Source: Patescibacteria group bacterium (lineage in GTDB: Bacteria; Patescibacteriota; Patescibacteriia; Magasanikbacterales; JBBTQS01). From it: a DNA stretch of 64,000 bases. Under the pieces are notes generated by a model. That model saw only the letters and a program-made list of their open reading frames with translations. It made no database searches and had not been told where the DNA came from. The translations under genes were made by a program, and so were the position numbers. Shown here in pieces: positions 1 to 64,000 of this stretch. How positions within the stretch are numbered: the first letter of the stretch is position 1; each line of letters opens with the position of its first letter. The stretch covers positions 256,741 to 320,740 of the forward strand of contig JBBTQS010000001.1 of assembly GCA_038065555.1 (NCBI GenBank), written 5' to 3'.

Positions 1-24
1 GAGACCAGCCGCATCCCTCTCATT

Positions 25-315
25 TTGTTTCTGACTCTAGTGCTCCTCATCGGCCTGAGGGCGTACGACCAGTCTTCTAGTTCTGACAAGGTGCCGCTCG
101 CACAGCAGCAGCCAGCACCTGTTCGAGAGAACAAGCCTGGCGGCTTGCCACTGGCTGCACCGGAATGCGAGAACGCGAACGACTGCGAAGAGCAGTACAA
201 GCGCGCGAACTCGTCGACCGATTTGGGCACGATCCCAACATTCCAGTGCAAGGAGGGCGAGAACGGCAGGAAGGCCTGCTTCGCCACGCACCGGCTGATC
301 AACAACGCGCCATAG
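25..315 (+). CDS. hypothetical small protein with hydrophobic N-terminus and 4 Cys (possible small secreted peptide)
   Basis: ORF of 96 aa with N-terminal hydrophobic stretch (LTLVLLIGL) and Cys pairs C-x5-C / C-x7-C; overlaps an alternative-frame ORF, so it is uncertain. Confidence 0.2.
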   Translation: MFLTLVLLIGLRAYDQSSSSDKVPLAQQQPAPVRENKPGGLPLAAPECENANDCEEQYKRANSSTDLGTIPTFQCKEGENGRKACFATHRLINNAP

Positions 316-386
316 ACGCCGCACACTGCGACGTCTGCCGCAACCGAACCCGCATATCATACGATGTGCGGGTTTCGTCTTTTTTG

Positions 387-395
387 TGCTATACT
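387..395 (+). promoter_or_regulatory. extended -10 promoter element TGcTATACT
   Basis: TGnTATACT followed about 10 nt later by an ATG; the same 9-mer recurs upstream of three other genes in the window. Confidence 0.4.
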
Positions 396-404
396 TGTCC
401 TTGT

Positions 405-944
405 ATGCCATCCATGCAAGACGTACTCAATACATTGCCAAAGCACGAAACAACGCTGGGTGCTGAACCTATTCCACCAGAGCGCATCGGCGAACCACCT
501 GAGAATTTGGGTTCTGAACTCCATCCGCACCAAGAATCAGAATCGCTTACTGAGGAATTGAGTTCTGAACATATTGATGCAATCCCCGACCACACTATTG
601 CAGCGCCCACCGTTGCGCCAACAGCGCCACAAGCACCATCCGCAACCGACGTTCGTGCTTCCAAGGACCCGCTCACACGTGACATCGAGAAAATCCTCGA
701 AGAAAATCTCGCTGAATCATTCACCATGATGACGCCTGAGCAGCAAAACAAATTCAAAACTGCTGGAGAACGCGTGACTGCTGCCATCCGCCAAATCATC
801 AAGTCAGGAATCGTGCAAATGAAGAAGGTACTGAGTTTGATTAGTGATTGGCTCCGCATGATCCCCGGTGTGAATCGATTTTTCCTCGAAAAAGAATCCA
901 AGATCAAGGCCGAGAAAATCCTGCTTCTTGGTGGACAATTCTAA
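405..944 (+). CDS. hypothetical protein (first gene of VirD4-like ATPase module)
   Basis: In-frame ATG at 405 about 10 nt after an extended -10 TGcTATACT (about 387-395), so the start is leaderless; the longer 165 start lies upstream of this promoter; no recognisable domain. Confidence 0.35.
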   Translation: MPSMQDVLNTLPKHETTLGAEPIPPERIGEPPENLGSELHPHQESESLTEELSSEHIDAIPDHTIAAPTVAPTAPQAPSATDVRASKDPLTRDIEKILEENLAESFTMMTPEQQNKFKTAGERVTAAIRQIIKSGIVQMKKVLSLISDWLRMIPGVNRFFLEKESKIKAEKILLLGGQF

Positions 945-956
945 CGCTCCTTTTGC

Positions 957-3464
957 ATGGACACTTCCCAGACACTCACGGCTGCTGACCTGCTCATCAA
1001 CGTCCTTATTGCTGTAGCATCACTGCTCATGGCAGCTGGTGCGCTCTTTTTGCTCCGCATCTTCTTGCGCACACGACATCACCGCACGGTGAGTCTCACC
1101 ATGAGCACTCTACTCATTCGCGTACCGAAGGAGAAGAAGGATCAGCAGCAACAATCCACCACCATGCAATCCGTGGAGTATCTGCGCCAAGATATTGCTG
1201 TGATGGAAACCATTTTCGCAACCATCGGCGGACTGCGTGCGCAGCGCGGCATCATGGCGTGGCTTCGAGGCCGCGAAGATCACGTGAGTTTCGAAATTGT
1301 TTCGCGCGGTGGCAATATTTATTTCTACTGCGTCGTGCCGCGCACATTAGAATCGTTCCTCATCCAACAAATCCACGCGCAGTTCCCATCAGCGCAGATT
1401 GATCGCGAAGAGGATTACAATTTCTTTTCGCCCAAGAGCTCGATTCTCGGCGCGTACATCACGATGACACGCGAGTTCCCCTTTGCCATCAAATCATTCA
1501 AGGAGCAAGATAGCGACCCTCTCTCAGGCCTCACCAACCCACTGGCAAAAATCGACAAGACCGACGGCGCTGCTATTCAATTTGTGGTCCGCTCCAGCAA
1601 GAAGCAATGGCGCAAGCGTGCGAAGTCCATCATCACCCAACTCCAAAAAGGCAAATACCTCACGCAGCACAATGACGGCGTTGGCGCACTCACCCATATG
1701 GCAGGTGCGATGATCAGTGGCAGCAAGCAAGAACAAACACCACAGCAATACCACATGACCGCGTCTGAAGACGAGATGGTCAAGCGCATTGACCACAAGA
1801 TGTCCAAGGCCGGACTCGATGTGAACATTCGTGTAGTTGTTGCTGCACAAAACGACGAACGCGCGCGACAATACCTCGACCAAATCGTGAGCGCCTTTGG
1901 GCAGTTCAACAACTACTCGTACGGCAACTCATTCAAAGCGCTCGTGCCCCGCATTCAGTCCATGGCGATCGAGGATTTTATTTATCGAGCGTTCACCGAA
2001 CGTCGCAGACTCGTACTCAACACTGAGGAAATGGCGTCGCTCTGGCACCCACCACTTCCTACTATTGAGACACCGAACATTGTTTGGCTGGGCGCACGCA
2101 AGGCACCACCACCACAGAACATGCCGAAGGAAGGAATCACGCTGGGCAAGGTTGTGTATCGCGGCGTAGAGAGCGAAGTGCGCATCAAGCGATCAGATCG
2201 ACGTCGCCACCTCTACACCATCGGTAAATCCGGTTCTGGTAAATCCGTGTTCCTCGAGAACATGGCGATTCAGGATATCAACAATGGCGAAGGTGTGTGT
2301 GTCGTAGATCCACACGGAGATCTCGTGCAACACATTCTCGCCAACATCCCAGAGCATCGCATCGATGATGTGGTGTACTTCTGTCCGTCAGATCTCGACC
2401 GCCCTATTGGACTCAACATGCTCGAAGCAAAGACCGAGGACCAGAAGGACTTCCTTGTACAAGAAATGATCGCGATCTTCTACAAGCTGTTCCCACCTGA
2501 GATGATCGGACCAATGTTCGAGCACCAGATGCGCAACGTCATGCTCACGCTCATGGCCGACATTGAGAATCCAGGAACCATTGCCGAGATCCCCCGCATG
2601 TTCTCTGACGAAGCGTATTCGAAGACCTGGGTTGCAAAGCTCAAGGACCCAGTCGTGCGCGCATTCTGGGAAAAGGAAATGGCAAAGACATCAGACTTCC
2701 ACAAGTCCGAAATGCTTGGCTATCTCGTATCCAAGGTCGGACGATTCGTGGAGAACGAAATGTTGCGCAACATCATTGGTCAACCACACTCAGGATTTGA
2801 TTTCCGCGAAGTAATGGACAACAAAAAGATTTTACTTGTGAACCTTTCCAAGGGAACTACAGGTGAAATGAATGCCAAACTCCTCGGACTCATCATTGTT
2901 GCGAAGTTACAGATGGCTGCACTCTCGCGCGCAGACCTGCCTGAGAATGAGCGTCATGACTTCTATCTCTACATCGACGAATTCCAGAACTTCATCACTG
3001 ATTCGATCTCCACGATCCTGTCTGAAGCACGCAAATACCGACTCAATCTCACCATTGCTCACCAATACATGGGACAGCTCGTCGAGAGTGGCAAGAATGA
3101 CACGTCGATTCGCGATGCGGTGCTTGGTAACGTCGGAACCATGGCGGCCTTTCGTATTGGTCCAGAAGATGCTGACCTATTACAAAAGGAGTTTGCACCT
3201 GTTTTCTCAGCGTATGACCTCATTAACGTGGAGCAGTACACTGCATACGTGAAACTGTTGATTGACAACACCGCTGCAAAGCCATTTAATATGGCTACGA
3301 CCGCACCGCTCCCAGAGAACAACGAATACGCGGATATGCTCAAGCAGCTCTCCCGTCTCAAATACGGCAAGGACCGCGCGATGGTTGAGGAAGATATCAT
3401 GGAACGCAGCCAGTTGGGCTCCATGACCATGCCACCTCAACCGCTCACTGAATCGAAACTCTAG
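957..3464 (+). CDS. type IV secretion coupling-protein-like ATPase (VirD4/TraG/TraD family, AAA-like DUF87), N-terminal TM helix
   Basis: Walker A HLYTIGKSGSGKS, Walker B FYLYIDEFQNF, and a C-terminal TIAHQYMGQL motif resembling the TxQSxxQL motif of coupling proteins; single N-terminal TM segment; 835 aa. Confidence 0.55.
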   Translation: MDTSQTLTAADLLINVLIAVASLLMAAGALFLLRIFLRTRHHRTVSLTMSTLLIRVPKEKKDQQQQSTTMQSVEYLRQDIAVMETIFATIGGLRAQRGIMAWLRGREDHVSFEIVSRGGNIYFYCVVPRTLESFLIQQIHAQFPSAQIDREEDYNFFSPKSSILGAYITMTREFPFAIKSFKEQDSDPLSGLTNPLAKIDKTDGAAIQFVVRSSKKQWRKRAKSIITQLQKGKYLTQHNDGVGALTHMAGAMISGSKQEQTPQQYHMTASEDEMVKRIDHKMSKAGLDVNIRVVVAAQNDERARQYLDQIVSAFGQFNNYSYGNSFKALVPRIQSMAIEDFIYRAFTERRRLVLNTEEMASLWHPPLPTIETPNIVWLGARKAPPPQNMPKEGITLGKVVYRGVESEVRIKRSDRRRHLYTIGKSGSGKSVFLENMAIQDINNGEGVCVVDPHGDLVQHILANIPEHRIDDVVYFCPSDLDRPIGLNMLEAKTEDQKDFLVQEMIAIFYKLFPPEMIGPMFEHQMRNVMLTLMADIENPGTIAEIPRMFSDEAYSKTWVAKLKDPVVRAFWEKEMAKTSDFHKSEMLGYLVSKVGRFVENEMLRNIIGQPHSGFDFREVMDNKKILLVNLSKGTTGEMNAKLLGLIIVAKLQMAALSRADLPENERHDFYLYIDEFQNFITDSISTILSEARKYRLNLTIAHQYMGQLVESGKNDTSIRDAVLGNVGTMAAFRIGPEDADLLQKEFAPVFSAYDLINVEQYTAYVKLLIDNTAAKPFNMATTAPLPENNEYADMLKQLSRLKYGKDRAMVEEDIMERSQLGSMTMPPQPLTESKL

Positions 3465-3488
3465 TTGTACTTCTTTTAACTCAACGCT

Positions 3489-4190
3489 ATGGATTCGCTT
3501 GGCAACTTGTTGCACAGCCGTTCTTCGGACTTCTTTCCTCCACAACTTCCCAACGCTCCCGTGCCGCAATCTGCGCCCGAAGTTACTGCACCCACGCCAG
3601 CTCCTGCGCCAGAGCCGCAGCAGCCAGACAGACTCACACAACTGCACACGCTCGTTCACGAAATCGAAGAGCGCCTCGCTCGCGTTCGAGAAATTCTTGC
3701 CAGCGATCAGACACGAGACAATCATCCACACTCCCCTGTGGGTCTACCAACTGTGACAACCCACGGTCGGCCACCAACCATGTCGCCAGTCCACGAGGCA
3801 CCGAAGTCGACACTAGAGCTCACCGTCCACGAAGGAGTATTCAATGGCGAAGAAATGATCGGCGCTGACGGACAGAACTACCCAGTCCCTACCAATTACG
3901 CGTCCAAATCCAAGCTCGTAGAAGGCGATCTCCTCAAGGTCACTATTCTCCCTACCGGCGAGCTCATGTACAAGCAGACCGGTCCAGTAGAGCGCGATCG
4001 CAAAATGGGCAAACTCGTGAAGCACGATGACGGATCCTTCACGGTTATCACTGACAACGTAGAATATCGCGTCCTAACTGCTGCAGTGACGTATCATCGT
4101 GGCGCGCATGGACACACCGCTGTAGTACTCGTGCCGCGCGACAGCTTTAGCACGTGGGCTGCTGTTGAATGTATCTTTCATCAACCGTAA
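3489..4190 (+). CDS. hypothetical protein with Pro-rich N-terminal region
   Basis: 233-aa ORF directly after the ATPase gene, with a Pro/Ala/Gln-rich low-complexity N-terminus and a globular C-terminus; no known domain recognised. Confidence 0.4.
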   Translation: MDSLGNLLHSRSSDFFPPQLPNAPVPQSAPEVTAPTPAPAPEPQQPDRLTQLHTLVHEIEERLARVREILASDQTRDNHPHSPVGLPTVTTHGRPPTMSPVHEAPKSTLELTVHEGVFNGEEMIGADGQNYPVPTNYASKSKLVEGDLLKVTILPTGELMYKQTGPVERDRKMGKLVKHDDGSFTVITDNVEYRVLTAAVTYHRGAHGHTAVVLVPRDSFSTWAAVECIFHQP

Positions 4191-4201
4191 TACTTCCTCC
4201 T

Positions 4202-5830
4202 ATGGCACAGACACTCTACCGCAAATACCGTCCACTGCGCTGGTCTGATGTTGTAGGTCAGGATCATGTGGTGAAGACCCTCACCAATGAATTGCGCCGC
4301 AACGCACTCGTGCACGCCTATCTCTTCACTGGTCCTCGTGGTGTGGGCAAGACCACATCAGCTCGCCTGCTGGCCAAGGCTGCCAACTGCACAGGACGCG
4401 CTGACGCTGCAGAGCCATGTGAGACGTGCCCACAGTGCGTTGCATTTGCTGGTGGACAAGCAATCGACATTATCGAAATCGACGCAGCAAGCCACACAGG
4501 CGTAGACATGGTGCGCGAACATATTATTGAGAATGCTCGGTTCCTCCCCACGCAATCTCGGTACAAAGTTTTCATTATTGATGAAGTGCACATGCTCTCG
4601 ACGAGCGCATTCAACGCACTTCTGAAGACGCTCGAGGAGCCGCCAGCACACGCGCTCTTCATTCTTGCGACCACAGAGATCGACAAATTGCTCGCCACGA
4701 TCCGTTCGCGCTGCGAAGAATATGTATTTCGCCGCGTACCACACGCACTCATCGTAGAGAAATTGCGCACGATCACCACGAGTGAATCACGCGAAGTCGC
4801 CGATGATGTCATCGCACAAATTGCCAGCAACGCTGATGGCTGCCTTCGTGATGCAGAGAGCCTCCTCGGCCAAGTACTCTCGCTCACCGATGGCCCTATC
4901 ACCATGGCCGAGTGTGAACATATTTTGCCACGCGTTGCATACAAAGAAGCCATTGCTATTCTTGAGGCCATCGGCAGCCACAATGCTATGGCTGGACTTG
5001 CCGTTGTTGATTCACTTGCTGACAACGCAACAGAATTCCACGGGTTCGCCAACCAACTCATTGATGTGGCACGTCTGGTGCTCCTCGCAATGCACCGTGC
5101 TGTCATGGAAGAAGAGCGTGCGCGGTTCGACGAAGAATCACTCGCGCGACTTGGTGCACTTGCAAAGACATTCACACCAACGCGCATCACTACTGCGCTC
5201 ACCACATTACTTCAGGCTCGCATTGCTATTAACACCGCACCACTGCCGCAATTGCCTATTGAGATTGCCATTGTGGAGCTTTGCAACGATGCACCTCAGG
5301 CTGCTCCTGTAGTGCATCAGACCTCCTCTGTATCCCCAACCCAGTTCACAACGGCTCCTGCTGCGTCTGTAGCGTCTACCAGCGACGCTGGATCATCTCG
5401 CGCGCTTCCACCAGCACCACAACCACCTGCTCCAGCAGCGTCCACGAGCACCACATCCTCCACAGCACGAACACCGTTATCCAACGCGCCGCTCACGCTC
5501 ACACTCGACAACATCAAATCTCGTTGGAATAAGTTCTTGGAATTCGTGGGTGAGAAGAACCCTTCGACAATGCTGCTCCTACGCATGGCCGTTCCCACAA
5601 CGATCGAAGGGAACAAATTGCGTCTCGAATGTGGCTTCGCACTGCACGCAGACAAACTCCGCGAACCGAAGATCAAATTCGTTGCTGAGGAGTTTTTTGC
5701 TACGTTCTTTGCAGAGCGCGCTGACCTTGACTGCTCGTCTGTCACTATGGTACAACAGAGTACGCCTGACGTAGTCAGCCCCGAAGCAGCGGCTCTTGCC
5801 GCTGAGTTCGAAGGTCAGGTTGTAGGCTGA
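4202..5830 (+). CDS. dnaX: DNA polymerase III subunit gamma/tau
   Basis: MAQTLYRKYRPLRWSDVVGQDHV...LFTGPRGVGKTTSARLLAKAANC is the canonical DnaX N-terminus with AAA+ Walker A, followed by a Zn-finger-like CxxC stretch; start moved to the MAQTLYRKYRP methionine. Confidence 0.9.
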   Translation: MAQTLYRKYRPLRWSDVVGQDHVVKTLTNELRRNALVHAYLFTGPRGVGKTTSARLLAKAANCTGRADAAEPCETCPQCVAFAGGQAIDIIEIDAASHTGVDMVREHIIENARFLPTQSRYKVFIIDEVHMLSTSAFNALLKTLEEPPAHALFILATTEIDKLLATIRSRCEEYVFRRVPHALIVEKLRTITTSESREVADDVIAQIASNADGCLRDAESLLGQVLSLTDGPITMAECEHILPRVAYKEAIAILEAIGSHNAMAGLAVVDSLADNATEFHGFANQLIDVARLVLLAMHRAVMEEERARFDEESLARLGALAKTFTPTRITTALTTLLQARIAINTAPLPQLPIEIAIVELCNDAPQAAPVVHQTSSVSPTQFTTAPAASVASTSDAGSSRALPPAPQPPAPAASTSTTSSTARTPLSNAPLTLTLDNIKSRWNKFLEFVGEKNPSTMLLLRMAVPTTIEGNKLRLECGFALHADKLREPKIKFVAEEFFATFFAERADLDCSSVTMVQQSTPDVVSPEAAALAAEFEGQVVG

Positions 5831-5834
5831 CAAT

Positions 5835-5908
5835 TCCGGGATCGTCTAATGGTAGGACTCATGCCTCTGGAGCATGCTATCTTGGTTCGAATCCAGGTCC
5901 CGGAGCCA
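5835..5908 (+). tRNA. tRNA-Gln (anticodon CUG)
   Basis: 74-nt cloverleaf: acceptor TCCGGGA/TCCCGGA, D-arm GTCT..GGAC, anticodon stem CATGC/GCATG with loop CTCTGGA (anticodon CTG), T-arm CTTGG-TTCGAAT-CCAGG, discriminator G and encoded CCA. Confidence 0.8.
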
Positions 5909-5912
5909 AAAC

Positions 5913-5940
5913 AAAAACACACCTTGCGGTGTGTTTTTGT
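5913..5940. terminator. bidirectional rho-independent terminator
   Basis: AAAAACACACC-TTGC-GGTGTGTTTTT perfect hairpin flanked by an A-tract and a T-tract, between the + strand tRNA and the end of the - strand RND gene. Confidence 0.6.
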
Positions 5941-5952
5941 GCGGATAGCTAT

Positions 5953-8900
5953 TTAGAATCCACTAGTGTCCACTTCTGATTGCATAGCAGCTTTCTTACC
6001 AAATCGATAGAAAACTGCCGGAGTCAAGAATAGCGAAATCGCCGTAGAAGATACTAGGCCACCGAATATAACGACAGCTAACGGGTGCAATAATTCCTTG
6101 CCAGGCTCACCACCGGCTAGCATAAGAGGAATTAATGCAAGAGCAGTAACAAGAGAAGTCATCAGAACCGGAACAACTCTATCCAGTGTTGCTTTAAGGA
6201 TTGTTTCAGGGCTGAATGGTTCCTGATCCTTTTGCACCAACTGTAAGCACTTACCCAGCAACATGATTCCGTTTCTAGAAACGATACCAGCAAGAGATAT
6301 GAACCCGACTAAATGAGCAAGATTAATTACACCGCCAGTAATCCACACTCCCACAATACCACCGATAAACACCGTTGGTATATTAAGCATTATCTGCAAC
6401 ACCAATGGTGTGGACCTAAATGCCTTGTAAAGAATACCGAAAATCAACAGCAGCCCCAGCCCAAATAGGACGGTCAATCTTCTACTGTTTTCCTTCTGGC
6501 TTTTATATGTCCCTTCGTAAGAGATTGTTTGCCCAGTCGGTAATTTTTTAGAGCTCATTACCGTTCTTACGTTTTCGACAGCTCCTACAATGTCCGAACC
6601 TTGATAGTTGGCGCTAACCACCAGAATACGTTTACCACCCTCGTGACTAAATCGGTTGCGACCAGCATCGAGCCTGATATCTGCCGCACCTCCCAAGGAT
6701 TCAGCACCGGTAAATGGGAGTGACAGATCGCGCAAAGCATCCGAGTTCCCACGGGAAGAAAGGTCATACCGGGCTACAACATCAATACGTGCCGGTCCCT
6801 GCTGAACTTGCCCGATTCTCTGACCCAGTAATCCCTGTTCCAACTCTTCAGCTACTTCACCACTGGACACACCGTATTCGGCTAATCTATTTCGATCAGG
6901 ATAGATACGGAATTCTGGAACCATAACTTCTTTTTGCACCTGTGGATTTTTGACACCTGGCTGTTTTGCAAGCTCGCTCTGTATCTGCTCTGCTGTTTGT
7001 CGCAACGTGACCAAATCATCACCAAAAACTTTCATGACGATTGGTGCACGGACACCGGACAATAATTCTTCAACTCGGTGAGTAATCGGTTGTCCCAAGC
7101 TATAGTCAGCTCCGGGAAATCTATCAAGAACTTTCTGCAACTCCTTAAATAATATCTCTGATTCTCCCTCTAGGCCTGGTTCAAATACAACTTGAATTTC
7201 GCTTGTATTTGCACCGCTGTCATGAGGATCAGCACCGGCACGTCCGGTGATATGGCTGACGCGTCTAACCCCCTCAACCTCACGCATAGCATCTTCAACT
7301 TTGGAAGCAAACTCATTGGAGGTATTGAGATCGGTGCCTACTGGCATGACTACTGAAATTGTTGCCGAGCCCTCATTGAATGGCGGTATTCCTTCTTTGC
7401 CAGCCAAGAAATAGAGAACTCCTGCAATGCCCATAGTCGCAACTGTTCCAATCAACACGAACTTTACATTATGAATGCTCCAGAGAATCATCGGTCCAAT
7501 CTTCTGCTTGATAGCTCTCACCAGTCGCGTTTCTTCTTCATGGCCCCTGCTTGAGCCCTTGGCCAATAAGTAAGAAGATAGTACCGGAGTTACACTAAGA
7601 GAGACCACTAATGACGCGATTAGTGAAATCAGGTATGCAGCTCCCAAGGACGAAAGTAAGCGACCCTCGACGCCCGGGATAAAGAAAATTGGCAAGAACA
7701 CGACCGCCACTAACACTGTCGCATAGACAATTGAGTTACGAACCTCACTGGAAGCTTTAAACACTACTTCCATGATGGATGCGCCGGTAGAACCTTTTCG
7801 TCGCCATTCTCTAAGTCTCTTGGAAACATTTTCTACATCGACGATAGCATCATCTACCAGTTCTCCGATAGCAACTGTGATACCTCCAAGCGTCATCACG
7901 TTTACCGACAAGTCAAGGAAACGAAATACAATAACCGTAACGAGAATGCTTAGTGGAATTGCCGTGAGCGTGATAAAGGTAATCCTTACATTCATCAAGA
8001 ACAGAATGAGGATAATAATCACGAGGATCGTCCCATCACGCAGAGCCTCCAAGACATTGCTCAACCCTGCATTAATGAACCACTCCTGACGGAAAAGGTC
8101 ATTTTTGAGTTCTACTCCTTGAGGCAAGCCGGTATTGAGAGACTCCAAAGCTTCATCTACTGCTTCGGTTACCTTTAATGTTTCTGCTTCTGGTTGTTTG
8201 GCAATACGCAGAATGACGCCAGGATTACCATCAATGGTTGCACTCCCACGAACAGGACTTGCTCCTTCCTGAAGAACGGCAACGTCTGCCAATCTAATGG
8301 GTCTACCTTCAAAATTGCCAATTGCGATATCTTGCAATTCAGCAATCTCATTCGGTGCTATGAGTATACGCAAAGGATATTCTTTGCCACCCTGCACAAG
8401 TAGTCCGCCACTTTTGTTGTTGAGGGCTGTGCCAATATTTTCAGCAATATCTTCTATACGCAAGTCATATCGACGCATTTGCTCGGCATTGGTATTTATT
8501 TGCCACTCTCGAACATCCCCACCGAGCACAATTACATCAGATACCCCGGGGACTCGTAGTAGTGCTGGTCTGATAGTCCAATCAGCGAGTGTTCGGAGTT
8601 GCATTCCATCCACCTTGCCATCTTCTGATGTTAATCCTGCCCACATAATCTCGCCCATGATCGAACCGACCGGTCCAAGTACAGGCTTCACACCTTCGGG
8701 GAGTTGCAAGCGTGAGATACGCTCTTGAATTATTTGACGATTGCGAAATATATCACTACCCCAACCAAATTCAGCATTAACGATGGCTAACCCGAAAGAA
8801 GCAGTACCCCTAACACGTTCAACGCCAGGAGCGCCCGAAACGGCAGATTCAAGTGGAGTAAGTACAAGGCGTTCCACTTCTTCGGGGGCCAGTCCTTCAG

Positions 8901-9057
8901 CTTCGGCGAATACCGCAACTGTAGGCTTGTTGATATCTGGGAGCACGTCCACTTTCATAGTCGACAAGCTCCAAACACCGAGAACGCTTATCAAGCCAGC
9001 CATGGCAAGAACAGCGACTCTATTTTTTAGAGACCATTGAATGATTTTGTTAAACAT
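5953..9057 (-). CDS. heavy-metal efflux RND transporter permease (CusA/CzcA HME-RND family)
   Basis: 1034 aa; N-terminus MFNKIIQWSLKNRVAVLAMAGL...VDVLPDINKPTVAV matches the CusA/CzcA start motif; 12-TM RND architecture. Confidence 0.85.
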   Translation of the reverse strand: MFNKIIQWSLKNRVAVLAMAGLISVLGVWSLSTMKVDVLPDINKPTVAVFAEAEGLAPEEVERLVLTPLESAVSGAPGVERVRGTASFGLAIVNAEFGWGSDIFRNRQIIQERISRLQLPEGVKPVLGPVGSIMGEIMWAGLTSEDGKVDGMQLRTLADWTIRPALLRVPGVSDVIVLGGDVREWQINTNAEQMRRYDLRIEDIAENIGTALNNKSGGLLVQGGKEYPLRILIAPNEIAELQDIAIGNFEGRPIRLADVAVLQEGASPVRGSATIDGNPGVILRIAKQPEAETLKVTEAVDEALESLNTGLPQGVELKNDLFRQEWFINAGLSNVLEALRDGTILVIIILILFLMNVRITFITLTAIPLSILVTVIVFRFLDLSVNVMTLGGITVAIGELVDDAIVDVENVSKRLREWRRKGSTGASIMEVVFKASSEVRNSIVYATVLVAVVFLPIFFIPGVEGRLLSSLGAAYLISLIASLVVSLSVTPVLSSYLLAKGSSRGHEEETRLVRAIKQKIGPMILWSIHNVKFVLIGTVATMGIAGVLYFLAGKEGIPPFNEGSATISVVMPVGTDLNTSNEFASKVEDAMREVEGVRRVSHITGRAGADPHDSGANTSEIQVVFEPGLEGESEILFKELQKVLDRFPGADYSLGQPITHRVEELLSGVRAPIVMKVFGDDLVTLRQTAEQIQSELAKQPGVKNPQVQKEVMVPEFRIYPDRNRLAEYGVSSGEVAEELEQGLLGQRIGQVQQGPARIDVVARYDLSSRGNSDALRDLSLPFTGAESLGGAADIRLDAGRNRFSHEGGKRILVVSANYQGSDIVGAVENVRTVMSSKKLPTGQTISYEGTYKSQKENSRRLTVLFGLGLLLIFGILYKAFRSTPLVLQIMLNIPTVFIGGIVGVWITGGVINLAHLVGFISLAGIVSRNGIMLLGKCLQLVQKDQEPFSPETILKATLDRVVPVLMTSLVTALALIPLMLAGGEPGKELLHPLAVVIFGGLVSSTAISLFLTPAVFYRFGKKAAMQSEVDTSGF

Positions 9058-9069
9058 ATAGGGTCTGTT

Positions 9070-10878
9070 TTATTCATCATGCGCATGGCCGTGACCATCG
9101 CCCTCTGGTTGTTCTTCTGTTTTATTTTCTGTGGTACTAGAAAGCTGATCAAGTTGCGTGCCTGTCTTGAGATCGCTTGTTGCTTTAGACACAATTCGAC
9201 TACCTTGCGCCAAGCCCTCTAGAATTTCAATTTTGTCCCCAAGTGTTCGACCGGTTTTGACTTCTTGAGGGCGGATTCTATTTTCTTCTGTGACAAGCCA
9301 CACAGTTGGGTGGCCAGTGTCATTCCACCAAACAGCAGAGAGCGATACTAGCGACTGATCGCCTTGAGTAGCTCCAGGTAATACCCGAACCGAAGCGTGT
9401 ACCGGCCAATCAACTGATTCAATAAAATCAGCATCGGCCAAGAAAGATCCGTTACTATCCAGAGATACACCTATTCCGACCAACTTGATTTTTCTACCAT
9501 CTTTGGGGAAGCCAGGACGAATAACAGTAAGAGTTTCTCCTGTTTGTGGTGGAGTAATGTTGCCTGGAATTCTAAATCGTGCGATGTGGTTTTTTTGAGT
9601 GCCGGAATTTATTGAAGCAACCGCCGTACCAGGACTCACAAAATCACCGTTCTTTTTCAGGATTATTGATACGATGCCTGCGCGAGGCGCGGTGATATTC
9701 AATCCACCAGTCAGCGCGCTAGAGATGGTGTAATAAGCGAAACCAGCACCCTCGGCTTCGGCACGCGCTAATTGTAATTGACGATCGAGATCAATTAGCT
9801 TTTCGTCAATATCCTTAATTTTTTCAGCAGTTTCTTTACTGGAATTAGCCGAACTAATGGAAAAGTCGGTTTTCTTGGCTGCCAACTCACTTTCAATTTT
9901 GGCAGTTTCAGTTTTGGCTTCTGTTAGATCTGTAATTTTTTCCGAGAGTTTAGCTCGTTCATCAGAAACAGCAACTCGCAATGGTGTAAGCCCCTCTGCG
10001 GATCCATTAACCCCGTAACTATTAGCCACGAGTGCATCCGCACTTTGGAGAAATTTGAGTGTTTTTTCTCCCGTTACATCAGCATCGTTTACGAAAGCTT
10101 TCACTGCCTCCGCCAAGTTGCGCATGAAGTCCGTTTGTGTGTTTCCATTCTGCTCTCCCAATCCGGACCTCACAGTAAAGGAGAAGTTTTGTGGATACTG
10201 CTTGTAGGTGATAATTGGATCAGCAGAAAAATTCATGAATAACGGGAATATTTTTCTGATGGCTTCACCGGAGTAATCTTTCACTGATTGCGTCTTGACT
10301 TGGATGTCTCTTTGCGAAGCGTCAAGAGAAGCTTGTACTGTTGCCAATGATTGGGACCTGTCAGAGCTAGCGTCATTGGATAAACTATCTGCTATCTGTT
10401 TGCTACTGTTTACTATCTGCGTTCGTAACGCCATCAGTTGTACTTTGCTCTTTTCTACATAAGTAGCTTGTGCTTCAGCTGTCGCTTTGGCTATTGTCAA
10501 ATTTTTGGCTTGCTCTGCAAGAACTCTAGTGAGTTCGGGAGTAGCAGGTGGAGCAGAAAGTCGTGCCAATACCTGACCTTGCCGGACTTTTTGTCCGATT
10601 GTAACTCTCCACTCCACAATTGTACCTTCGCGCTGGGGTTGCACCTCTACATCACCGGAAGAAATAATTTCTCCAGGCCAAGAAGTACCAACCTGATCAA
10701 TTTCAGTTGCTCCAGTCGATCCTATGGTTTCTAACGGGATATGCATCGCGCTCGCTACAGAAGTGACCTGGTTTGCGGCATCAGCACCACCACCTGACAC
10801 CCGTAAGAAGATTCCAGTGGAGATTGCCGCAACAACAATAAGGCCAGCCCCTGCGTAAAGCAGTTTCGGTTTGTTCAT
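9070..10878 (-). CDS. RND efflux periplasmic adaptor (membrane fusion protein, CusB/CzcB-like) with His-rich C-terminal tail
   Basis: 602 aa with N-terminal TM anchor, very long coiled-coil, beta-barrel/lipoyl-like segments and a C-terminus GDGHGHAHDE; immediately upstream of the RND pump. Confidence 0.75.
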   Translation of the reverse strand: MNKPKLLYAGAGLIVVAAISTGIFLRVSGGGADAANQVTSVASAMHIPLETIGSTGATEIDQVGTSWPGEIISSGDVEVQPQREGTIVEWRVTIGQKVRQGQVLARLSAPPATPELTRVLAEQAKNLTIAKATAEAQATYVEKSKVQLMALRTQIVNSSKQIADSLSNDASSDRSQSLATVQASLDASQRDIQVKTQSVKDYSGEAIRKIFPLFMNFSADPIITYKQYPQNFSFTVRSGLGEQNGNTQTDFMRNLAEAVKAFVNDADVTGEKTLKFLQSADALVANSYGVNGSAEGLTPLRVAVSDERAKLSEKITDLTEAKTETAKIESELAAKKTDFSISSANSSKETAEKIKDIDEKLIDLDRQLQLARAEAEGAGFAYYTISSALTGGLNITAPRAGIVSIILKKNGDFVSPGTAVASINSGTQKNHIARFRIPGNITPPQTGETLTVIRPGFPKDGRKIKLVGIGVSLDSNGSFLADADFIESVDWPVHASVRVLPGATQGDQSLVSLSAVWWNDTGHPTVWLVTEENRIRPQEVKTGRTLGDKIEILEGLAQGSRIVSKATSDLKTGTQLDQLSSTTENKTEEQPEGDGHGHAHDE

Positions 10879-10897
10879 AAATTTATTCAGTTATAGA

Positions 10898-11845
10898 TTA
10901 GTGAGAGGATCCGCCGTGCTCATCAGTATTAGTTGTAGTTTCGTGATCTGCTGGAGCTTGTCCCTCACTGCCGACCGAAACGGTGATAGGGAAAGTTTTC
11001 ACTTGTCCATTAATACTAAATTGAGCAAAGATCGTATAGGTTCCTTTAGTTGGGAATTCTGACTCAAATACGACTTTTCCGTCTATCGGCTTAGTTTCGG
11101 TAATTGGATGGCCGTGAATAAAGTCATCGGGATCTCCGTGACGAAGTACAACAACATGACCAAACGCACCCAAATATGGATCGATTTGAGTGATCAGCTT
11201 TCCATTCTGCGTCAACGAGAAAATTAAGTTTGCATGTTCTTTCGTTTTTAATTCAGACGCTGTTTGCAGAGTTGCTTGAATGCCGCTTACTGTTGCGGAC
11301 ATGTTTGCGCTTACACTCGGAAATTGTGGTTGCTGTGTTGTGCCACCAATGGTAAGCGGAACACGCAAGGTGATCGGACTTTCTTCTACAGGCTCGATAT
11401 CTACGTACATCTGATACGCGCCCTGATTAGCTATAGTTGTCTTTACAGTCCATTGGCCGTCATTGTATTCGGGATGAACATGCTGGAAGCCGGTCATATC
11501 GTCACGCAACAGAATTAAGTGCATGCGTTTCTCGTGTACGACTTTTAAGTCAGCCAGTCCAAACTCGTGAGCGTCGGCTCCATACAATTTAAAGGCCAGC
11601 GTAACTTCGCCCGGCTTTAAGCCGTCTGCATTTTGCAGATCAATTCTTGTTCCAGCCAATTTTGCTCCATGCATCGCATCGTGAGCATGATCACCACGGG
11701 TGGTTACATCTTGCTTGGTCATGTGCGTGTTTTCAGCAACCGTTTTAGGAACATCCTGATCAGCAGTCTTCGCTCTCATAAACCCGTAACCTATTACAGC
11801 TGCGGCAATCATGACTATTGAGATGATGGGGATTAATTTTTTCAT
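10898..11845 (-). CDS. putative periplasmic metal-binding protein with tandem duplicated His-containing domains and a His-rich C-terminus
   Basis: Signal/TM MKKLIPIISIVMIAAAVIGYGF; two internal repeats each with a HxHP-like motif (FQHVHPEY / FIHGHPIT); tail DEHGGSSH; located in the metal efflux operon. Confidence 0.45.
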   Translation of the reverse strand: MKKLIPIISIVMIAAAVIGYGFMRAKTADQDVPKTVAENTHMTKQDVTTRGDHAHDAMHGAKLAGTRIDLQNADGLKPGEVTLAFKLYGADAHEFGLADLKVVHEKRMHLILLRDDMTGFQHVHPEYNDGQWTVKTTIANQGAYQMYVDIEPVEESPITLRVPLTIGGTTQQPQFPSVSANMSATVSGIQATLQTASELKTKEHANLIFSLTQNGKLITQIDPYLGAFGHVVVLRHGDPDDFIHGHPITETKPIDGKVVFESEFPTKGTYTIFAQFSINGQVKTFPITVSVGSEGQAPADHETTTNTDEHGGSSH

Positions 11846-11932
11846 AGGAAGATTAATTGCGATGAATGAATACCAAAAAAAGCCAACAGGAGGGCCATTC
11901 ACAAAAAGGTTTACCCTTTGGATGAATGAATG

Positions 11933-12379
11933 CTAGCAAGAAAAAGCTACGTTGTATTTTTTAGCGTTGAGTATCCCCCTTGAAAAGGCTAACCGTAAGT
12001 AACGGAGAGCAAAAATCTCTAAATTTTTTCGCATACAAAGCCGAACGAAAAAGGCGAGATATTGTTCAAAGTGTTCAAAAATTCGACGTCCTATAATTAC
12101 CGATACGAAAATAAGCCCAGTTGCCAAAACCCTATATAAATCCTGCGAGTGATTTTTAGCAGTGAGAAGAGCTTCCACTAAAGTATGGTCCAATTTTAAA
12201 AGACTGGTTCCACAACACTCCTCGTTGCCCTGAGCGAGAAGGACAACCGATTTAGAAGTTGAACTGTGTGCCGACACCCCGGAATGATGGTTCAAAGCAC
12301 AAAATAAACCCAAAAAAATCCCTGCAACAGAGAGGAGGACTAGAACAATCTTTATCTTTTGAGTAACCGCGAAAAACAT
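11933..12379 (-). CDS. hypothetical small polytopic membrane protein (first gene of metal efflux operon), leaderless
   Basis: ATG at 12379 lies 6 nt downstream of a TATAAT -10; it contains a CC motif in a loop (NEECCGTS); the upstream MHRH start would lie outside the promoter. Confidence 0.4.
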   Translation of the reverse strand: MFFAVTQKIKIVLVLLSVAGIFLGLFCALNHHSGVSAHSSTSKSVVLLAQGNEECCGTSLLKLDHTLVEALLTAKNHSQDLYRVLATGLIFVSVIIGRRIFEHFEQYLAFFVRLCMRKNLEIFALRYLRLAFSRGILNAKKYNVAFSC

Positions 12380-12385
12380 ACAATG

Positions 12386-12413
12386 ATTATAGCTTTTTTC
12401 ATAGATCTGTAAA
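12386..12413 (-). promoter_or_regulatory. sigma70-type promoter TTTACA-16-TATAAT for the metal efflux operon
   Basis: Minus-strand TTTACA (about 12408-12413), 16-nt spacer, TATAAT (about 12386-12391), and start codon 6 nt after the -10. Confidence 0.5.
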
Positions 12414-12529
12414 GGACTCACAATGTGACGATGCATCTTTTTGCTCCGATCACATTTACAACATCAAAATCCTCTAAAGAAAAACCCGCACTCATGTTGA
12501 GCGCGGGGTTTGTCGTCACAGTGTCAGCG

Positions 12530-12805
12530 TCAGCCGATTTGCACCACGCTGATGCGGTGAGCCATGAGCACAAAGACCACTTCGAGCTCGAGCCCACCGA
12601 GTACCCGAATCTCCCAGGACACAGGCACATGACTCCCACTGTCCATCACGCCGACGAAGTTCGCCTGGAGCGCCTTGACAATGAGATCGAAGTCCTTCGG
12701 CGACTCGCTAGTGCAGCTTGCGAAACTCAAGGACAGGTAGTGACCGCCTCCGTCGTACTCGGCACGTTCGAACGTGGCTTCTTCCCCTTGAATCATGAAT
12801 TTCAT
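12530..12805 (-). CDS. hypothetical small protein (91 aa)
   Basis: Minus-strand ORF with AGGAG RBS 7 nt before its ATG and an upstream TTGACA-18-TACTCT promoter; preferred over the overlapping + strand 186-aa ORF, which lacks such signals. Confidence 0.5.
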   Translation of the reverse strand: MKFMIQGEEATFERAEYDGGGHYLSLSFASCTSESPKDFDLIVKALQANFVGVMDSGSHVPVSWEIRVLGGLELEVVFVLMAHRISVVQIG

Positions 12806-12877
12806 CCAGACACTCCTCTCTTGCGTGTTACATCAACAGGACAGCATACTCAGCGAGCATGCGAACCAGTGACGTGG

Positions 12878-12907
12878 GAGAGTAGCGCACTTAGCACATT
12901 CTGTCAA
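12878..12907 (-). promoter_or_regulatory. sigma70-type promoter (TATTGACAG ... TACTCT)
   Basis: Minus-strand TTGACA -35, 18-nt spacer, TACTCT -10, about 70 nt upstream of the 91-aa ORF. Confidence 0.45.
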
Positions 12908-12961
12908 TACTGTAAGGTCGTCCTGACCTCGTTGACGACCCAATACACTCCTGCTTACAAG

Positions 12962-12970
12962 TGGTACAAT
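12962..12970 (+). promoter_or_regulatory. extended -10 promoter TGgTACAAT
   Basis: TGnTACAAT followed by 11 nt and then ATG; the same element precedes the gene at 20914. Confidence 0.4.
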
Positions 12971-12981
12971 CTAAACACTCT

Positions 12982-13479
12982 ATGAAGATCCATACTATCC
13001 TTCTCTGCTCCGTTCTTGTGTTCGTTGGCGCAGGATGTGCTCCCCAAAAACCAACCGAACAAATACCACTTCCCCAAGTGCCACATACTGCTGAGGTTAT
13101 TCCACCAGGCGGTAAGCAAATATTTTGGTGCGGTGCGCGTCATCGCACACATATCGAATCAAGGACAGAAACCACATTGTGGATTTACCCCGAGAGCTTT
13201 AGTGGCATGCACCACGAACCAACGATTTACCACGTGTGCAACAACACTGATGAGCTGTTCTCGATTCAGATGCAGCAATCATCTGCAGACAATACGTACA
13301 CTTGGAACTTTGTAGTTCCTGGAAGTAACTCTGCATTTGCGTTCACTGCCCTCTCGCGCGATCCCGAAGTTGACCTCATGGAAGAGGAGAGCACTGCAGA
13401 TACTATACTGATTACTATCGACGGGCGCGTATACTTCTACGAGACTGCAACAAAGCAATTTTTTGCGCAAAAAAAATAG
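12982..13479 (+). CDS. hypothetical lipoprotein
   Basis: MKIHTILLCSVLVFVGAGC is a signal peptide with lipobox; it is preceded by an extended -10 TGgTACAAT about 11 nt upstream, so it is near-leaderless. Confidence 0.55.
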   Translation: MKIHTILLCSVLVFVGAGCAPQKPTEQIPLPQVPHTAEVIPPGGKQIFWCGARHRTHIESRTETTLWIYPESFSGMHHEPTIYHVCNNTDELFSIQMQQSSADNTYTWNFVVPGSNSAFAFTALSRDPEVDLMEEESTADTILITIDGRVYFYETATKQFFAQKK

Positions 13480-13550
13480 TCTGCGCACATGCGCAGACTA
13501 TTTCACAACATACTCTTTGGAGACTCAAGCAAAAGTTGCGACGATCTTGA
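13467..13550 (-). ncRNA. candidate small RNA (about 84 nt), convergent with the lipoprotein gene
   Basis: It is bounded by a minus-strand promoter CTTGACAAAA-17-TAGTAT (13557-13585) and the hairpin+U8 terminator; no ORF lies within. Confidence 0.3.
13469..13500. terminator. intrinsic terminator hairpin TAGTCTGCGCACATGCGCAGACTA, strongest in the minus direction (A8 upstream on + equals U8 on -)
   Basis: Perfect 10-bp stem with 4-nt loop; on the minus strand the hairpin is followed by UUUUUUUU; on + it is followed only by TTTC. Confidence 0.6.
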
Positions 13551-13556
13551 CTTGAA

Positions 13557-13585
13557 ATACTAGCACAAAAATCACCTTTTGTCAA
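13557..13585 (-). promoter_or_regulatory. sigma70-type promoter CCTTGACAAAA-17-TAGTAT
   Basis: Canonical TTGACA -35 and TAGTAT -10 with 17-nt spacer on the minus strand; no annotated CDS downstream before the terminator. Confidence 0.4.
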
Positions 13586-13594
13586 GGACAATAC

Positions 13595-13625
13595 CAAAAC
13601 ACCGCTTAATTGAGCGGTGTTTTGC
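13595..13625. terminator. bidirectional intrinsic terminator ACACCGCT-TAATTG-AGCGGTGT
   Basis: 8-bp perfect stem with an A-tract on one side and a T-tract on the other; ends the minus-strand ABC operon. Confidence 0.55.
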
Positions 13626-13634
13626 ATCTGTGCA

Positions 13635-14417
13635 TTATCGTCCGCTATACTTCCGGAACAAGATTGCGGCAGTTGGAATCGCCACAATAGTAATCGCCAC
13701 GCACCAGATCACCGTGATCCACCAGTGATTCCCCATCGGCGTTCCAATCATGAGCGAACGGATAGTCTCGATCACATGCGTGATCGGCTGGTTCTCTGCG
13801 AAGATGCGCAAATACTTCGCCATGGTCTCGGTTGGCGCAAATGCAGCGCTCGCAAACGTCAGCGGGAACACAAGGAAGAATCCCATCCACTGCACAGCCT
13901 CGATAGACTTCGCAAGCAACCCAAGAATTGCAGCAACCCACGACATCGCAAACGTGAAGAGCAAAATCACGCCGAGAATTGCCAACCACTCCACAGGCGT
14001 TGCCGTTGGACGAAATCCAACGAGCAGCCCCACGAGCACCATGATCACACACTGAATCACATTGCGAACAAGATCAGCTGTGACATGTCCCATGAGCACT
14101 CCCCATCCTGCAGCTGGCAATGTCTTGAATCGCTCAATAATACCGCGCTGCAAATCCACCGCAACACTCAACGAGGTCGTCATAGACCCAAAGGCAATAC
14201 ACTGCACGAGAATTCCCGCGAGCAAGAAGTCGATATAGCTCACGGAACCTGTCTGAATCGCACCACCAAATACGTAACGAAATAGCACCATGAACATGAT
14301 CGGCTGAACTGTGAGGCCCAGGATCTGATCAGGATTCTTGAAAATGTGGGACAAGCTGCGCTTGATGAACACCCACAAATCACTACAGAGCCAGTACAGG
14401 GAAGAATGTGTAGTCAT
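13635..14417 (-). CDS. ABC-2 type transporter permease
   Basis: 6-TM ABC-2 (DrrB/NodJ-like) permease; start chosen at MTTHSSLYW, 4 nt after the stop of the upstream ATPase gene. Confidence 0.8.
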   Translation of the reverse strand: MTTHSSLYWLCSDLWVFIKRSLSHIFKNPDQILGLTVQPIMFMVLFRYVFGGAIQTGSVSYIDFLLAGILVQCIAFGSMTTSLSVAVDLQRGIIERFKTLPAAGWGVLMGHVTADLVRNVIQCVIMVLVGLLVGFRPTATPVEWLAILGVILLFTFAMSWVAAILGLLAKSIEAVQWMGFFLVFPLTFASAAFAPTETMAKYLRIFAENQPITHVIETIRSLMIGTPMGNHWWITVIWCVAITIVAIPTAAILFRKYSGR

Positions 14418-14421
14418 AGTA

Positions 14422-15381
14422 TTATGCGGTTGTGTCATCGTTCTTTTGCTCTGCCTGGTGTCCTGTGAGCTGCAAAAATACATCATCGAGCGTCGGCTTG
14501 TGCAAGGACAGCGTCTCAATCTCGATCGATGCAGACTCCATACGATCGAGCACACGCTTGATCTCGCTCACCGTACCGCCCGTTGCAACACTGATAACAC
14601 GCTTCTGCGCATCGTGCTGCATCGCCTCACCATCTATAACCTCAATCGCTTTTTCGAACGAACTTCCTTCCTTGATCGTGAGCTCGAGTCGCTCCTTGCC
14701 CACTCGATCCTTGAGCTCGCTCGCAGTTCCCTGCGCAATAATGCGACCACCATCGAGCACGGCAATGCGATCAGCGAGCTTGTCTGCTTCTTCGAGATAC
14801 TGCGTTGTGAGCAAAATAGTCGTATCTGATGCGACGAGCTGCTCGATCACACTCCACATCGCCATGCGGCTACGCGGATCAAGCCCCGTTGTTGGTTCAT
14901 CGAGAAAGACAATCGGTGGTGTGGCAATCAATGACAACGCGAGATCGAGTCTGCGTCGCATACCACCTGAGTAGGTCTTCACTACACGATTTGCTGCCTC
15001 GACCAGATCGAACTGCACGAGCAATTCATTGCCACGCTTAATACTTTCGGCTTTCGACAAATGATAGAGTCTGCCCATCATTTCGAGGTTTTCCATGGCA
15101 GTGAGATACTCGTCCACGGCAGCGTATTGACCTGTGAGGCCGATACTTGCACGAACACCGTCAGGATTCTCTACAACATTGTACCCGTTGACTACAACGT
15201 CACCACTGTCTGGTTGCAACAAGGTAGAAAGAATGCGGACAGTAGTTGTTTTGCCTGCACCGTTTGGCCCGAGCAGTGCGAGTACCTCACCACGCTTGAC
15301 GGTGAGATCGAGCCCCTTCAATACTTCGAGGTTTTTGTACGACTTCTTGAGATTGCTGATGTGAATTGCGTGGTCTTGCAT
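14422..15381 (-). CDS. ABC transporter ATP-binding protein (DrrA-like)
   Basis: LALLGPNGAGKTTT Walker A, LSGGMRRRL signature, ILFLDEPTTGLD Walker B. Confidence 0.85.
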   Translation of the reverse strand: MQDHAIHISNLKKSYKNLEVLKGLDLTVKRGEVLALLGPNGAGKTTTVRILSTLLQPDSGDVVVNGYNVVENPDGVRASIGLTGQYAAVDEYLTAMENLEMMGRLYHLSKAESIKRGNELLVQFDLVEAANRVVKTYSGGMRRRLDLALSLIATPPIVFLDEPTTGLDPRSRMAMWSVIEQLVASDTTILLTTQYLEEADKLADRIAVLDGGRIIAQGTASELKDRVGKERLELTIKEGSSFEKAIEVIDGEAMQHDAQKRVISVATGGTVSEIKRVLDRMESASIEIETLSLHKPTLDDVFLQLTGHQAEQKNDDTTA

Positions 15382-15392
15382 AGGGCAGTATA

Positions 15393-15911
15393 TTAGCGGT
15401 TCTCGATGAAATTGGCAATGGCTGCAGGGAGAATCTGATGCTTGTGATCAGGAATCGTATTCTCTGGCAACGCGTCGATTGGGAACCACTGACCAGTATA
15501 TGCAGCGTCAGACACTGCAGCTGGATCACCAGCCAGCTCCACTACATGCACACGAGACTCAATCCAGCCACGCGGCTCCTGCCAATACACATCTGTCACA
15601 TACGTTGTGGAGACAATAGGTACCTGGAATTCCTTCGCAGCGATTCGCGCAAAGACGTCACGAGGTGTTTCGCCATTTCGCAAAATACTTCCTGGTGTGT
15701 GCCAGAGGCCCGCATACGACTCACCACGCGCACGCTGTGTAAGAAATATTTCTGCGTCCCCCGCCGCCGTGCGTCGCAATGCAACTGCTTCGATCGCAAT
15801 ACTTGGCAACACACGCATTGCTCGCTCAAAGAATGTGTGTTGGTAATACTTGGTATTGTCCACGAAGGGCAACAGTTTCGAAATAATCCACTGAGAAATC
15901 GTATTGAACAT
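15393..15911 (-). CDS. NUDIX-fold protein with degenerate NUDIX box (paralog 1)
   Basis: AGLWHTPGSILRNGETPRDVFARIAAKEFQV aligns position-by-position with the MutT box [30 protein letters not shown], but the REUxEE catalytic glutamates are replaced (RIAAKE). Confidence 0.5.
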   Translation of the reverse strand: MFNTISQWIISKLLPFVDNTKYYQHTFFERAMRVLPSIAIEAVALRRTAAGDAEIFLTQRARGESYAGLWHTPGSILRNGETPRDVFARIAAKEFQVPIVSTTYVTDVYWQEPRGWIESRVHVVELAGDPAAVSDAAYTGQWFPIDALPENTIPDHKHQILPAAIANFIENR

Positions 15912-16004
15912 AGTGTGCGTATTGTAGCAGAGTGCTCTACAAAAATTGAAGACCCCGAGCTGCGTGATGCAACTCAGGGTCGTCGTTCAGTCTGCGGTCG
16001 TCAC

Positions 16005-16694
16005 TCAGACGCCGGAGAGCTGGATGCTCATGTAGTCTCCAAGCTCGCCAGTGCGCCACGCAGCAACCGCCTTGTCGACGATGCCGCGAACCATGCCATG
16101 GTGGACGCAGAGCTTCGACCGATCGAGGTCTCGCACACGGTGCCAGTTGGTCCTGTCTTCGGGCAGTACGCCGACGTCACCGTAGTAGATGAGCCCGAGA
16201 CACGAGCCCCGCGTGTCGTGGTTCATGTGAAGATCCACGAAACTCACGATGCTCGGGAGTGCGAACGGGAACTCCATGCTCTGCAGCCGCTTCGCAACGT
16301 CCCCGATGTCCTCTAGGGGTCGAAGGATCGATCCTGGAACGTGCAGCAGCCCTGCGTAGTGCGGATCGTCGCTCGAACGCTTCGTCATGTAGACCCATGC
16401 GTACCCCTCATCCGGATCACGCGCGATGAGAACCATCTCCAGGGCAACTGCAGCGCGCGCTCGCATGAGTGCCTCGAAGACTGCGGGTGGGAGCACGCGC
16501 CAGTCCTTGACCATTCGCAGCAACGCCGGCAGAACCTTGAATGCCTCTGTGTCGCTTGTGAGCGTCTGAATGACATTGACGAGGAGTGCGATCCGCTCAG
16601 CAGCTGGCAAGTTGCACGCCAGATTCTGCACGTACTCACGATGTTGCTGCATCGCGAGAGTCGTTCCTTGTCCTTGCACGTCAGTATCAGCCAC
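16005..16694 (-). CDS. NUDIX-fold protein with degenerate NUDIX box (paralog 2), GTG start
   Basis: AGLLHVPGSILRPLEDIGDVAKRLQSMEF is the same degenerate box as the neighbouring gene; GAGG RBS before the GTG; own promoter upstream. Confidence 0.5.
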   Translation of the reverse strand: MADTDVQGQGTTLAMQQHREYVQNLACNLPAAERIALLVNVIQTLTSDTEAFKVLPALLRMVKDWRVLPPAVFEALMRARAAVALEMVLIARDPDEGYAWVYMTKRSSDDPHYAGLLHVPGSILRPLEDIGDVAKRLQSMEFPFALPSIVSFVDLHMNHDTRGSCLGLIYYGDVGVLPEDRTNWHRVRDLDRSKLCVHHGMVRGIVDKAVAAWRTGELGDYMSIQLSGV

Positions 16695-16761
16695 GATTCA
16701 CCTCTCAATTGTTGGTTGTTATACCACGTCATTCCAGCACACATGCGCTGGCTAACAATGG

Positions 16762-16790
16762 ACACTACAACAAAATCAGCAGACTGTCAA
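16762..16790 (-). promoter_or_regulatory. sigma70-type promoter TTGACA-17-TAGTGT
   Basis: Minus-strand TATTGACAG -35 and TAGTGT -10 located about 70 nt upstream of the GTG start at 16694, abutting the trhO stop. Confidence 0.45.
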
Positions 16791-16792
16791 TA

Positions 16793-17734
16793 CTACAGCC
16801 GCTGCAACTGATCCTCCTGTCCACCCGGAACCTCACCACGCTCGTGCTTGCCTCGACAGATTTCTGTACAAAATCCGCCTTCTTTTGCAACGCAAGATTC
16901 GCAGCAGAGGAAATGTCGCTTCTCACGACAGTGTAGATACGCACAATCTATATAATTTTCGGTGGCGTTGCCACACCATCCGCACTTCCCAACTACTACG
17001 TGCGCTGGGTCTGCAATATTGAACCCCATCGTAATGCGTCCATCAAAGACATACAGCTGCCCAAGAAAATCTTCGTTCGGATACTTCTCCATGTACGTGA
17101 CGATTCCATTGTACAACTGATACACATCTGCAAATCCCTTCTTGATCAGGAATCCACTCGCCTTTTCGCACCGCACACCACCCGTACACACTGTTACGAT
17201 AGTCTTGCCGCGCAAATGCTCGAGCTGCGGCAAGATCGACGGAAGATCACGAGAATTCTGCAGTGGTGGCAACACACTATTCTTGAAGAACCCAACGGCA
17301 TGCTCGTAGTCATTGCGCATGTCAACAATATAGAACTCCTTGTCGGAGTGAATCCACTCATGGAGCTCTTCTGCAGTAATATATTTGCCTGTCATCTCTT
17401 GCGGGTTCACATCATCCTCTCCCAGTCGCCAGCCCACAATCTCATTGCGCACCTTCACTGCCAATTTTGGAAATGCATCGCCCGTACCCTCACTTCGCTT
17501 GAAATCTACGTCAGCAAATTGTGGCTGCTCCTGCATCCACTTCACGAACACCTCAACCTCATCTGGAGTACCCTCGAACGTTCCATTCACTCCTTCGTGC
17601 GCAACAAGCAGCCGCCCCTTGAGATGGAGCTGCTGTGCCAAGTTCCGCGCAGCGTCAGCCCATGATTGAGGGTCCACAACGTGCGTGTACTTGTAGAAAA
17701 GAATGATGGTTGTTGGAGTCATAGTCGTCACCAT
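16793..17734 (-). CDS. trhO: rhodanese-domain tRNA uridine(34) hydroxylase (TrhO/YceA, UPF0176)
   Basis: IILFYKYTHVVDPQ...LVAHEGVNGTFEG...TVCTGGVRCEKASGFL rhodanese active-site Cys loop; C-terminal Cys-rich tail; exact start (M13/M17) uncertain. Confidence 0.8.
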   Translation of the reverse strand: MVTTMTPTTIILFYKYTHVVDPQSWADAARNLAQQLHLKGRLLVAHEGVNGTFEGTPDEVEVFVKWMQEQPQFADVDFKRSEGTGDAFPKLAVKVRNEIVGWRLGEDDVNPQEMTGKYITAEELHEWIHSDKEFYIVDMRNDYEHAVGFFKNSVLPPLQNSRDLPSILPQLEHLRGKTIVTVCTGGVRCEKASGFLIKKGFADVYQLYNGIVTYMEKYPNEDFLGQLYVFDGRITMGFNIADPAHVVVGKCGWCGNATENYIDCAYLHCREKRHFLCCESCVAKEGGFCTEICRGKHERGEVPGGQEDQLQRL

Positions 17735-17805
17735 CCTACAGAAATCTACCTTTCTTGGCAAGCAAAACACCGCGCCAAGTGACGCGGTGCTGTTGCGCGA
17801 TTTGT

Positions 17806-19041
17806 CTAGAATTGAACTGTATTTGGCGAATGTTCAACGGCCCAGAGTGGGAGACCAACAACCGATGGCGCTGTATATACACTCCACACAACTTTAGCAG
17901 GATTAATCTGTACCGAGAGCGTATCGCCAGATGTTGCTGCATGTGTGTCGAGCGTCACAATCAACGGGAAGGCATTTGAAATCGAATTCACCACAACATC
18001 TTTGAACTCAGCGTCGGTGAACACCACGTCGTCGTTCTTGCTCCCCAAATCCTTTGGTCCTGCAACATATGACTTCTGTGCAAGCAGATTAGCAGGGCTC
18101 ACACTGTCCTTATACACCGAGAGAACATATGGTGTATGCGCCGCTGGTGACTTGATCGTTGTGTCAACGGTAAGACCGATGGACCGGAGGGTGTATGGTA
18201 CTTCCTCAACGTTCATCCAGAGAGGGAGAATATGCTGAGGCGTGTGTCCAACTCGTGACTCCATTACACGTGTCTGCACTGGAGACGCACCAACACCAGT
18301 AAGCGGCGTAGAAGTCGGCACATACTTGATGGTTGGCATCGCTGGATACACCGTAATCGAAGGCACTGCACCACTCACTGCCACTCGACGTCGCGCATCG
18401 GTAAGGACGTCATTTGCCATAACGAGCTTGGGCGCGATTTGGAACGAATATGTACATGCTGCAGCTCCTGACTCGTGATAGGTATTTGTATGCGCAATCA
18501 ACCAGAATCGCTTGGTCTGATTAGGGCCGATCATTGATTCAAACCCATCAATAACGACGGGGTTCTTGGGATCCTTGGAAACTGCCTTGTAGGACGCAAT
18601 CGTGGTTGGCGTTGGACCTTCCCCCTCTTTGAGCGACACATACGGCACATTGCAGAGCGTTGATGTCGCCATCATCCCCTGCGTCGCTCCCAATTGTCGT
18701 GCTGCAAATGTAATTGACGAAATCGAAATCGGATTTACCGTGGTATTGGTGAAGTCATACGTGTACACATTGAGACTCGCCTCCTGTGGGACTAGTGCGG
18801 TTGGCGTATGCTCTGGAACAGTTTTGACCATGATATCAAATGCAGGCGCCGCAACCTTTTGCATCTTCTTCGCTGGCGCAGCATTGGTTACTCCACCCCA
18901 AATTCCAATGCCAGCAGTTCCCAACACCACGAGTGCTGCAACGAGCACGCGTGATCCAGATGTACTAGACCGCGGCATAGGATGTGGACAGCTGTCTCCT
19001 GAGCACTGGTGATTCGGGCGTCGTGTCGAAGGTGCGCGCAT
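17806..19041 (-). CDS. hypothetical secreted protein
   Basis: Signal peptide RVLVAALVVLGTAGIGIWG; Thr/Ser/Val-rich beta-type sequence; start chosen at the first ATG downstream of an extended -10 TGcTATACT. Confidence 0.5.
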   Translation of the reverse strand: MRAPSTRRPNHQCSGDSCPHPMPRSSTSGSRVLVAALVVLGTAGIGIWGGVTNAAPAKKMQKVAAPAFDIMVKTVPEHTPTALVPQEASLNVYTYDFTNTTVNPISISSITFAARQLGATQGMMATSTLCNVPYVSLKEGEGPTPTTIASYKAVSKDPKNPVVIDGFESMIGPNQTKRFWLIAHTNTYHESGAAACTYSFQIAPKLVMANDVLTDARRRVAVSGAVPSITVYPAMPTIKYVPTSTPLTGVGASPVQTRVMESRVGHTPQHILPLWMNVEEVPYTLRSIGLTVDTTIKSPAAHTPYVLSVYKDSVSPANLLAQKSYVAGPKDLGSKNDDVVFTDAEFKDVVVNSISNAFPLIVTLDTHAATSGDTLSVQINPAKVVWSVYTAPSVVGLPLWAVEHSPNTVQF

Positions 19042-19068
19042 ACGTGACTTGAAAAGTATATATGCACG

Positions 19069-19077
19069 AGTATAGCA
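19069..19077 (-). promoter_or_regulatory. extended -10 promoter TGcTATACT
   Basis: Minus-strand TTGTGCTATACT about 28 nt upstream of the ATG at 19041; no SD in the short leader. Confidence 0.4.
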
Positions 19078-19081
19078 CAAA

Positions 19082-19582
19082 TCAACTGATCGCGCCTATG
19101 GTGTATTGCACTTCGCGCTCACCGAGCTTCACTATCACAACATCACCAACACCACGACCAAGGAGCGCCGATCCGATCGGCGAAATATGTGAAATGATTC
19201 CAGCGCTTGGATCACTCTCTGTTGAACCAAGGATCTGGAACGTGCGTTCGCGACCACCAGTGGTTACCGTCACGGTGTTACCTACACGTACGACATCACT
19301 CTTCTTACCCGGTGCAATAATGACTGCCTGACGAAGTTGGTTCTCGATTACCAAGATGCGATTGTTAATGCCGCGTAGCCTCCCCTTCGCCGCTTGATAC
19401 TCTGCGTTCTCCGAGAAATCTCCGAGCTCTGCAAATCGCGCAACATCTGCCGCAGCCTGACGTCGAGTGACATTCTTGAGTCGATCCAATGTCCGCTCCA
19501 ACTCATCGCATTTTTCGCGCGTCAAGAACGCATCAGCTTGATGATGCGTCCATTTGCCTGGTTTGCGATGTGGAGTCTGCAT
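19082..19582 (-). CDS. greA: transcription elongation factor GreA
   Basis: N-terminal coiled-coil (ELGDFSENAEYQAAKGRLRGINNRILVIENQLRQAVII) plus C-terminal FKBP-like domain (VRVGNTVTV...GIISHISPIGSALLG); 166 aa. Confidence 0.9.
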   Translation of the reverse strand: MQTPHRKPGKWTHHQADAFLTREKCDELERTLDRLKNVTRRQAAADVARFAELGDFSENAEYQAAKGRLRGINNRILVIENQLRQAVIIAPGKKSDVVRVGNTVTVTTGGRERTFQILGSTESDPSAGIISHISPIGSALLGRGVGDVVIVKLGEREVQYTIGAIS

Positions 19583-19587
19583 GGAAT

Positions 19588-20022
19588 CTAGCGCACGACC
19601 AAATACGCGATGGTTGCGACAACGCCTGTGAGCAATGCACCCCAGGCCATATCAACTACAGTGAGTGTGACAGGCCAGTGACGCAATGTTGCTTGGTTAG
19701 TGAGATCATACGTTGCGTACGCCAACAATCCCAAGAATGCTCCGCGCATGAATACCGTGCTCACAGCCGATCCCGCAGCAACCGCTGGTTGCACCACAAA
19801 ATAACTAATACCAATGGCGTAGAGAACATAGAAAAGCGCAGCGGGCGCCAACGAGAACTTGGCAGCCATCAAGTCACCCAACCACTTTGCATACCACGCG
19901 CGCGCAATCACTCCGATCCACACTAGATCAATAGCAAGCAAGGCAACCAACGCAATGAGGCTTGAATACAGCATAAAATAAAATATAGCGTCAGTATAAA
20001 ACGAAAACCCCCGGAGCGCCAT
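19588..20022 (-). CDS. small integral membrane protein (DUF2177-like)
   Basis: 144 aa with 4 predicted TM helices; the similarity assignment is weak. Confidence 0.4.
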   Translation of the reverse strand: MALRGFSFYTDAIFYFMLYSSLIALVALLAIDLVWIGVIARAWYAKWLGDLMAAKFSLAPAALFYVLYAIGISYFVVQPAVAAGSAVSTVFMRGAFLGLLAYATYDLTNQATLRHWPVTLTVVDMAWGALLTGVVATIAYLVVR

Positions 20023-20059
20023 GCCTTGTTAAAGACATGGACGCTCCGAGGGTCAACGG

Positions 20060-20797
20060 TTACTTGCGAGTCGTCGCAAGGAAATTCGCCCATTCCGGAT
20101 CGATCGCGCTGACGGACAGCTTGGCCGCAAGCGACCCAGGCACCCACATCCCCGCGTGCAGTGAGTGGCCGTCGTACTGCGAAAGAAGTTTGTACCGCAG
20201 TTCGAGGAACCGAGGACTCACCTCGGAGTCGCAGAACAACTGGTACATGAGGTGCGCCGAGTCTGGTACTTTGTAGATGCCCCACCCCCGAGTCAGTTCT
20301 CCCGCTTCTCCAAATCTGGAGCGGGTCATCGCCCACGTGCCCTGGACTGCTGGGTCCAGTGCGTAGGGAGGAACCCATCCGGCAGCATCGAGGTTGAAGT
20401 CCAGTGGAACCCCCTCTTGTGCAAGCAGTTGCCTCGTTACGATTGCCACATCGACCGTGGTCGAACCGCGTCCCCACCGCACGCGTGTGAGTTCGCCCAC
20501 GTATTTGACCCCGTGTTGCACACACCATCGTTGGAACTTGACGGTGAGACCCGACATCGAAGCGATCTCCTGCGAGAGGACTTCTTGGTACGATCTCCCT
20601 GCTCGTTGAAACGCCGCACGCCTGAGCACCTCGTCACGTGTGAGCACGTCTCCCAGTCTGCCGTTGCGGAAGTGCAGGCAACAGTCGAGAAGCCGATCGA
20701 TCTCATCGATCCCATTTCCCGCCACGAGGTAGTTGAGTATCAGCGAGATCTCCCGCGAGAAGGCGGTGATCGCCTCGTCCTTTGCTGATTGTGTCAC
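20060..20797 (-). CDS. hypothetical protein (GTG start)
   Basis: AAGAGGAGAA RBS immediately before the GTG at 20797 and a CTTGACAAA-type promoter upstream; the antisense + strand ORF (20165-20788) is rejected. Confidence 0.5.
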   Translation of the reverse strand: MTQSAKDEAITAFSREISLILNYLVAGNGIDEIDRLLDCCLHFRNGRLGDVLTRDEVLRRAAFQRAGRSYQEVLSQEIASMSGLTVKFQRWCVQHGVKYVGELTRVRWGRGSTTVDVAIVTRQLLAQEGVPLDFNLDAAGWVPPYALDPAVQGTWAMTRSRFGEAGELTRGWGIYKVPDSAHLMYQLFCDSEVSPRFLELRYKLLSQYDGHSLHAGMWVPGSLAAKLSVSAIDPEWANFLATTRK

Positions 20798-20839
20798 GTT
20801 CTCCTCTTTCTTCGGTACGCCATGTAGCCGAAGATCCGA

Positions 20840-20868
20840 AGAGTAGCACTTTTTGCACGATTTGTCAA
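20840..20868 (-). promoter_or_regulatory. sigma70-type promoter CTTGACAAAT-17-TACTCT
   Basis: Minus-strand -35 TTGACA and -10 TACTCT with 17-nt spacer, 45 nt upstream of the GTG start. Confidence 0.45.
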
Positions 20869-20896
20869 GAATAGTGCACCTTCTGCGATGATTACA

Positions 20897-20905
20897 TGGT
20901 ACAAT
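20897..20905 (+). promoter_or_regulatory. extended -10 promoter TGgTACAAT (divergent from previous)
   Basis: TGGTACAAT followed by 8 nt and then ATG at 20914, which predicts a leaderless transcript. Confidence 0.4.
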
Positions 20906-20913
20906 AGAATTCT

Positions 20914-21759
20914 ATGAACTATTTTCACAACGTAGGACTCATGTTCGTGGGCATTGCGCTTCTCACATCCTCACCAGCTGCCGCGCTGACCAAGCCCGCA
21001 CCCGAAGTTCACACACTCGCCGTCCCACACATTTGGGAAATCCCCGATGGCAAATGGGTACCACCATGGAGTGGTGCATGTGAAGAAGTGAGCGTCGTGA
21101 TGGTCGAACGGTTCTATCTCAAGGACAAGACTGCGCAATTCACACCAGCACAGACCAAGGCTATTGTTGGTCCACTCTTTCCTTGGGAAAACAAACAGTT
21201 CGGAAGCAACATTGACACCGATGCCACTCGCACCGCACGCATGATGAATGATTTCTCCTCTGCAGAAGCAACGATTGTCTGGAATCCAACACTCGCTGCG
21301 ATCAAGGACGAGTTGCGCGCTGGGCGGCCGGTGATCTCCATGCACTATGGATATGACATGAACAATCCTCGCCACCGGTTCCGCCAGGGTAGTTCGTCGT
21401 ATCATGTGGTTGTGCTCGCAGGATTTGATGACGCCAAACAGGAATTCCTCGTGAACGATTCAGAATTCAAGGATGGTCGACACAACCGATACGCGTACAG
21501 CACGATCATGAATTCATTGCACGACTTCGATCACAAGACACGCAAGGCCAATGGCAAACCAGTTGTACTCTTCACCAGTCCCAAGCGTCTGGTGAAGACC
21601 GCGTCTGATCCCAAGGTCTATCTCGTGCGTAACAATACGCGATTCCACATCGCATCAATGGACGTGTTGCGCGCACGCCGCATCGAGCTCAAGAATCTAG
21701 AAATTATCTCTGACAGCGCACTCACCCAAATCCCCGAAGGCGCTGCCATCACAAAGTAA
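20914..21759 (+). CDS. secreted peptidase C39-like domain protein (papain-fold Cys/His, BtrH/C39_2-like)
   Basis: Signal peptide; candidate catalytic Cys in WSGACEEVSVVM, His in SSYHVVVLAGFDD, followed by VNDS; 281 aa. Confidence 0.5.
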   Translation: MNYFHNVGLMFVGIALLTSSPAAALTKPAPEVHTLAVPHIWEIPDGKWVPPWSGACEEVSVVMVERFYLKDKTAQFTPAQTKAIVGPLFPWENKQFGSNIDTDATRTARMMNDFSSAEATIVWNPTLAAIKDELRAGRPVISMHYGYDMNNPRHRFRQGSSSYHVVVLAGFDDAKQEFLVNDSEFKDGRHNRYAYSTIMNSLHDFDHKTRKANGKPVVLFTSPKRLVKTASDPKVYLVRNNTRFHIASMDVLRARRIELKNLEIISDSALTQIPEGAAITK

Positions 21760-21761
21760 AA

Positions 21762-21800
21762 AAGAAAAGACCTTGGGTTACCCTCGGGTCTTTTCTGTTC
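21762..21800 (+). terminator. probable intrinsic terminator
   Basis: Imperfect GACC..GGGTTACCC..GGGTC hairpin followed by TTTTCTGTT immediately after the stop codon. Confidence 0.4.
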
Positions 21801-21860
21801 GAAGTCGGAACACTGCTGCGCTGCGCTATGGCCGCGCGAATGGGGCACAGACCCTTTGCC

Positions 21861-21891
21861 TTGAGATGCTGATATCGCACCCGTATACAAT
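21861..21891 (+). promoter_or_regulatory. promoter TTGAGA ... TATACAAT for the ABC exporter
   Basis: TTGAGA -35, then TACAAT -10, then 8 nt before the ATG at 21900; the same TACAAT-8nt-ATG leaderless geometry as at 20914. Confidence 0.35.
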
Positions 21892-21899
21892 CGTCAACG

Positions 21900-22859
21900 A
21901 TGAGTTGCACAACAGATGCAAGCGCGTTACACTACACTATCATCATTTTACCCATGCAAGCACTTACACTCCAACACATCAACAAGTCCTTCACACTCGC
22001 CAACAAATCCCAGATTGAGGCGGTTCGTGATGTTTCGCTCACGATTGCACCTGGTTCTATTCACGGATTGCTTGGCCCCAACGGCGCTGGTAAATCAACG
22101 ATCATCAGCATGGTCAGCGGCATGATCACACCAGATACTGGCTCGATCTCCCTCTTTGGTGAAGATGTTGTAGCGCACCCCGAACGAACCAAGGCATTCC
22201 TCGGCATCGTTCCGCAAGAGATTGTTGTGGAAATGGCGTTCACTGTGAAGGAAGTCCTCTACTACTTCAGCGGAATGTACGGCGTACCAGCATCGCAGCG
22301 TGAAGTTCGCATTCGTGAAGTATTACAAGCACTCGATCTCGAGAGCAAAATGGACGAACGCGCGCGCAATCTCTCTGGTGGTATGAAGCGTCGGTTGATG
22401 ATTGCAAAAGCCATTCTCCATCGCCCCAAATTCCTCATTCTCGATGAGCCAACCGCAGGAGTTGACGTCACGCTCCGACAGCGCATCTGGTCGCTCGTAC
22501 GCCAGCTCAATGCAGAAGGAACAACGATTCTCTTCACCACGCACTATCTCGAGGAAGCTGAGAATCTCTGCGAGGCAATCACGCTCATTGACCACGGACA
22601 AGTGATCAAGGACGGCAAGCTCAAAGACATTCAACAGGAATTCTCCAAAAATGCGATTCACTTCGAGTTGTACAAGCCGACAACAGCACACCTCCCCGGC
22701 GTAGTGCCTGTTGGCACAGAATTCGAGTATCCAATGACAAATCTCGCAGCAGACACAGGTCTGCTCACTGCGCACTATGGTGACAACATGAAGTCGCTGC
22801 GCTCTGAGGCAGCATCTCTTGAGTCTATTTTCATCAAGCTCACCAATCAATCCGTATGA
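21900..22859 (+). CDS. ABC transporter ATP-binding protein (ABC-2 exporter ATPase)
   Basis: LLGPNGAGKST Walker A, LSGGMKRRL signature, ILDEPTAGVD Walker B; start is either the leaderless ATG at 21900 or the internal MQALTL at 21954. Confidence 0.8.
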   Translation: MSCTTDASALHYTIIILPMQALTLQHINKSFTLANKSQIEAVRDVSLTIAPGSIHGLLGPNGAGKSTIISMVSGMITPDTGSISLFGEDVVAHPERTKAFLGIVPQEIVVEMAFTVKEVLYYFSGMYGVPASQREVRIREVLQALDLESKMDERARNLSGGMKRRLMIAKAILHRPKFLILDEPTAGVDVTLRQRIWSLVRQLNAEGTTILFTTHYLEEAENLCEAITLIDHGQVIKDGKLKDIQQEFSKNAIHFELYKPTTAHLPGVVPVGTEFEYPMTNLAADTGLLTAHYGDNMKSLRSEAASLESIFIKLTNQSV

Positions 22860-23617
22860 TGACCGGCATGTGGGCGCTCTACGCGCGTGAAGTCAAGCGA
22901 TTCCAAAAGATTTTGCTCGATACATTAGCAAGTCCGATTGTTTCTGTGGTGCTCTACCTCGGCATCTTCGGTATTGTCGCTGCGGATAGACTTATTGAAG
23001 GAATCCCGTATGTAACATTCGTGTACACGGGATTGCTCGGCATGATGATGGTCAACAGCAGCTTTTCCAATCCTGCGTTTGCCCTCGTTATTGCGAAGAA
23101 TTTGGGAAGTATTATCGATCTGCAACTTGTTCCGCTCAAGTCGTGGCAAATTGGATTGGCGTACACACTCGCCGCAATGACGCGTGGTTTCATCACGATG
23201 CTTGTGGCAATTCTTGTAACCGTGTGGTTCATTCCAGACATGGGCATTCATAGCTGGTGGTATTTGATCGCCGGTATTCTTGTCACTGGTATTGAATTTG
23301 GTTCTCTTGGTGTTGTATTTGGTCTCTGGGCAAAGAGCTTTGAGGCGCTCACATTCGTGACGACGTTCGTGATGCAACCCATGATCTTCCTTGCTGGTGT
23401 GTTCTATCCGATTGCTGATCTCCCGCATCCTTGGGCAGCAATTAGTATGTGGAATCCGATCCACCACACCATCAACGTGTTGCGCTACGCAGCAACAGGA
23501 TACGCAGACACGTCTCCACTTCTCTCCCTCTCGATCATGACTGGCATCGCGGTTGTACTCTTCGGATGGATGCAGGTGAGCACGCAACGTGGATTGCGAC
23601 GCATCAAGACGCAGTAA
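22856..23617 (+). CDS. ABC-2 type transporter permease
   Basis: ATGA overlap with the ATPase gene; 6-TM ABC-2 permease profile. Confidence 0.8.
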   Translation: MMTGMWALYAREVKRFQKILLDTLASPIVSVVLYLGIFGIVAADRLIEGIPYVTFVYTGLLGMMMVNSSFSNPAFALVIAKNLGSIIDLQLVPLKSWQIGLAYTLAAMTRGFITMLVAILVTVWFIPDMGIHSWWYLIAGILVTGIEFGSLGVVFGLWAKSFEALTFVTTFVMQPMIFLAGVFYPIADLPHPWAAISMWNPIHHTINVLRYAATGYADTSPLLSLSIMTGIAVVLFGWMQVSTQRGLRRIKTQ

Positions 23618-23680
23618 GTCTCGCATACCACAAAAAGACAAGCGCCCTCGTGAAGTGATATCACGGGGGCATTTGCTTGT

Positions 23681-24202
23681 TCATGAGTTGTAGTCCTCGC
23701 CATCAGCGAGAACAATTTCGTAACGACACCCTCCCGACAAGATCATGTCACTTGCCGCCCTGTTCACCCGGGCAAAGAGACGCCAGTGCGCCGTGAATTT
23801 GCCTTGTGGATGTTTTGGCGAAGGAAGGATGACTTTGTCCAGGTCGATTTGGAAGAACACCTTCCCACCATCTACCGGAGCCGGTGAATGGCGCCCCCAG
23901 ATTTCAGATCGAACGAATCCCCCTCCGGAAACCCCGGAGATATGGAACTGACCCGCAGCGTCCAAAATAACGCCGCGCAGTCGACTTCCTGGATACACGT
24001 CCTTTCTCGTATGCATGAGTGTCAGCCCATAGCGTACGCTCTCAACGAGCCACGCTTTTTGCTGCGTTACTCCTGCAATCGGACTACGCGCTCTGTCCAT
24101 GTCTGCCTTGGGGGGCAGCAGGACCGTCAAAAAGGAAGAAGTTGCTGTGGTAACAGCCTCGACAACCGAGACTGCACCACTTGGAACCAATGCAACTGAC
24201 AT
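23681..24202 (-). CDS. hypothetical protein
   Basis: about 173 aa ORF with no recognisable motif; start uncertain. Confidence 0.35.
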   Translation of the reverse strand: MSVALVPSGAVSVVEAVTTATSSFLTVLLPPKADMDRARSPIAGVTQQKAWLVESVRYGLTLMHTRKDVYPGSRLRGVILDAAGQFHISGVSGGGFVRSEIWGRHSPAPVDGGKVFFQIDLDKVILPSPKHPQGKFTAHWRLFARVNRAASDMILSGGCRYEIVLADGEDYNS

Positions 24203-24316
24203 AGTGTCCCTCCTTGTGAGGAATCTGTTGCAGCTCAAGTCTATATGATTCCTCTGTTTTGGTCAATATATACCAACAAACACTGCCATGGTGGGCAGCG
24301 TTTGTGCTGTGTGACC

Positions 24317-27300
24317 TTAAAGCTGTGTGGTCAGAATCGTGTAATTGACGAAGTACGCGTCTGGGACATCGACTACTTTCTTCGCCCAGTCTGCGCCATA
24401 GAGCTCTACAGCACGTGCCTCAGTCGAGACCCACTGCAATGTAGCGTCTGCTGTCACTGCGTAGACCTTCGGAACTGTCGTGATCTTCACGAGGTATGTA
24501 CCTGGCTTGATCGTCATATTCTTGCCGAGCGAGAATGTGGCGAGCTGCTCTGGTGTGATTGTCTTCACCTTGCTGAAGTCCTTGCCATACCAGCTGTGAT
24601 ACACCGCTTCCATAGGGAATGACCGTCGAGTTCCTGATGCGTCAATGTAGTAGACTGCTGTGTTACCGTCGATCTTCACAAGATCGCCCACGCTCAGTCC
24701 AAATGGGATCTGGACACCAGGGACTGGAGTTGTTGGGAGCTTGTCACCCGTAACTGGTGGAGGCGTGACAACGCCGCTTTCTGATGCTGCTGTAACTGTA
24801 ATAGAATCACTTGCAACGGCTGATACCGCACCTGTCGCGCTTGCGAACTTCACATATACTGTCTTGCTTCCATTTCCTGCGCTGAGTGTGAATGCACGTG
24901 AAGTCACGTACGGCTCCCAAACACCTCCAACAAATTCAGGATGTTCGCTCACTGCCATTTCAGATGCACCTGTTGCTGTGAGTTGGAGTACGACGTTGCG
25001 TGATGCTGTTGACGCTGCGTTGGCATTGATGACTACTGTGCCAGCAACTGTTGTTGCGCTTGTAGCACCTGTTGATCCAGATGATCCTTGGCTCAACACA
25101 CTAATCGTTGTGGTTGATGCGTCCGTTGTATTTGTTGCATCCACAAATGCTACCGAAAGCGTTCCGTTACCTGTCATGTCGAGTGTTCCGTCGCCCACTG
25201 ATGCAACGTTGGTACCACGTACCGTGAGCGCACCACGGAAAATTCCTGTTGCAACGCCGGTCTCGGTCATGAGCACTGATTCTGCGTCACCAGTGTTGCT
25301 GTAGAGACGAATCTGGTTAGACCCAGCAGTCATGCTTTCGGACGTTGAGCCATTGAGATTGCCGTCGTCGTCATTTACTTCCACGTAGAGTAGATCTCCT
25401 GCGCGATACGTAATGGTTGATTGCTGTGTACCAGAGCCATCAACAAACCGGAGATACCCATTCGGGTTAATAATTGTTCCTGTTTGTGTCAATGTTCCGC
25501 TGTTGGCGATGCTGCCAACCGCTGGAACCGTGAGATCAACTCCGGTATCTACTACGACAGTTGTTCCTGCTGCAATCGTGAGTGTTCCCATCACTGTCGT
25601 TGTTGCAGTGAATGTGAATGTCTGCCCAGAAGCAGAGATCGTAACATTACCTGGGTATACAAATGTACTTGGCAAGTTACCACTTCCTGTGAAGGCAACC
25701 GTACTTGTTGAAGCAAATCGATACTGGTTGTTTGTGACGGCAATTAATTTTGTTGCATCTGTCGATGCTACCGTAAATGTACCACCATCAACACGGATGT
25801 ACGCAAGAGTTGTTGTAACGCTTGGACGAGTCACTGTGAGTGAGTACCCTGCTGGGATAATCATCGTACTCGAAACAGCGATTTTGCCGAGGTTCATTGT
25901 TCCAGCACTCGCGCCTACTGACTGAAGCGTGCCAGACTGTGTCGTCGAAATCGATGTTGTTGCTGAACCTGCAGTAATCGTTCCCGCTGCAGTCATGAGC
26001 ACATCACCTGCGAAAGTGATTCCAGTAGTTCCGTTAGGCAAAACGATACTCGTTGATGCACCAGTTACAAGGAAGTCATTTGTAACAACCATTGGATCAT
26101 CGAATACATCGAATCGAAGTGTACCTGTCGCAACAGTGAGATTAATGACATCCCAATACCCCATCACATTCGTGAGACTACCACTTGCTGATGTACCAGG
26201 ATAGAGTGTGCCTGATTCCTTACGAATGTATACATCGTAAAACTGTACTGTGGACGAAACAAACTGATCGCCTGTACCATCGAAAATAAATACGTTTTCG
26301 CCTGCTGTAATCGCTGCCGCACCCAGACGTTGGTAGAAGTGCCCACCGACATTGAACTGTCCTGTTCCCCAGAGCAAGCCAATATGCGTCCCTGGATTGC
26401 ACAATCCTGCACCCGATGCTTCGAGTGATAAAGTGCCGTCAGCATCAAGTGTTGCGTTCTTTGTGCGGAAATCTGCGTTACCTTCGGTAACCTTGAGGTG
26501 CGTTGTTGCTAAGCCACCACTCACGATCATTGTTGAAGCACTAGCACACGGGAGTGTTACCTGAAACGTACCAGCAAAAACATGGTTACTCGTTGAAGTT
26601 ACGTAATAAGTTCCAGAATCCTGTGGATCGTAAGAATATGTCGTGCTCACTGTGCTCAGTGTTGCTGATGAACCGATCTGGATATTTCCCTGGAATGTAT
26701 ACGTTGGCGTACCGAGTGCGAGTCCGGCTTGCGCGTTATTTGCGATAGTCAGTGAACCACCTTGTGTCCACGCGATGTTATTTGTTTGGAAATCAAAGAG
26801 TCCTTGTGTAATTGTCGCTGCACAGTACGAGGTCAATGTATCGGATACAAGAATAACACTGTCTGAGGATCCACCTGCTGTATTATTTACTTCAATAGTG
26901 CAGTATGAAGCAGATGAACCTGGTCGGAATGTCTGTGATGCAGCGGTACCACCGAATTCAAGCGCGAACATGTGCGCTTCGTCGAGCGTGAGTGTTCCAC
27001 CGTTGATCATCCAGTCACCCTTCACCGTGGTATCGAGCGCAGGCAAAAAAGTTCCCGAGTTCAACACAAGATCGTCGTTGAATACTGCGGTACCACTATT
27101 AAAAGTAGAAGTAACAGTACCACCTGCGATAGTCATCGCACCTCCGGCCGTCAACGTATATGTTGCAACATTGAATGTACCCGCAGAAATCGTTGATGAT
27201 GCGATTGTAGCGTTGGCACCGAGTGTAATAATACCAGAGTATCCAGATGCAACACGCACTACAAGGTTTGAATAACTCGAGGCAAATGTAGAATCCCAAG

Positions 27301-27523
27301 TTGCATTCGATGTGGATGTGCCGTCGAAGACAATAGTGTCCCCATCTGCAGGTAATGTATTACTATCCCAGTTGGATGCTGTGCTCATGTTACCACTGCC
27401 ATCCCAGGTCTTGGTTGCAGCATGTGTGTCAGCTTGTACACCCACAAACAATGCAAATGCACCTAGGAGCACCCCCGCAGTCCGCAATCCTTGCAACACA
27501 AATGATCTTGTTCCCATACGCAT
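24317..27523 (-). CDS. giant Ser/Thr/Gly-rich cell-surface protein A (beta-helix/Ig-like repeats) with C-terminal about 115-aa shared domain
   Basis: Signal peptide MRMGTRSFVLQGLRTAGVLLGAFALFVGVQA; about 900 aa of T/S/G/A/N-rich beta repeats; C-terminal KPGTYLVKITTVPKVYAV...DVPDAYFVNYT domain homologous to the N-terminus of the 37216-40914 protein. Confidence 0.7.
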   Translation of the reverse strand: MRMGTRSFVLQGLRTAGVLLGAFALFVGVQADTHAATKTWDGSGNMSTASNWDSNTLPADGDTIVFDGTSTSNATWDSTFASSYSNLVVRVASGYSGIITLGANATIASSTISAGTFNVATYTLTAGGAMTIAGGTVTSTFNSGTAVFNDDLVLNSGTFLPALDTTVKGDWMINGGTLTLDEAHMFALEFGGTAASQTFRPGSSASYCTIEVNNTAGGSSDSVILVSDTLTSYCAATITQGLFDFQTNNIAWTQGGSLTIANNAQAGLALGTPTYTFQGNIQIGSSATLSTVSTTYSYDPQDSGTYYVTSTSNHVFAGTFQVTLPCASASTMIVSGGLATTHLKVTEGNADFRTKNATLDADGTLSLEASGAGLCNPGTHIGLLWGTGQFNVGGHFYQRLGAAAITAGENVFIFDGTGDQFVSSTVQFYDVYIRKESGTLYPGTSASGSLTNVMGYWDVINLTVATGTLRFDVFDDPMVVTNDFLVTGASTSIVLPNGTTGITFAGDVLMTAAGTITAGSATTSISTTQSGTLQSVGASAGTMNLGKIAVSSTMIIPAGYSLTVTRPSVTTTLAYIRVDGGTFTVASTDATKLIAVTNNQYRFASTSTVAFTGSGNLPSTFVYPGNVTISASGQTFTFTATTTVMGTLTIAAGTTVVVDTGVDLTVPAVGSIANSGTLTQTGTIINPNGYLRFVDGSGTQQSTITYRAGDLLYVEVNDDDGNLNGSTSESMTAGSNQIRLYSNTGDAESVLMTETGVATGIFRGALTVRGTNVASVGDGTLDMTGNGTLSVAFVDATNTTDASTTTISVLSQGSSGSTGATSATTVAGTVVINANAASTASRNVVLQLTATGASEMAVSEHPEFVGGVWEPYVTSRAFTLSAGNGSKTVYVKFASATGAVSAVASDSITVTAASESGVVTPPPVTGDKLPTTPVPGVQIPFGLSVGDLVKIDGNTAVYYIDASGTRRSFPMEAVYHSWYGKDFSKVKTITPEQLATFSLGKNMTIKPGTYLVKITTVPKVYAVTADATLQWVSTEARAVELYGADWAKKVVDVPDAYFVNYTILTTQL

Positions 27524-27536
27524 TATTATTGGTCGG

Positions 27537-27545
27537 AGTATAGCA
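27537..27545 (-). promoter_or_regulatory. extended -10 promoter TGcTATACT
   Basis: Minus-strand GTGCTATACT 13 nt upstream of the ATG of surface protein A (near-leaderless). Confidence 0.4.
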
Positions 27546-27549
27546 CACT

Positions 27550-28683
27550 TTAGAGTTGTCGGAAAAGTTTTTGCATTCTTTGGGCAATCACTGACCAATC
27601 GAAATTCCTTGCGCGTCGAAGTCCTTCTCCGCGACAGCGCTCTCGCAGTTCGTTATCGCCGCGTAACCGTGTAATTGCCTCTGCGATAGACTGTGGATTA
27701 TTCGGCTCACAGAACACGCCACTCACATCAGACTCCACAATATCTGGGATGCCGCCAACAGGGGTAGCAACAACAGGGATTCCAGCTGCCTGCGCCTCCA
27801 GGAACACATTCCCCAACCCTTCAGAGATCGACGCGCGACAAAATACATCACTCGCATGCAGATATGCAGGCAGATCACGATGGCCAACAGATCCGACGAA
27901 ATGTACTCGCTCACGAATGGATTGCGCCCGCTGTCGCAACACTGGCTCCAGCCCACCACTCCCCACAATTACTACATGCGTGTCCAATGGTAATGCAGCA
28001 CATGCTGCAATCAAATCGCCAACACCATTCTTTTCAACCAACCGAGAAACCGTTATTACAACCCATGCGTCAGCTGGTATTCCGAGTGTTTTTCGCACCT
28101 CGCTGCGCGTTTGCGCCGGTTGTGCAAAATGCGCCACTGCAACGCCATTTGGGATCACCTCTACACGATTGCCCGCATACCCCATCTTCACTGCCCATGC
28201 GCCCAGTGACGAGCTAATCGCATGTATCACTGATGCGCGGCGAAAAATCGCCTGCACCATCCAGAAAAAGCCTCTTGATGCGCGACGAATATGTTCCTCG
28301 CTGTCCCCTTCTTGCACAGACAATACAAAAGGAATCTGTGGACGAAATGCTGCGACAATGCGTGCTGCCAGCCCTCCATAACTCGCCATAATCGCCCAAA
28401 TCGCTTGTACATTACGATGACGAAACGCAATAAGTGGTGCCAAAAGAGGCAATAACACCTTGTCGAGTGCCGCAACACCCACACCAATACGATGCACTTC
28501 CACATTTTCTATGTGTTCGTTTGTCGCGAGTCCTGGCTTGATCCGCGCACAGTAGAGAATCCAACGATACTCAGGAATGCGACGAGTAACCTCTTGTACC
28601 GCAATCTCAGCACCTCCAATAAGCGGCAAATACGCGGTGGAAAAAATCAAAATGGTTTTCTTTGCGTGCACCGCCTGATCCAT
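27550..28683 (-). CDS. glycosyltransferase family 4 (GT-B, GT1/GT4)
   Basis: GT4 N-terminal domain pattern (ILIFSTAYLPLIGGAEIAV) and C-terminal EGLGNVFLEAQAAGIPVV motif. Confidence 0.75.
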   Translation of the reverse strand: MDQAVHAKKTILIFSTAYLPLIGGAEIAVQEVTRRIPEYRWILYCARIKPGLATNEHIENVEVHRIGVGVAALDKVLLPLLAPLIAFRHRNVQAIWAIMASYGGLAARIVAAFRPQIPFVLSVQEGDSEEHIRRASRGFFWMVQAIFRRASVIHAISSSLGAWAVKMGYAGNRVEVIPNGVAVAHFAQPAQTRSEVRKTLGIPADAWVVITVSRLVEKNGVGDLIAACAALPLDTHVVIVGSGGLEPVLRQRAQSIRERVHFVGSVGHRDLPAYLHASDVFCRASISEGLGNVFLEAQAAGIPVVATPVGGIPDIVESDVSGVFCEPNNPQSIAEAITRLRGDNELRERCRGEGLRRARNFDWSVIAQRMQKLFRQL

Positions 28684-28688
28684 ACGTT

Positions 28689-29648
28689 TTATACCTTAGT
28701 CGTCCTGCGAACTTCTTTCTTGAAATAGGCAACTGATTTTTGCAATCCTTCGCGCAATGAGACCTTGGGCTCCCAACCAAGAATCTCCCGAGCACGGGCA
28801 ATATCTGGCTGACGACGACGTGGATCATCTTCGCGTGGCGCGCTGTGTACAACCTCACTACGACTCTTCGTGACAGCCAACACTTCAGCAGCAAGTTCAT
28901 TCACTGTGAACTCAGTGGCGTTACCGAGGTTGATCGGTCCGTGCACATCTGGCGCGCTCGCCATCATACGAACCAACCCGTCAACGAGATCTGAGACATA
29001 ACAAAAACTTCGCGTCTGTGATCCATCACCATCGATGCGAATTGTCGTTCCTTTGATCGCTGACACGATGAAATTACTCACCACGCGTCCATCCTCTAAC
29101 GCCATGTTCGGACCGTACGTATTGAAAATCCGCACCACCTTCACTGGCGCTTGATACTGTCTAATATATTCAAAACACAGCGTCTCAGCGAGACGTTTGC
29201 CTTCGTCGTAGCATGCACGCGGGCCAATCGGATTCACCGAACCCAAATAGGTCTCCGGTTGTGGGTGTACCTCAGGATCTCCATATACTTCTGAGGTCGA
29301 TGCATGCAGGAGCGTCGCACCTTTGGCTCGTGCAAAAGCTAACAGCTGACGAATTCCATCCACGCTCGCAGCAATGGTCTCAAATGGAAATGCAAAATAT
29401 TTTGCTGGTGACGCAGGGCACGCGAGGTTATAAATCTCATGCACAGGCTCTGCAATCTTGAGTGGACGCGTTACATCGTGCTTCTTGAACACAAACGCAC
29501 CAGACTTCGAAAGTCCTCGCAGATTCCGTCGATCGCCGGTGATGAGTGAGTCCACGCCAATGACGCGATGCCCCTGCTCGAGCAAGACGCGCACCAAGTG
29601 ACTCCCGATAAATCCAGCTGCACCAGCGACGACAATGGTTTTTTGCAT
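28689..29648 (-). CDS. UDP-glucuronate decarboxylase / UDP-xylose synthase (NAD-dependent epimerase-dehydratase SDR)
   Basis: GAAGFIGSHLV Rossmann motif, YDEGKR catalytic YxxxK, and FNTYGPNM...DGSQTRSFCYVSDLVDGL typical of UXS/ArnA-decarboxylase type enzymes. Confidence 0.75.
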   Translation of the reverse strand: MQKTIVVAGAAGFIGSHLVRVLLEQGHRVIGVDSLITGDRRNLRGLSKSGAFVFKKHDVTRPLKIAEPVHEIYNLACPASPAKYFAFPFETIAASVDGIRQLLAFARAKGATLLHASTSEVYGDPEVHPQPETYLGSVNPIGPRACYDEGKRLAETLCFEYIRQYQAPVKVVRIFNTYGPNMALEDGRVVSNFIVSAIKGTTIRIDGDGSQTRSFCYVSDLVDGLVRMMASAPDVHGPINLGNATEFTVNELAAEVLAVTKSRSEVVHSAPREDDPRRRQPDIARAREILGWEPKVSLREGLQKSVAYFKKEVRRTTKV

Positions 29649-29717
29649 AGACCCGTTATTCTCTGTATGATGCTAACTACACCATATTTCTTCGCAAAAG
29701 TAAACAAAACACGTTCT

Positions 29718-30878
29718 ATGTCCACCACTCCCCACCCACGTCTCACGGTTGGACTCCTCATTACGCAAGGCCATTGGGGTGGTGCGCAACAATACGTCTT
29801 CGATCTTGCAACGCACCTCGCATCCGAGATGAACGTCGTTGTAGGCATTGGCTCTCCAACACGCGGCCAAGAATTACAACAACGCCTTGCGGCATGGAAT
29901 ACGGCGCATCCCAAATCTCCCATCACCATACAACAACTCACGCATCTTGTGCGCGAGATTTCTCCATTAAAAGACCTTCGTGCGCTTGCTGAAATCAAAA
30001 ACTTCGTTGTACGCAATCACCTTGATATTCTCCACTGCAACAGTGCCAAAGCTACAGTGATCGGTTCATTTGCAACGCGTGCGCTCCCTGTCCGACGCGT
30101 CACAACAGTACATGGATTCACATTCACCGAACCACTTTCCTGGGCACGCAGAGCGTTCTACCGAACACTCGAGCGAATCGCCAGCACCTCTGCACACCTG
30201 CTCATTTGTCCAGATCGCGCATCATACGCCATTGCCAAGGACTCATTCCACATTCCACAATCGCGCCTCGCACTGATTCCACACACACGCACGGACATCG
30301 CGTTCCTTCCACGTGATGCAGCACGTACTGCGCTTGCAAAACACATAGGACACACGATCACAGATCACACCCAAATCATTGGATCAATTGCTAATTTCTA
30401 CAAAGTCAAAAACCAAGCGCTCCTCCTCGAGTCCTTCGCACTCCTCGCACAACAAAATCCCGAAGCCATTTGCATACTCATCGGAGACGGCAGCGAACGC
30501 CAAAACCTAGAGAGTATTCGCACATCACTCCCCTGCGCAAACCGAATTTTCTTCGCGGGTGCAATCGAAAACGCCGCAACACTTCTGCGAGGATTTGAAG
30601 TCTTCGCACTGACTTCAGACAAAGAAGGATACCCATTTGTTCTCCTCGAAGCTCGCGCCGCTGGTATCCCCATTGTTGTGCGCAATATCGGTGGCTGTCC
30701 TGAAATTATAGAAGGGGTGAGCAACGCTAGTAGCGTCACCACCCCCACTCCCACAGCAATTGCTGCGGCACTCACACGCGCACTCGAACAAAATCCTATT
30801 TCACAAACGCGCACATCGAGTGAACTCATGCACAATGCAACGCGTGTACGTTACCATTCTCTAGTCACGAACCAATAA
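29718..30878 (+). CDS. glycosyltransferase family 4
   Basis: GT4 fold; EGYPFVLLEARAAGIPIV motif; start taken at MSTTPHPRL. Confidence 0.7.
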   Translation: MSTTPHPRLTVGLLITQGHWGGAQQYVFDLATHLASEMNVVVGIGSPTRGQELQQRLAAWNTAHPKSPITIQQLTHLVREISPLKDLRALAEIKNFVVRNHLDILHCNSAKATVIGSFATRALPVRRVTTVHGFTFTEPLSWARRAFYRTLERIASTSAHLLICPDRASYAIAKDSFHIPQSRLALIPHTRTDIAFLPRDAARTALAKHIGHTITDHTQIIGSIANFYKVKNQALLLESFALLAQQNPEAICILIGDGSERQNLESIRTSLPCANRIFFAGAIENAATLLRGFEVFALTSDKEGYPFVLLEARAAGIPIVVRNIGGCPEIIEGVSNASSVTTPTPTAIAAALTRALEQNPISQTRTSSELMHNATRVRYHSLVTNQ

Positions 30879-32966
30879 TTCGTAGAACCGAGCCAACTCT
30901 TCATCCTTCACAACCTTTGCAACCTGAATGGCAACCTGACGTGCCTGCTCTGTCATAGTCTCAGGTCGTCGTGTGCGCACTTCTCGGAACATTTCCGCCG
31001 ATGCCACAGCATCATCAAATGCGGCGTAGAGCATCGCTGCGCGCCAATACGACTGACCAACTGCAGGATCAAGTGCAATCGCTTCTTTCATTGCCGCTTC
31101 AGCCGCGGGCTTGTTACGCAGCACCAACTGCGCCTGCGCTACTTCATACAGGAGCTGCTGACGTTTGGGTGAAAGTGCCCGCGCCTGCTCTAACACCTGC
31201 AATACCATGAACTGACGAGCCGCATTGTTGGTAATAATCGCTTCCTGCTGCAACATCTGTGCGCGCAACACCGCGATACGCAATTCAAAAGGACGCTTTT
31301 GCAACTGCGCTTCTAAGTCAGGCAATACCACTGTGTAGGTTTCGGAGTGCAACGACTTGGCGAGCGCAGTTGACGCTTGTGTCGCTGCATTCAGGAACCG
31401 AACAAGTGCCGTTGCGAACTCGCGAGTAATATCATCGTCGTGCGGCGATTGATACGACTTCGCCTGTGCATACAACCGCATTGCTTCTCGTGTGAGTGGA
31501 ACTGCTTGTTGTGGGTTCTGGTTGGACCCAGCCAACATGAGATGCTGCAACGCGAGCAATGTTGACGCGTTTGCCTGCGCCGTACGCACATTTCCTTGAT
31601 AGATGAGCAGCACAGCAACAAGTACAGCGACAATCGCCACACCTGGCGCAGCGGTTCGCGTCGGCGACAATCGTGGGAGCTCCTGCTCACCCAACGCACT
31701 GCGCCGATCAATATAGGCAAGCAATACGAACCACGCGAGATACGAAGTCACATTATCGAACACAAAGAGATTGTGCACGAAATACGCAACCAGGAACATC
31801 TGCAACACGAGTGACTCTTCCCACGATTCCTTCCCAATGCGCACAGCACCAATATACGCGCACACGAAGAGCGCGAGGTATGCGACAAGCCCCACAACCC
31901 CCTGTGTCGTTAACGTATTGAAGACAATGTTATGGGCGTTATCAAACCACGTTTCTGAATCTCCAAACCGCAAGAATTCTGGATCAAAGTGTTCATTAAA
32001 TGCAAAGTAGAAGGTGTTGAGCCCCCATCCTTGGACCGGATGTTCCTTCCACGCCTCAATCGCCACGCTCCACGTCATAATACGCGTTCGCCCCGTACCC
32101 TCAGTCAACGACAAATGCGTCATGCGATTAAGGAATGGCTGGTTACGTATGACCGTGGTATCTCGAGCCAACCAGAGCCCTGCGAGCAACACTACAAACC
32201 CAACGCACGCAGCAAGTGTCCATTTGCGCACACGAGCATCCACCCCCTTCCGGAACAACACCAGGAGCATTCCCACAACAACAGCAACCGCCACACCAAT
32301 CATCGTACCGCGTGTCTTGGTCGGCAAAATTGTCGCAAGCGCAATCACACCTGAGATCGCCCACACCCATCGTAACTCGTTCGACTTCTCCTTCACCCAC
32401 AACACCGCGGCAATCGAAGCCAAGAACAGTGCATATCCACTCACATAGATCGTGTTGCCGAGCGTCGAACGCACGCGATCGCTCCCCTCATTGAGCAAAA
32501 AAAGTGGATTGCTCACCTGCAACCATGCAATCAACACAAATGGGAGGCCAATAATCAGAATCCAAATGAATAACGCACGCCATTCCTTCCACGTTCGGAA
32601 CACCTGACGACTCACGAAGTACAACGCAACATAATGAAAAATTGTGTACAAACCAAGCATGCGCTCATGATTGTCCCAGAGACTGCGACGCACATCCACA
32701 CTCCAAACCGTAGAGAGAATACCCGCCAAGATGAACCCAAGCACCGCATACAAAATCGGCGTACGTCGAATCTGCGAACGCTCAGTTGCATACAGCGCTA
32801 TATACCAAGCATACACCGCCGCAAGCAGTGTAATCATGACGCGCAAGAACAACACCTTTGGAACCACAAACGGAAACACGTACGATGCCGTTGTAACAAT
32901 CAGCGGTGTAATGAACGTGAGCGCTACACCAATTTGCAATATCCGCGTCAAAACTCGATGAGACAT
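30861..32966 (-). CDS. O-antigen ligase (Wzy_C) family membrane protein fused to C-terminal TPR repeats (paralog 1)
   Basis: about 12 TM helices with the Wzy_C core (ILPTKTRGTMIGVAVAVVVG) and a large periplasmic loop, then about 250 aa of TPR-like helical repeats. Confidence 0.65.
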   Translation of the reverse strand: MSHRVLTRILQIGVALTFITPLIVTTASYVFPFVVPKVLFLRVMITLLAAVYAWYIALYATERSQIRRTPILYAVLGFILAGILSTVWSVDVRRSLWDNHERMLGLYTIFHYVALYFVSRQVFRTWKEWRALFIWILIIGLPFVLIAWLQVSNPLFLLNEGSDRVRSTLGNTIYVSGYALFLASIAAVLWVKEKSNELRWVWAISGVIALATILPTKTRGTMIGVAVAVVVGMLLVLFRKGVDARVRKWTLAACVGFVVLLAGLWLARDTTVIRNQPFLNRMTHLSLTEGTGRTRIMTWSVAIEAWKEHPVQGWGLNTFYFAFNEHFDPEFLRFGDSETWFDNAHNIVFNTLTTQGVVGLVAYLALFVCAYIGAVRIGKESWEESLVLQMFLVAYFVHNLFVFDNVTSYLAWFVLLAYIDRRSALGEQELPRLSPTRTAAPGVAIVAVLVAVLLIYQGNVRTAQANASTLLALQHLMLAGSNQNPQQAVPLTREAMRLYAQAKSYQSPHDDDITREFATALVRFLNAATQASTALAKSLHSETYTVVLPDLEAQLQKRPFELRIAVLRAQMLQQEAIITNNAARQFMVLQVLEQARALSPKRQQLLYEVAQAQLVLRNKPAAEAAMKEAIALDPAVGQSYWRAAMLYAAFDDAVASAEMFREVRTRRPETMTEQARQVAIQVAKVVKDEELARFYELLVRD

Positions 32967-32976
32967 ACCGGCAAAA

Positions 32977-35196
32977 TTATTGGTCAAGTTCTTTAAGAAA
33001 TTGTTCTGCACCTTCACGATACGACGGATCCAACTCTATAGCACGAAGCGCTGCGTGACGAGCTTCAGCCTTGCGTCCCACCTGCCCATACGCAAGAGCA
33101 AGGCGTGACCACCACAGAGGCTCCAGTGGCAACTGCTGCACGACGATCTCATACAGATCCACGAGTCGATCATGCTTTTGCTTTTCCACCAGCACACGCG
33201 TCACCACTTCAACTTGCGCAGCAGTCTCGAACTGAAATCGCATATCCATTGCACGTTCCACATGCATGAGTCCCTCGTCAACAGTTGCTGGATCACTCAA
33301 AAGCGGGAACCCGTAATACCAATGCACCAACACCGTGTCCCCCGCCCGCTGAAGTGCCTCCTTCATCACGCGCGTTGCCTCGTCTTTTCGCTCCAGAGCC
33401 AACAACGCTTGTGCTTGAAGCAAATACCCTTCTTCGCGACTCGGACTCAGCGCCGTTGCTTCGCGGAAATACGCAAGTGCCCGCTCCAACAACGCCGTAT
33501 CATTACGCAATACTCCTACTTGATACTCCATTTTCCCAGCCATTACAATCAGGAGAACCGTACGAGGCTGTGACGCAAGAATTTCCTCAAGATTCGCCCT
33601 CACCCACGCAATATCCTTGTCAAACCATGCACGCACTTCCGGAGTCAACCCCTCAAGCGAATTATCCTTCGAATTGCCATGCACCATATCTGTCACCGAA
33701 CCAGCAGTCCAACGCCAACGCTCGAATTGATACGGCGTGTACCATGCATACGCATAATACAAATACTCACGCGCCCCACTCCAATTCCCCACATACGACA
33801 GTTGCAAACCATAGTTGGTCATTGATGCAGAAATAAGCGGAGTAATACTACCCCACAATACCGCAACACCAATAACAGCAGTACTCATCCAAAGTACAAC
33901 TTGCGGCACACGCCACGCATTACCCGCACGCCCAATCGCTAATCGCTGTTCCTGTGCTAACACCAACCCAACAAGCAACGCCACCGGCAAATACGTCCCT
34001 GGATTCTCGAACAAAAACACCATTTGGCCCAGATGCCCCACCCCTACTCCCACCAGAACTGCAACGAGCCCCGGACTCCACACATCCTCACATCGCGCTC
34101 GTATAAGCACACGAACCAGGCACACAACCACCGCAACAAATGCCACGAGACCCACAACACCACTGGTCGCCATGAGCTCCAGCACGTGACTGTGCGGCTT
34201 GTCGACATAGGACTCCACAAATGCAATTTCCGAAAGCGCGGGATTATAGAATGCATCACTCACCCGACGATAATTCTCCGGACCCCACCCAAAGATTGGC
34301 CGACCAAGGAATCCATCCCACGCCACACCCCAGTTAATTGCACGAGTAGAGAGCGACGTAACGCCCAGTAGACTTGTTGCCCACCCTCGAACCGCTGAAG
34401 ATTGTGTAAACACAAGCCCGGCCACAACTATCATGGCACCAACCACCCCCACGCCCCACAACACAACTGCGCGAGTAATTCGTTGTCGCTGCAACACAAT
34501 CCACACTCCCATTCCAGCAACAACTCCAGCAGCCAGACCAACATATGTTCCACGTGCCTGAGCCATAATCAACGCAACTGCCGCGAGCACCACGAACACT
34601 CCAGCAATCCCACGCCAGCGTCGTCGGTCCTGCGCAATAATCACCCCCGCAATACCAAGATGAAGCAATAGGTACGATGCAAAAAGCACAGGATTACCAA
34701 GTGTACTTCCAATACGCACCGCCGAAACATTTGGAACAAGCGACGGGAACCACCACTGCAAAATACCAACGACAGCAACAACACTCGCCGCCCACACACT
34801 CACGCGCAATACCCGAGCTCGCGATTCAGCTGAAAAAAGTGGCGAAGCAAACACCAAGAGCGCACCCAAAATGTGCAACTGATACCACAACCCCGTCGAG
34901 CGAGCCATATCACTCCACAGACTCTGCCACCAATCCACCCCAACTACCGCGCACAACAACTGCACGACAAAGAAGACTACAATAGCGATCAGAAGCGGCG
35001 ACCAACGCAACCGCAACGACGGCTCACGATACCACACCCACACACTCGCCCCAACCATCACAGATACAACCGTCTGCAATACCATCGCCTGCACAAAGGA
35101 CAGTGGATACAAAGACAATGGAAAGTAAAACAGCGGCACCCACACCAACACATACGCACACCACAGTATCACCCGATGTAACATCTTAGTACTCAT
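32977..35196 (-). CDS. O-antigen ligase (Wzy_C)-TPR fusion membrane protein (paralog 2)
   Basis: Same architecture as paralog 1; RPIFGWGPENY motif; C-terminal TPR region. Confidence 0.65.
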   Translation of the reverse strand: MSTKMLHRVILWCAYVLVWVPLFYFPLSLYPLSFVQAMVLQTVVSVMVGASVWVWYREPSLRLRWSPLLIAIVVFFVVQLLCAVVGVDWWQSLWSDMARSTGLWYQLHILGALLVFASPLFSAESRARVLRVSVWAASVVAVVGILQWWFPSLVPNVSAVRIGSTLGNPVLFASYLLLHLGIAGVIIAQDRRRWRGIAGVFVVLAAVALIMAQARGTYVGLAAGVVAGMGVWIVLQRQRITRAVVLWGVGVVGAMIVVAGLVFTQSSAVRGWATSLLGVTSLSTRAINWGVAWDGFLGRPIFGWGPENYRRVSDAFYNPALSEIAFVESYVDKPHSHVLELMATSGVVGLVAFVAVVVCLVRVLIRARCEDVWSPGLVAVLVGVGVGHLGQMVFLFENPGTYLPVALLVGLVLAQEQRLAIGRAGNAWRVPQVVLWMSTAVIGVAVLWGSITPLISASMTNYGLQLSYVGNWSGAREYLYYAYAWYTPYQFERWRWTAGSVTDMVHGNSKDNSLEGLTPEVRAWFDKDIAWVRANLEEILASQPRTVLLIVMAGKMEYQVGVLRNDTALLERALAYFREATALSPSREEGYLLQAQALLALERKDEATRVMKEALQRAGDTVLVHWYYGFPLLSDPATVDEGLMHVERAMDMRFQFETAAQVEVVTRVLVEKQKHDRLVDLYEIVVQQLPLEPLWWSRLALAYGQVGRKAEARHAALRAIELDPSYREGAEQFLKELDQ

Positions 35197-37073
35197 AGTA
35201 TCGGAAAACGTGTTCCAAGAGCCTCACCATCGCGCTTCACTTCTTCAGCTTTTTCTGGCTGATCAGCAACACGATACGCAAGATACAAATACAGATACGT
35301 CTCGCGAACACCTGGAGCATCAGCACGCACTGCCTCAAGACGTGTGATAGCATCCGCAACACGATTTGTACCAATCAAGAACTCACTCTCCGCATACGCG
35401 GGATACGGATGACGAGGTGCCAACGCCTGCGCTTGTGCAAATGTTCGCTGTGCCAAATCTATCCAATCATTCCCATTACTCTGCGCTTGTTGCGCATAGA
35501 ACTGTGCGAGGAGATATGTTCGATAGAACCGAGTTCCGTCCTGCGTACACCGCGGTGCAGCTCGCTCCAGATCACGCGCCGTGCGCACACGAATATCAGC
35601 AGCTATACGATCACTCCCCGCAACTGCCACCCACGTTTGCATCGCCTTCTCCCACAACACACACGATGCAGGCACAGCATCATCTGCACTGCGCGTGACC
35701 TCTTCCATCCACGGGAACCAGCGCCCTGCGGCACGCGCATCCTCCGCACGAGTGTACGACGCAAATGCGCTCATCTGCGCCACAACACCATACAAACTCC
35801 ACACAACCAACACTCCTGCAACGCCAATCACCGCACGGTGTCGAACATTCGCCACAGGCAATACCTTGCGTACTCGTGGCACCGCGATCACACTTCCCAC
35901 AATGATCCAAAAAAACGCTGCGACAATCGGTTGCTCCGGTGTGAACAAAAGATACATCCCATACGCACCCACCATTCCAAATAACGCTGGCGACACACGC
36001 CATGCAATCAACAACACCATAGCAAACAACGCAATCCACACAACAAGTCCAACAATACCCATCTCCACAGCAACCATCAATACTGCGTTATGCGCGTCAT
36101 CGTTGAACGCCTCACTTCCTGCATACACCAGACTCTCAGGATTGAACCGTGCAGCAAACACTTCAGGATACGCGCCCCGTCCCCACCCAAACCATGGTCG
36201 ATCCTGAATCCCCTCCCACGCACCACGCCACTGCAACAATCGCGTCTGCGATGTCACTGCCGACGGAGCAATCTGCAATGCTCGTGGCACACCCCAGGAG
36301 GCTGGAACAAATTGCAGCGCAACAAAGAGCAACACAATGGCACCAACACCACCCCCGATACGCAGTGCCCGAACGCGCTCCATATGCGCAACCATCCACA
36401 AACTCGCCATGACTATTCCTACAATCAATCCTAGCAATCCAGCACGACTATCCGTTGCAACAAGCGCACTCACTTGCACCAACGCTGCAGCAATCCACCA
36501 TCCACGAACAGCCGCATGGGCACGTACATACGCTATACCCGTTGCCCCCAATGCAACGAGCAAAAATCCAGCAAGAAATGAAGCATTTCCAAAACTTGAA
36601 ATTACACTTCCAGTCGATCCAATCCACACCCATCCAGGGAATACATTTCCCAACCAACCCAGTACTGCCACAACAACCCCCATTCCAGCAATCACACGCA
36701 CCAATCGATCGCGCCACACCTGCGTACACAATGATACCGCCAACAATGACCCACCAACTGCATGCACCCAAATCCACCATCCATTTGCACGTAACAGCGA
36801 TCCCCATCCGACCATTTCTCCACCCCGCGTCGCAATACCAAGTAACACCAGATACCCCAACACAATCCACCACAAATACTTGCTCATCCGCGCAGAACCG
36901 AGGTCAGCGTCAACATGAACACCTCGGCGCATCTGCGTAATTACAACCCAAAGAAATCCCAAATCCAAAAGCCCCATCATTGCCAACACCTTTGGTGTCA
37001 AATGCGCCTCAGGCAACGATGGCGCCACCAACAATGGCACACTTACCGCAAGTACAATAAGAAAAATACCCAT
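35193..37073 (-). CDS. O-antigen ligase (Wzy_C)-TPR fusion membrane protein (paralog 3)
   Basis: Same architecture; DRPWFGWGRGAY motif; 4-nt overlap with paralog 2. Confidence 0.65.
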   Translation of the reverse strand: MGIFLIVLAVSVPLLVAPSLPEAHLTPKVLAMMGLLDLGFLWVVITQMRRGVHVDADLGSARMSKYLWWIVLGYLVLLGIATRGGEMVGWGSLLRANGWWIWVHAVGGSLLAVSLCTQVWRDRLVRVIAGMGVVVAVLGWLGNVFPGWVWIGSTGSVISSFGNASFLAGFLLVALGATGIAYVRAHAAVRGWWIAAALVQVSALVATDSRAGLLGLIVGIVMASLWMVAHMERVRALRIGGGVGAIVLLFVALQFVPASWGVPRALQIAPSAVTSQTRLLQWRGAWEGIQDRPWFGWGRGAYPEVFAARFNPESLVYAGSEAFNDDAHNAVLMVAVEMGIVGLVVWIALFAMVLLIAWRVSPALFGMVGAYGMYLLFTPEQPIVAAFFWIIVGSVIAVPRVRKVLPVANVRHRAVIGVAGVLVVWSLYGVVAQMSAFASYTRAEDARAAGRWFPWMEEVTRSADDAVPASCVLWEKAMQTWVAVAGSDRIAADIRVRTARDLERAAPRCTQDGTRFYRTYLLAQFYAQQAQSNGNDWIDLAQRTFAQAQALAPRHPYPAYAESEFLIGTNRVADAITRLEAVRADAPGVRETYLYLYLAYRVADQPEKAEEVKRDGEALGTRFPIL

Positions 37074-37124
37074 AGAAAATACTACACACCACTATACCCC
37101 GACACACCCCGCTCTGTTAAGAGC

Positions 37125-37170
37125 CACACAATAACAAAACCCCCCAGTTTCCCGGGGAGTTTTGTTTTGG
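37125..37170. terminator. intrinsic terminator CAAAACCCCC-AGTTTCCC-GGGGAGTTTTG for surface protein B gene
   Basis: 11-bp stem (one G-U) with T/U tracts on both sides, 50 nt after the stop of the 37216-40914 gene. Confidence 0.5.
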
Positions 37171-37215
37171 ATGAGGTCATTCCTCTTGCGAGGAAGCCGC
37201 AACCGCTAACCTAGA

Positions 37216-40200
37216 TTAGTAGGTAAGCGTCTTGCCAGAGAATGGCAAGCCACCGAGACCGGAAGCTGTTGGCTTGAGGTCGTAGATAGCTGCGGTGTAA
37301 CCGTCAGTCCAAGTAATACCGCTCACAGCTGTCGAGCCACCGGAGGTACCTCCAACAGCGAGACCGATCGTGAGAGTATTGTTCGAAGCTGCGTCATCCG
37401 TGTCCATCGTGACGATAACCGTCTTGCTGGAACCAGATGGGACTTCCAAATCGGTGAAGGAAGCTTCAGCGATGTTGGTGTCATCCATCGAGCTGCCCAA
37501 GTCGCCAGACGAGAGCGTACTTACGTACGAAGTCGAAGCGAGGAGGTTACCCGAAGAGATGCTGTCCTTGTAGATCTTGATTTCACGAGCAGCGTGAGCA
37601 GCAGCTGCGGAGATCGAGGTGTCAACCTTGAGGTTGAGCAACTTGATCGTAGCGGACTGGTTGTTCACGTTTGCTGGGTTAGTGAAGACCCACTTAGCAA
37701 CTGTCTTGTCGTCACCCTTCGAAGTAGCGCCTGATGGTGCGTCCGAAGCGTGAGCGATGCTCAAGTTAGCCTTGAGAGGGTGCTTTGCCGTAGCAACAAT
37801 GCGCATGCTGTCGCCGGTCAAACCAGTGAAGGTTGTGATCGAAGCGCCAGATTCTGCACCGCGTGCAACGATAGAAGCGGAGTTGCTGCTGTCATAGCCG
37901 TACAAGAGACCTGCGAAGAACGTAGAGCTCGAGAAGCTATCTGGCGAACCAGTGATGTCAGCAACAAGGCGAAGCGTCTTGCTCGAGTTCTTTGGAACTA
38001 CGAGGTTAAGACCAGTGAACGTAGCGTACGCGGTCGAGGTTGCATATACAGCCGTCGAAGTCGCGCTTGCTGTTGCAAGGCTTGATACTGCGGAACCAAC
38101 CATTGTGTCACCGTCCATAAGGCGGAGGTTGCCAACAACACCAGTGGTGCTGGTAGCGAACAACGTCATGATGGATGGGGTGAGCTCGCTGATTGTCACG
38201 CCTTCTTCCTTACCTGCAGAGAACTTGAAGCGTCCAAGTTCAACGTCGGTGGAACCCATCGTTACGTAGTGCTCAGCTGTAGAGTCTGAAGCAAGAGCAA
38301 CGGTGAGAGAGCCAGACGATGCAACGTAAACGTTCTGGAGACCTGCGGACAAGGTAGCGGTACCACTCTGAGACGTCTCAAGTGTCTGGTAGGACACAGA
38401 AGATGGGTAGAGAATACCGTTCGTGTCTGCATTGATGTTTGCGCTAGAACCACCGGTCACGTCAGCAAGTACATCAACTACGTACGTCTCACCCTTTGCG
38501 AGCACGATAGGTGTCGTGAGGGTGTAGTCGTATGTGTCGGATGCGCCTGTTGTCAACGTGCCCTTAACGCCCGCGATGTCAGCACCATTGTGCTGGAGGC
38601 GGAGGTTGGAGAAGACTGCAGAGAGACCACCAGTTACATCAGCCTTTACGGTGATGTTGGTAATCTTTGCACCTTCGCCAGATCCTGCCTTTACCACGAA
38701 CGAGCTGATGCGTGCACTCTTGGTGCTCGATACAGCAGTTGGGTTCACAGAGCTACCATCAGCAACCGTCAAGTTCTCAGACAAAGTCGGAACTGACGAT
38801 GCGAAAGTAAGGCTGTAAGCCGTAGCAGCAGCAGTGCTGATCGACGTAAGAGAGGTCTTAGCCTGAGCGTTAGCAGAGCCAGCGCGGACTACAACCTGTA
38901 CTGTGTCGCCAGCCACAACCGAAGTATCGGTGGTGTCAGCAGTAACTACGAGCTTGCCAGTCGTACCTGGGGTCACAACAAAGTTGTTGGAGAACGTGTA
39001 GTCTGCGTCCAAGCTGGTGTTGTTACCAGAGGTCGAAGAAGCTACAGCTGTACCAACCTGTACACCGTTAAGGAAAAGCTTAACGTTCTTGTACGCGTTG
39101 TTGGAGGATCCTGCGAGGTAGAGAGACATGCTGTCAACCTTCACAGCTTCACCAGCTGCAACGAGGTCAAACGTTGCGAGGTTGACGCCAGTAGCGCCAG
39201 TCGCAATGTTGTTCTTCGTTGATTCGGTAGCTGGAGTGATTGTGAGCGTACCTGTGTTGATCGTCGTCTGTGCGGTGGTCTGAATGGAGAACGCCGTCGT
39301 ATTGAGGGTTACCACTGGAGCGTACACACCGTACTGAAGATCCCATGCAGTTACATCATTTTCTTCCTGAACCGAGAACTGGAAGTTACGGTTGGTACCG
39401 CCAACTACTGTTCCGTAGAGGTCCAAGAACTTCGACTGACCAGCAGTGATCTTGAGACCACCGTCTGCAGAGTTGGTGAAGTCGAACGTGAGCTTGTTGT
39501 TTCCAAGATCAGCGTACGTTGCACCAAACTGCGTGCCAGCAACAGTCAACTTGATGTTCTTGATGTCGGAAGCGCTTACCGAACCAATCTGTGTGAAGGT
39601 AATACGCTTCACAAGGAGGTTCTGATCTGTAGCAAGGATCTTGAACTTAGCAAGTTCCTTGTCTGCAGATGCGTTTGCATCCATGGTTGTAGCAGATACT
39701 GGGGACGATGTAGCAACCTGGAGATAGCCGAGGTCAGTGACCGTAGCAATCGTCATGTTGTTTCCAACAGCCGAACCAGATGCTGCACCGGACTTCACTT
39801 CAGCAGCGTTCACGGTAAAACCAACGGTTGTACCAGTGCTTGCTGACTTGTTGATGTTTGCCTTCACCCAAATGGTCTTGGTCTGGCCAGCTGGAACGGT
39901 GAAAATACCGTTCGAGTTGCTCCAGGTTACCTTGCCGCTCGAGATAGAAGAGGACTCTGCAAGAATAGTCTCGCCGTCCATGAGCATTACTTCATCAACA
40001 TCGCTGTCCTTCGAGATACCTGTGCGAGTTGCAGTAACCATAGTTACTACAGCCTCTGCACCCACTGCGGAGAAGCGTACAGCCGTCATTGGGGCCATGC
40101 GCTGTCCGAGCGTAGCGCTAGCTGTTGTGTCAACCACAACGGAACCAGCTGCTGGTGTAGCGGAGTCGAGCGAAATTGTCAACGTCGTTGGAGCTGTTGG

Positions 40201-40914
40201 CGAGACTGGCGTACCGCCTGTCTGTGCCGTGTCTGCAACGTCGCTAGCGCCAAGAGCTGAACCAGCGGTCAAGCCAGCGAGAGATCCAGTTACAACGAAC
40301 TTCGTGTTGAAGTGGTTGCTTGTGAATGCTGCATCGCTCACCATGCGCTTCATGTTGCCCTCAACGTAGTACTTAGAAGCTCCGTCCATCACAACTGCAC
40401 CTGTTGGGTACACGCCTGCTGTAGCAAGCTCTGCACCAGTGGTGTAGTTCGTGAAGAATGCGTCTGAGACGTCGATTACCGACTTGCCCCAGTTAGCACC
40501 CCAAAGAGACTTAGCAACTTCTTCGGTCTTTACCCAGCGCAATACGCCCTTAGGCTCTACTGCGTATACCTTTGGATCCGTCGTGATTTTCACGAGGAAG
40601 GTACCAGGGCGCACTACAATGTTTCCTGCAAGTGGTACTGCTGCCAATTCGTCAGCCGATACCACGGTTACGCCGTTGAAGTTTGGATACCAAGCTTCAA
40701 AGGTCTTTTGTGACGGGAAGGTGTAGCGGCCGTTATTCATGTAGTAGTACACCGTCGAGAGATCCGCACGCTTGATCAACATTCCGTTGGTCAAGGTTGC
40801 TGCTGAAGCGGTCAATGGGGCTACCATTGCTGCAAATCCAACAGCCCAGAGGATCGTCGCGGTCGCTACTACATACGTAGCGGACTGCTTCACCATTCTC
40901 ACTGCATCTGTCAT
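37216..40914 (-). CDS. giant cell-surface protein B (S-layer-like, tandem Ig-like/beta-sandwich repeats) with N-terminal about 115-aa shared domain
   Basis: Signal peptide ...ILWAVGFAAMVAPLTASAA; N-terminal RPGTFLVKITTDPKVYAV...DVSDAFFTNYT domain homologous to the C-terminus of protein A; about 1000 aa of S/T/A/G/V-rich repeats. Confidence 0.7.
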   Translation of the reverse strand: MTDAVRMVKQSATYVVATATILWAVGFAAMVAPLTASAATLTNGMLIKRADLSTVYYYMNNGRYTFPSQKTFEAWYPNFNGVTVVSADELAAVPLAGNIVVRPGTFLVKITTDPKVYAVEPKGVLRWVKTEEVAKSLWGANWGKSVIDVSDAFFTNYTTGAELATAGVYPTGAVVMDGASKYYVEGNMKRMVSDAAFTSNHFNTKFVVTGSLAGLTAGSALGASDVADTAQTGGTPVSPTAPTTLTISLDSATPAAGSVVVDTTASATLGQRMAPMTAVRFSAVGAEAVVTMVTATRTGISKDSDVDEVMLMDGETILAESSSISSGKVTWSNSNGIFTVPAGQTKTIWVKANINKSASTGTTVGFTVNAAEVKSGAASGSAVGNNMTIATVTDLGYLQVATSSPVSATTMDANASADKELAKFKILATDQNLLVKRITFTQIGSVSASDIKNIKLTVAGTQFGATYADLGNNKLTFDFTNSADGGLKITAGQSKFLDLYGTVVGGTNRNFQFSVQEENDVTAWDLQYGVYAPVVTLNTTAFSIQTTAQTTINTGTLTITPATESTKNNIATGATGVNLATFDLVAAGEAVKVDSMSLYLAGSSNNAYKNVKLFLNGVQVGTAVASSTSGNNTSLDADYTFSNNFVVTPGTTGKLVVTADTTDTSVVAGDTVQVVVRAGSANAQAKTSLTSISTAAATAYSLTFASSVPTLSENLTVADGSSVNPTAVSSTKSARISSFVVKAGSGEGAKITNITVKADVTGGLSAVFSNLRLQHNGADIAGVKGTLTTGASDTYDYTLTTPIVLAKGETYVVDVLADVTGGSSANINADTNGILYPSSVSYQTLETSQSGTATLSAGLQNVYVASSGSLTVALASDSTAEHYVTMGSTDVELGRFKFSAGKEEGVTISELTPSIMTLFATSTTGVVGNLRLMDGDTMVGSAVSSLATASATSTAVYATSTAYATFTGLNLVVPKNSSKTLRLVADITGSPDSFSSSTFFAGLLYGYDSSNSASIVARGAESGASITTFTGLTGDSMRIVATAKHPLKANLSIAHASDAPSGATSKGDDKTVAKWVFTNPANVNNQSATIKLLNLKVDTSISAAAAHAAREIKIYKDSISSGNLLASTSYVSTLSSGDLGSSMDDTNIAEASFTDLEVPSGSSKTVIVTMDTDDAASNNTLTIGLAVGGTSGGSTAVSGITWTDGYTAAIYDLKPTASGLGGLPFSGKTLTY

Positions 40915-41081
40915 AAGAATGATTACTTTCTATTAATTGCACTTACCTGTGACCACCGCACTCGCGGTGTCGACCCTAATGAGTCACAGTCCTCGGTATC
41001 CTTATCGCGAGACAAGGGATACACACGAGCCTGTCGCCGTCCGGGGCATCGCCGGGTGCGGCAGGCAGCGTGTATATCTCT

Positions 41082-42293
41082 TTATTCTTGTACGTTTGGA
41101 GTCGTACTTGGAATCTGTATTGTACTGCTCACGGTAGTAGACGCAGCAGGAGTGATTTCGATACTCTTTGTGGTTACTGGTGTGAGTGGTACTGCTAATT
41201 TTGCAGCAGCATCCACGTCCATGGCAGCTTGTTGCACAATCTTTGCTTGCGCGGTTACCTCCATCGTCGCAGGTCCGAGCACTCGAATCTGCAGTGCCGC
41301 TGCTGCGACATTATCCTCTTCGAGCAATACCTTGGTCTTTGCTACAACTTCGCGCACTTCTTCGCTCTTGCGTTGTACCTGCATTGCAGGAGCAATCACC
41401 TTGGATTTCTCAGCTACCATGCTCGGCTGAAGTGGAGATGCTTGCACGGATTTCACTGCGCCATTCACGTCCTCTGTTGCACCTGCAACCTTTGATTCAA
41501 TTTCCAACAATTTCTTGTCTACAATTTGTCGTACTTCATCCTTTGAGATTGCATCGTTCCCTTTCGCAAGTGAATCTACATACACCTCAACAGTCTTCAC
41601 ACTCGTCACACCCACTGCAGCCTCTGCTGCAATGACAGCGTCTTTCACACTGTCGTCCCCTGCTACTTCTGCGAGTACTTTTGCTTGATCAATCTGCACG
41701 AGATAACGAGTTGCATGAACGTCCATGGATTTTGCAATATCTACCGCAGTAACTGAGTCAGAATTCTTGAGATGTTCGAGTGTTGCATTCACCTCGGTCA
41801 TGCTGTCCTTGAATCGCTGCACCGCTTCCATCGCTTTTTCTGGTTCTGCAATTACTTTTTGTGCTTCGTCGAGGCGTCGGGTTGCGTATTCAGCTTGCAG
41901 CTGTGTCTTGGCCGATGTTCCTTGCGTAGCGCCTACAACAGCAACTGTAGTGTTCTCAATACCAATCTTCACTGGATACCAGACATCTCCCGGCACACTA
42001 TTGAGCGAAGCAAATGCACCAGTCACCCACGATCCTGTTGCAATACCGAAGGCAACACCCATGAGCACAATTGGACGAACCACGGCATACACAGTGCGTG
42101 GTGGGATGAAAATAGACAACAAAAGCCACATGTTCGCAAAGGAGAACATGCGAACGCGTGGCGTGGAACCAGTATTAGACAACGTCGAGAGAAGATGCTC
42201 ACGCGTTGCATGCACAAACGCCGCACGTGGATTGATATTTCCACGAACGTCATTGAGCTGATGTAAGTTGTGGCGCAACTGTCGACGGGTCAT
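41082..42293 (-). CDS. putative anti-sigma factor / membrane-anchored helical protein (DUF5667-like)
   Basis: Directly downstream of the ECF sigma gene; single TM (IVLMGVAFGIATGSWVTGAF), then a long Ala/Val/Lys/Glu-rich helical extracytoplasmic domain. Confidence 0.45.
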   Translation of the reverse strand: MTRRQLRHNLHQLNDVRGNINPRAAFVHATREHLLSTLSNTGSTPRVRMFSFANMWLLLSIFIPPRTVYAVVRPIVLMGVAFGIATGSWVTGAFASLNSVPGDVWYPVKIGIENTTVAVVGATQGTSAKTQLQAEYATRRLDEAQKVIAEPEKAMEAVQRFKDSMTEVNATLEHLKNSDSVTAVDIAKSMDVHATRYLVQIDQAKVLAEVAGDDSVKDAVIAAEAAVGVTSVKTVEVYVDSLAKGNDAISKDEVRQIVDKKLLEIESKVAGATEDVNGAVKSVQASPLQPSMVAEKSKVIAPAMQVQRKSEEVREVVAKTKVLLEEDNVAAAALQIRVLGPATMEVTAQAKIVQQAAMDVDAAAKLAVPLTPVTTKSIEITPAASTTVSSTIQIPSTTPNVQE

Positions 42294-42304
42294 ACGAGAA
42301 GTAC

Positions 42305-42877
42305 CTATTCAACTTTTAGAATTTTTCGTAATGCTTTCATTGCGCGGTGCGTGGTGACACGGACATCAACACTTGATTTGCCTAGGATCTCAGCAACCTC
42401 TGTTGCAGAGAGTCCATCGACATACCGGAAGAGAACGACTTCTCGATACTCTTCTTTGAGTTGTGCGATCGCGTCGAGCACCTGCTTGTGATCGTGCGCT
42501 GTCTCAATCTTCTTCACGCCTACTCCCTTGTCAGAGAGATGTGTGAGATGATCGTCAGGCAATTCGTCTTCATCCGGGAATCCTGTTACTTCATTGCGAC
42601 TTGCTCGCCGTCGATAGAGATCGATCACGAGGTTGCGCGCAATGCGGTAGATCACGGCCCGGAATGAGCGAACATCCGTGTGCTCAGTGATATAGTTCCA
42701 TGCTTTGAGGAACACATCTGCTGTGAGATCCTCTGCATCTTCGTGACTATTCACCTTGAAATACACGAACCGATAAATGGACGTCACATACGTGTCATAC
42801 AGCTGCGCATAGGCCTGAGGGTCTTTGCGTGTCTGTGCACGATAGAGCCAATATTTCTCTTTTATGGCGTCCTTCAT
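42305..42877 (-). CDS. RNA polymerase sigma-70 family ECF-type sigma factor
   Basis: Region 2 (DLTADVFLKAWNYI...RNLVIDLYRRR) and region 4 HTH (LSATEVAEILGKSSVDVRVTTHRAMKALRK); 190 aa. Confidence 0.8.
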   Translation of the reverse strand: MKDAIKEKYWLYRAQTRKDPQAYAQLYDTYVTSIYRFVYFKVNSHEDAEDLTADVFLKAWNYITEHTDVRSFRAVIYRIARNLVIDLYRRRASRNEVTGFPDEDELPDDHLTHLSDKGVGVKKIETAHDHKQVLDAIAQLKEEYREVVLFRYVDGLSATEVAEILGKSSVDVRVTTHRAMKALRKILKVE

Positions 42878-42950
42878 CTCAAGATGACGTTAGCATTAGG
42901 AAAGTGTTACACCTGTGCACAACTCGCCCTTCTAGGGCGTATGGTGCCGT

Positions 42951-42959
42951 AGTATAGCA
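42951..42959 (-). promoter_or_regulatory. extended -10 promoter TGcTATACT upstream of the sigma factor gene
   Basis: Minus-strand TTTTGCTATACT about 75 nt upstream of the sigma gene ATG; adjacent to a 12-bp hairpin (42958-42991) overlapping the end of the upstream GT4 gene. Confidence 0.35.
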
Positions 42960-42971
42960 AAATCAGTGGAT

Positions 42972-44195
42972 TTAGCCACTGATTTTGCTTGTTTGCGCTG
43001 AAATTGAATGTTTTTTCAGGTCCTGAACTGCCATTCCAGCAAGGGCTGTGTACCGTTTGCTCAGAGATTGAGCCAGGGTATCCCAGTCATATCGCAGGGC
43101 GATACGCTGGCGAGAATAGCTCGATCCCATCGCTACCCAGGCAGGATCAGTGACTGCGCGCATAATACGCTCAGCCAATACACCCTTGGCGCCAACAGGA
43201 TACTGCCACGAGAGATCTCCCATGGCTTCACGATGTGGAATAATGTCGCTTACAATCACTGGAACGCCGTACACCATCAACTCAAGCACACTCATCGGCA
43301 ATCCTTCTGCATGCGACGCGTGCACGCCTACGTAGGCGTTACGCATAAGTGCTGCAAGTGCAAGACCGCTCTGATAGCCTGTGAAGATGATATCTTCGTG
43401 ACCACGTGCGCGCTCGTGCAACTCTGCTACATATTTCTCTGTGTAGCTCCCATCCCCCACGATCACGAGCTGCATTCCCTGCATGCGCGGATCCAGAGAT
43501 AGACTCTTCGCAATGATGAATGCATCAATTGCTTCATGCACTGCTTTGTGCGCAATGAGACGTGTAACAACTACGATGTATTTCTTTGGTTCGATATTCC
43601 AAGGCGCAATGAGTGCACGTTCTACTGCTGGAACTGCTGGCCATGGCTGTGACGCACCATTAGGAAGGTATGTTGCTGTCTCGTTGTAGCTCTTCTTGAT
43701 GTACGTACGAATCATGTGTGAGCTGGCAAGCACTTCGTGTGCTGCCTTCACCGACACCCACTCACCCAAGTGCAACATCATCCGCGCAAACCATCCCCAC
43801 TTCGCATGCTCACGATCAATAGACTGAAAGCTCACGATGACCGTGGCACCAGGACGAAAGATTCGCGGAAGGAATGACAAGAGTGAAGGCCCAACTCCAT
43901 GGAAATGATACACATCGAACCCCTGCCACATCGCGTGGATTGTGGCGAAGAAGGTATGCGTGATGGCATCGAGATGCTTGGTGTGCATCGTTGGCACCAT
44001 CTGGAGACGCATCCCCTTGTACGTGCGCTTCTTGATGCGTGTATACCAGCTACGGCAATACACAGTGACGCTGTGGCCCATCTCAGCAAGACGAGACCCC
44101 AATTCATCCACCGAACGTTCAATACCGCCAAAAATCGCAGGCGCCCCTTTGGCCCCGATCATCGCGATCTTTAGTTGATTAACGGTATTTTTCAT
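42972..44195 (-). CDS. glycosyltransferase family 4
   Basis: GT4 motifs (IAMIGAKGAPAIFGGIE ... EGLPMSVLELMVYGVPVIVS); start at MKNTVNQLK downstream of a canonical promoter. Confidence 0.7.
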   Translation of the reverse strand: MKNTVNQLKIAMIGAKGAPAIFGGIERSVDELGSRLAEMGHSVTVYCRSWYTRIKKRTYKGMRLQMVPTMHTKHLDAITHTFFATIHAMWQGFDVYHFHGVGPSLLSFLPRIFRPGATVIVSFQSIDREHAKWGWFARMMLHLGEWVSVKAAHEVLASSHMIRTYIKKSYNETATYLPNGASQPWPAVPAVERALIAPWNIEPKKYIVVVTRLIAHKAVHEAIDAFIIAKSLSLDPRMQGMQLVIVGDGSYTEKYVAELHERARGHEDIIFTGYQSGLALAALMRNAYVGVHASHAEGLPMSVLELMVYGVPVIVSDIIPHREAMGDLSWQYPVGAKGVLAERIMRAVTDPAWVAMGSSYSRQRIALRYDWDTLAQSLSKRYTALAGMAVQDLKKHSISAQTSKISG

Positions 44196-44212
44196 ATGGA
44201 AATAACCGCGAT

Positions 44213-44241
44213 TTATACCATATGCAAACCGTTTTGTCAAG
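44213..44241 (-). promoter_or_regulatory. sigma70-type promoter CTTGACAAAA-17-TATAAA
   Basis: Minus-strand TTGACA -35, 17-nt spacer, TATAAA -10, and start codon about 17 nt after the -10. Confidence 0.5.
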
Positions 44242-44329
44242 TCTACCTATTCCAAAAAGTGCTAAAATAAAACAAAAATGCCGCATAAACGGCTAAAATA
44301 AGCACTATAAATTGCCTGTGGATAAGTCC

Positions 44330-45505
44330 CTATTTTACAGCATTTTGTATTGCCTGCTGATAGGCCATGAGTAGACGTCCGTAGTGGACAACTGGGGCGT
44401 GGTAGAGCGTAACCCAGGCCCGAGCCTCATCCCCTATTGCCTGCACCTGGCGAGGCTTCAGTGCCTGCACGTGGGCAATGGCTGCTGCCCAGGCTTCTGG
44501 CGTACTCTCGTGCACCAGGAACCCCGTAACACCATGCTTGATCTGCTCTGGAATGCCACCTGCACGTGCAGCAATAACCATCTTGCCCATTGCCTGCGCC
44601 TCGAGCACTGCAAGTGGGTAATTCTCAGGCCACTGAGATGGCACAGCCACAATACTAGCCTGCGTCATCTCCTGACGCAGCGCATCCTTGCTCAGATGCC
44701 CCACGAAGATAACACGATCATCCAACGCATGCTCTCTCACCAACGACCGCAACGACGCTTCCAGTGGCCCGGTCCCAGCAATGACCAATCGACACGTCGG
44801 CACCAATGCCACTGCGCGAATCAACAACTCAACACCCTTCTCGTGTGACAATCGTCCCGCGTATAGCACACTCCCATCACCGCCTGGCGTGAAGGGAATC
44901 GCCGCGACATCAACGACATACGGGAACCGCACAAATCTCGCGCGTGGCCACCCAGCACGCACACAATACTCTTGCATGAATTTGCTCGGCGCATGAAACA
45001 GTGTCACACCACGCGCATAGGACCGCGCAATCTGGTGCACCACACGCTCCACCATTCCACCAACCTTCTCTGTGAAGGATCTCGGAATCACCAACGCGTA
45101 ATTCGCATCAACGAGTTTGTAATCATGCAACGTCATGAGCACAGGAATGTGATGCTTCACCAGTACATGCAATATCGCTGGAGTGAGATGATGATAAATA
45201 TTATGCACGTGCGCTACATCAAATGGTCCTTCCTCAGCAATGAGTTCATCGAGTTGACGCGCTGCCTGTGAGTTCCACACAACTCGTTTTGCCTTTTGCA
45301 CGGTATCCAAGAGCGTGCGATTCGCGCGCAGATCCAACTCATCTACAAAATATTTTTCGTATGGTGTAGGAAGATTGTGATCGCCCTTCATCGCAAAAGG
45401 CACCACGGTATGCCCGTAAGATTCCATGAGTGCATTCACGTCAAGGAAGTAGGTGCTGGCACCATCTCGATAGAAGTAATGCTTGTGTATTGCCAGAATC
45501 TTCAT
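44330..45505 (-). CDS. glycosyltransferase family 4
   Basis: MKILAIHKHYFYRDGASTYF... GT4 N-domain; C-terminal EGVELLIRA...ENYPLAVLEAQAMGKMVIA motif. Confidence 0.75.
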   Translation of the reverse strand: MKILAIHKHYFYRDGASTYFLDVNALMESYGHTVVPFAMKGDHNLPTPYEKYFVDELDLRANRTLLDTVQKAKRVVWNSQAARQLDELIAEEGPFDVAHVHNIYHHLTPAILHVLVKHHIPVLMTLHDYKLVDANYALVIPRSFTEKVGGMVERVVHQIARSYARGVTLFHAPSKFMQEYCVRAGWPRARFVRFPYVVDVAAIPFTPGGDGSVLYAGRLSHEKGVELLIRAVALVPTCRLVIAGTGPLEASLRSLVREHALDDRVIFVGHLSKDALRQEMTQASIVAVPSQWPENYPLAVLEAQAMGKMVIAARAGGIPEQIKHGVTGFLVHESTPEAWAAAIAHVQALKPRQVQAIGDEARAWVTLYHAPVVHYGRLLMAYQQAIQNAVK

Positions 45506-46596
45506 ACGCGCTCACGTGCAAGTAATCGCAGATACAGCGTCTCATACTCTCGCACCATATCCTGAATCCGAAAATGCAACAACGCATAGGTACGCGCTGC
45601 ATCAGCATGTCGTCGCAAATGCACATGGTCTTCGCATGCAAATTCAATAGCAGCGGCAAGCTCGTTCACATCAGTACTATCAACAAGCGTACCCGTCTCA
45701 CCATCAATCACAATCTCTGCGATACCGCCCACACGACTTGCAATGACAGGACGCCCTGCAGTCATTGCTTCCATCACAACCAATCCCAACCCCTCCCAGC
45801 GGGAGGTCAACACAAAAACATCGTGTGTTGAGAACACTTCAGGGATATTGTCTGTCGTTCCGTAAAATTGTACTCGATCGTCGATTCCCAATGCTGCTGC
45901 CTGAGACTGCAATCGCGACAGCTCTGTCCCCGCTCCCACAATAGTCAATCGCCAATCACTACGCACGAGCGCGCACGCATTCAACAACAGATCAAATCCT
46001 TTTTGATGCTCGAGGCGACCAATACTCAAGAGACGCAGCGGCGTGCGCAAGAGCGGAGCAGGAATCTTCGCAAATCGGTCTACGTCAATTCGGTTGAGAA
46101 TCACACTGAGCTTCGATGGCGATACACCTTCTACACGTGTTGCATATTCAGCAACTGATGCAGAGACCGCGATAATGCGATCAGTGATACGCGAGAGTAC
46201 ACCCTTGATCCAATGCTTCCACTGCGGCTCGTCATACCACTGATTGTGCTCAGTAGAGAGAATGAGTGGCACACCAGCGAACCACGCAGCAACCTTGCCA
46301 TACGCGTCTGCACCAAAGAGATGTGTGTGCACAATCGCTGGTTTTTCTTTGCGCAACCACTTCGTGAGCCGCCACAAATACGCCAGACTCCAACGACCAT
46401 GTGCTGTCATAGGAACCACACGTACTCCATGAGATTGAATAACATCAACAAGTGGCCCAAGAGCAATCGTTGCAACCACAGTTAATTCAAATTTCGCGTG
46501 GTCATGATACCGCGCGATTTCTGCCAGCAGTCGTTCGGCTCCACCGAACTGCAGCGTCGGAATTAAATGAATGACTTTGATTCTCGGTACTTCCAT
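45502..46596 (-). CDS. glycosyltransferase family 4
   Basis: IKVIHLIPTLQFGGAERLL... and EGLGLVVMEAMTAGRPVIAS motifs; 4-nt overlap with the upstream GT gene. Confidence 0.7.
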   Translation of the reverse strand: MEVPRIKVIHLIPTLQFGGAERLLAEIARYHDHAKFELTVVATIALGPLVDVIQSHGVRVVPMTAHGRWSLAYLWRLTKWLRKEKPAIVHTHLFGADAYGKVAAWFAGVPLILSTEHNQWYDEPQWKHWIKGVLSRITDRIIAVSASVAEYATRVEGVSPSKLSVILNRIDVDRFAKIPAPLLRTPLRLLSIGRLEHQKGFDLLLNACALVRSDWRLTIVGAGTELSRLQSQAAALGIDDRVQFYGTTDNIPEVFSTHDVFVLTSRWEGLGLVVMEAMTAGRPVIASRVGGIAEIVIDGETGTLVDSTDVNELAAAIEFACEDHVHLRRHADAARTYALLHFRIQDMVREYETLYLRLLARERV

Positions 46597-47972
46597 ACCA
46601 CAACATGAGCGCCCACGAGCAACAACCCAATCGGCAACCACATTTTGCCGGAATAATACGACGTATTAAAAATCTGATACACAATCGCCCCCGATGCTGC
46701 GACAAAGAGCGCCACCACCAGCGGATACTCCGGAAGTGACCGTGCACGCATCACTCCCCGCCATCCATACAACATAAATATCGTGAGCATCAACACCCAG
46801 GTAATGAGTCCCAACAGTCCACTCTCAGCAATAATCTTCTGCAACATCCCGTGCGCATCGAGTGGATCACCATACTCGATCACATACACATGCGTATCTG
46901 CAACAATGGACAAGAATGTTCCCGGTCCCTGACCCAACAGCGGTCGATCGCGGAAATACTCCCAAGAAATTCGCGCCAAATCAATACGCGTGTCATTGCT
47001 CCCCGCCACCAGCGAGCTCGTACTAATCGCTATCATGTAGACGAGTATTGGCAACAAGAGCGCAAGCGCCAACCCGACCATCTGCCGGCGAAATCGCACG
47101 ACAGGAAGTCGACCAATAGAATCGCGCATGAGCCATAACGCAAGCAGGCATTCAACGAACAATACAATCCACGCACTGCGCGCGAACGTAAGTAACGTTG
47201 CAACCAGAATCAATGCATTCCCCACGAACAACCAACGACGCACATGCGGACGATCTTCCTGATGCAACAAATACGCACCAATAGGCAGAATAACCACGAG
47301 CACTTCAGCCAACAAATTATGGTTAGTTCCAAACGGCGTCCAACCAGCAAGTGCAAAAGGCGTCACACGAGTCCACCCACCTTGGGCCGCTCCTAGTATC
47401 AACGAAATCATCCCCATCACCGCGCCCCCAACTCCGACACCGTACATCCACCGCAGCACACGATCCAACGCCTCACGCGTTCGTACAATAGTGAACGGAA
47501 GGAGCACCCACATCAGATACATGAAGAGCATCGGTCGCAGTACGTATTTGACCCCAATCCCCAGCGCATCTTCACGCGTCGCAAATACCACCGACAACAA
47601 TTGTACAAACAAAAATAACCAGAACACCGCACTATGCGGCGCGAGTCGTGGCCGCTCCTCACGCCCAGGAATTCCCCACAGTGCGAGCAATCGCACGCTA
47701 TACGAAATCAACAACACTAATGCAAAGAAATCTGCAGCCGGTGCATCAATCGTATTGAGTATAGGAATATGTCGCGACCAATTGTACACACCGAAATTAA
47801 TCACCCACCCACTCATCGGCATGAGCGCCGCAAGCAAACACATCCCTGCGACAGGAAAAAAAGCCAGCGCAGTAATCACACCAGCGCCTACTAGGACAAT
47901 AAGAGGTAACCAACCTGGTATGATCGTTGCAAGTATTGCTGCCCCAACCAGTGCCACAAAAAAAACAAACAT
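46563..47972 (-). CDS. O-antigen ligase (Wzy_C) family membrane protein (no TPR tail)
   Basis: Polytopic membrane protein with the LTFARSAWIVLFVECLLALWL Wzy_C core; start uncertain. Confidence 0.6.
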   Translation of the reverse strand: MFVFFVALVGAAILATIIPGWLPLIVLVGAGVITALAFFPVAGMCLLAALMPMSGWVINFGVYNWSRHIPILNTIDAPAADFFALVLLISYSVRLLALWGIPGREERPRLAPHSAVFWLFLFVQLLSVVFATREDALGIGVKYVLRPMLFMYLMWVLLPFTIVRTREALDRVLRWMYGVGVGGAVMGMISLILGAAQGGWTRVTPFALAGWTPFGTNHNLLAEVLVVILPIGAYLLHQEDRPHVRRWLFVGNALILVATLLTFARSAWIVLFVECLLALWLMRDSIGRLPVVRFRRQMVGLALALLLPILVYMIAISTSSLVAGSNDTRIDLARISWEYFRDRPLLGQGPGTFLSIVADTHVYVIEYGDPLDAHGMLQKIIAESGLLGLITWVLMLTIFMLYGWRGVMRARSLPEYPLVVALFVAASGAIVYQIFNTSYYSGKMWLPIGLLLVGAHVVVWKYRESKSFI

Positions 47973-48071
47973 CGTACGACGTTCGACGAATGATTGCGTG
48001 ACGGAACGAGAGATGCGCAGCGCGTGCATATGCGTGCAGTATATCACAAACTAAACACCTCGAACCCAAAA

Positions 48072-48112
48072 ACAAAAAAGAGACCTCAGTTGCTGAGAAT
48101 CTCTGCCGCTCC
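48072..48112 (-). terminator. intrinsic terminator
   Basis: On the minus strand, an AGAGAUUCUCAGCAACUGAGGUCUCU hairpin followed by UUUUUUGUUUUUGG, 30 nt after the stop of the small Gly/Asp-rich protein gene. Confidence 0.45.
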
Positions 48113-48139
48113 ATCAACTACGCTCGTGTGCGTAGGATG

Positions 48140-48373
48140 TTAGTCGCCACCGCCTCCGTCGCCGCCAGAATCACCGCTGCCCCAGTCACCGTCTCCGCTG
48201 TCACCGCCACCAGATCCGCCGAACAGATTTCCGACGAAATCCAGGAAGCCGGAGAAGCCACCACGATCGTAGCGCGAAGGCGTGCGTACGAGGTAGGCCA
48301 GCACGATGATCACGAACAGAACCACGATAGCGATGACTACGATGCAGCCCTGAGTACCCAAGAACTCACACAT
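48140..48373 (-). CDS. small single-pass membrane protein with Gly/Asp-rich C-terminal tail (about 77 aa)
   Basis: MCEFLGTQGCIVVIAIVVLFVIIVLAYLV TM helix, then GGFSGFLDFVGNLFGGSGGGDSGDGDWGSGDSGGDGGGGD; AAGGAGG RBS 7 nt before the ATG; consensus TATAAT -10 upstream. Confidence 0.5.
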   Translation of the reverse strand: MCEFLGTQGCIVVIAIVVLFVIIVLAYLVRTPSRYDRGGFSGFLDFVGNLFGGSGGGDSGDGDWGSGDSGGDGGGGD

Positions 48374-48388
48374 GCAGTTTCCTCCTTG

Positions 48389-48420
48389 GATTATACCTGC
48401 TATTGCGAGCGTACCACACA
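48389..48420 (-). promoter_or_regulatory. promoter with consensus TATAAT -10 for the small membrane protein
   Basis: Minus-strand GGTATAAT located about 12 nt upstream of the AAGGAGG RBS; weak -35 (TTGTGT/TGTGGT). Confidence 0.4.
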
Positions 48421-48585
48421 ATATCGCGAGGTTCAAGATGTCTATAAATCGAAAAGCCGGAGAGCGTCATGGAGATGTTGAATCTGCATGCGCTCGCCGG
48501 CTTTCGGTCGGTTGCCTCATTGCTGAGGCAAGTTGTTCGCGCTATCGAGTGCGCGAGTATTCAATGATCGTCTTCCGAACCTCGA

Positions 48586-50268
48586 TTAGTTCGGTGGGGT
48601 GTAGGTGCACAGGTAGTTGAGCCCCTGCGAACCATTGGTCACTTCGACACAGTCGACCGAGCCCGTACCCGTGTTGGCCATGAGAACGTCCACGGATTGG
48701 ATACCGGGATTCTCCCACGGCGTCGGGAAGTAGAACTTCTGGAACGACGAGGCGGCGACCTTGTACTCGATGAAAAGGATGAAGTAGGTGATGTCGTTCC
48801 CGAAGACCGGGATCTCGAACTCCTTCCATCCTTCGATCAACAGCGGCGTCGTGCTGTTGATCCCCCAGTCCGTGTAGGTGCGATCTCCGCTACCGTACGG
48901 ATCCTCGAGGTCCTCGTAGTTCTCGCAGCTGAACTCGTTGATCGCCCACCCAGCCGCCTTCTTGGCCGGGTCGGTCTCGAGCTGCCCACTTGCGCAGGTA
49001 TAGCCGTTGACCTCGAGCGAGTAGATGTTCGCTGATGACTTCTTCGTGACCTGAACCGCGATTTCGACGAGGCTGAGCGGATTGGCCGGCGGCTCGGGAT
49101 CAGTTGCACACTGACCACCGATACTGCAGGCGCAAACCGGCACGTTGCTGCACTGACCGCTCACACAGGAGTCGGCCGTGCATGCCTTGTCGTCGTTGCA
49201 GTTCTTGGCGACTCCGACGCACGCGCCTCCGACGATGATCTCGTCGTTGACCGTACAGCTATCGAAATCGTTGCAGGCGTCGCCGACTTGCGGTCCGACC
49301 ACCACGCACTGCCCCGTTGACGCGGAACACTCTTTGCCGTCGGCGCACTGGACCGGCTCGTTGACACAGGTGCCGCTGACGCAACCGTCTTGCGTGCACT
49401 TGCTGTTATCGAGACACTCCTTCTGCACGCCGTGGCACTCGCCGTTCTGCTTGATCCGATCCGTGACCGTGCAGGGGTCATTGTCGTTACACGACTCGCC
49501 CGGCTGCGGCTCGACGACCGGCTCCTTGCAGACGCCAGACTCGCAGACGTCACCGTCCACGCACTTGGGCGAGGTCGCGCAACCGCTGTCACCCTCGCAG
49601 GTGTCGTTGGTACACGCATTGCCGTCGTCGCACACCTTTGCCACCGCGACGCACTTCTTGCCGTCGCAGGTGTTGTCAGTGCAGAGATCGCCGTCGTCGC
49701 ACAAGGCATTCTTCGCCGTGTGCGAACAGTTGCCGTCGACAATCGCGTCGACGGTGCACGGAACCTCGTCGTCGCAGTCCGGGACCACCACCACTTCGAC
49801 GCATTTGTCGGCGTCGTCGTCGCAGTAGTTACCGTCACCGCAGTCGCGCTCGAAGTGGAGGCAGTCGCCCGTCTCCGCTTCGCACTCGTCCGTGGTGCAG
49901 AACTTGCCGTCGGCGCACGTGCGGACTTCTCCGCCGTTGCACTCGAATTCACCGTCGGCATTCGCATGCCAGCAGGTGCCCTCGGTGCACGGCTTGCCGT
50001 CATCGCACGGGTCGCCTTCCTTCGGGCCGGACGAATCCGGCTCGACGGTGACGTCCTTGGGCGGGACGTAGGTGTCGGCGCTGTCGGTCGCGTCCGAACC
50101 ATCCGTCGTGTCGGGCGGGACGTACGTATCCGGCTGCCCGGCGTCGTACGGCTCCTGCCACGTGTCGGACGGCGGCGGGTTGTTGTACCCCACGTCGTAA
50201 CCATACGGAACAGCAGCCTGACACGCACCCATGAACATCGCCGCCAGTACCACCACCAACTTCTTCAT
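48586..50268 (-). CDS. secreted lipoprotein with tandem cysteine-rich CxDGxxCTxDxC repeats and a C-terminal beta-rich domain
   Basis: MKKLVVVLAAMFMGAC lipobox; Pro/Asp-rich linker; about 8 repeats such as CDDGKPCTEGTC, CDDGDLCTDNTC, CDDGNACTNDTC; the gene is markedly GC-richer than flanking DNA. Confidence 0.6.
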   Translation of the reverse strand: MKKLVVVLAAMFMGACQAAVPYGYDVGYNNPPPSDTWQEPYDAGQPDTYVPPDTTDGSDATDSADTYVPPKDVTVEPDSSGPKEGDPCDDGKPCTEGTCWHANADGEFECNGGEVRTCADGKFCTTDECEAETGDCLHFERDCGDGNYCDDDADKCVEVVVVPDCDDEVPCTVDAIVDGNCSHTAKNALCDDGDLCTDNTCDGKKCVAVAKVCDDGNACTNDTCEGDSGCATSPKCVDGDVCESGVCKEPVVEPQPGESCNDNDPCTVTDRIKQNGECHGVQKECLDNSKCTQDGCVSGTCVNEPVQCADGKECSASTGQCVVVGPQVGDACNDFDSCTVNDEIIVGGACVGVAKNCNDDKACTADSCVSGQCSNVPVCACSIGGQCATDPEPPANPLSLVEIAVQVTKKSSANIYSLEVNGYTCASGQLETDPAKKAAGWAINEFSCENYEDLEDPYGSGDRTYTDWGINSTTPLLIEGWKEFEIPVFGNDITYFILFIEYKVAASSFQKFYFPTPWENPGIQSVDVLMANTGTGSVDCVEVTNGSQGLNYLCTYTPPN

Positions 50269-50321
50269 ATCTCTTCTCCCGGGCCACTTGGACCCTTGCT
50301 CAAGAAATCGCTTTCGAGGGC

Positions 50322-50333
50322 TGACACATGTCA
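50322..50333. promoter_or_regulatory. perfect 12-bp palindrome TGACACATGTCA in the 5' UTR of the Cys-rich lipoprotein gene
   Basis: Inverted repeat TGACA-CA-TGTCA about 55 nt upstream of the start codon; candidate operator. Confidence 0.3.
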
Positions 50334-50486
50334 CCCCTCACCATCGCATTCAGTTTTCAAACGTCGATTTGGTAAGTCGCACATTGCTGTGACGTCTTCC
50401 AATCGTTCGGCTCAAGGCAACACACGAAGGAGGGTACGTGCGTTACCGAACCGAACGATTGCAAAACACCAGTAAATGAACAAGAA

Positions 50487-50515
50487 AGAATACCATATTT
50501 AGCTTAATTTGTCAA
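50487..50515 (-). promoter_or_regulatory. sigma70-type promoter CCTTGACAAAT-17-TATTCT
   Basis: Minus-strand TTGACA/TATTCT with 17-nt spacer, about 210 nt upstream of the lipoprotein start (long 5' UTR containing a 62-nt hairpin at about 50400-50461). Confidence 0.45.
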
Positions 50516-50526
50516 GGGGTAAAAGT

Positions 50527-50572
50527 GGCTAAAATAGCAAGAACCCGCAAAATCGTTTGACTTTGCGGGTTC
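50527..50572 (-). terminator. intrinsic terminator GAACCCGCAAA-N10-TTTGCGGGTTC
   Basis: Perfect 11-bp stem followed on the minus strand by UUGCUAUUUU; lies between the OmpA-like gene end and the next promoter. Confidence 0.5.
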
Positions 50573-50658
50573 AGGTTTTCCCTTTCAGGATCAATTGTGG
50601 GCATTCACTCGCACGTGAAAGGGGTCGTGCGGGGTGGTTTAATGTCGCCCTAGTGGAT

Positions 50659-52092
50659 CTAGAAGCGGACGCCGAGCAAAGCCTGGCCGTCGACGGCTGC
50701 CTCGGCAGAGGTCACGCCGGGCACATCGTTGCCACCGCTGACCTCGAAGCCGATGAAGCCATTGACCGGCGCGCGCTGGTCCTCGAGGAAGTACGCCTTG
50801 TACCCGAATCCGGCTCCGAAGAACACGAAGTCCGAGTACCCCGGCTTGTGCGTCGAGTACCAGGTGAACCGACCGTTGATGGAGAACATGTGCCGACCAA
50901 CCCGACCGAAGACGCCGTAGCGAACTCCGCCGTTCCAGCCTGCATCTGCCTCCTTGTCAGCTTCGGGGAAGCTGTTGGTCGATCCAACTGCCAGGGAGCC
51001 ACCGATGTAGGCGCCCCAGTTCTCGTGCCACTGGAACAGCATGTCCAAGGACAGCTGCCCCATGACGAGTGTCTCGTTGACGTCGAGATCGAGGTCGCCC
51101 ATCACGCGATGGACCGACACTCCAGCCGCAAGTTCGATCGCCGCGTAGGAGAACGAACGAGTGCTGGTTGAACCGACGGTGCCGTTCTTGATGATGCCAT
51201 CGACGTCCTTGCGAAGGCCGTCGATTTCGCGCCATTGGCTGACGTTGTCGTCCTCGAGATCGCCGACGCGCTTGTTGAGCGTCTGGAACTGGGATTCGAA
51301 GTAGCCGACGACGGATTCCGTGTTGGGACCGAGATCCCACACGACAACCGCACGCAGACCCTTGCGTTGATTCCCAACTCCAGGCAGCGCACGCGCCGTC
51401 TGGAAGCCGCCATTGGCCAGCAACTGATTGAATCGCGAGACCCGGAGGTCTGCGAGCATCCGGTTGCAGCTGCTGTGCGTCTTGCCCTGCGTCTGGCACC
51501 GGATCTCATCCGCGAACCCGACCAGACCGATGTCGTGGCCGGACTTCGCGACGCTCAACGCCTTGTCCACGCACTGCTGCGTCGACGCGTTGGCCTCGTA
51601 CTTCCCGACTTCGTACATCGCCACGCAGACGATGTGGTTGTCGAGTCGCCCGAGGACGCTGTGCGCCGCTCGCTGTGCTTGGACGATATGCGGGCGAGCG
51701 CGAACCGTCATCGCGGGACCGGCCTCGGCTGCACGTGTTGCCACGCTCAGCTTCGACTTGAGGTCTGCGACGACGTTGAGCAACTCGGCGTTGTTCGTCT
51801 TGAACGCCGCGAGCTGCTCATTGACCGCTGCGAGGAGCGCCTTGATGCGCTCGTTCTCTTCGCGGGCGGCGGCGAGGTCGGCGAAACCGTTCCCGTTGGC
51901 CTGTGCGGCCTCGAGAACACGGCAACGCTCATTCGCGGCCTCGAGCAGGGCCTTGACCCGCTCGAGCTCGTTCAAGTCCGACTCCAAGGTGGGGTCGAGC
52001 ATGACGATGGTGTCGTCGGCGACAGCGGCGAACGGGATGAACAGAGCCGCGACGATCGCGGCGAGAACGAGGTTGCAGAGGAACTTCTTCAT
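50659..52092 (-). CDS. OmpA-like peptidoglycan-binding domain protein with N-terminal coiled-coil and C-terminal beta-barrel-like region ending in Phe
   Basis: Signal peptide; coiled-coil (LNELERVKALLEAANERC...); OmpA_C-like core (IGLVGFADE...NRMLADLRVSRFNQLLANGG...LRAVVVW); alternating-hydrophobic C-terminal half ending ...ALLGVRF. Confidence 0.55.
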   Translation of the reverse strand: MKKFLCNLVLAAIVAALFIPFAAVADDTIVMLDPTLESDLNELERVKALLEAANERCRVLEAAQANGNGFADLAAAREENERIKALLAAVNEQLAAFKTNNAELLNVVADLKSKLSVATRAAEAGPAMTVRARPHIVQAQRAAHSVLGRLDNHIVCVAMYEVGKYEANASTQQCVDKALSVAKSGHDIGLVGFADEIRCQTQGKTHSSCNRMLADLRVSRFNQLLANGGFQTARALPGVGNQRKGLRAVVVWDLGPNTESVVGYFESQFQTLNKRVGDLEDDNVSQWREIDGLRKDVDGIIKNGTVGSTSTRSFSYAAIELAAGVSVHRVMGDLDLDVNETLVMGQLSLDMLFQWHENWGAYIGGSLAVGSTNSFPEADKEADAGWNGGVRYGVFGRVGRHMFSINGRFTWYSTHKPGYSDFVFFGAGFGYKAYFLEDQRAPVNGFIGFEVSGGNDVPGVTSAEAAVDGQALLGVRF

Positions 52093-52279
52093 GACTAACT
52101 CCGGCCCCCTTTTCGAATAAAGGTAGGAGGCAAACCGTTTGAGACACTAACGTAAATTGTCGATGTGCGGGTTTCCCCCGCGTCGCCCTTTCGGGTGGGT
52201 ACTGGGGAAAACCATGTGTACCGCGATATTCCCACAGAATACTCTGGAAATATCGCGAAACACTTGAATTGAACGTCGA

Positions 52280-52308
52280 ATCGTATCACAATCTACAGAT
52301 TTTGTCAA
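52280..52308 (-). promoter_or_regulatory. sigma70-type promoter CTTGACAAAA-17-TACGAT
   Basis: Minus-strand -35/-10 with 17-nt spacer, about 185 nt upstream of the OmpA-like gene start; the leader contains the CGCGATATTCC...GGAAATATCGCG hairpin (52223-52257). Confidence 0.45.
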
Positions 52309-52421
52309 GTAGTCATTCTAGCTGAAATAACTCGAGGCTCGCGATTTCTTCCCGTAGGGTTGAAATCGCGAGCCTCGTCGTTGACGCCATCGTCGCTGTT
52401 GGCGGCGATGACATCAGAGCG

Positions 52422-53180
52422 TTAGCGGCATTCGAGCTGACACTTGGTGTCTGCCCCACAGCGCGCAATGCACTCTTGAGCCCATCCAGACGCGGGCGAA
52501 CCCTCGTCAGACGGCACGCTGGCGACCGCGGGCTTGCTGGGCTTGGTGACCCGAGCAACGCCGCGGCGCGCACCCTTGGGGATGGACTTGCCCGGGCTCG
52601 CCGCGCGCTCCACAGCCGGTGAGGCGGTGGAAACGGCGAGCGTCGTGCTCAGGCGGCGCAGGACCTCCTTCACGTAGGACAGCTTGGTATCGTCATTGCT
52701 GACGAGCTTGCGCTGCTCTTCGCGAAGGGCCTTCTCGAGACGTCGGATCTCGAGATGCGCCACATCGACGTCCTTGGGATCGAGCTGGGCCGAGTTGCCA
52801 GCGTCGTCCTCGAGCGCGATGGCCACCCGGTAGACCTGGTCGACATCCCAGTCGTCGTTGACGGCGTTCTTGAGGTCGTACCCAGGAAAGGCGTCAGTCG
52901 GCGGGGTCGCGGCGGGGTTGGCCGGGATCTCGGTCGCCTTGCGGACGACCTCGACCAGGCGCGGATCGCGAGCGAGCTGGAGCAGGGCCTCGCGGGCCTG
53001 CTCGAGCAACTCCTCCTTGGCCTCCTCCTTGGGGAGCTGGCGACGGAGCTTGGCGCACTCCGCGGCCGTGGTGCACGTCGGATTGACCGTCGGCGGCGCG
53101 CAGTACGCGACGCCGGTGTAGAAACACGCGATCGCTGCGATCGCGAGGACGGCCATCTTGGAAACGAACTTGTTTCGCAT
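52422..53180 (-). CDS. hypothetical secreted coiled-coil protein with terminal Cys pairs
   Basis: Signal peptide MRNKFVSKMAVLAIAAIACF; N-terminal CTTAAEC and C-terminal CIARCGADTKCQLEC Cys clusters; Ala/Glu/Arg-rich helices; GC-rich. Confidence 0.45.
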   Translation of the reverse strand: MRNKFVSKMAVLAIAAIACFYTGVAYCAPPTVNPTCTTAAECAKLRRQLPKEEAKEELLEQAREALLQLARDPRLVEVVRKATEIPANPAATPPTDAFPGYDLKNAVNDDWDVDQVYRVAIALEDDAGNSAQLDPKDVDVAHLEIRRLEKALREEQRKLVSNDDTKLSYVKEVLRRLSTTLAVSTASPAVERAASPGKSIPKGARRGVARVTKPSKPAVASVPSDEGSPASGWAQECIARCGADTKCQLECR

Positions 53181-53355
53181 TTGCTCTCTCTCCCGCCCAC
53201 ATCAACTGATGGGGCAACGTGGTGAAGTCCGTCGTGATACGGCGGACAGGGACAATTGTAGGTACTACTCGGTTGATGCCGTTGCTACGAATGTAGCTTC
53301 GGCGAAGAACGATTCGTTAAGCGAGGGGTGAAAAACACCGATCGCAGAACCGAGT

Positions 53356-53384
53356 AAACTAACACGTTTGCGCAGTTTTGTCAA
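53356..53384 (-). promoter_or_regulatory. sigma70-type promoter CTTGACAAAA-17-TAGTTT
   Basis: Minus-strand -35/-10 with 17-nt spacer, about 175 nt upstream of the 52422-53180 gene. Confidence 0.45.
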
Positions 53385-53396
53385 GACTTGCGCGAT

Positions 53397-53957
53397 TTAG
53401 ACGTGTTTTTTCTTCTGAAATAGGACAAAAATTGATGCGAGGATGGCGCCGAAGAGGAAGCCGATCAGACCATTCATGGGGAGATTTGGGCGAACTGGAA
53501 ATCGTGAGGCAATGGGCTCGTCTGCGATCTTGAATGTGGCCTGAGCACCTACATACTCAATACCGTACTCCATGATTGTTTTGCTCACACCCTGTGCGAG
53601 AATCACTGCTTGTGCGGGATCTGTGCTATACGCTGTCATGCGCAGGAGGCCAGTACCAGGAGTCACATCTGATTCAATATTCTTGAGCCAGTATTTGCGA
53701 CGCAGACGCTCCTCAGTTGGGAAGGCAGTTTGATCAATGCGTGGCTCCACCTCGAGCACGCGGCCGAGGAACTCACTCGTCCCGATGGCAAGCGCGAGGT
53801 TCTCACCTACTCGCTCCGAGGATTTGATCACTGTGTATGGATCCACACCAAATCCCTGACGCGGAATCACGAACACTCCAGCAGTAGCAGAATATTTGAG
53901 CGGGAAGAAAAGACTCACAATGATTGCGATGAAGAGTCCGATGAACCCCACACTCAT
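53397..53957 (-). CDS. Wzz/chain-length-determinant-like (polysaccharide co-polymerase) small bitopic membrane protein
   Basis: N- and C-terminal TM helices flanking an approximately 130-aa extracytoplasmic domain; C-terminal GLIGFLFGAILASIFVLF typical of PCP proteins. Confidence 0.45.
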   Translation of the reverse strand: MSVGFIGLFIAIIVSLFFPLKYSATAGVFVIPRQGFGVDPYTVIKSSERVGENLALAIGTSEFLGRVLEVEPRIDQTAFPTEERLRRKYWLKNIESDVTPGTGLLRMTAYSTDPAQAVILAQGVSKTIMEYGIEYVGAQATFKIADEPIASRFPVRPNLPMNGLIGFLFGAILASIFVLFQKKKHV

Positions 53958-54016
53958 GATGAAGCGAGATCGAGATACGAGAATCAAAAGGTACGATGGG
54001 TGGGACATAGTGATGA

Positions 54017-55132
54017 TTACGGTGTTGTTGTCATGGTGACATCCACCACGATATCTTTGCCCGCGCGCACGACCTGCATAGGCACGATCGCACCTGCACG
54101 AGAAGAGAACACCAAATTGGCAAATGATTGTGCACTCGAGACAGCAACGCCGCCTACTGCCGTAACAATATCCCCTTCACGCAGTGGAAATGTCTCACGA
54201 CCAGACTTGGCGGTCACGGTGAGAATGCGCGCGCCTTGGGTAAGTGCTGCGTCATCGAGAATCGTTGCTTGCGACAACTCCACATAGGTCACGGGCAACT
54301 GCGGACGCACGATCTTGCCTGAGGCAAAGAGCTCGGGCAACACTGGTGCAATAAGTGAGGAAGGAATGAATCGCATTGCACGCGCTGTAGCATCCTTCAT
54401 CGTTACTACACCGAGCAATTCACCTTGTGAAGAGATGATTGGATGTCCTGCTTCTACTCCTTCAATTGCAGGACTTGCGAGTCCGTACTCACTATACATC
54501 TTTGCGTCGTGTGTGAGTGCATCAGTTGCAATGAGACTCAACCCATCGATCATTGTGGCGCGAAGAATACCGTAGCTCGTTGGTACAGCCGACACGTCTG
54601 AGAGTGTTTTGGTATCCCCTCGCCCGAGTGTCATTGGTGAGAGCACTGCGTTCTTGAGTTTTGCAAAGACAAGTGATGTTGCTGCGTCTGGAACCATCTT
54701 CTCCAGTGTGACTGCGCGGCCGTCTACGAGGAATACGACGTCGGATGATTTGAGTACATCCTTGGTCGTCACAATCCAGCCATCTGACGTAAGCGCAACA
54801 GCGTACCCTACGCGATCGCGTGCGATGTAGACTGTGGATGTTACTCCCTTGATCGCGCCAGTCGCCTTGCTATTCATGACAGGAATGACTGAGCGAAGAA
54901 TGCCACGATCCATGCGCGCAACCACGGTTGCAGCATCTTGTGGAACGAAGACTGGTGTTGCGCGTTCGATGATCTGTACATTCACCGATCGATTGCGCCA
55001 GAGCCATCCTGCTCCTACTCCCACGCACAGCACAATGACAACAAGGAGCGTGAGCAGCAGTACGCGCATGCGCCAGGAAAGACGTGGGGATTCTGGTTCT
55101 CGTGAAGGCAAATGTGGAGGATGAACAGCCAT
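54017..55132 (-). CDS. membrane-anchored trypsin-fold (HtrA/S1C-like) + PDZ protein, predicted catalytically inactive
   Basis: TM anchor; the segment aligning to the GNSGGPL serine loop reads VEAGHPIISSQGELLGVV (Ser replaced by Ala) and the His position is not conserved; C-terminal PDZ (GARILTVTA...GDIVTAVGGVAV). Confidence 0.5.
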   Translation of the reverse strand: MAVHPPHLPSREPESPRLSWRMRVLLLTLLVVIVLCVGVGAGWLWRNRSVNVQIIERATPVFVPQDAATVVARMDRGILRSVIPVMNSKATGAIKGVTSTVYIARDRVGYAVALTSDGWIVTTKDVLKSSDVVFLVDGRAVTLEKMVPDAATSLVFAKLKNAVLSPMTLGRGDTKTLSDVSAVPTSYGILRATMIDGLSLIATDALTHDAKMYSEYGLASPAIEGVEAGHPIISSQGELLGVVTMKDATARAMRFIPSSLIAPVLPELFASGKIVRPQLPVTYVELSQATILDDAALTQGARILTVTAKSGRETFPLREGDIVTAVGGVAVSSAQSFANLVFSSRAGAIVPMQVVRAGKDIVVDVTMTTTP

Positions 55133-55147
55133 AGATTTCGAAAATAA

Positions 55148-55915
55148 TTACCAGCGCGCAACAAGGAATAATACGACCGTAACAATGAGCCCAGCGATCG
55201 CGGCAAATATCCACGTACGACGGGATTCACGAGGCAAATCGCCGGTTTCTTGCAGCATGAGGTGGGTTGTTACGAGGTACAACACTGCTGCAAAGATCGC
55301 AGACAATGTATACCCAATGGGCAACAAAAGCAATGACCAGACCAGCTCCACCATTGCCACGTTCATCATCACCGTCACAAGCCAACGTACATGTGAACGC
55401 GACTCAACGAGTGACAAAAATGGATACATGAGCGTCGTAACTACCGCAATAATCGCTCCAATCACCCACCAGATCGACTCGTGAATGGTAACAACTACAC
55501 CCAACCCAACAGCCGTTGTCATGTACACAGCACAGGCTTGCACCACACGCGAAGTCAGGAGCATCACTGCACGCGAACGCTGTCCTGGTACTTCCACAAA
55601 TCGAACTGCGTGATATTGGTTGATGAGCAACAACGCCATCGCAATGAACACAATGAATCCTTGCAACCATGGTTCCTCGGTAAGCAATATCAAACCGATT
55701 GAACCTGCTGTGATCCACAATGCCTGAATGATCGTGACGCGTCGCACCGGTGTGCCGCCAGCAGGATAGAGCGCGAAGAAAAGGAGAAACGCTTGCACCG
55801 CAAGCGTCGCCACTGCACCAATCCACCAATACGCAAGTGGTAATACAGGAATACTCCAGAGGCCTGCACCCACAAGCAACGAGAGGAGGAGGGCGTTAGT
55901 AAAGGGAGTATACAT
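55148..55915 (-). CDS. hypothetical polytopic membrane protein
   Basis: 255 aa with about 8 TM helices; no motif recognised. Confidence 0.45.
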   Translation of the reverse strand: MYTPFTNALLLSLLVGAGLWSIPVLPLAYWWIGAVATLAVQAFLLFFALYPAGGTPVRRVTIIQALWITAGSIGLILLTEEPWLQGFIVFIAMALLLINQYHAVRFVEVPGQRSRAVMLLTSRVVQACAVYMTTAVGLGVVVTIHESIWWVIGAIIAVVTTLMYPFLSLVESRSHVRWLVTVMMNVAMVELVWSLLLLPIGYTLSAIFAAVLYLVTTHLMLQETGDLPRESRRTWIFAAIAGLIVTVVLFLVARW

Positions 55916-55933
55916 AGGTACTCGCGAGTCTCA

Positions 55934-57010
55934 TTACGCTCGATCGATTTTGAATGTTTGTGCAGGTACGAGATCTTCTTCGCCTTCTCCACCTGCGTCG
56001 TTACTCACAATCTCCTTGCTGATAATAAGGATGGCTGTTGCTACTGGTACTGCAAGTAATGCGCCGATCACTCCTGCAAGCTTTGCACCGATCAAGATCG
56101 CTACGATGCTAATGAGTGGATTGAGCCCAACTGCCTTCTGCATGATCTTCGGAACAATGAGATTGTTCTCGAGGATTTGGACAACCCAGCAGAAGCCGAG
56201 GGTGATAAGTGCGATAAGTGGCGAAACAGTGAAGGCGAAGAATACCGCAGGAATTGCTGCGATGACTGGACCAATGTACGGAACCAATTCGAGCAGTCCT
56301 GCAATGAGTGCGAGTACGCCAGCGTATGGCACGCCGATAATACTCAATCCAATATAGGTGAGCACACCAATCACCACACACAGTGCGAGCTGACCACGAA
56401 CCCACAGTGCGAGCATCACTCGTACCTTCGTGAGAATGCGATTCACAAATGGTTGATACTGATCAGGCACTACCGTGCGAAGTGCGCGACGCATGTCATC
56501 GCGCTCCACGACCATGTAGAAGGACAACACCATCACAAAAAGAAATGTGAAAATCCCACCGAAGAATCCGGTGATCGTCGTGAAGATGGTACCAAAGCTG
56601 TCTTGCAGTGAACCGCGAACACTATCAATGCTTGATTGAATTGCTGTTCCCATTCCACCCTCTCCACCGATGTGGCGAAGCGCGTCGATATTACCAGCAA
56701 CGCTATCCCATTGCGAAGAAATGTTGGTGACAAGATCACGTGCCTGTGACGCAATTGCTGGAACAATCAAGATGCCGATGAGCACGAGCATTCCAATCAA
56801 CAACACAAATACGCCCAACACGGCAACGGATCGCGGGATGCGGTATCGTTCACACCAATCTGCTGCAGGATCAATGATCGCTGCAAAGACAAGTGCGAAG
56901 AACAACATGAACAAAATGTCGCTGATCATGTACGCGAACCAGAGAACTGCGAGCGTGAGAATCAGCTTCACGATCGACTTCGTACTAATAGTAATCGAAT
57001 ATTCGCGCAT
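55934..57010 (-). CDS. AI-2E family transporter (PerM/UPF0118)
   Basis: 8-TM architecture with large central loop; ILFMLFFALVFAAIIDP and the C-terminal LIGAKLAGVIGALLAVP motif typical of AI-2E/YhhT. Confidence 0.7.
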   Translation of the reverse strand: MREYSITISTKSIVKLILTLAVLWFAYMISDILFMLFFALVFAAIIDPAADWCERYRIPRSVAVLGVFVLLIGMLVLIGILIVPAIASQARDLVTNISSQWDSVAGNIDALRHIGGEGGMGTAIQSSIDSVRGSLQDSFGTIFTTITGFFGGIFTFLFVMVLSFYMVVERDDMRRALRTVVPDQYQPFVNRILTKVRVMLALWVRGQLALCVVIGVLTYIGLSIIGVPYAGVLALIAGLLELVPYIGPVIAAIPAVFFAFTVSPLIALITLGFCWVVQILENNLIVPKIMQKAVGLNPLISIVAILIGAKLAGVIGALLAVPVATAILIISKEIVSNDAGGEGEEDLVPAQTFKIDRA

Positions 57011-57069
57011 ATATATAGAGCTAGACTAACGTCAGTGTAGCGTATATAGTGATCTTGCACAATTGCTGT

Positions 57070-57516
57070 ATGCCTACGCTTGCAACCAACAGAACCGCAC
57101 GATTCAACTACGAAATCCTCGAAACCATCGAGGCAGGTATTGTGTTGTCCGGTGACGAGGTCAAATCCGTGCGCGCAGGAGGCATGCGACTGACCGAGAG
57201 CTTTGTCACATTCCGTGGCGAACGCGCAGTACTCACTAACGCGCACATTAGTCGCTACGCAAAGAGTAACCCACTTGTTGGGTACGATCCGGAGCACACA
57301 CGCGAACTCCTTCTGCACAAGGCACAGATCATGCATCTGCTTGGCAAAAAGACGCGAGATGGATTGACTATTGTGCCTCTTTCTGCCTATACTTCCAGAG
57401 GTCGCATCAAAATTGAAATCGGTCTTGCACGTGGCAAGAAGACCATTGACAAACGAGAAAGTATCAAACGTCGTGAATCAGATCGCGAGATTGCTCGTGC
57501 GATGAAATCGCGCTAG
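57070..57516 (+). CDS. smpB: SsrA-binding protein
   Basis: NRTARFNYEILETIEAGIVLSGDEVKSVRAG...GLTIVPLSAYTSRGRIKIEIGLARGKK is canonical SmpB; followed directly by tmRNA. Confidence 0.9.
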   Translation: MPTLATNRTARFNYEILETIEAGIVLSGDEVKSVRAGGMRLTESFVTFRGERAVLTNAHISRYAKSNPLVGYDPEHTRELLLHKAQIMHLLGKKTRDGLTIVPLSAYTSRGRIKIEIGLARGKKTIDKRESIKRRESDREIARAMKSR

Positions 57517-57541
57517 CGACTGCGACACTCACATCATCACT

Positions 57542-57935
57542 GGGGATGCCCGGCTTCGATGGGAGGTTCATGGACGTGTCGTAGCATACCGAGCGGACGG
57601 ACGCTCGTTAATCCCCGTCAAACAGTCTACGTGCAAACGTTTACTCGCGCGTGAAGAATTCGATCGCTTCGGCGTTCGCAATGCCTTCATTCGCTCCGGT
57701 CGCAGCCTAATAACTCCGACCCATCACCCTCAGGACACCTCTACTGAGATCGTGGTGCAATACCGAGGTGTAGCATAGGAACGTCGCACCGCGTCCTTCG
57801 CGAAATCAACTGGTGCGCCGTGAGTCAGGGCTTCGCACGCATGCTGCCTGTCTCCCGTATTTCATGCGTGCTTCGTATGGACACTCGATACGCACATCCT
57901 TCCAGACGCGGGTTCGACTCCCGCCATCTCCACCA
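57542..57935 (+). ncRNA. ssrA: tmRNA (ssrA)
   Basis: 5' GGGGATGCCCGGCTTCGATGGG and 3' GACGCGGGTTCGACTCCCGCCATCTCCACCA tRNA-like ends; internal tag reading frame ending ...GCAATGCCTTCATTCGCTCCGGTCGCAGCC TAA TAA (…AMPSFAPVAA**). Confidence 0.85.
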
Positions 57936-57942
57936 AAAAATT

Positions 57943-58029
57943 ATGAATGATCCAACGATTTGGATCATGATCGTATTCGTCGTCATTGGCGTTCCGGTCA
58001 TGTTCTACTACCTCACGAAATGGAACTAG
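57943..58029 (+). CDS. possible 28-aa hydrophobic micro-protein in the tmRNA 3' trailer
   Basis: MNDPTIWIMIVFVVIGVPVMFYYLTKWN lies between the tmRNA CCA end and the terminator; no SD; speculative. Confidence 0.2.
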   Translation: MNDPTIWIMIVFVVIGVPVMFYYLTKWN

Positions 58030-58034
58030 AATCA

Positions 58035-58070
58035 AAAACCCCGCACACAAGGTGTCGCGGGGTTTTTGAT
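58035..58070 (+). terminator. intrinsic terminator AAAACCCCGCACAC-AAGG-GTGTCGCGGGGTTTTTG
   Basis: GC-rich 10-bp stem with A-tract before and T-tract after; terminates the ssrA transcript and, on the other strand, the 58098 gene. Confidence 0.6.
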
Positions 58071-58097
58071 TTGCTTGCGTATTCCAATACGTTCGCA

Positions 58098-58712
58098 CTA
58101 CTGGTCACTCCACGGCTTGCCGTCGATGTAGAGTTCCTTGATCAATGCTGCACCATTTTGCCCAACACTAATATTGAGTAATGCTTTTTTGTTTGCGAAT
58201 GAAAATGTTCGTCCTGTCCCTTCGGGGATAAAGAACTCCTCAATTGCATACGTGATCACCAGTTGTGCAGGTATTGTTTTTGGCTGCATCTCGGGCAATA
58301 GCGGATAGTTACCACTCGGTTTTGTCGCGGGAGTGAATGACTGTACCTGTCCACGCAAGAAGAGTGATCCGTCGCGCGGCTCCACTGATGTCACACGACG
58401 CGCTGCATCAGGAATCATTATAGGCTGTCCGAGTTGCTCATGCGTCGTAGCCAACACCATTGGAACAAATACGGTTTGACCTTTGTAGAACTGTTCTCCT
58501 GACGCCATCGGTCCCTCAATGCGAGTGAACGATGCCAACTGGTATACCAAGTAGTCACCACGAAATGGATCACGTGGATCTACAGGCGCGATTTCGACAA
58601 GCACTGAGCGGCCTTGCGTCAGTGCTGATTCCTTCACTATCACGATTCCGAGGATGATGCATACTTGGAGCGCAACGATGAGGCAGAATTTGATGACTGG
58701 AGTGAACGTCAT
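58098..58712 (-). CDS. GDYXXLXY-like domain protein (membrane-anchored)
   Basis: N-terminal TM, then ...DPRDPFRGDYLVYQLAS... matching the GDYxxLxY family signature region; usually partnered with DUF2157/DUF4401 membrane proteins. Confidence 0.4.
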   Translation of the reverse strand: MTFTPVIKFCLIVALQVCIILGIVIVKESALTQGRSVLVEIAPVDPRDPFRGDYLVYQLASFTRIEGPMASGEQFYKGQTVFVPMVLATTHEQLGQPIMIPDAARRVTSVEPRDGSLFLRGQVQSFTPATKPSGNYPLLPEMQPKTIPAQLVITYAIEEFFIPEGTGRTFSFANKKALLNISVGQNGAALIKELYIDGKPWSDQ

Positions 58713-58717
58713 AGTGA

Positions 58718-60460
58718 TTACGCGCTATGATGATGCGTGAATGAAGCGATGATGCGTTTGCGACCGCGTTCGAGTGCATATCCGACAACAAGGAGCACAA
58801 CTCCCAAGCTAATGAATCCAATGCTCTTGTTGAGATAGGTGAAGATCCAATCGAAGTAGCGTGCAAGCACCCAAATAATAATCGCAACAGCTGCCGTGCT
58901 CACACGCCACCTGTCACGACGCTGGTACCCAACGATCGCCAACCAAATCATGGTTGCAAACGCGATAATATTCATGAAGAACGACCACACGATTCCACCC
59001 GTTGTGAAAACTGGCTCTCGGTAGATGAACACAGACGATGCAGCCCCCTCCTGCAAAACACGCAACCCTGCTGCACCAACAACAAGCGCAAAGAGCGACA
59101 ACACGCCCAACCCAATCCATTCCACTCGCGAGAGCACCCGCAACCGCGCAAGAATGAAGAGTAACCCCACCACAAGTGCAATGAGTACAAAGTATGTGAA
59201 CGTCATACTCCATGAAGTGAGCACTGACGCCTGATTACCATAGTTACCCCACAGATTCGTGATCACACCAGACGAAGAGATGACGATGAGCAATATCAGA
59301 AGTGCGGTCAATGCGGGACCGATAAAAATGCCACCGAAATGTCGGAATGCTGGATACATGCGATGCGCCCCTCCAACAACAATCAGTGCAATAAGGGTGA
59401 GAAGCACCAACCCAATATGTGCATGCGCTGCTACCAGATGGCTCGCATTCTCTATCGCAATAATCGAAGTCCACCACCAGCCGAGTAATGACGCCACGCC
59501 GAAGAACAACACAATGCGGCCACGCATCCAGTACGCCACAAAGAGATGCACCAGTACCATCATCGCTCCAACCACTTGCTCTGTCATTGTTGGAGACCCT
59601 CCCATGAGCACAACGAGCATGATGAGCGCCTGCGTGGTGTTCCCTACTGCGTAGACAAACAGAAGTTGCGCAATACGTCCCAGCCATTTCTTCGCTCGTG
59701 GTGTAATTGGTTCAAGAGACGCATGGTGACCTGTTATCGTGCGCCAGAGATACCATGCACTCATCCACAACGCTGCAGACGCCAATGCTGTGATACTCGC
59801 TGTAGTCCAAGAATTGTATTCCAACCACGATGCAAAACCCTCATTACTCAACGCACGCACCATGAGACTCGCACCATACGCAACACCACCAGCAATCGGG
59901 ATAAGACACGCGAGCACTCCATGACTGATCGATGTGAAAAGCGCCATCATCGCAAGCGCACCAATCAACCACAAATTGAACGCATTGATCCAGTGCGTGT
60001 GTACATGGTACATCTGTCCCACCAACATGATACCTGCGCCAAAGATAATCGTGCCCAAGAGTACAAGCGCTCGTCCTGTAGCACTATGTCCACGCCGCAT
60101 CACGATCCATCCGCCAGCGTACGACGCAACCATTGCAACAAGAATGATCACGATGCGCAGTGCATGGCTCATCGCATCCCAATTGGAAGCAACAAAACTC
60201 AAGATTCCCACACCAACTAACACCGCTCCAAGAATGAGCATCACTGCAACGCCTGAGATCGAAGATTCGCGCGCATGTGCTGCCTTCCACGCGCTCTCAA
60301 TAGCGCTCACTGAGTGACCTTTTCCTAATAGCTCGCGATAGACGTCTTCCTTGCTTTTGCCTTGTTGGAGCTCTTTCTCAATGTGATCATGTAATGAATG
60401 CATAGATACGCGTGATAAGTGTCGGAATGATAAAAATACTATATACCAATGCGCCTGCAA
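58718..60460 (-). CDS. large polytopic membrane protein (DUF2157/DUF4401-like)
   Basis: 580 aa; cytoplasmic N-terminal helical region, then about 14 TM helices; 5-nt gap to the GDYXXLXY-like gene downstream. Confidence 0.4.
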   Translation of the reverse strand: MQAHWYIVFLSFRHLSRVSMHSLHDHIEKELQQGKSKEDVYRELLGKGHSVSAIESAWKAAHARESSISGVAVMLILGAVLVGVGILSFVASNWDAMSHALRIVIILVAMVASYAGGWIVMRRGHSATGRALVLLGTIIFGAGIMLVGQMYHVHTHWINAFNLWLIGALAMMALFTSISHGVLACLIPIAGGVAYGASLMVRALSNEGFASWLEYNSWTTASITALASAALWMSAWYLWRTITGHHASLEPITPRAKKWLGRIAQLLFVYAVGNTTQALIMLVVLMGGSPTMTEQVVGAMMVLVHLFVAYWMRGRIVLFFGVASLLGWWWTSIIAIENASHLVAAHAHIGLVLLTLIALIVVGGAHRMYPAFRHFGGIFIGPALTALLILLIVISSSGVITNLWGNYGNQASVLTSWSMTFTYFVLIALVVGLLFILARLRVLSRVEWIGLGVLSLFALVVGAAGLRVLQEGAASSVFIYREPVFTTGGIVWSFFMNIIAFATMIWLAIVGYQRRDRWRVSTAAVAIIIWVLARYFDWIFTYLNKSIGFISLGVVLLVVGYALERGRKRIIASFTHHHSA

Positions 60461-60953
60461 CGACAGCTAGCACTAGGCCGATCCATTCTTCGCGCTTGAA
60501 GACAGCGAGTGATTTGTGCCCAGCAACACTCTTCCATGCGATCTGGCGCCCAGAGAATCCGAGCTCGACTGCAAGTGCTGCATAGAATACTACACCAAAA
60601 ATCGGAATCATCAGTACCAAAAAACTCACACCAGCAAGTGCCCACTGGCGATGCATCAGTGCCCAAGCCGGAGCAAAGAGAAATGCACCCCACGAAAATC
60701 CATGGACATACACCGATGTTTCGTTCTTCTCAAATGTTCGCTGCAATTTGTGAATGATTGGGAACACGTATGCAGCAGGCAACAAAAACAACAGCCCCAA
60801 AATGGCTGCAACTACCGCGCGCGTTGTGTGGGACGCTAACAGTGGTGCAGTCGGTGCATCATTGGGCAAGTACTGCAGTACAAACCAACTAAAGCCCAAC
60901 AACACCAACCCACCCATCATTCCTAATATGGAAAAGAAGCGCGATGTATTCAT
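60387..60953 (-). CDS. hypothetical membrane protein
   Basis: about 188 aa with 5 TM helices; start taken at MNTSRFFSIL. Confidence 0.4.
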   Translation of the reverse strand: MNTSRFFSILGMMGGLVLLGFSWFVLQYLPNDAPTAPLLASHTTRAVVAAILGLLFLLPAAYVFPIIHKLQRTFEKNETSVYVHGFSWGAFLFAPAWALMHRQWALAGVSFLVLMIPIFGVVFYAALAVELGFSGRQIAWKSVAGHKSLAVFKREEWIGLVLAVVAGALVYSIFIIPTLITRIYAFIT

Positions 60954-61025
60954 ACACTTGGCGTGATCGTGAAGTAACCCGCACGATACCTCCACACTCA
61001 CCCTAGCACAGCGCGACAGTATTAG

Positions 61026-62108
61026 CTATCTTCCACGCGACGAAATAATATGCAACACCATGAGCGCGATGCGCATGCCAGCATCAGTGCGCAAGACACC
61101 AGGCCACGATTCGCGCATCTGAGCGAGCGCAGATTCGTCGCGAAGCAAATCACACGCCGTCTGCACTACAGTGTCACTCGTTGCTACGAGCCCCGCACGT
61201 AATCGAAATACTTCTTGCGCGTTGTATTCTTGGTGCGATGACGTGATCGGCACCAGGATTGCTGCTTTGCGCAATAGCGCAAGCTCGCTCACTGTCCCCA
61301 TCCCCGCGCGTGCAACAACGAGATCTGCAACAGCATACGCATCGGCCATCTGCGCACGGCCCAAGAATTCAAGCTGAGTATAGTGCTCATGCACAAACGC
61401 TGTATCGATTTTGCCTCGTCCTGTGACGTGTATTACGTGTGCGTGTTGTGTTAATGCGCTGACACCAGCTCGAATTGCATTATTGAGCGTTTGTGCGCCC
61501 AATCCTCCACCGAGCACAAGTACCACTGGACGCCCCTCCGCAATTCCCCACTCCTTGCGAGCACGCGCGCGACTCCCCTGCGTCACATCGGCGCGTACAG
61601 GATTACCAATCACTGCGGCGTATGACGGCAACTGTGCCTTGGATGCCGCAAATGCGCACGTGAGTGATGACGCCATGGGTGCAACAATCTTGTTGGTGAG
61701 CCCGACAACAACGTCTTGTTGGTGCACATGCGATGGAATGCGATGCAGCCATGCAACAATATGCACAGGCACTGCTGTGAATCCGCCCGCACTCACTACA
61801 ACCGTTGGGCGGACGCGTCGTACTATTGTCCATGCACGAATAATCGACGCAATGAAGACAAATGGAACGAAGAGGTTTTGCCATGCCCAATACCGACGGA
61901 GCTTGGCGCTGGCAAGCGACATTACTTCAATATCTTTTTCTGCTGCGAGAATGAGATGCTCTGGACCATCTGGCGTTGCAACCCACGTAACACGCAATGG
62001 TAGTGGTGACTTCTCTCGCAACGCGTCGAGGACCGCAAGCAGCGGCAACACAGGACCAAGTGTACCGCCACCTACGAACATCACGACTGGATTCTGATGT
62101 GGTGTCAT
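61026..62108 (-). CDS. murG: undecaprenyldiphospho-muramoylpentapeptide beta-N-acetylglucosaminyltransferase
   Basis: VMFVGGGTLGPVLPLLAVLDAL N-terminal G-loop; LVLGGGLGAQTLN and the C-terminal GT28 motif; 4-nt overlap with ftsW. Confidence 0.85.
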   Translation of the reverse strand: MTPHQNPVVMFVGGGTLGPVLPLLAVLDALREKSPLPLRVTWVATPDGPEHLILAAEKDIEVMSLASAKLRRYWAWQNLFVPFVFIASIIRAWTIVRRVRPTVVVSAGGFTAVPVHIVAWLHRIPSHVHQQDVVVGLTNKIVAPMASSLTCAFAASKAQLPSYAAVIGNPVRADVTQGSRARARKEWGIAEGRPVVLVLGGGLGAQTLNNAIRAGVSALTQHAHVIHVTGRGKIDTAFVHEHYTQLEFLGRAQMADAYAVADLVVARAGMGTVSELALLRKAAILVPITSSHQEYNAQEVFRLRAGLVATSDTVVQTACDLLRDESALAQMRESWPGVLRTDAGMRIALMVLHIISSRGR

Positions 62109-63229
62109 ACGGTTGCGCGTGTTTGACGTGAGATATTGGTAAGCACTCCTAGTGCGCCTAATTGTACGAGTAGTGCTGTTCCGCCATGAGAGACTAGTGG
62201 CAGCGGCACACCCGTGAGCGGCAAGAGCCCGAGCATCGCGCCAATATTAATAAACGCCTGACATCCGAACCACGCAGCCAATGCGACAGCCAAGTACATG
62301 CCAAACGGATCAGGACTATAGCGCGCAATATGGAGCGCGCGCACAAAAAGTGTCAGGACAAGTACAAGGAAAATCGAGCTCACAACAAATCCCATCTCCT
62401 CAGCAAACACTGCAAAAATAGAGTCCGTACTCACCTCAGGAAGATATTGGAACTTCTGACGCGAATTGCCATAGCCGACGCCGAACCATCCGCCAGATCC
62501 TACTGCAAGGAATGCTTGGTTGATTTGATATCCCACGCCTTGAGGATCCAATTCAGGATGCAAGAATGTGTTGATACGTTCTGCGCGATAGGGCGCGCTA
62601 GCGATCATAATAGCAACAAGTGCTGCGCCAACTGCGAGCAACGTCACAATATGAGAGAGTTTGCTGCGCGCAGCCACCAGCAACACAAATGCCATTCCCA
62701 CCATGATCATCATGGTACCTGTGTCTGGTTGCCGCATGAGAATCGCAGCGGGTACTGTCATCAAGCCCACGAATACCAAGAAATCTTGTACAAACCTCAC
62801 CATACCAAATCGCCCACGTCCTTCGAGCCACAGCGCCATGAACACGGCAAACGTTCCCTTCGCAATTTCTGACGGTTGCAGCGAAAAATTACCGACGTGT
62901 ATCCAACTTTGCGCACCATTGATTGTCTGACCAATCCCCGGAACAAAGGAAAGAAGCAACAGCACTATTGTGAGCGCATACCATCCCCAGAGATACCGAC
63001 GCATCCAGTGATAATCGAGCCATGACGCCAGAGCAAACAGCGCCAATCCCGGCAGCACACCGAAGAGCAACTGACGTTTCACAAAAAAATATTTGTCACC
63101 AAAGCGCTCGAATCCAACAGGCGCTGACGCACTCGCTAATACGATGAGGCCAACGACGAGCAAGATACCAACACTCGCGAGAAACCAGTAATCAGGTGCG
63201 TGTGCTTTTGCTCGTGTCAGCAAACTCAT
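62105..63229 (-). CDS. ftsW: SEDS-family peptidoglycan glycosyltransferase FtsW/RodA
   Basis: 10-TM SEDS profile with QPSEIAKGTFAVFMALWL and LPLVSHGGTALL motifs. Confidence 0.85.
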   Translation of the reverse strand: MSLLTRAKAHAPDYWFLASVGILLVVGLIVLASASAPVGFERFGDKYFFVKRQLLFGVLPGLALFALASWLDYHWMRRYLWGWYALTIVLLLLSFVPGIGQTINGAQSWIHVGNFSLQPSEIAKGTFAVFMALWLEGRGRFGMVRFVQDFLVFVGLMTVPAAILMRQPDTGTMMIMVGMAFVLLVAARSKLSHIVTLLAVGAALVAIMIASAPYRAERINTFLHPELDPQGVGYQINQAFLAVGSGGWFGVGYGNSRQKFQYLPEVSTDSIFAVFAEEMGFVVSSIFLVLVLTLFVRALHIARYSPDPFGMYLAVALAAWFGCQAFINIGAMLGLLPLTGVPLPLVSHGGTALLVQLGALGVLTNISRQTRATV

Positions 63230-64000
63230 AGCGCTGTTCGACTGATATCAAGGACTACCAGCGCAATTCCAATTGCAGCACTCACACCAGAGACCAACCA
63301 GAATCGCATGGTGACGCGATAGCTTGGCCATCCTTTGGCTTCGAAGTGATGATGAATCGGCGCAACAAGAAAGATTTTCTTCTTTCGGATTTTCTTGGAG
63401 GCGAGTTGCAGTGCAACGGAGAGGGCTTCGATCACGAGGACAGAGCCGATGATAGGGAGCAACAGCACTGTGTCTGTGAAGAATGCGATGACAGCAAGAG
63501 TTGTTGTGAGTCCCATAATCCCCGTCTCACCCATGTAGAATCGCGCTGGAGGAATGTTGAACCAAAGGAATGCGAGAATAGAGCCTGCGATGACAGCGCA
63601 CAGAATCGCAATGTCATCCTGTCCGCGCATGAAAGCAATCACAGAGTACGCGCTGTACATGATCGTGAACACGCCACCTGCCAGTCCATCGAGTCCATCA
63701 ACAACACTCGTGCTGAAGACCCCCATGATGATGCTGATGAAAAGTGGAATGTACCACCACCCAATGAAGACATCGCCGTAAAACGGAATATGCAGCTCGT
63801 TCCATCCCAACTTGAAGAAGAACCAGTATGCACCTACGAGTCCGATCAAAAAGACAAACAACAATCGTCGACGAAATGTAATACCACCGCCCTTGGCTAC
63901 GTCTCCTCGCTCACGAACCACAAGGAGATCATCAACAAGACCGAGCAGTGACGCGGAGAGCAATGTGAAAAGCGGAATCCATGTCTGAGAACGACTCAGG
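63226..64000 (-). CDS. mraY: phospho-N-acetylmuramoyl-pentapeptide transferase (partial; N-terminus beyond window edge)
   Basis: C-terminal MraY motifs VAPIHHHFEAKGW and GETGIMGLTTTLAVIAFF; the ORF is open to the window end. Confidence 0.85.
   Translation of the reverse strand, partial: LSRSQTWIPLFTLLSASLLGLVDDLLVVRERGDVAKGGGITFRRRLLFVFLIGLVGAYWFFFKLGWNELHIPFYGDVFIGWWYIPLFISIIMGVFSTSVVDGLDGLAGGVFTIMYSAYSVIAFMRGQDDIAILCAVIAGSILAFLWFNIPPARFYMGETGIMGLTTTLAVIAFFTDTVLLLPIIGSVLVIEALSVALQLASKKIRKKKIFLVAPIHHHFEAKGWPSYRVTMRFWLVSGVSAAIGIALVVLDISRTAL

Follow-up and report, generated by a model that had tools for sequence, protein, structure and literature searches.

Gene content of the locus

The window analysed here, a single stretch of 64,000 nucleotides, comes from a bacterium of the Patescibacteria (CPR). 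Within it, a block at positions 24317-48047 has limits that coincide exactly with ORF boundaries: ORF A has its 3' end at 24317, and ORF N has its 5' end at 48047. This block encodes four Wzy_C proteins and five glycosyltransferases of the GT4 type, together with a UDP-xylose synthase, two large Ser/Thr-rich secreted proteins, an ECF sigma factor and a DUF5667 membrane partner. Pfam searches for the Wzy_C, GT4 and Epimerase domains bear out the inventory given in the initial annotation, each domain lying where it had been placed.

One of the two secreted proteins, H (37216..40914, minus strand; 1232 aa, 25.1% S+T), starts with a signal-type hydrophobic segment and has no Pfam domain, including SLH and other known S-layer domains. 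The AF2 model of H (pLDDT 85.7) has a beads-on-a-string appearance, with the signal peptide followed by a module that we denote dom (residues 39-165), a disordered linker and about nine beta-sandwich domains, and its Foldseek matches are strings of Ig-like domains; the linker is of low-complexity A/G/T/S/P composition in all members of the family. There are at least 472 full-length homologues of H, all annotated as 'hypothetical' and, where the source is named, all from Patescibacteria. The other secreted protein, A (24317..27598, minus strand; 1093 aa, 25.6% S+T; start probably at M26, coordinate 27523), is T/S/G-rich and also combines an N-terminal signal-type hydrophobic segment with the lack of any Pfam domain. 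In A, dom is C-terminal (residues 968-1087), and A 968-1087 and H 41-158 are 45% identical; for the core of A, homologues turned up in the closest relative (L001/L005) alone.

The dom module, of about 125 aa, occurs in 4256 representative proteins, at the N- or C-terminus of different secreted proteins, and in one homologue of H its place is taken by PG_binding_1. In being a terminal module of thousands of secreted proteins, dom is comparable to the anchoring modules SLH, CWB2 and PG_binding_1 although, unlike these, it matches no Pfam family by sequence. We propose that dom is a putative, previously unannotated and widespread domain of the anchoring type.

The five GT4 assignments are based on Pfam matches to Glycos_transf_1 plus Glyco_transf_4. 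Four of these genes are on the minus strand, namely, M (45502..46641; 148.9 and 89.9 bits, respectively), L (44330..45505; Glycos_transf_1 128.4 bits), K (42972..44240), with a DUF1972-type N-terminal half, and B (27550..28683; Glycos_transf_1 128 bits), the position of which after the UDP-xylose synthase (UXS) gene is conserved. An L-like GT4 gene at the same position and a K-like gene upstream of the sigma gene are present in locus L001; K also resembles WchF/Cps2T weakly (NCBIfam Cps2T, 65 bits, far under the cut-off of that model). The fifth GT4 gene, D (29568..30878; start probably about 29718), is on the plus strand, and an opposite-strand GT4 gene occupies the D position in at least 15 loci. 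The product of C (28689..29648, minus strand) is a UDP-glucuronate decarboxylase (UDP-xylose synthase) of the Epimerase family (PF01370) that matches human UXS1 (structures 4gll and 2b69; 331 bits, E 5e-98), and in 42 of 82 loci, a gene like C and a Wzy_C-TPR gene are no more than 10 kb apart.

No initiating phosphoglycosyl transferase was detected, with no Bac_transf match in any scanned ORF of the window; the sole Glycos_transf_4 match is a partial ORF at 63226-63963, presumably MraY, with ftsW and murG as its neighbours. Across the window and five annotated related loci (L001, L004 and L083-L085), neither an initiating phosphoglycosyl transferase nor a Wzx flippase was found. An ABC-2 pair at 21900-23617 adjoins A in convergent orientation; its best matches are DrrA/DrrB, with a weak KpsM match (E 1.6e-6, far under the cut-off), and the pair is present in L001, is not near the module in L004 and is not kept in distant loci. 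The module contains no LCP ligase, nor does any chain-length (PCP) protein in it score above threshold; at 53397-54008, there is an ORF with a weak likeness to Wzz. Genes of the Lpx, Kds, Waa and Lpt types are absent from the 64-kb window. One ORF of a nearby GC-rich island ends in the outer-membrane-protein-like ...LLGVRF.

The Wzy_C proteins

Four minus-strand genes of the block encode proteins that match Wzy_C (PF04932; Pfam cut-off 31.7 bits): N (46563..48047; 494 aa; 52.7 bits), a membrane protein with about 12 hydrophobic segments and no TPR tail; G (35193..37073; 626 aa; 72.2 bits), with a helical TPR-like C-terminal domain; F (32977..35196; 739 aa; 53.8 bits), which also matches TPR_2 (34.9 bits); and E (30861..33017; 70.8 bits; start probably at M18, coordinate 32966), which has a TPR-like C-terminal domain and aligns with F over its full length. 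G and F are 30% identical across the membrane domain. Of the Wzy_C-TPR architecture originally suggested, the Wzy_C part is thus confirmed in E, F, G and N, and the TPR part is above the Pfam threshold in F only, the matches in E and G being sub-threshold (for G, the best is TPR_19, E 0.001). N, which has homologues in just 2 of the 82 related loci and hence falls outside the conserved core, may be either a polymerase or an additional, fourth transferase.

The AF2 model of F comprises 13 transmembrane helices and an all-helical repeat (TPR) domain at residues 472-738. The membrane part has the WaaL-type fold of the Wzy_C superfamily, and its closest structural match is WaaL, the only solved relative and a lipid-acceptor ligase. 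WaaL (PDB 7TPG/7TPJ) has 12 transmembrane helices and no TPR, whereas here a 13th helix and a predicted external TPR domain of about 270 aa are added. When the positive-inside rule is applied to the AF2 helices of F, the Arg-rich loops 189-196, 236-241, 370-374 and 421-431 put the catalytic loop and the TPR domain outside, so the latter is predicted to be extracytoplasmic, on the same side as the catalytic loop; in G, F and E, the 13th helix is likewise predicted from sequence to place the C-terminal TPR domain outside, beside that loop. In structure comparisons, the TPR domain of F resembles peptide-binding TPRs of the Hop/Sti1/CHIP type and the TPRs of OGT/SPY.

The outer catalytic loop of F carries R285, GWGPE (303-307) and H335-x10-G346. 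In Escherichia coli WaaL, R215, R288 and H338 are essential, and PglL has the conserved equivalents R224, R298 and H349 (PMC3643930); this Arg/Arg/His set corresponds to R215, R285 and H335 of F. All three residues are invariant among 14 CPR-family sequences (alignment A2), and H-x10-G is strictly conserved across the CPR family; in a broader, 44-sequence alignment (A3), R285 is again invariant, H335 is almost so, and the conservation of R215 is lost. In Pfam searches at E <= 0.01, PglL_A (PF15864) and PF11846 (Wzy_C_2/PglL_B) were not found in E, F, G and N. However, PilO similarly has no PglL_A/PglL_B motifs (PMC3643930), so that the absence of these motifs does not exclude an oligosaccharyltransferase (OTase) function. 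Sequence and fold are unable to separate OTases, ligases and polymerases, and some Wzy polymerases also carry Wzy_C (PMC3643930).

Regulatory genes and the leader of H

The product of J (42305..42877, minus strand) is an ECF-type sigma-70 factor (Sigma70_r2, Sigma70_r4_2 and Sigma70_ECF matches), and H-like genes have a sigma gene upstream in 18 loci, as is also the case in each of the three H-seeded loci (L083, L084 and L085). J is followed by I (41082..42293, minus strand), a single-pass membrane protein (transmembrane segment 66-94) with an extracytoplasmic DUF5667 domain (36.4 bits) and an S/T/P-rich tail; a DUF5667 gene comes after the sigma gene in 14 loci. From its position only, I is presumed to be an anti-sigma or sensor partner of J; Pfam searches identified in it no zinc-binding anti-sigma (ZAS) or RskA domain, only DUF5667 and the one transmembrane helix.

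The 5' leader of H contains a structured RNA motif (40947..40989, minus strand) that consists of a stem P1, an unpaired AAAGGUCGR and a GC-rich hairpin P2. This motif is a covarying RNA element absent from Rfam: 96.9% of the cells are paired, versus 63% after shuffling, compensatory changes are seen in 11 of 12 pairs, and no Rfam family reaches its gathering threshold in the window or the leaders of L035 and L083-L085, the region 40850-41150 yielding at E <= 10 one chance miRNA match only, on the opposite strand. It is the top match in the window of the covariance model R2 (17.4 bits, E 0.021; next best, E 1.2), which has 13 leader matches in 1.33 Mb of loci. In the minimum free energy (MFE) fold, the I-H intergenic leader begins with a long hairpin (GAUAUACACG...CGUGUGUAUC; 41018..41078, minus strand), and by-eye comparison revealed GATATA...GTGTATC-like arms in L005, L006 and L007; the whole leader with this hairpin (40915-41081) has an MFE of -65.3 kcal/mol (z = -3.67). 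Downstream of H, a predicted terminator-like hairpin (37130..37157, minus strand; CCCCGG-GAAA-CUGGGG followed by a U-run) was read from the sequence, and a promoter scan predicted the site TTAACA-18-TATAGT just before G (37091-37120). The separate transcription unit that these signals suggest for H, the structured leader, the terminator-like hairpin and the multi-domain, beads-on-a-string build are indirect hints that H could be an S-layer protein.

Conservation of the module

The supercluster of 24 kb had been described as one unit, but in this form it was not found beyond the closest relatives. What is conserved is the part of about 15.4 kb from the sigma gene through the GT4 gene after UXS, in the order sigma factor, DUF5667 protein, H of about 1200 aa, a tandem array of one to five Wzy_C(-TPR) genes, GT4, UXS and GT4. 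This order recurs in no fewer than 20 CPR loci, with identities that reach as low as about 23%; the N-M-L-K block was not traceable. Because the core order is repeated in many distant genomes, the co-localisation of these genes is not due to chance.

Of the 28 loci with an H homologue, 25 have the H gene immediately upstream of the Wzy_C(-TPR) array and in the same orientation. Conversely, among 50 loci that were seeded with Wzy and have enough upstream DNA, an H homologue ends less than 1.2 kb upstream of Wzy_C in 20, so 60% of the Wzy_C-TPR loci have none directly upstream. Within the array, E is the best-conserved paralogue and usually comes last, as judged by best hits according to array position, and the single Wzy_C gene that adjoins H in L085 is the orthologue of E. 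In each of the three H-seeded loci, a stand-alone membrane-anchored TPR protein is encoded directly after H, which ties the TPR module to H; in the two distant ones, L083 and L084, there is no Wzy_C gene within 9 kb. Single-copy Wzy_C-TPR genes have SecA at a distance of 3-5 kb in 4 of the 5 loci tested.

A possible protein O-glycosylation system

The interpretation that we favour, at roughly even odds (a probability of about 0.5), is that this is an envelope module of a CPR bacterium in which the enzymes of the block O-glycosylate the surface protein H. Under this scenario, H, anchored at the cell wall by its N-terminal dom, would be the main glycan acceptor, and would be expressed as its own transcription unit, from an mRNA with the conserved structured leader, probably under the control of the neighbouring ECF sigma factor with its DUF5667 partner. 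The glycan would be built by the neighbouring GT4 enzymes and would probably include xylose, via the UXS enzyme C. The WaaL-fold Wzy_C domains of the paralogues G, F and E would move a pre-assembled, undecaprenyl-pyrophosphate-linked oligosaccharide en bloc to Ser/Thr (or Tyr) residues of H, whereas their TPR domain would bind the exported surface protein. Other dom-bearing proteins may serve as acceptors as well; A, which is outside the conserved core, is a possible second one.

A dedicated protein O-glycosylation system had been suggested at the outset, and the findings bear on this idea in both directions: the H-Wzy_C adjacency, the predicted external TPR domain and the precedent of WsfB speak for it, and the absence of PglL_A, an initiating transferase and a flippase speaks against it. 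Also in its favour are the conserved catalytic residues, the likeness to peptide-binding and OGT TPRs, the TPR protein that comes after H in the H-seeded loci and the disordered linker of H; also against it are the Wzy_C-TPR loci with no H directly upstream, the two H loci without a nearby Wzy_C gene, the DrrAB-like nature of the neighbouring transporter, the use of TPR domains as polysaccharide export scaffolds and the lipid acceptor of the only solved relative. WsfB is a predicted S-layer OTase with a C-terminal TPR, and WsaA is a separate TPR protein adjoining WsaB (PMC2943079). As in these slg systems of Geobacillus stearothermophilus (WsaB and WsaA) and Paenibacillus alvei (WsfB), which also function in a monoderm setting, a Wzy_C-type predicted OTase and TPR are clustered here with glycosyltransferases, nucleotide-sugar genes and a large surface protein (PMC2943079). 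The likeness to WsaB/WsfB is one of architecture, and the differences are considerable: in place of one enzyme, there are three to five tandem paralogues; the cluster lacks a WsaP/WsfP-type initiating transferase and a clear Wzm/Wzt exporter; the putative target has dom instead of an SLH domain; and there is a dedicated ECF sigma/DUF5667 pair along with a leader RNA.

The Gram-negative OTases PglL, PilO and TfpM share with the proteins described here Wzy_C with the Arg/Arg/His set. In 21 of 31 cases, pglL homologues lie beside the target gene and are co-oriented with it, as is also seen for PilO/PilA, and Schulz et al. predicted PglL/pilin pairs from such placement of enzyme beside substrate (PMC3643930); H and the Wzy_C array have the same arrangement. 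Unlike PglL, these enzymes have no detectable PglL_A or Wzy_C_2, and they differ from all three OTases in carrying a large TPR domain and in having as putative targets multi-Ig-like wall proteins rather than pilins. In OGT/SPINDLY, a TPR superhelix fused to a glycosyltransferase selects protein substrates, and the eukaryotic TMTC1-4 are TPR-guided protein glycosyltransferases of analogous design. These enzymes have other catalytic folds and donors, and their catalytic part is not homologous to that of the Wzy_C proteins, so the likeness is one of design, not of family membership.

Conceivably, the product of the GT4 enzymes, UXS and Wzy_C-TPR proteins is instead a capsule or secondary cell-wall glycopolymer, made by polymerisation or ligation, to which dom binds, so that H is anchored rather than modified, an alternative that we regard as doubtful. 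Anchoring of surface proteins by a glycan is familiar from Firmicutes, where SLH pairs with pyruvylated secondary cell-wall polymer and CWB2 with PS-II. The several tandem Wzy_C and five GT4 genes would suit such a pathway, as would the modular, widespread and replaceable dom, the many Wzy_C-TPR loci without H and the weak Wzz-like ORF; furthermore, Wzy_C polymerases exist that cannot be told apart by sequence (PMC3643930), and TPR domains are known from polysaccharide export scaffolds (reference cited in PMC2943079). Yet the module has no Wzx flippase, above-threshold PCP protein, initiating transferase or LCP ligase; the persistence of the TPR module beside H where Wzy_C is missing points to a protein partner, not a glycan; and the strict head-to-tail order of H and then Wzy_C resembles that of OTase/substrate pairs. 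The same stand-alone TPR proteins, the proximity of SecA to single-copy Wzy_C-TPR genes and the similarity to peptide-binding TPRs are compatible with another role, in which the TPR membrane proteins chaperone or dock H during assembly or secretion and the Wzy_C domain is a membrane scaffold only. This seems improbable, given that the strict conservation of Arg/Arg/His and H-x10-G in the CPR family is unexpected for a scaffold and that the GT4 and UXS genes are consistently co-located with the array.

That the Wzy_C proteins belong to ordinary LPS machinery, as O-antigen ligases or polymerases with lipid A-core as their substrate, is very improbable, although WaaL is the best structural match, database names read 'O-antigen ligase' and the GC-rich island nearby has the ORF with the outer-membrane-protein-like end. 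Lipid A/LPS genes, lpxC and kdsA among them, are absent in the one Parcubacterium genome examined (PMC5220378), and the lipid A-core acceptor of WaaL is not expected in CPR bacteria. In keeping with the initial annotation, the Patescibacterial host and the lack of LPS genes in the window argue against lipid-A-core ligases, and the extra transmembrane helix and the predicted external TPR domain are foreign to WaaL.

Implications for the Patescibacterial envelope

Returning to the O-glycosylation of H, a broader proposal can be entertained, namely, that the H family is the major envelope, possibly S-layer, protein of a large share of the Patescibacteria; that it is anchored by dom and bears a xylose-containing O-glycan added by one to five TPR-guided Wzy_C transferases; and that its expression is set by the ECF sigma/DUF5667 pair and the leader RNA. 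We consider this generalisation unlikely but, if it is true, it would represent a lineage-specific, multi-enzyme protein O-glycosylation system of a kind described in no bacterium. If the Wzy_C-TPR proteins are protein O-oligosaccharyltransferases, this enzyme class would be extended to a new superphylum, and a naturally diversified set of TPR-guided enzymes might be of use in glycoengineering.

Patescibacteria are believed to depend on other cells or to live attached to them, which gives the surface a central place in their biology. How the CPR cell envelope forms and how it is built remain unclear (PMC5220378). The module described here offers testable candidates, namely, a surface protein of about 1200 aa, a putative anchoring domain, the enzymes that likely decorate this protein, and the sigma factor and leader RNA that likely control it. 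Through this conserved module, the almost unknown CPR envelope becomes experimentally approachable.

Gene content and conservation of the block

The co-located block claimed at 24317-48047 in the initial annotation is present, and its limits coincide with ORF ends, as judged from ORF reading and Pfam. It consists of 14 tightly packed genes, 13 of them on the minus strand and D alone on the plus strand. Pfam matches identify N (46563-48047) as a 494-aa Wzy_C protein without a TPR domain, M, L and K (42972-46641) as three GT4 glycosyltransferases, J (42305-42877) as an ECF sigma-70 factor, I (41082-42293) as a DUF5667 protein with one transmembrane helix, and C (28689-29648) as a member of the Epimerase family, specifically, a UDP-glucuronate decarboxylase, or UDP-xylose synthase (UXS; 331 bits, E 5e-98 against human UXS1). 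Three further Wzy_C proteins, E (30861-33017), F (32977-35196) and G (35193-37073), carry C-terminal domains, TPR in F and helical in the other two; B (27550-28683) and D (29568-30878) are GT4 enzymes, and the large secreted proteins H (37216-40914; 1232 aa) and A (24317-27598; 1093 aa) contain no Pfam domain.

As a whole, the 24-kb block was not found in more distant relatives; a smaller core is kept instead. In the gene maps of two related loci from other genomes, L001 and L004, where identity to F is 62% and 37%, respectively, the core order is the same, namely, sigma factor, DUF5667 protein, an H homologue of about 1230 aa, three Wzy_C genes, a GT4 gene on the opposite strand, UXS and GT4. 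A search with the window proteins through ORFs called in 82 loci (1.26 Mb) showed this order in at least 20 of the loci. Fifty non-redundant loci extend at least 3.5 kb upstream of their first Wzy_C gene; in 20 of these, an H homologue ends less than 1.2 kb ahead of that gene. The H homologue is directly adjacent to the Wzy_C array in 25 of the 28 loci that have one. The array comprises one to five genes and usually ends with an E-type gene, E being the best-conserved paralogue. A-type proteins were found in the closest relative only, and N homologues in two of the 82 loci. Gene A is convergent with genes for a Peptidase_C39_2 protein and a DrrAB-like ABC-2 transporter pair (window 20914-23617, plus strand), and an ABC-2 permease also adjoins the A homologue in L001. 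The titles of many MAG records with a clearly Patescibacteria-type module (L005-L009, L013, L020 and others), 'uncultured Gammaproteobacteria' or 'Saccharibacteria', look unreliable.

In a reverse test, three distant H homologues used as seeds yielded the loci L083, L084 and L085. A sigma gene lies upstream of H in all three, and a DUF5667 match was recorded in L083 and L084. Directly downstream of H, each encodes a stand-alone membrane-anchored TPR protein of 215-239 aa (L083:12781-13458, L084:12671-13318, L085:12636-13355), followed by a Wzy_C-TPR gene, an E orthologue, in L085 only. Because the TPR protein is present in all three loci and Wzy_C in one, the link of H with the TPR module is even more general than that with Wzy_C. 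Among the known proteins, WsfB unites Wzy_C with a TPR domain, and WsaB has a separate TPR protein, WsaA, next to it (PMC2943079); the layout of the H-seeded loci, with a separate TPR protein next to H and, in L085, Wzy_C after it, recalls WsaA/WsaB. A SAM-dependent methyltransferase gene separates the DUF5667 gene from H in two of these loci (L083:7607-8374, L084:7874-8620).

Recurrent ORFs of about 820-900 aa near single-copy Wzy_C-TPR genes were considered as further surface proteins and rejected, given that four of the five tested are SecA (L034:15632-18193, L039:15598-18099, L072:15243-17867, L024:17394-19865) and the fifth is a UPF0182 protein. Those four of the five tested loci have just one Wzy_C-TPR gene and lack an H homologue, with their secA gene 3-5 kb further downstream.

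The surface proteins and their common module

The description of A and H as Ser/Thr-rich surface proteins holds: Ser and Thr together account for 25.6% of A and 25.1% of H, and each has a signal-type hydrophobic N-terminal segment. Full-length homologues of H number at least 472; they are about 1150-1300 aa long and all annotated as hypothetical. The model of H (pLDDT 85.7) comprises an N-terminal alpha/beta module, a disordered linker (mature residues 162-206) that is rich in A, G, T, S and P across the whole family, and about nine beta-sandwich domains, for which the structural matches are generic Ig-like strings only.

Residues 968-1087 of A and 41-158 of H are 45% identical, so that the two proteins have in common one module of about 120-125 aa, here denoted 'dom', which covers residues 39-165 of H (window 40420-40800, minus strand) and 960-1093 of A (24320-24721, minus strand) and is thus the N-terminal module of H but C-terminal in A. 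It matches 4256 representative proteins of 159-2248 aa (E <= 1e-3), in which it directly follows the signal peptide or occupies the C-terminus, in some cases in repeated copies. The module corresponds to no Pfam family, and in one H homologue (P0111), it is replaced by PG_binding_1. Probably, 'dom' is a new cell-surface anchoring domain.

Transcription and leader RNA of H

H appears to be a separate transcription unit, to judge from a terminator-like hairpin behind its stop codon (37130-37157) and a predicted promoter-like site ahead of G. The 167-nt leader of H is highly structured, with a minimum free energy of -65.3 kcal/mol (z = -3.67), and the H leaders of many loci contain a common motif that consists of an outer stem (P1), an unpaired AAAGGUCGR and a GC-rich inner hairpin (P2). 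A strict structural descriptor matched 17 of the 28 H leaders compared with 0.46% of flank-shuffled controls; it was used in place of an earlier, overly loose descriptor that gave 69 matches against about 46 in shuffled sequence. RNAalifold on a plain MAFFT alignment recovered the inner hairpin only, because the length of J1, the unpaired segment that joins P1 to P2, is variable; this variation was handled by building a covariance model in two rounds. Across 1.33 Mb, the model gave 13 matches at E < 1; each lies in an H leader, and five had not been used for training. With filters off, the best match of the model in the whole window is on the minus strand at 40947-40989 (E 0.021, the next best being 1.2). 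In an alignment fitted to the structure, which favours the figure, 96.9% of cells pair, compared with 63% upon shuffling and 46-50% when the partners are slid, and in the same structure-fitted alignment, 11 of the 12 pairs show compensatory changes. Outside the window, the motif is located at L044:1676-1714, L060:5940-5978, L035:5768-5806, L051:6050-6088, L016:3907-3946, L014:6026-6064, L011:5928-5970, L006:3996-4030, L007:4188-4224, L085:8573-8617, L083:8560-8606, L048:881-927 and L009:1532-1568. It has no match in Rfam. GGTCGA was also considered as the -10 box of an ECF promoter and rejected as the main reading, because the covarying outer stem that encloses it must be transcribed.

In the more distant, Paceibacteria-type H leaders (L029, L038, L065, L076), AGGTCGA occurs in two or three spaced copies without the P1/P2 stems, which suggests that the sequence itself is recognised by some factor. 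Some H leaders are very long, 380-630 nt (L035:5700-6281, L083:8375-9003, L084:8621-9003, L085:8454-9003), and contain conserved blocks, AAGCGGGATTCCGAYTGAT, GCTTTTCTCCGCG and TTATAAACCTT, 3' of the GGUCG motif; together, these blocks could form a larger RNA, for which Rfam gave no match. Right behind the stop codon of I, there is a long hairpin, GAUAUACACG...CGUGUGUAUC (window 41018-41078, minus strand), with similar arms in L005, L006 and L007, that could be a terminator, an attenuator or part of the H leader.

The Wzy_C enzymes

E, F and G, mutually 25-30% identical, are old paralogues. R215, R285 and H335 (F numbering), in the context H-x10-G-x2-G, are invariant in the CPR family, as are G303 and G305 of the GWGPE motif; the former three match essential residues of E. 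coli WaaL, which are also conserved in PglL (PMC3643930). In a 44-sequence alignment that included non-CPR Wzy_C proteins, R285 is invariant, H335 nearly so, and R215 is not conserved. The structure prediction proposed in the initial annotation gave, from this alignment, a confident AlphaFold2 model of F (pLDDT 92.8, pTM 0.90), in which 13 transmembrane helices precede a repeat domain (472-738) that is entirely helical. With the Arg-rich loops (189-196, 236-241, 370-374, 421-431) on the cytoplasmic side, sequence and modelled helices predict an outward orientation for both the TPR domain and the catalytic loop (266-336). WaaL lacks the 13th helix, which in F would carry the TPR domain outside.

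The likeness to WaaL was detected by fold comparison only. In a PDB sequence search, the F-family profile matched TPR proteins only, and the membrane domain alone matched nothing; NCBIfam gave uninformative matches, far below threshold, for E, F and N (PEP_O_lig_1, IctB) and none for G. Pfam detected no PglL-specific motifs in the Wzy_C proteins; PilO also lacks these motifs (PMC3643930).

Host lineage and envelope setting

Relatives of F were found in Uhrbacteria, Magasanikbacteria, Nealsonbacteria, Giovannonibacteria and other CPR MAGs. The window contains part of the dcw cluster (61026-63963, minus strand), with murG, ftsW and a partial ORF with a Glycos_transf_4 match, presumably mraY, so peptidoglycan is probably made. 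The envelope of all CPR bacteria studied has been called unclear, and a glycosylated S-layer has been speculated (PMC5220378).

Elsewhere in the window, an AcrB-family RND pump, full-length (766 bits), adjoins an HlyD-type adaptor (5953-10878, minus strand) with no outer-membrane factor nearby, and such a pump is unusual for a monoderm. A GC-rich island (48100-53300; about 60% GC versus 51% elsewhere), whose ORFs lack Pfam domains, encodes a Cys-rich protein that has CxDGxxCTxDxC repeats and a signal sequence (48586-50334) and a secreted coiled-coil protein (50659-52092) that ends in ...LLGVRF, like outer-membrane proteins, which is odd for a presumed single-membrane organism; possibly, the island is foreign DNA or an assembly chimera. 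A 203-aa ORF (53397-54008, minus strand) has a sub-threshold match to the chain-length determinant Wzz (21.1 bits versus the cut-off of 25.5). Also present are a VirD4/TraG-like coupling ATPase (957-3464), tRNA-Gln(CTG) (5835-5908) and tmRNA (57542-57935), all on the plus strand.

Functional interpretation

The most economical reading, to which we assign a probability of about one half, is that the TPR-bearing Wzy_C enzymes are putative O-oligosaccharyltransferases for H. H would be an envelope protein anchored to the wall and captured outside the membrane by the TPR-bearing enzymes encoded directly after it, which would then pass onto it a lipid-linked glycan built by the GT4 enzymes and UXS and probably including xylose. 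Real precedents for this reading are WsfB and the WsaA/WsaB pair (PMC2943079). The weaknesses of this reading are that the module contains no initiating transferase or flippase, that many Wzy_C-TPR loci lack H, and that two H loci (L083 and L084) lack Wzy_C.

Oligosaccharyltransferases, ligases and polymerases are not separable by sequence (PMC3643930), and the main rival explanation has the enzymes producing a wall polysaccharide, with 'dom' as the domain that binds it; with the Wzy_C loci devoid of H on one side and the recurrent adjacency of H to the array on the other, we consider it rather unlikely. That the TPR-bearing enzymes serve as chaperones only seems improbable; the stand-alone TPR proteins speak for it and the invariant residues of the membrane domain against it. 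A genuine role in LPS, which the WaaL-like fold might bring to mind, is highly improbable; there are no LPS genes within the 64-kb window, and one Parcubacterium genome has been reported to lack lipid A/LPS genes (PMC5220378). The remaining probability falls to mixed or unforeseen roles.

A literature search found no paper on this module and, for CPR bacteria, nothing specific on O-antigen ligase, Wzy_C or glycosylated S-layers. Systems in which a Wzy_C enzyme acts on a surface protein encoded next to it are known as a type. What sets the present case apart from them are the tandem TPR-fused paralogues with a predicted 13th helix, the probable new anchoring module, the dedicated pair of sigma factor and DUF5667 protein together with the leader RNA, and the host, a superphylum with an uncharacterised envelope.

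Follow-up and report, generated by a model that had tools for sequence, protein, structure and literature searches.

The window, a 64,000-nucleotide stretch of a contig from a Patescibacteria group bacterium, encodes two secreted, acidic surface proteins, here termed A and B (Table 1). Protein A is rich in Thr, Gly, Ala and Ser; its reading frame opens with TTG, and its true start is likely Met26 (nt 27523). Protein B (pI 4.98) lacks Cys, is rich in Thr, Ala, Ser and Val, and is 100% identical to the NCBI entry [quoted passage not shown]. Its first 38 residues probably constitute a signal peptide, judging by their combination of a basic n-region with a hydrophobic core and an A-x-A site. The Wzy_C genes lying between B and A encode O-antigen-ligase-like membrane proteins, and the neighborhood also includes an ABC transporter. 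The initial annotation had described A and B as repeat-rich envelope proteins, a label that our results do not bear out at sequence level: no DNA tandem repeats were found in A or B, and BLASTP revealed no internal repeats in either protein.

Table 1. Features of the A/B region (coordinates refer to the window)
Feature	Position	Strand	Basis or detail
Single unit, C-terminus of Peptidase_C39_2 protein (gene 20914..21759)	21586..21750	+	leave-one-out HMM
Protein A	24317..27598	-	1093 codons from TTG
A unit u2, aa 1029-1090	24329..24514	-	unit-HMM hmmsearch E=4.4e-32
A unit u1, aa 968-1028	24515..24697	-	unit-HMM hmmsearch E=7.4e-28
Between B and A: three Wzy_C, two GT4, one NAD epimerase	27550..37073	- (one GT4 on +)	Pfam
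Protein B	37216..40914	-	1232 aa
B unit u3, aa 166-221	40252..40419	-	unit-HMM hmmsearch E=1.4e-9
B unit u2, aa 100-163	40426..40617	-	unit-HMM hmmsearch E=1.1e-36
B unit u1, aa 41-99	40618..40794	-	unit-HMM hmmsearch E=1.2e-25
Predicted signal peptide of B, aa 1-38	40801..40914	-	...PLTASA/AT
DUF5667 protein, directly upstream of B	41082..42293	-	Pfam
ECF sigma factor, directly upstream of B	42305..42877	-	Pfam

A likeness between the C-terminus of A and the N-terminus of B had been noticed in the initial annotation from the sequence alone. Both of the sequences it quoted are present in the window as described, and their pairwise alignment is significant (BLASTP with composition-based statistics: 54/120 identities, 45%; 64% positives; 2 gaps; E=2e-33), with BLASTP detecting no similarity between A and B outside this module. 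The composition-corrected E-value, the thousands of homologs and the confident structure models reported below refute a chance or compositional similarity, for which no support was found and whose probability we consider practically nil. The segment is thus genuinely shared, but what had been read as one domain of ~115 residues is a tandem of two homologous ~58-residue units, u1 and u2 (hhalign E=2.9e-5). A third unit, u3, follows u2 in B, so that the B module spans ~180 residues; u1 and u3 are related (hhalign probability 94.6%), and all three units are mutually related and can be aligned in one register. This third unit is more divergent and had been left out of the initial annotation.

In B, the three-unit module forms the mature N-terminus; u1 is predicted to comprise three strands, a helix, a strand and a helix, and u2 carries the RPGT.LVKITTDPKVYAVE core, where conservation within the family is highest. 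The two-unit module of A lies at its extreme C-terminus, with the protein ending 3 residues past u2. A third unit was sought downstream of A and none is encoded, the stop codon being followed by a hairpin and by an unrelated open reading frame; the same layout, u1-u2 and then a stop, is seen again in metagenomes. Searching the whole window with either segment (tblastn) returned only two strong copies (E~5e-30) and one weak third copy at 21589..21846. The C39-like protein encoded nearby (Pfam C39_2 at aa 53-183) ends in a single unit, which is covered in full by a leave-one-out generic unit HMM (27.9 bits, i-E=8e-8) and matched by the B segment in tblastn (E=0.003).

Beyond the window, 6109 homologous representatives (clusters at 50% identity) were recovered with E<=1e-3, 2791 of them with E<=1e-30, and most relatives possess the third unit, as B does. 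The module occurs in at least 558 species genomes which, where named, are almost all Patescibacteria. Among the matches listed, every relative that has been given a name is a "hypothetical protein". The family is very common in metagenomes. The segment has no matching model in Pfam or NCBIfam, so the earlier statement that it is not a named domain is true for those two libraries, and our literature search found no paper covering it. Hundreds of unrelated passengers bear this module, some N-terminally and others C-terminally, in agreement with the modularity originally proposed. In a sequence set including the best 150 matches, N-terminal three-unit forms number 131 and C-terminal ones 17, and C-terminal modules come after Big_1, Big_5, Big_12, Cohesin and CarboxypepD_reg domains. 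A basic module (pI 8.7 and 8.1) is joined to acidic passengers (4.7 and 4.2), and in 100 of 102 B homologs it exceeds the passenger in conservation (median identity 47.9% vs 35.4%).

AlphaFold2 models of the module, the prediction suggested in the initial annotation, are confident (pLDDT 89.3 and 92.8), with pTM rising from 0.67 to 0.87 once u3 is included, and every unit is modeled as four strands and two helices. In structure searches a single protein came up consistently, EccB, a core component of the ESX/type VII secretion system: the top 10-11 Foldseek matches in the PDB are all EccB1, EccB3 or EccB5 (best E=2.8e-4, probability 0.90-0.98). The comparison was made with EccB repeat domains R1-R4 (PDB 4KK7, 3X3M, 5EBD, 5CYU, 7NPS), which likewise form tandem units of ~50-58 residues with four strands and two helices on an extracytoplasmic protein, and short in-register echoes of EccB can be discerned in the module (a VYY..dG.r..i hairpin and a V..V...EL...P.G helix). 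The global arrangement of the units differs, however, with TM-scores of 0.24-0.41. Alignment of the module and unit profiles to eight EccB proteins with hhalign was not significant (probability 1-2.3%), HMM matches to EccB1 in the PDB (E 0.005-0.007) ranked below clearly spurious beta-propeller matches, and a Pfam scan of A and B at E<=1 returned nothing relevant and no EccB match. The link to EccB is therefore a local one at the level of predicted fold only, which sequence profiles do not confirm.

The systems also differ in context. EccB has an N-terminal transmembrane helix and a central sheet core with four repeats, which A and B lack, displaying instead a signal peptide and two or three units with no core domain. 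EccB genes are linked to eccC, eccD and mycP, whereas no ecc genes occur near A and B, whose neighbors encode glycosyltransferases, Wzy_C proteins, a sigma factor and the ABC transporter; EccB organisms are Actinomycetota, and those bearing the module Patescibacteria. PlyCB, the wall-binding subunit of the streptococcal phage lysin PlyC, is absent from the Foldseek lists of the module, and its connection to the module is second-hand, through the published description of EccB. In that description, EccB1 repeats consist of 50-57 residues folded as a four-stranded sheet with two helices and are weakly similar to PlyCB; their structural packing role within the type VII machine is documented, and wall binding by them is a hypothesis only (PMC4769845). 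The novelty claimed for the segment hence holds as regards domain libraries and literature, but not as a new ~115-residue fold, since it is made of small repeats with a predicted EccB-repeat-like fold, nor as rarity.

Other known binding modules were compared with A, B and 59 isolated units. CW_binding_2 (PF04122), LysM, SH3b, SPOR and choline-binding repeats gave no significant Pfam match, noise being confined to single units, such as the one of the 59 that matched Choline_bind_3 with E=0.008, and SLH (PF00395) gave no Pfam match either, the model being beta-rich. Two or three short SLH or CWB2 (PF04122) repeats stand in tandem at one end, N- or C-terminal, of S-layer-like and wall-active proteins in Gram-positive bacteria. 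The module resembles them in having two or three short terminal repeats and a conserved basic anchor on a variable acidic passenger, and its genes adjoin those for glycopolymer synthesis; its predicted fold, in contrast, is mixed beta/alpha, SLH repeats being helical and ~55 residues long and the CWB2 unit larger. Matches to endolysin binding domains (e.g. LysIME-EF1, 6IST) had E>0.1, as did weak single-unit matches in phage CHAP, amidase and lysozyme proteins. A PQQ-like beta-propeller was rejected: such propellers have six to eight four-stranded blades, and the models show two helices per unit and only two or three units, the unit HMM matching designed and PQQ propellers (E down to 5e-9) solely through the VYA.dpdG hairpin.

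A B homolog, P0274, aligns with B residues 248-1232 (34% identity, E=4e-135) and carries, at the position of the B module, a PG_binding_1 domain (41 bits, cutoff 23); as its gene neighborhood differs, it is to be read as a homolog and not as a proven ortholog. A second homolog, P0286, has a weaker PG_binding_1 match at the same position (19.7 bits, under that cutoff). PG_binding_1 is a three-helix bundle unrelated in sequence to the module, and its profile (PF01471) matches neither A nor B. In addition, u1-u2 forms the extreme C-terminus of ~340-residue Peptidase_M23 proteins, domain-scanned in loci L098 and L103 and recurring with the same size and layout in L104-L106. Lysostaphin-type enzymes carry their wall-targeting domain at the C-terminus, the place that u1-u2 occupies here. 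In a further L103 protein (L103:562-4110), u1-u2 is followed directly by PG_binding_1 (48.5 bits).

We consider it probable, on these comparative grounds, that the module is a non-covalent cell-wall-targeting module, because PG_binding_1 takes its place in P0274 and, more weakly, in P0286, because u1-u2 is C-terminal on M23 peptidases and adjoins PG_binding_1 in L103, because a single unit is found on the C39-like peptidase, and because a basic, better conserved module is joined to acidic, less conserved passengers. Among the roles initially put forward (anchoring, cell-wall binding or partner recognition), wall binding is accordingly the best supported, and nothing was found that favors mutual recognition of A and B. 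On this reading the module, a secreted, non-catalytic tandem of ~58-residue alpha/beta units (two in A, three in B, one on the neighboring C39-like peptidase), would bind the producer's own wall, through peptidoglycan or a wall-linked glycopolymer, and thereby may keep large acidic surface proteins such as A and B, as well as M23 and C39-like peptidases, at the wall, the role played by SLH and CWB2 triplets, SH3b and PG_binding_1 in other monoderm bacteria. Domain co-occurrence is compatible with peptidoglycan, a glycopolymer or a protein as the ligand.

A large part of bacterial diversity belongs to the Patescibacteria, or candidate phyla radiation, almost all of which are uncultured; to our knowledge, their cell envelope is nearly uncharacterized, and we know of no recognized domain doing the job of wall anchoring in it. 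The module marks thousands of their secreted proteins, including a ~1200-residue protein in a conserved ECF-sigma operon and peptidoglycan peptidases, and naming it would allow many hypothetical proteins to be read as wall-associated. It may also offer a handle for labeling or capturing cells, for instance with fluorescent module fusions, and a testable ligand hypothesis with a bearing on mycobacterial type VII secretion, where attachment of the EccB repeats to the wall is so far unproven.

Most Patescibacteria live as epibionts, and an alternative target of the module would be the wall or surface glycans of a host, as for the binding domains of phage lysins. The presence of the fold in phage proteins, including the weak lysin matches, the Ig-like or beta-helix-like, adhesin-type passengers and M23 and C39-like enzymes that could attack host walls are all compatible with such adhesion. 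We nevertheless deem it unlikely: host-recognition parts are usually distal and variable, and the module lies immediately after the signal peptide, at the wall-proximal end, and changes least in proteins that otherwise evolve fast. Its retention across the many species genomes noted above, whose hosts would be expected to differ, points the same way.

Partner recognition or oligomerization, whether the C-terminal pair of A docked onto the N-terminal triplet of B, the units formed a lattice or they docked onto another envelope protein, much as EccB repeats pack inside the type VII machine, would account for the opposite termini that the module occupies in two proteins encoded ~10 kb apart and for the three-gene tandem arrays of module-bearing proteins (L092, L094, L096). 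It would also be in line with the EccB repeats, the sole relatives of the module in structure, for which packing is documented but no ligand demonstrated. The excess of N-terminal over C-terminal forms, however, does not conform to a one-to-one pairing, only few of the 80 loci have another module gene within 8 kb of the B-like one, and a wall ligand fits better a module found on small M23 and C39-like enzymes and exchangeable with PG_binding_1, all of which makes docking quite improbable. Still less credible is a structural spacer or a secretion or folding aid, a rigid stalk between membrane or signal peptide and passenger with no specific ligand. The compact, rigid three-unit model and the structural role proposed for EccB (PMC4769845) would suit a stalk, which leaves unexplained why the module stands at the very C-terminus of A and the M23 enzymes, why it exchanges with PG_binding_1 and why it is basic on acidic passengers.

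Returning to the wall-targeting interpretation, B, which we infer to be a major envelope protein, invites a broader proposal that we hold as doubtful. The three-unit module would be the principal envelope anchor of a large Patescibacteria clade (Magasanik-, Falkow- and Uhrbacteria and relatives) and B its S-layer or major coat, making this a third independent three-repeat S-layer anchor beside SLH and CWB2, sharing ancestry with EccB repeats, binding a glycopolymer made by the adjacent GT4, Wzy_C and ABC-2 genes and controlled by a conserved ECF-sigma/DUF5667 switch. Among the 80 related loci, a sigma factor gene is found upstream of the B-like gene in 66 and a DUF5667 gene in 22, and in at least 32 there are genes of the Wzy_C type no more than 8 kb from the B-like one, usually just downstream of it.

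Proteins A and B, two large secreted proteins encoded on the minus strand of the window, share a segment located at the C-terminus of A and the N-terminus of B, with 45% identity over 120 residues and 2 gaps (E = 2e-33). Both sequences quoted in the initial annotation were found in these proteins, and the likeness it reported between the two termini is confirmed. Searching the whole window with tblastn yields two strong copies of the segment, in A and B, and one weak third copy; beyond the shared segment no similarity between A and B is detectable. The same annotation had described both proteins as repeat-rich, which is unsupported at the sequence level because internal repeats are absent from both sequences, as are tandem repeats at the DNA level. 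B lacks cysteine and has a high content of Thr, Ala, Ser and Val, and the real start of A is likely Met26.

Family alignments resolve the segment, hereafter the module, into two consecutive units of about 58 residues (u1 and u2) that follow one common pattern, running from G.L[IV]K through VYY, G.[KR]R.[FI], a helix and V..[VI] to a second helix ending in G.N[VI]. The two units match each other by hhalign (E = 2.9e-5, 55 columns), and a third unit (u3), which follows u2 in B and most of its relatives but is not encoded downstream of A, matches u1 at 94.6% probability; all three types share the same alignment register. The single unit of a Peptidase_C39_2 protein scores 27.9 bits (i-E = 8e-8) against a unit profile built without its sequence. 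The shared segment proposed by the initial annotation thus stands, and its reading as a single novel domain of about 115 residues gives way to tandem units with a predicted EccB-repeat-like fold.

Coordinates of the features discussed (nucleotide positions in the window; aa, residues of the protein)
Feature	Position	Strand	Remarks
VirD4/TraG-type 835-aa protein	957..3464	+	coupling-protein domains T4SS-DNA_transf and TrwB_AAD_bind
tRNA-Gln(CTG) gene	5835..5908	+	
AcrB-type RND transporter and HlyD-like membrane-fusion protein	5953..10878	-	transporter 766 bits; low GC, 0.45-0.46
Peptidase_C39_2 gene	20914..21759	+	single unit at the protein's end
Gene A	24317..27598	-	1093 codons counted from TTG
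A, u1	aa 968-1028		
A, u2	aa 1029-1090		A stops three residues later
Wzy_C-type genes	30861..37073; 46563..48047	-	four genes
Gene B	37216..40914	-	1232 aa
B, u1	aa 41-99		directly after predicted signal peptide
B, u2	aa 100-163		
B, u3	aa 166-221		
ECF sigma factor and DUF5667 genes	41082..42877	-	precede B
Cys-rich lipoprotein-like protein	48586..50334	-	582 aa (MKKLVVVLAAMFMGAC...), full of DDG.PCT.D.C..G.C repeats
477-aa protein	50659..52092	-	signal peptide, coiled coil, outer-membrane-protein-like C-terminus ending ...GVRF
tmRNA gene	57542..57935	+	tag peptide ANVYSRVKNSIASAFAMPSFAPVAA

AlphaFold2 models based on the family alignments predict the order strand-strand-strand-helix-strand-helix within each unit. 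The three-unit model attains a pLDDT of 92.8 and a pTM of 0.87, against 89.3 and 0.67 for the two-unit model, and the three units therefore appear in these predictions to pack as one rigid body. Foldseek searches of the PDB return EccB1, EccB3 or EccB5 as all of the top 10 (two-unit) and top 11 (three-unit) matches (best E = 2.8e-4, probability 0.98). The module is thus alike in predicted fold to the repeats of EccB, the core component of type VII secretion, but the likeness is local only, with TM-scores of 0.24-0.41 and a different global arrangement. A link to EccB at the level of sequence is not established: the generic unit profile reaches EccB1 chains at E~0.006, ranked under evidently spurious beta-propeller matches, and comparison by hhalign with eight EccB proteins encoded on plasmids yields probabilities of 1-2%. 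Among viral models, the best matches are uncharacterised actinophage proteins (E = 2e-5), with weak single-unit matches in CHAP, amidase and lysozyme proteins.

Pfam and NCBIfam return zero matches to the segment, and profile tests did not place the module in EccB, SLH, CWB2, LysM, SH3b, PG_binding_1 or choline-binding families. No description of it was found in Pfam, the NCBIfam models or the literature searched, so that the novelty originally claimed holds for models and papers and is tempered by the resemblance of the fold to EccB repeats. We rate the module as an unnamed, very abundant repeat family of Patescibacteria, with an EccB-repeat-like predicted fold and a putative role in wall targeting; its architecture and probable role recall those of SLH and CWB2 triplets. 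As a newly discovered sequence family, it should be of use to CPR envelope specialists and domain curators.

When 1.84 billion representative proteins were searched with a profile, 6109 members passed E<=1e-3, and 2791 of these passed E<=1e-30. In a set including the best 150 hits, u1-u2-u3 lies just behind the signal peptide in 131 proteins, mostly B-like and 1100-1300 aa long, and at the C-terminus in 17. At least 558 module loci were confirmed in species-representative genomes, and those whose records are named belong to Patescibacteria (Falkowbacteria, Magasanikbacteria, Uhrbacteria, Parcubacteria and Absconditabacterales). Records with CAY and CAZ prefixes (including L001-L003) are titled 'uncultured Gammaproteobacteria bacterium' and carry loci of Patescibacteria type; the module of L001 is 93% identical to that of the window, and these titles probably give a placeholder or erroneous taxonomy. 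A 'Halanaerobium sp.' and a 'Bacteroidales' contig, each <5 kb, resemble binning contaminants. NCBI records a 'hypothetical protein' of a Patescibacteria MAG that matches B at 100% identity; of the 120 B homologues listed, none is functionally named and a Pfam domain is present in only one.

Metagenome scanning seeded with the A C-terminus revealed the two-unit form as a common separate architecture, either N-terminal in small proteins, sometimes encoded by three genes side by side, or, as in A, at the very C-terminal end, followed by just 1-4 residues. Since u1-u2 is common on its own, the pair of about 120 residues is truly a mobile module, to which the B lineage typically adds u3; the modularity suggested by the initial annotation is borne out on varied proteins.

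Cell-wall targeting is suggested by several comparative observations that are independent of one another. Five of 116 full-length B homologues lack recognisable units at a strict threshold. One (P0274), which aligns with B 248-1232 at 34% identity (E = 4e-135), carries PG_binding_1 at the module position (41 bits, cutoff 23), and another (P0286) shows a weaker PG_binding_1 match of 19.7 bits, below that cutoff. The remaining three (P0282, P0285 and P0291) have in its place a divergent unit-like repeat, DVYIVK..G.KKFKRL[IV]LNPQVFNSYGHLKW..V, which has no Pfam match, is mostly missed by the unit HMMs at strict threshold (P0282 alone gives one weak u3 match, E = 1.7e-4) and is probably a sister subfamily of this unit. 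The two-unit module also forms the C-terminus of Peptidase_M23 proteins of about 340 aa in two scanned loci (L098 and L103), and three further loci (L104-L106) are identical in size and layout; the M23 family comprises peptidoglycan endopeptidases, and lysostaphin-type enzymes carry their wall-targeting domain at the C-terminus. In another protein (L103:562-4110) PG_binding_1 comes after the module, and the C39-like peptidase of the window bears a single unit. Other passengers, the remainders of module-bearing proteins, consist of domains typical of extracellular proteins (Big_1, Big_5, Big_7, Big_12, cohesin, CarboxypepD_reg and a glycoside-hydrolase-like region). With a pI of 8.7 in B and 8.1 in A, the module is basic, and the passenger is acidic (4.7 and 4.2). 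Of 102 B homologues, 100 conserve the module better than the passenger (median identity 47.9% versus 35.4%).

Together, these observations fit a variable, exposed protein carrying a conserved anchor, with peptidoglycan or a wall glycopolymer as the possible ligand, and the anchoring originally proposed is probable given the PG_binding_1 exchange, M23 C-termini, charge and conservation. Nothing found favours the accompanying proposal of partner recognition between A and B, against which stand the large excess of N-terminal over C-terminal forms, the small number of loci with two module genes and the presence of the module on small enzymes. Binding to a host surface is possible for epibiotic bacteria but agrees poorly with the module's conservation and its location next to the signal peptide, and a passive stalk explains neither the extreme C-terminal placement nor the PG_binding_1 exchange.

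The gene order at B (ECF sigma factor, DUF5667 protein, B, Wzy_C-type membrane proteins) is conserved, its sigma-DUF5667-B part in many genomes of Patescibacteria. Of 80 related loci, 66 have the sigma gene and at least 32 have Wzy_C-type genes, and the near-identical L001 locus retains the order of the window. DUF5667, mentioned in no paper of the literature searched, may act as an anti-sigma partner. The interval between B and A encodes three Wzy_C proteins together with two GT4 glycosyltransferases and one epimerase; an ABC-2 exporter pair follows beyond A, and three further GT4 genes and one further Wzy_C gene lie upstream of the sigma gene. This neighbourhood resembles a surface-glycan or protein-glycosylation locus, compatible with a glycopolymer ligand or with B as an S-layer-like glycoprotein. 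The four Wzy_C (O-antigen-ligase-like) proteins, one fused to TPR repeats, fall within 17 kb and with six GT4 genes constitute a glycan-polymerase/ligase set unusually dense for a small genome.

Elsewhere in the window, an island at 48000-54000 (GC 0.57-0.61, versus about 0.51 elsewhere) may be horizontally acquired. Its Cys-rich and 477-aa proteins have no match in Pfam or NCBIfam, and its content is odd in a monoderm Patescibacteria genome. The RND/HlyD pair, resembling a tripartite pump, is likewise unexpected where an outer membrane is thought absent, and the VirD4/TraG-type protein may point to a conjugative or type IV secretion element close to the window start.

What the first reader, a model, noticed from the sequence alone, without database searches (positions are those of the whole stretch)
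30861..37073. Three consecutive Wzy_C (O-antigen ligase)-TPR fusion paralogs
Three same-strand genes (about 700-740 aa each, overlapping by 4 nt where checked) share the same architecture: an approximately 12-TM Wzy_C core with a large periplasmic loop, then a C-terminal TPR array. Local triplication implies sub-functionalisation, for example different glycan or acceptor specificities. The TPR tails are predicted periplasmic or extracytoplasmic protein-binding modules, which would suit recognition of protein acceptors.
Basis: partly seen in the sequence, partly recalled or inferred. Interest (0 to 1): 0.6.

Follow-up and report, generated by a model that had tools for sequence, protein, structure and literature searches.

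The report
Three surface-glycan transferase paralogs, Patescibacteria
Three neighbouring genes in an uncultured groundwater Patescibacterium encode membrane enzymes of the O-antigen-ligase family, each with an outward-facing TPR tail; they most likely attach sugar chains to a large surface protein encoded next to them, which is a known kind of system seen here in a little-studied phylum.

Summary
Three minus-strand genes, C (35193-37073, 626 aa), B (32977-35196, 739 aa) and A (30861-32966, 701 aa), all carry a Wzy_C domain above Pfam's cut-off. All three keep the Arg/Arg/His catalytic set of WaaL and PglL, and all three end in an extra 13th transmembrane helix followed by a helical TPR tail.

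An AlphaFold model of A (pLDDT 95.7) and the positive-inside rule place the tails outside the cell, on the side of the catalytic loop.

The contig is from a Patescibacterium (CPR), a group reported to lack LPS. The paralogs are old (21-30% identity). The triad is conserved only in a small clade; most relatives carry one copy, of type A.

In 39 of 56 evaluable related loci, the gene sits just downstream of a conserved ~1230-aa secreted protein with 25% Ser+Thr, built of Ig-like repeats. Here that gene is 37216-40914.

The best reading is PglL/WsfB-like protein O-oligosaccharyltransferases acting on this surface protein, but this is circumstantial (confidence ~0.5). It is a new member of a known kind, of moderate interest.

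The parts
35193..37073 (-). Paralog C, 626 aa: Wzy_C core, TM13 (about res 412-439) and a short helical/TPR tail
   Evidence: Wzy_C hit E 5e-20. R/R/H conserved. The tail profile matches MamA at E 2e-9. Orthologues are present in L003-L006. The subfamily is rare.
35196..35756 (-). Tail of C (res 440-626), with about 2-3 TPRs at its end and two Cys invariant among the 5 orthologues
32977..35196 (-). Paralog B, 739 aa: Wzy_C core, TM13 (about res 429-459) and a TPR tail. Its start overlaps the stop of C by 4 nt (ATGA).
   Evidence: Wzy_C hit E 2e-14, and TPR_2/TPR_8/TPR_14 above cut-off. Homologues of 737-741 aa cover the long N-terminus. The overlap is read.
32980..33819 (-). Tail of B (res 460-739), a TPR array
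30861..32966 (-). Paralog A, 701 aa from the ATG at 32966 (the longest ORF, from a GTG at 33017, gives 718 aa). It is the orthologue of the widespread single-copy Patescibacteria family.
   Evidence: 100% identical to P0013, named 'O-antigen ligase family protein [Patescibacteria group bacterium]'. AF2 pLDDT 95.7, pTM 0.93. Best PDB fold match is WaaL 7TPG. Tree position.
31929..32168 (-). Extracytoplasmic catalytic loop of A (res 267-346) with R295 and H345. R219 lies just upstream, at the start of TM8.
   Evidence: These residues align to the TRG Arg, the loop Arg and the AHN His of CmWaaL, and to H349 of PglL. They are invariant in 99/99 sequences. This is the most conserved region among orthologues.
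31578..31646 (-). TM13 of A (res 441-463), the helix that carries the tail to the outside
   Evidence: Long helix 441-481 in the model. Hydropathy peak. The preceding loop is Arg-rich.
30864..31577 (-). Tail of A (res 464-700), 12 helices, TPR-like
37216..40914 (-). 1232-aa secreted protein: signal peptide, ~150-aa alpha/beta N-terminal domain, low-complexity T/P/S/A linker, then a chain of Ig-like beta-sandwich domains. Ser+Thr is 25% and there is no Cys. It is the proposed acceptor.
   Evidence: No Pfam hit. The family is Patescibacteria-wide, 1170-1300 aa, all named 'hypothetical'. AF2 pLDDT 87. Fold matches are Ig-like/MG-domain chains. It lies upstream of the Wzy_C-TPR gene in 39/56 loci.
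37127..37173 (-). Terminator-like hairpin with a U-run between the 1232-aa gene and paralog C
   Evidence: dG -26.5 kcal/mol, z -6.2
37091..37120 (-). Promoter-like site (TTAACA-18-TATAGT) upstream of paralog C
   Evidence: Consensus scan only; the number of sites found is no greater than in shuffles.
24317..27598 (-). Second large surface protein with 25.6% Ser+Thr (ORF 1093 aa; public call 1068 aa). Its C-terminal ~120 aa are homologous to the N-terminal domain of the 1232-aa protein. It is a possible second acceptor.
46563..48047 (-). Fourth Wzy_C paralog, 494 aa, without TM13 or tail. It is a candidate polymerase or ligase of the same glycan cluster.
41082..42877 (-). ECF sigma factor (42305-42877) and a DUF5667 membrane protein (41082-42293), syntenic with the module in distant relatives
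27550..30878 (.). GT4 glycosyltransferase (27550-28683, -), NAD-dependent sugar epimerase/dehydratase (28689-29648, -) and a divergent GT4 (29568-30878, +), all flanking paralog A

Best explanation
A, B and C are lipid-linked-glycan transferases of the Wzy_C/O-antigen-ligase superfamily (WaaL-like fold), and they most likely act as protein O-oligosaccharyltransferases.

Proposed mechanism:
1. Glycans are built on a polyprenyl-pyrophosphate carrier by the many GT4 enzymes and the epimerase of the cluster, then moved across the membrane.
2. On the outer face, the conserved Arg pair binds the pyrophosphate, and the conserved His (with the conserved Glu/Asp) activates an acceptor hydroxyl.
3. The TPR tail is held outside by a 13th transmembrane helix. 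It docks the acceptor protein, most likely the co-encoded ~1230-aa Ser/Thr-rich Ig-repeat surface protein and its relatives.
4. The three old paralogs differ most in their tails, so they would serve different acceptor regions, acceptor proteins or glycans.

Shown: fold, catalytic residues, topology, gene linkage. Inferred: the donor, the acceptor and the division of labour.
For: - Wzy_C is above cut-off in all three.
- The core profile hits WaaL 7TPG (E 8e-15) and the oligosaccharyltransferase 9RMK (E 4e-11), with R/R/H aligned; the His falls on residue 349 of 9RMK.
- R219, R295 and H345 are invariant in 99/99 sequences.
- The AF2 model of A has pLDDT 95.7, and its top fold match is WaaL.
- WaaL (413 aa) ends at the equivalent of TM12, whereas 9RMK (610 aa) and A/B/C continue for about 190-280 residues.
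- The O-OTase PglS is modelled with 13 TM helices and a large C-terminal periplasmic domain (PMC12800693).
- Glu/Asp at A-404 is present in 98/98 tail-bearing members and aligns with E404 of 9RMK. That position is Thr in WaaL and Ser in the tail-less paralog D. Mutation of PglL E404 reduces activity (PMC12800693).
- The tails are predicted to be outside.
- In 39/56 related loci a homologue of the 1232-aa secreted protein lies upstream on the same strand, usually within 1 kb.
- That protein has 25% Ser+Thr and a T/P/S/A linker.
- Precedent: WsfB (Wzy_C plus TPR) and the WsaA (TPR) / WsaB (Wzy_C) pair are described as the predicted S-layer O-OTases, and their gene clusters are drawn together with the S-layer genes (PMC2943079).
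- A Parcubacterium of the CPR lacks LPS genes, and a glycosylated S-layer has been suggested for it (PMC5220378).
- Between paralogs the tails are the most divergent region (11-19% identity), yet they are conserved within each orthologue group.
Against: - No activity, glycan or glycoprotein has been observed.
- O-OTases, WaaL ligases and Wzy polymerases cannot be told apart reliably by sequence, and WaaL scores slightly better than the OTase.
- No PglL_A or Wzy_C_2 domain was listed in the Pfam scan at E<=1.
- A strong terminator separates the 1232-aa gene from the three genes, so they are neighbours but not one transcript.
- 17 of 56 loci lack the big protein upstream.
- No initiating phosphoglycosyltransferase or clear flippase was found in the cluster; the nearby ABC-2 pair is generic.
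- The E404 alignment lies in a short loop at low identity.
- The position of the tail relative to the membrane was inferred from helix count and charge, not measured on coordinates.
Confidence: 0.5

Rival explanations
1. They are ligases that attach a finished glycopolymer to a non-protein acceptor of a monoderm envelope (a glycolipid anchor, a lipoglycan or peptidoglycan). This would be a WaaL-like reaction without lipid A. The TPR tail would act as a scaffold to other envelope machinery rather than as an acceptor-binding module.
For: The best sequence and fold match is WaaL. NCBI names them O-antigen ligase family proteins. The locus is a large glycan cluster with many GT4 genes. 17/56 loci have no big protein upstream. 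TPR domains also serve as polysaccharide-export scaffolds, as in the title of a reference cited in PMC2943079.
Against: WaaL itself has no 13th helix or tail. The conserved acidic residue matches PglL and not WaaL. The gene pair with a secreted Ser/Thr-rich protein is conserved across deep divergence. No candidate lipid-acceptor pathway was seen in the window.
Confidence: 0.25
2. They are Wzy-type polymerases that each extend a different repeat-unit polysaccharide on the outer face, with the TPR tail playing a co-polymerase-like or chain-length role.
For: The Wzy_C domain is shared by polymerases. Three different enzymes in one glycan cluster could match three linkages. A small protein with a weak Wzz/chain-length-determinant hit lies at 53397-54008.
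Against: No Wzx-type flippase was found among the ORFs scanned. A separate tail-less Wzy_C paralog (46563-48047) already fits the polymerase role. The linkage is to a surface-protein gene rather than to repeat-unit genes. The Arg/Arg/His plus Glu pattern is that of ligases and OTases.
Confidence: 0.12
3. Only paralog A is an enzyme. B and C are degenerate copies that survive as structural or regulatory partners.
For: B and C are long branches and rare subfamilies. Most relatives manage with one copy.
Against: B and C keep R/R/H and the acidic residue. Their catalytic loop is the most conserved region among orthologues, at 47-80% identity. Both are retained in five genomes.
Confidence: 0.05

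Closest known systems
WsfB of Paenibacillus alvei, and the WsaA/WsaB pair of Geobacillus stearothermophilus (predicted S-layer protein O-oligosaccharyltransferases)
   Same: The Wzy_C membrane core is combined with a TPR module: fused at the C-terminus in WsfB, and a separate small TPR protein in WsaA. The genes sit in a glycan cluster drawn together with the gene of the surface-layer protein they are predicted to glycosylate, in a monoderm (PMC2943079). Some Patescibacteria loci likewise have a separate ~230-aa TPR gene in front of the Wzy_C-TPR gene.
   Different: No sequence comparison with WsfB or WsaB could be run here. The phylum is different. There are three paralogs rather than one. 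The neighbouring protein is an uncharacterised Ig-repeat protein, not a known S-layer protein.
PglL (Neisseria; PDB 9RMK 'Oligosaccharyltransferase') and PglS (Acinetobacter), general O-oligosaccharyltransferases
   Same: The core profile matches 9RMK at E 4e-11. The catalytic His aligns with residue 349, and the conserved acidic residue aligns with E404. In both there is a C-terminal extension beyond the WaaL-like core. PglS is modelled with 13 TM helices and a periplasmic C-terminal domain (PMC12800693).
   Different: No PglL_A or Wzy_C_2 domain is listed. Here the tail is a TPR array. The organism is a monoderm CPR bacterium. Identity is very low.
WaaL O-antigen ligase (Cupriavidus metallidurans, PDB 7TPG/7TPJ)
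   Same: It is the best sequence-profile hit (E 8e-15) and the best fold hit (Foldseek E 2e-7, TM 0.64 on the target). The 12-TM core, the outer loop and the Arg/Arg/His residues are shared.
   Different: WaaL ends after TM12, with no 13th helix or tail. It has Thr at the acidic position. Its acceptor, lipid A-core, is reported absent from a CPR Parcubacterium (PMC5220378).
Eukaryotic TMTC1-4 O-mannosyltransferases (membrane GT-C core plus lumenal TPR)
   Same: By analogy only (own knowledge, not tested): a polytopic lipid-linked-sugar transferase fused to a TPR domain on the non-cytoplasmic side that is thought to engage protein substrates.
   Different: The catalytic family is different, the donor is a single sugar, and no homology is claimed.

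Membership tests
Wzy_C / O-antigen ligase superfamily (Pfam PF04932) | Pfam Wzy_C hit above the gathering score | tested here: met
   70.8, 53.8 and 72.2 bits against a cut-off of 31.7 for A, B and C
Wzy_C / O-antigen ligase superfamily (Pfam PF04932) | Polytopic core of about 12 TM helices with a large extracytoplasmic loop between TM9 and TM10 | tested here: met
   AF2 model of A; fold match to WaaL 7TPG; B and C align throughout
Wzy_C / O-antigen ligase superfamily (Pfam PF04932) | Conserved Arg, Arg and His of the ligase/OTase active site | tested here: met
   R219/R295/H345 of A align to the corresponding residues of 7TPG and 9RMK; invariant in 99/99 sequences, including B, C and D
WaaL (LPS O-antigen ligase) | Acceptor is lipid A-core, so the organism must make LPS | not testable with these tools
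   Only a 64-kb window is available, and no lpx/kds/waa genes were seen among the ORFs scanned. The contig is Patescibacteria. A CPR Parcubacterium is reported to lack lipid A/LPS genes (PMC5220378).
WaaL (LPS O-antigen ligase) | The protein ends after the 12-TM core | tested here: not met
   7TPG chain B is 413 aa and the alignment ends at residue 404. A, B and C continue with TM13 and 190-280 further residues.
PglL/PglS-type O-oligosaccharyltransferases | Catalytic His (H349 in PglL) and acidic residue (E404 in PglL) | tested here: met
   The His aligns to residue 349 of 9RMK and the Glu/Asp to residue 404. E/D is present in 98/98 tail-bearing members. This alignment lies at low identity.
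PglL/PglS-type O-oligosaccharyltransferases | PglL_A and/or Wzy_C_2 accessory domains | tested here: not met
   Neither is listed in the Pfam scan at E<=1 for A, B or C. That these domains mark the family is partly from PMC12800693 (Wzy_C_2) and partly own knowledge (PglL_A).
PglL/PglS-type O-oligosaccharyltransferases | En bloc transfer of a lipid-linked glycan to Ser/Thr of a secreted protein | not testable with these tools
   Only context is available: a Ser/Thr-rich secreted protein is encoded upstream in 39/56 loci.
WsfB-type S-layer O-OTase (Wzy_C + C-terminal TPR) | Wzy_C core fused to a C-terminal TPR module | tested here: met
   the WsfB description is from PMC2943079
WsfB-type S-layer O-OTase (Wzy_C + C-terminal TPR) | Encoded with glycan genes next to the structural gene of the glycosylated surface protein | tested here: inconclusive
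   Linkage to a conserved secreted Ig-repeat protein is shown, but that this protein forms an S-layer or is glycosylated is unknown.
Wzy O-antigen/EPS polymerase | Works with a Wzx flippase and a Wzz-type co-polymerase in the same cluster | tested here: inconclusive
   No Wzx-type protein was found among the scanned ORFs. There is only a weak Wzz-like hit at 53397-54008. Not every ORF of the window was scanned.
TPR repeat domain | Tail matches TPR profiles or folds | tested here: met
   B: TPR_2/8/14 above cut-off. A: family profile and fold matches. C: tail profile against MamA at E 2e-9, covering only the last ~80 residues.

The most novel reading that the evidence does not exclude
The pair formed by the ~1230-aa Ig-repeat secreted protein and the Wzy_C-TPR transferase (often with an ECF sigma factor and a DUF5667 protein upstream) is the core of a Patescibacteria-wide system that builds a glycosylated surface layer, a structure whose genes in this radiation are not known. 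In the window's clade it has expanded to three dedicated transferases, each with a different TPR tail, that decorate different surface proteins or different regions of one.
Probability: 0.3. Interest if true: 0.6.

Novelty: new member of a known kind. Interest (0 to 1): 0.4.

Why it matters
Patescibacteria (CPR) are a very large, almost uncultured part of bacterial diversity. According to a genome study of one member, the make-up of their envelope remains unclear (PMC5220378).

If these enzymes glycosylate the neighbouring conserved surface protein, the gene pair would name both a major envelope protein and the enzyme that decorates it. The three-paralog clade would then be a natural experiment in how TPR tails set acceptor choice in O-oligosaccharyltransferases.

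Such enzymes are also used to make conjugate vaccines, so new acceptor or glycan specificities have some practical value.

As it stands, the finding adds members to a known architecture; it does not reveal a new mechanism.

Tried and rejected
- Single-sequence searches of A and C against PDB sequences found only weak TPR hits. A profile was needed to reach WaaL and PglL.
- The genome-collection scan returned one locus, titled 'uncultured Gammaproteobacteria'. I set this label aside because the identical and related proteins are named Patescibacteria, Magasanikbacteria or Nomurabacteria.
- The ABC-2 transporter pair at 21900-23617 was considered as a Wzm/Wzt-type glycan exporter. NCBIfam gives only generic DrrA/DrrB-like hits and a weak KpsM hit, so no claim is made.
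- The 1232-aa protein was considered as a bacterial alpha-2-macroglobulin because of its fold hits. This was rejected: TM-scores are about 0.1 and the protein has no Cys for a thioester.
- IctB/bicarbonate transporter and exosortase-linked ligase hits are far below their cut-offs.
- Literature searches for CPR or Patescibacteria together with 'O-antigen ligase' found nothing.
Full report
**What is there.** The region holds three consecutive minus-strand ORFs: C at 35193-37073 (626 aa), B at 32977-35196 (739 aa) and A at 30861-33017 (718 aa as the longest ORF).
- Each has a Pfam Wzy_C domain well above the gathering score (70.8, 53.8 and 72.2 bits against 31.7).
- The stop of C and the start of B overlap by 4 nt (ATGA).
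- A most likely starts at the ATG at 32966, 10 nt after the stop of B, giving 701 aa. This matches the public gene call and the length of its homologues.
- The public call for B is 702 aa, but homologues of 737-741 aa cover the long N-terminus.
- The stated sizes were therefore slightly off (C is 626 aa), and the 4-nt overlap applies to one junction only.

**TPR tails.**
- By Pfam alone only B has TPR hits above cut-off; A and C are sub-threshold.
- A profile of 133 family members matches consensus TPR proteins at per-domain E of about 1e-13 over profile positions 560-670.
- A profile of the five C-type tails matches MamA at E 2e-9 over its last ~80 residues.
- In the AlphaFold model of A, residues 485-700 form 12 helices whose fold matches MamA, PilF and TTC0263.
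- All three therefore have TPR-type tails. C's is short, and it is preceded by a conserved helical stretch with two Cys that are invariant among the five orthologues.

**Core, catalytic residues and topology.**
- The AF2 model of A is of high confidence (pLDDT 95.7, pTM 0.93, 133-row alignment). It shows nine TM helices, a loop region at 267-346 with short helices, three more TM helices, a 15-residue Arg-rich linker, and a 41-residue helix (441-481) that begins as a 13th TM segment and runs into the tail.
- The best PDB fold match is the WaaL ligase 7TPG (E 2e-7, TM 0.64 on the target).
- A core-only profile hits 7TPG (E 8e-15) and 9RMK, a 610-aa 'Oligosaccharyltransferase' (E 4e-11).
- In those alignments three family residues fall on conserved residues of both structures: the Arg of the TRG motif (A R219), the loop Arg (R295) and the His of the AHN motif (H345). 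The His aligns with residue 349 of 9RMK, the number of the essential His of Neisseria PglL (own knowledge).
- These three residues are invariant in all 99 sequences compared, including A, B, C and the fourth paralog D.
- The 413-aa WaaL chain ends at the equivalent of TM12, so the 13th helix and tail are additions. 9RMK also continues for about 190 residues beyond the aligned core.
- Taking the helix order of the model with the N-terminus inside, short loops carry K+R inside/outside of 12/6 (A), 10/2 (B), 7/1 (C) and 13/2 (D). The catalytic loop and the tail are then both outside.
- Caveat: I had no access to model coordinates, so the tail's position is inferred from helix count and charge.

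**A possible ligase-versus-OTase discriminator.** The short TM11-TM12 loop carries a conserved F-(E/D)-N-P-T-S-Y motif.
- Its acidic residue (D404 in A; Glu in B and C) is E or D in 98 of 98 tail-bearing members.
- It aligns with E404 of 9RMK, with Thr in WaaL and with Ser in the tail-less paralog D.
- A paper on PglS states that mutation of PglL E404 dramatically reduced activity. It also states that the O-OTase PglS is modelled with 13 TM helices and a large C-terminal periplasmic domain forming a cleft (PMC12800693).
- This favours an OTase-like enzyme, but the alignment is at low identity.
- No PglL_A or Wzy_C_2 domain is listed for A, B or C, so they are not members of the proteobacterial PglL/PglS subfamily in the narrow sense.

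**Organism and family.**
- A is 100% identical to a protein named 'O-antigen ligase family protein [Patescibacteria group bacterium]'.
- The contig comes from a Hainich groundwater metagenome, 0.2-um fraction.
- Relatives of ~680 aa with the same architecture are common in Magasanikbacteria, Nomurabacteria and other Patescibacteria.
- One related MAG is titled 'Gammaproteobacteria', which I regard as a mislabel.
- A genome study of a CPR Parcubacterium reports no lipid A/LPS genes, an unclear envelope and a possible glycosylated S-layer (PMC5220378). A classical WaaL role is therefore unlikely.

**Copy number and age of the paralogs.**
- The paralogs share 21-30% identity.
- Among 89 fetched loci, most have one copy and eight have two. 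Three copies occur only in the window's own clade: L003-L006 and L010, the last being the same contig as L004.
- In a neighbour-joining tree, A falls inside the large single-copy clade. B and C are separate deep branches, each with orthologues in the same genomes. NJ on such divergent sequences is only indicative.
- A full scan of 1.84 billion representatives with C finds only 7 proteins at E<=1e-30, so the C type is rare.
- Within each orthologue group the catalytic loop is the best-conserved part (47-85% identity) and the tails are conserved about as well as the core. Between paralogs the tails are the most divergent part (11-19%).
- This fits three long-maintained, non-redundant enzymes that differ mainly in what the tail binds. 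It does not fit a recent local triplication.

**Context.** The three genes lie in a ~25-kb envelope cluster.
- It holds at least five GT4 glycosyltransferases, an NAD-dependent sugar epimerase/dehydratase and a fourth, tail-less Wzy_C protein (46563-48047).
- It also holds an ECF sigma factor with a DUF5667 membrane protein, and two very large proteins without Pfam domains.
- The one immediately upstream (37216-40914, 1232 aa) has a signal peptide, 25% Ser+Thr and no Cys.
- Its AF2 model (first 1200 aa, pLDDT 87) shows an alpha/beta N-terminal domain, a low-confidence T/P/S/A linker near residue 230, and a chain of beta-sandwich domains. Fold matches are Ig-like and MG-domain chains such as PrgB, integrin legs and macroglobulins, with low TM-scores as expected for a flexible chain.
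- Its family is Patescibacteria-wide, of strikingly constant length (about 1170-1300 aa), and annotated only as hypothetical.
- The second large protein (24317-27598) carries the same ~120-aa domain at its C-terminus (E 1.6e-39). A 424-aa ORF (17806-19080) shares the C-terminal part of the 1232-aa protein.

**Linkage test.**
- I built an HMM of the 1232-aa family and searched six-frame ORFs of all fetched loci.
- Of 56 loci with at least 4.2 kb upstream of the first Wzy_C-TPR gene, 39 have a ~1200-1300-aa homologue upstream on the same strand, mostly within 1 kb. A few of the 56 are duplicates of the same sequence.
- The order sigma factor, DUF5667, big protein, Wzy_C-TPR, divergent GT4, epimerase recurs in relatives at 33-37% identity.
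- In the window's triad and in the multi-copy loci inspected, the extra copies lie between the big gene and the A-type gene.
- In the window a strong terminator-like hairpin (dG -26.5, z -6.2) follows the big gene, and a promoter-like site precedes C. The big gene is thus probably its own, possibly highly expressed, unit.

**Interpretation.**
- The closest described systems are the S-layer glycosylation clusters of Gram-positive bacteria. The predicted O-OTases there are WsfB (Wzy_C plus C-terminal TPR) and WsaB (Wzy_C) with the separate TPR protein WsaA, and they are drawn in clusters together with the S-layer structural genes (PMC2943079).
- Some single-copy Patescibacteria loci even have a separate ~230-aa TPR gene in front of the Wzy_C-TPR gene.
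- I therefore favour protein O-oligosaccharyltransferases acting on the neighbouring surface protein family, at about 0.5 confidence.
- The main rival is a ligase for a non-protein acceptor (0.25).
- Polymerase roles (0.12) and degenerate copies (0.05) are less likely, because a tail-less Wzy_C paralog is available for polymerisation and B and C keep all catalytic residues.
- Missing pieces: no initiating phosphoglycosyltransferase or clear flippase was found in the window, and the nearby ABC-2 pair is generic. The MraY, MurG and FtsW genes at 61-64 kb belong to peptidoglycan synthesis.

**Verdict.** The functional reading is reasonable and gains circumstantial support, but it is untested. The Wzy_C-plus-TPR architecture and its proposed role are already described in other bacteria, and these genes are already annotated as O-antigen ligase family proteins, so this is a new member of a known kind. 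The more interesting result lies outside the finding as written: a conserved gene pair in Patescibacteria, unreported in the literature searches run here, that may name a major envelope protein and its glycosylating enzyme.

Noticed in passing
window 37127-37173 (-) and 37091-37120 (-): A strong terminator-like hairpin with a U-run (dG -26.5 kcal/mol, z -6.2) lies directly after the 1232-aa gene. It is followed by a promoter-like TTAACA-18-TATAGT site before paralog C. This suggests the big gene is a separate, possibly highly expressed, unit.
   Followed up: partly
window 46563-48047 (-): A fourth Wzy_C paralog (494 aa) with no 13th helix or tail. It keeps Arg/Arg/His but has Ser where the tail-bearing family has Glu/Asp (the position aligning with PglL E404).
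   Followed up: partly
window 48000-54000: A GC-rich island (0.57-0.61 against ~0.51 elsewhere). It holds a Cys/Asp-rich repeat ORF with a lipoprotein-like N-terminus (48586-50334) and a 477-aa ORF (50659-52092) ending in ...GVRF, which resembles the C-terminal signal of outer-membrane barrels. That is odd for a bacterium thought to have one membrane; it could reflect foreign DNA or an assembly join.
   Followed up: no
window 24317-27598 (-), 37216-40914 (-), 17806-19080 (-): Surface proteins appear to be built from shared modules. A ~120-aa alpha/beta domain is N-terminal in the 1232-aa protein and C-terminal in the 1093-aa protein (E 1.6e-39). The C-terminal part of the 1232-aa protein recurs in a 424-aa ORF (E 1e-17). 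The shared domain could be an envelope anchor.
   Followed up: partly
L009 9292-9993; L023 9169-9858; L037 9107-9784: In some single-copy loci a stand-alone ~230-aa ORF sits between the big protein gene and the Wzy_C-TPR gene. In L009 it carries faint TPR hits; in L023 and L037 it gives weak hits to the family profile. This recalls the WsaA/WsaB pair of Geobacillus.
   Followed up: no
window 35196-35756 (-), tail of paralog C: Two Cys residues are invariant among the five C-type orthologues (tail positions 57 and 95). This would fit a disulfide in an extracytoplasmic domain.
   Followed up: no
L004 (contig CAZVGV010000002.1): A MAG carrying the same triad at 62% identity is titled 'uncultured Gammaproteobacteria bacterium', whereas the proteins of this family are otherwise named Patescibacteria. 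This is probably a taxonomic mislabel of the record.
   Followed up: no
window 57542-57935 (+): A tmRNA gene with the tag peptide ANVYSRVKNSIASAFAMPSFAPVAA, and a tRNA-Gln at 5835-5908. These are ordinary housekeeping features.
   Followed up: no
window 5953-10878 (-): An AcrB-family RND pump (1034 aa) with a HlyD-like adaptor (602 aa). No outer-membrane channel gene was seen among the ORFs scanned.
   Followed up: no
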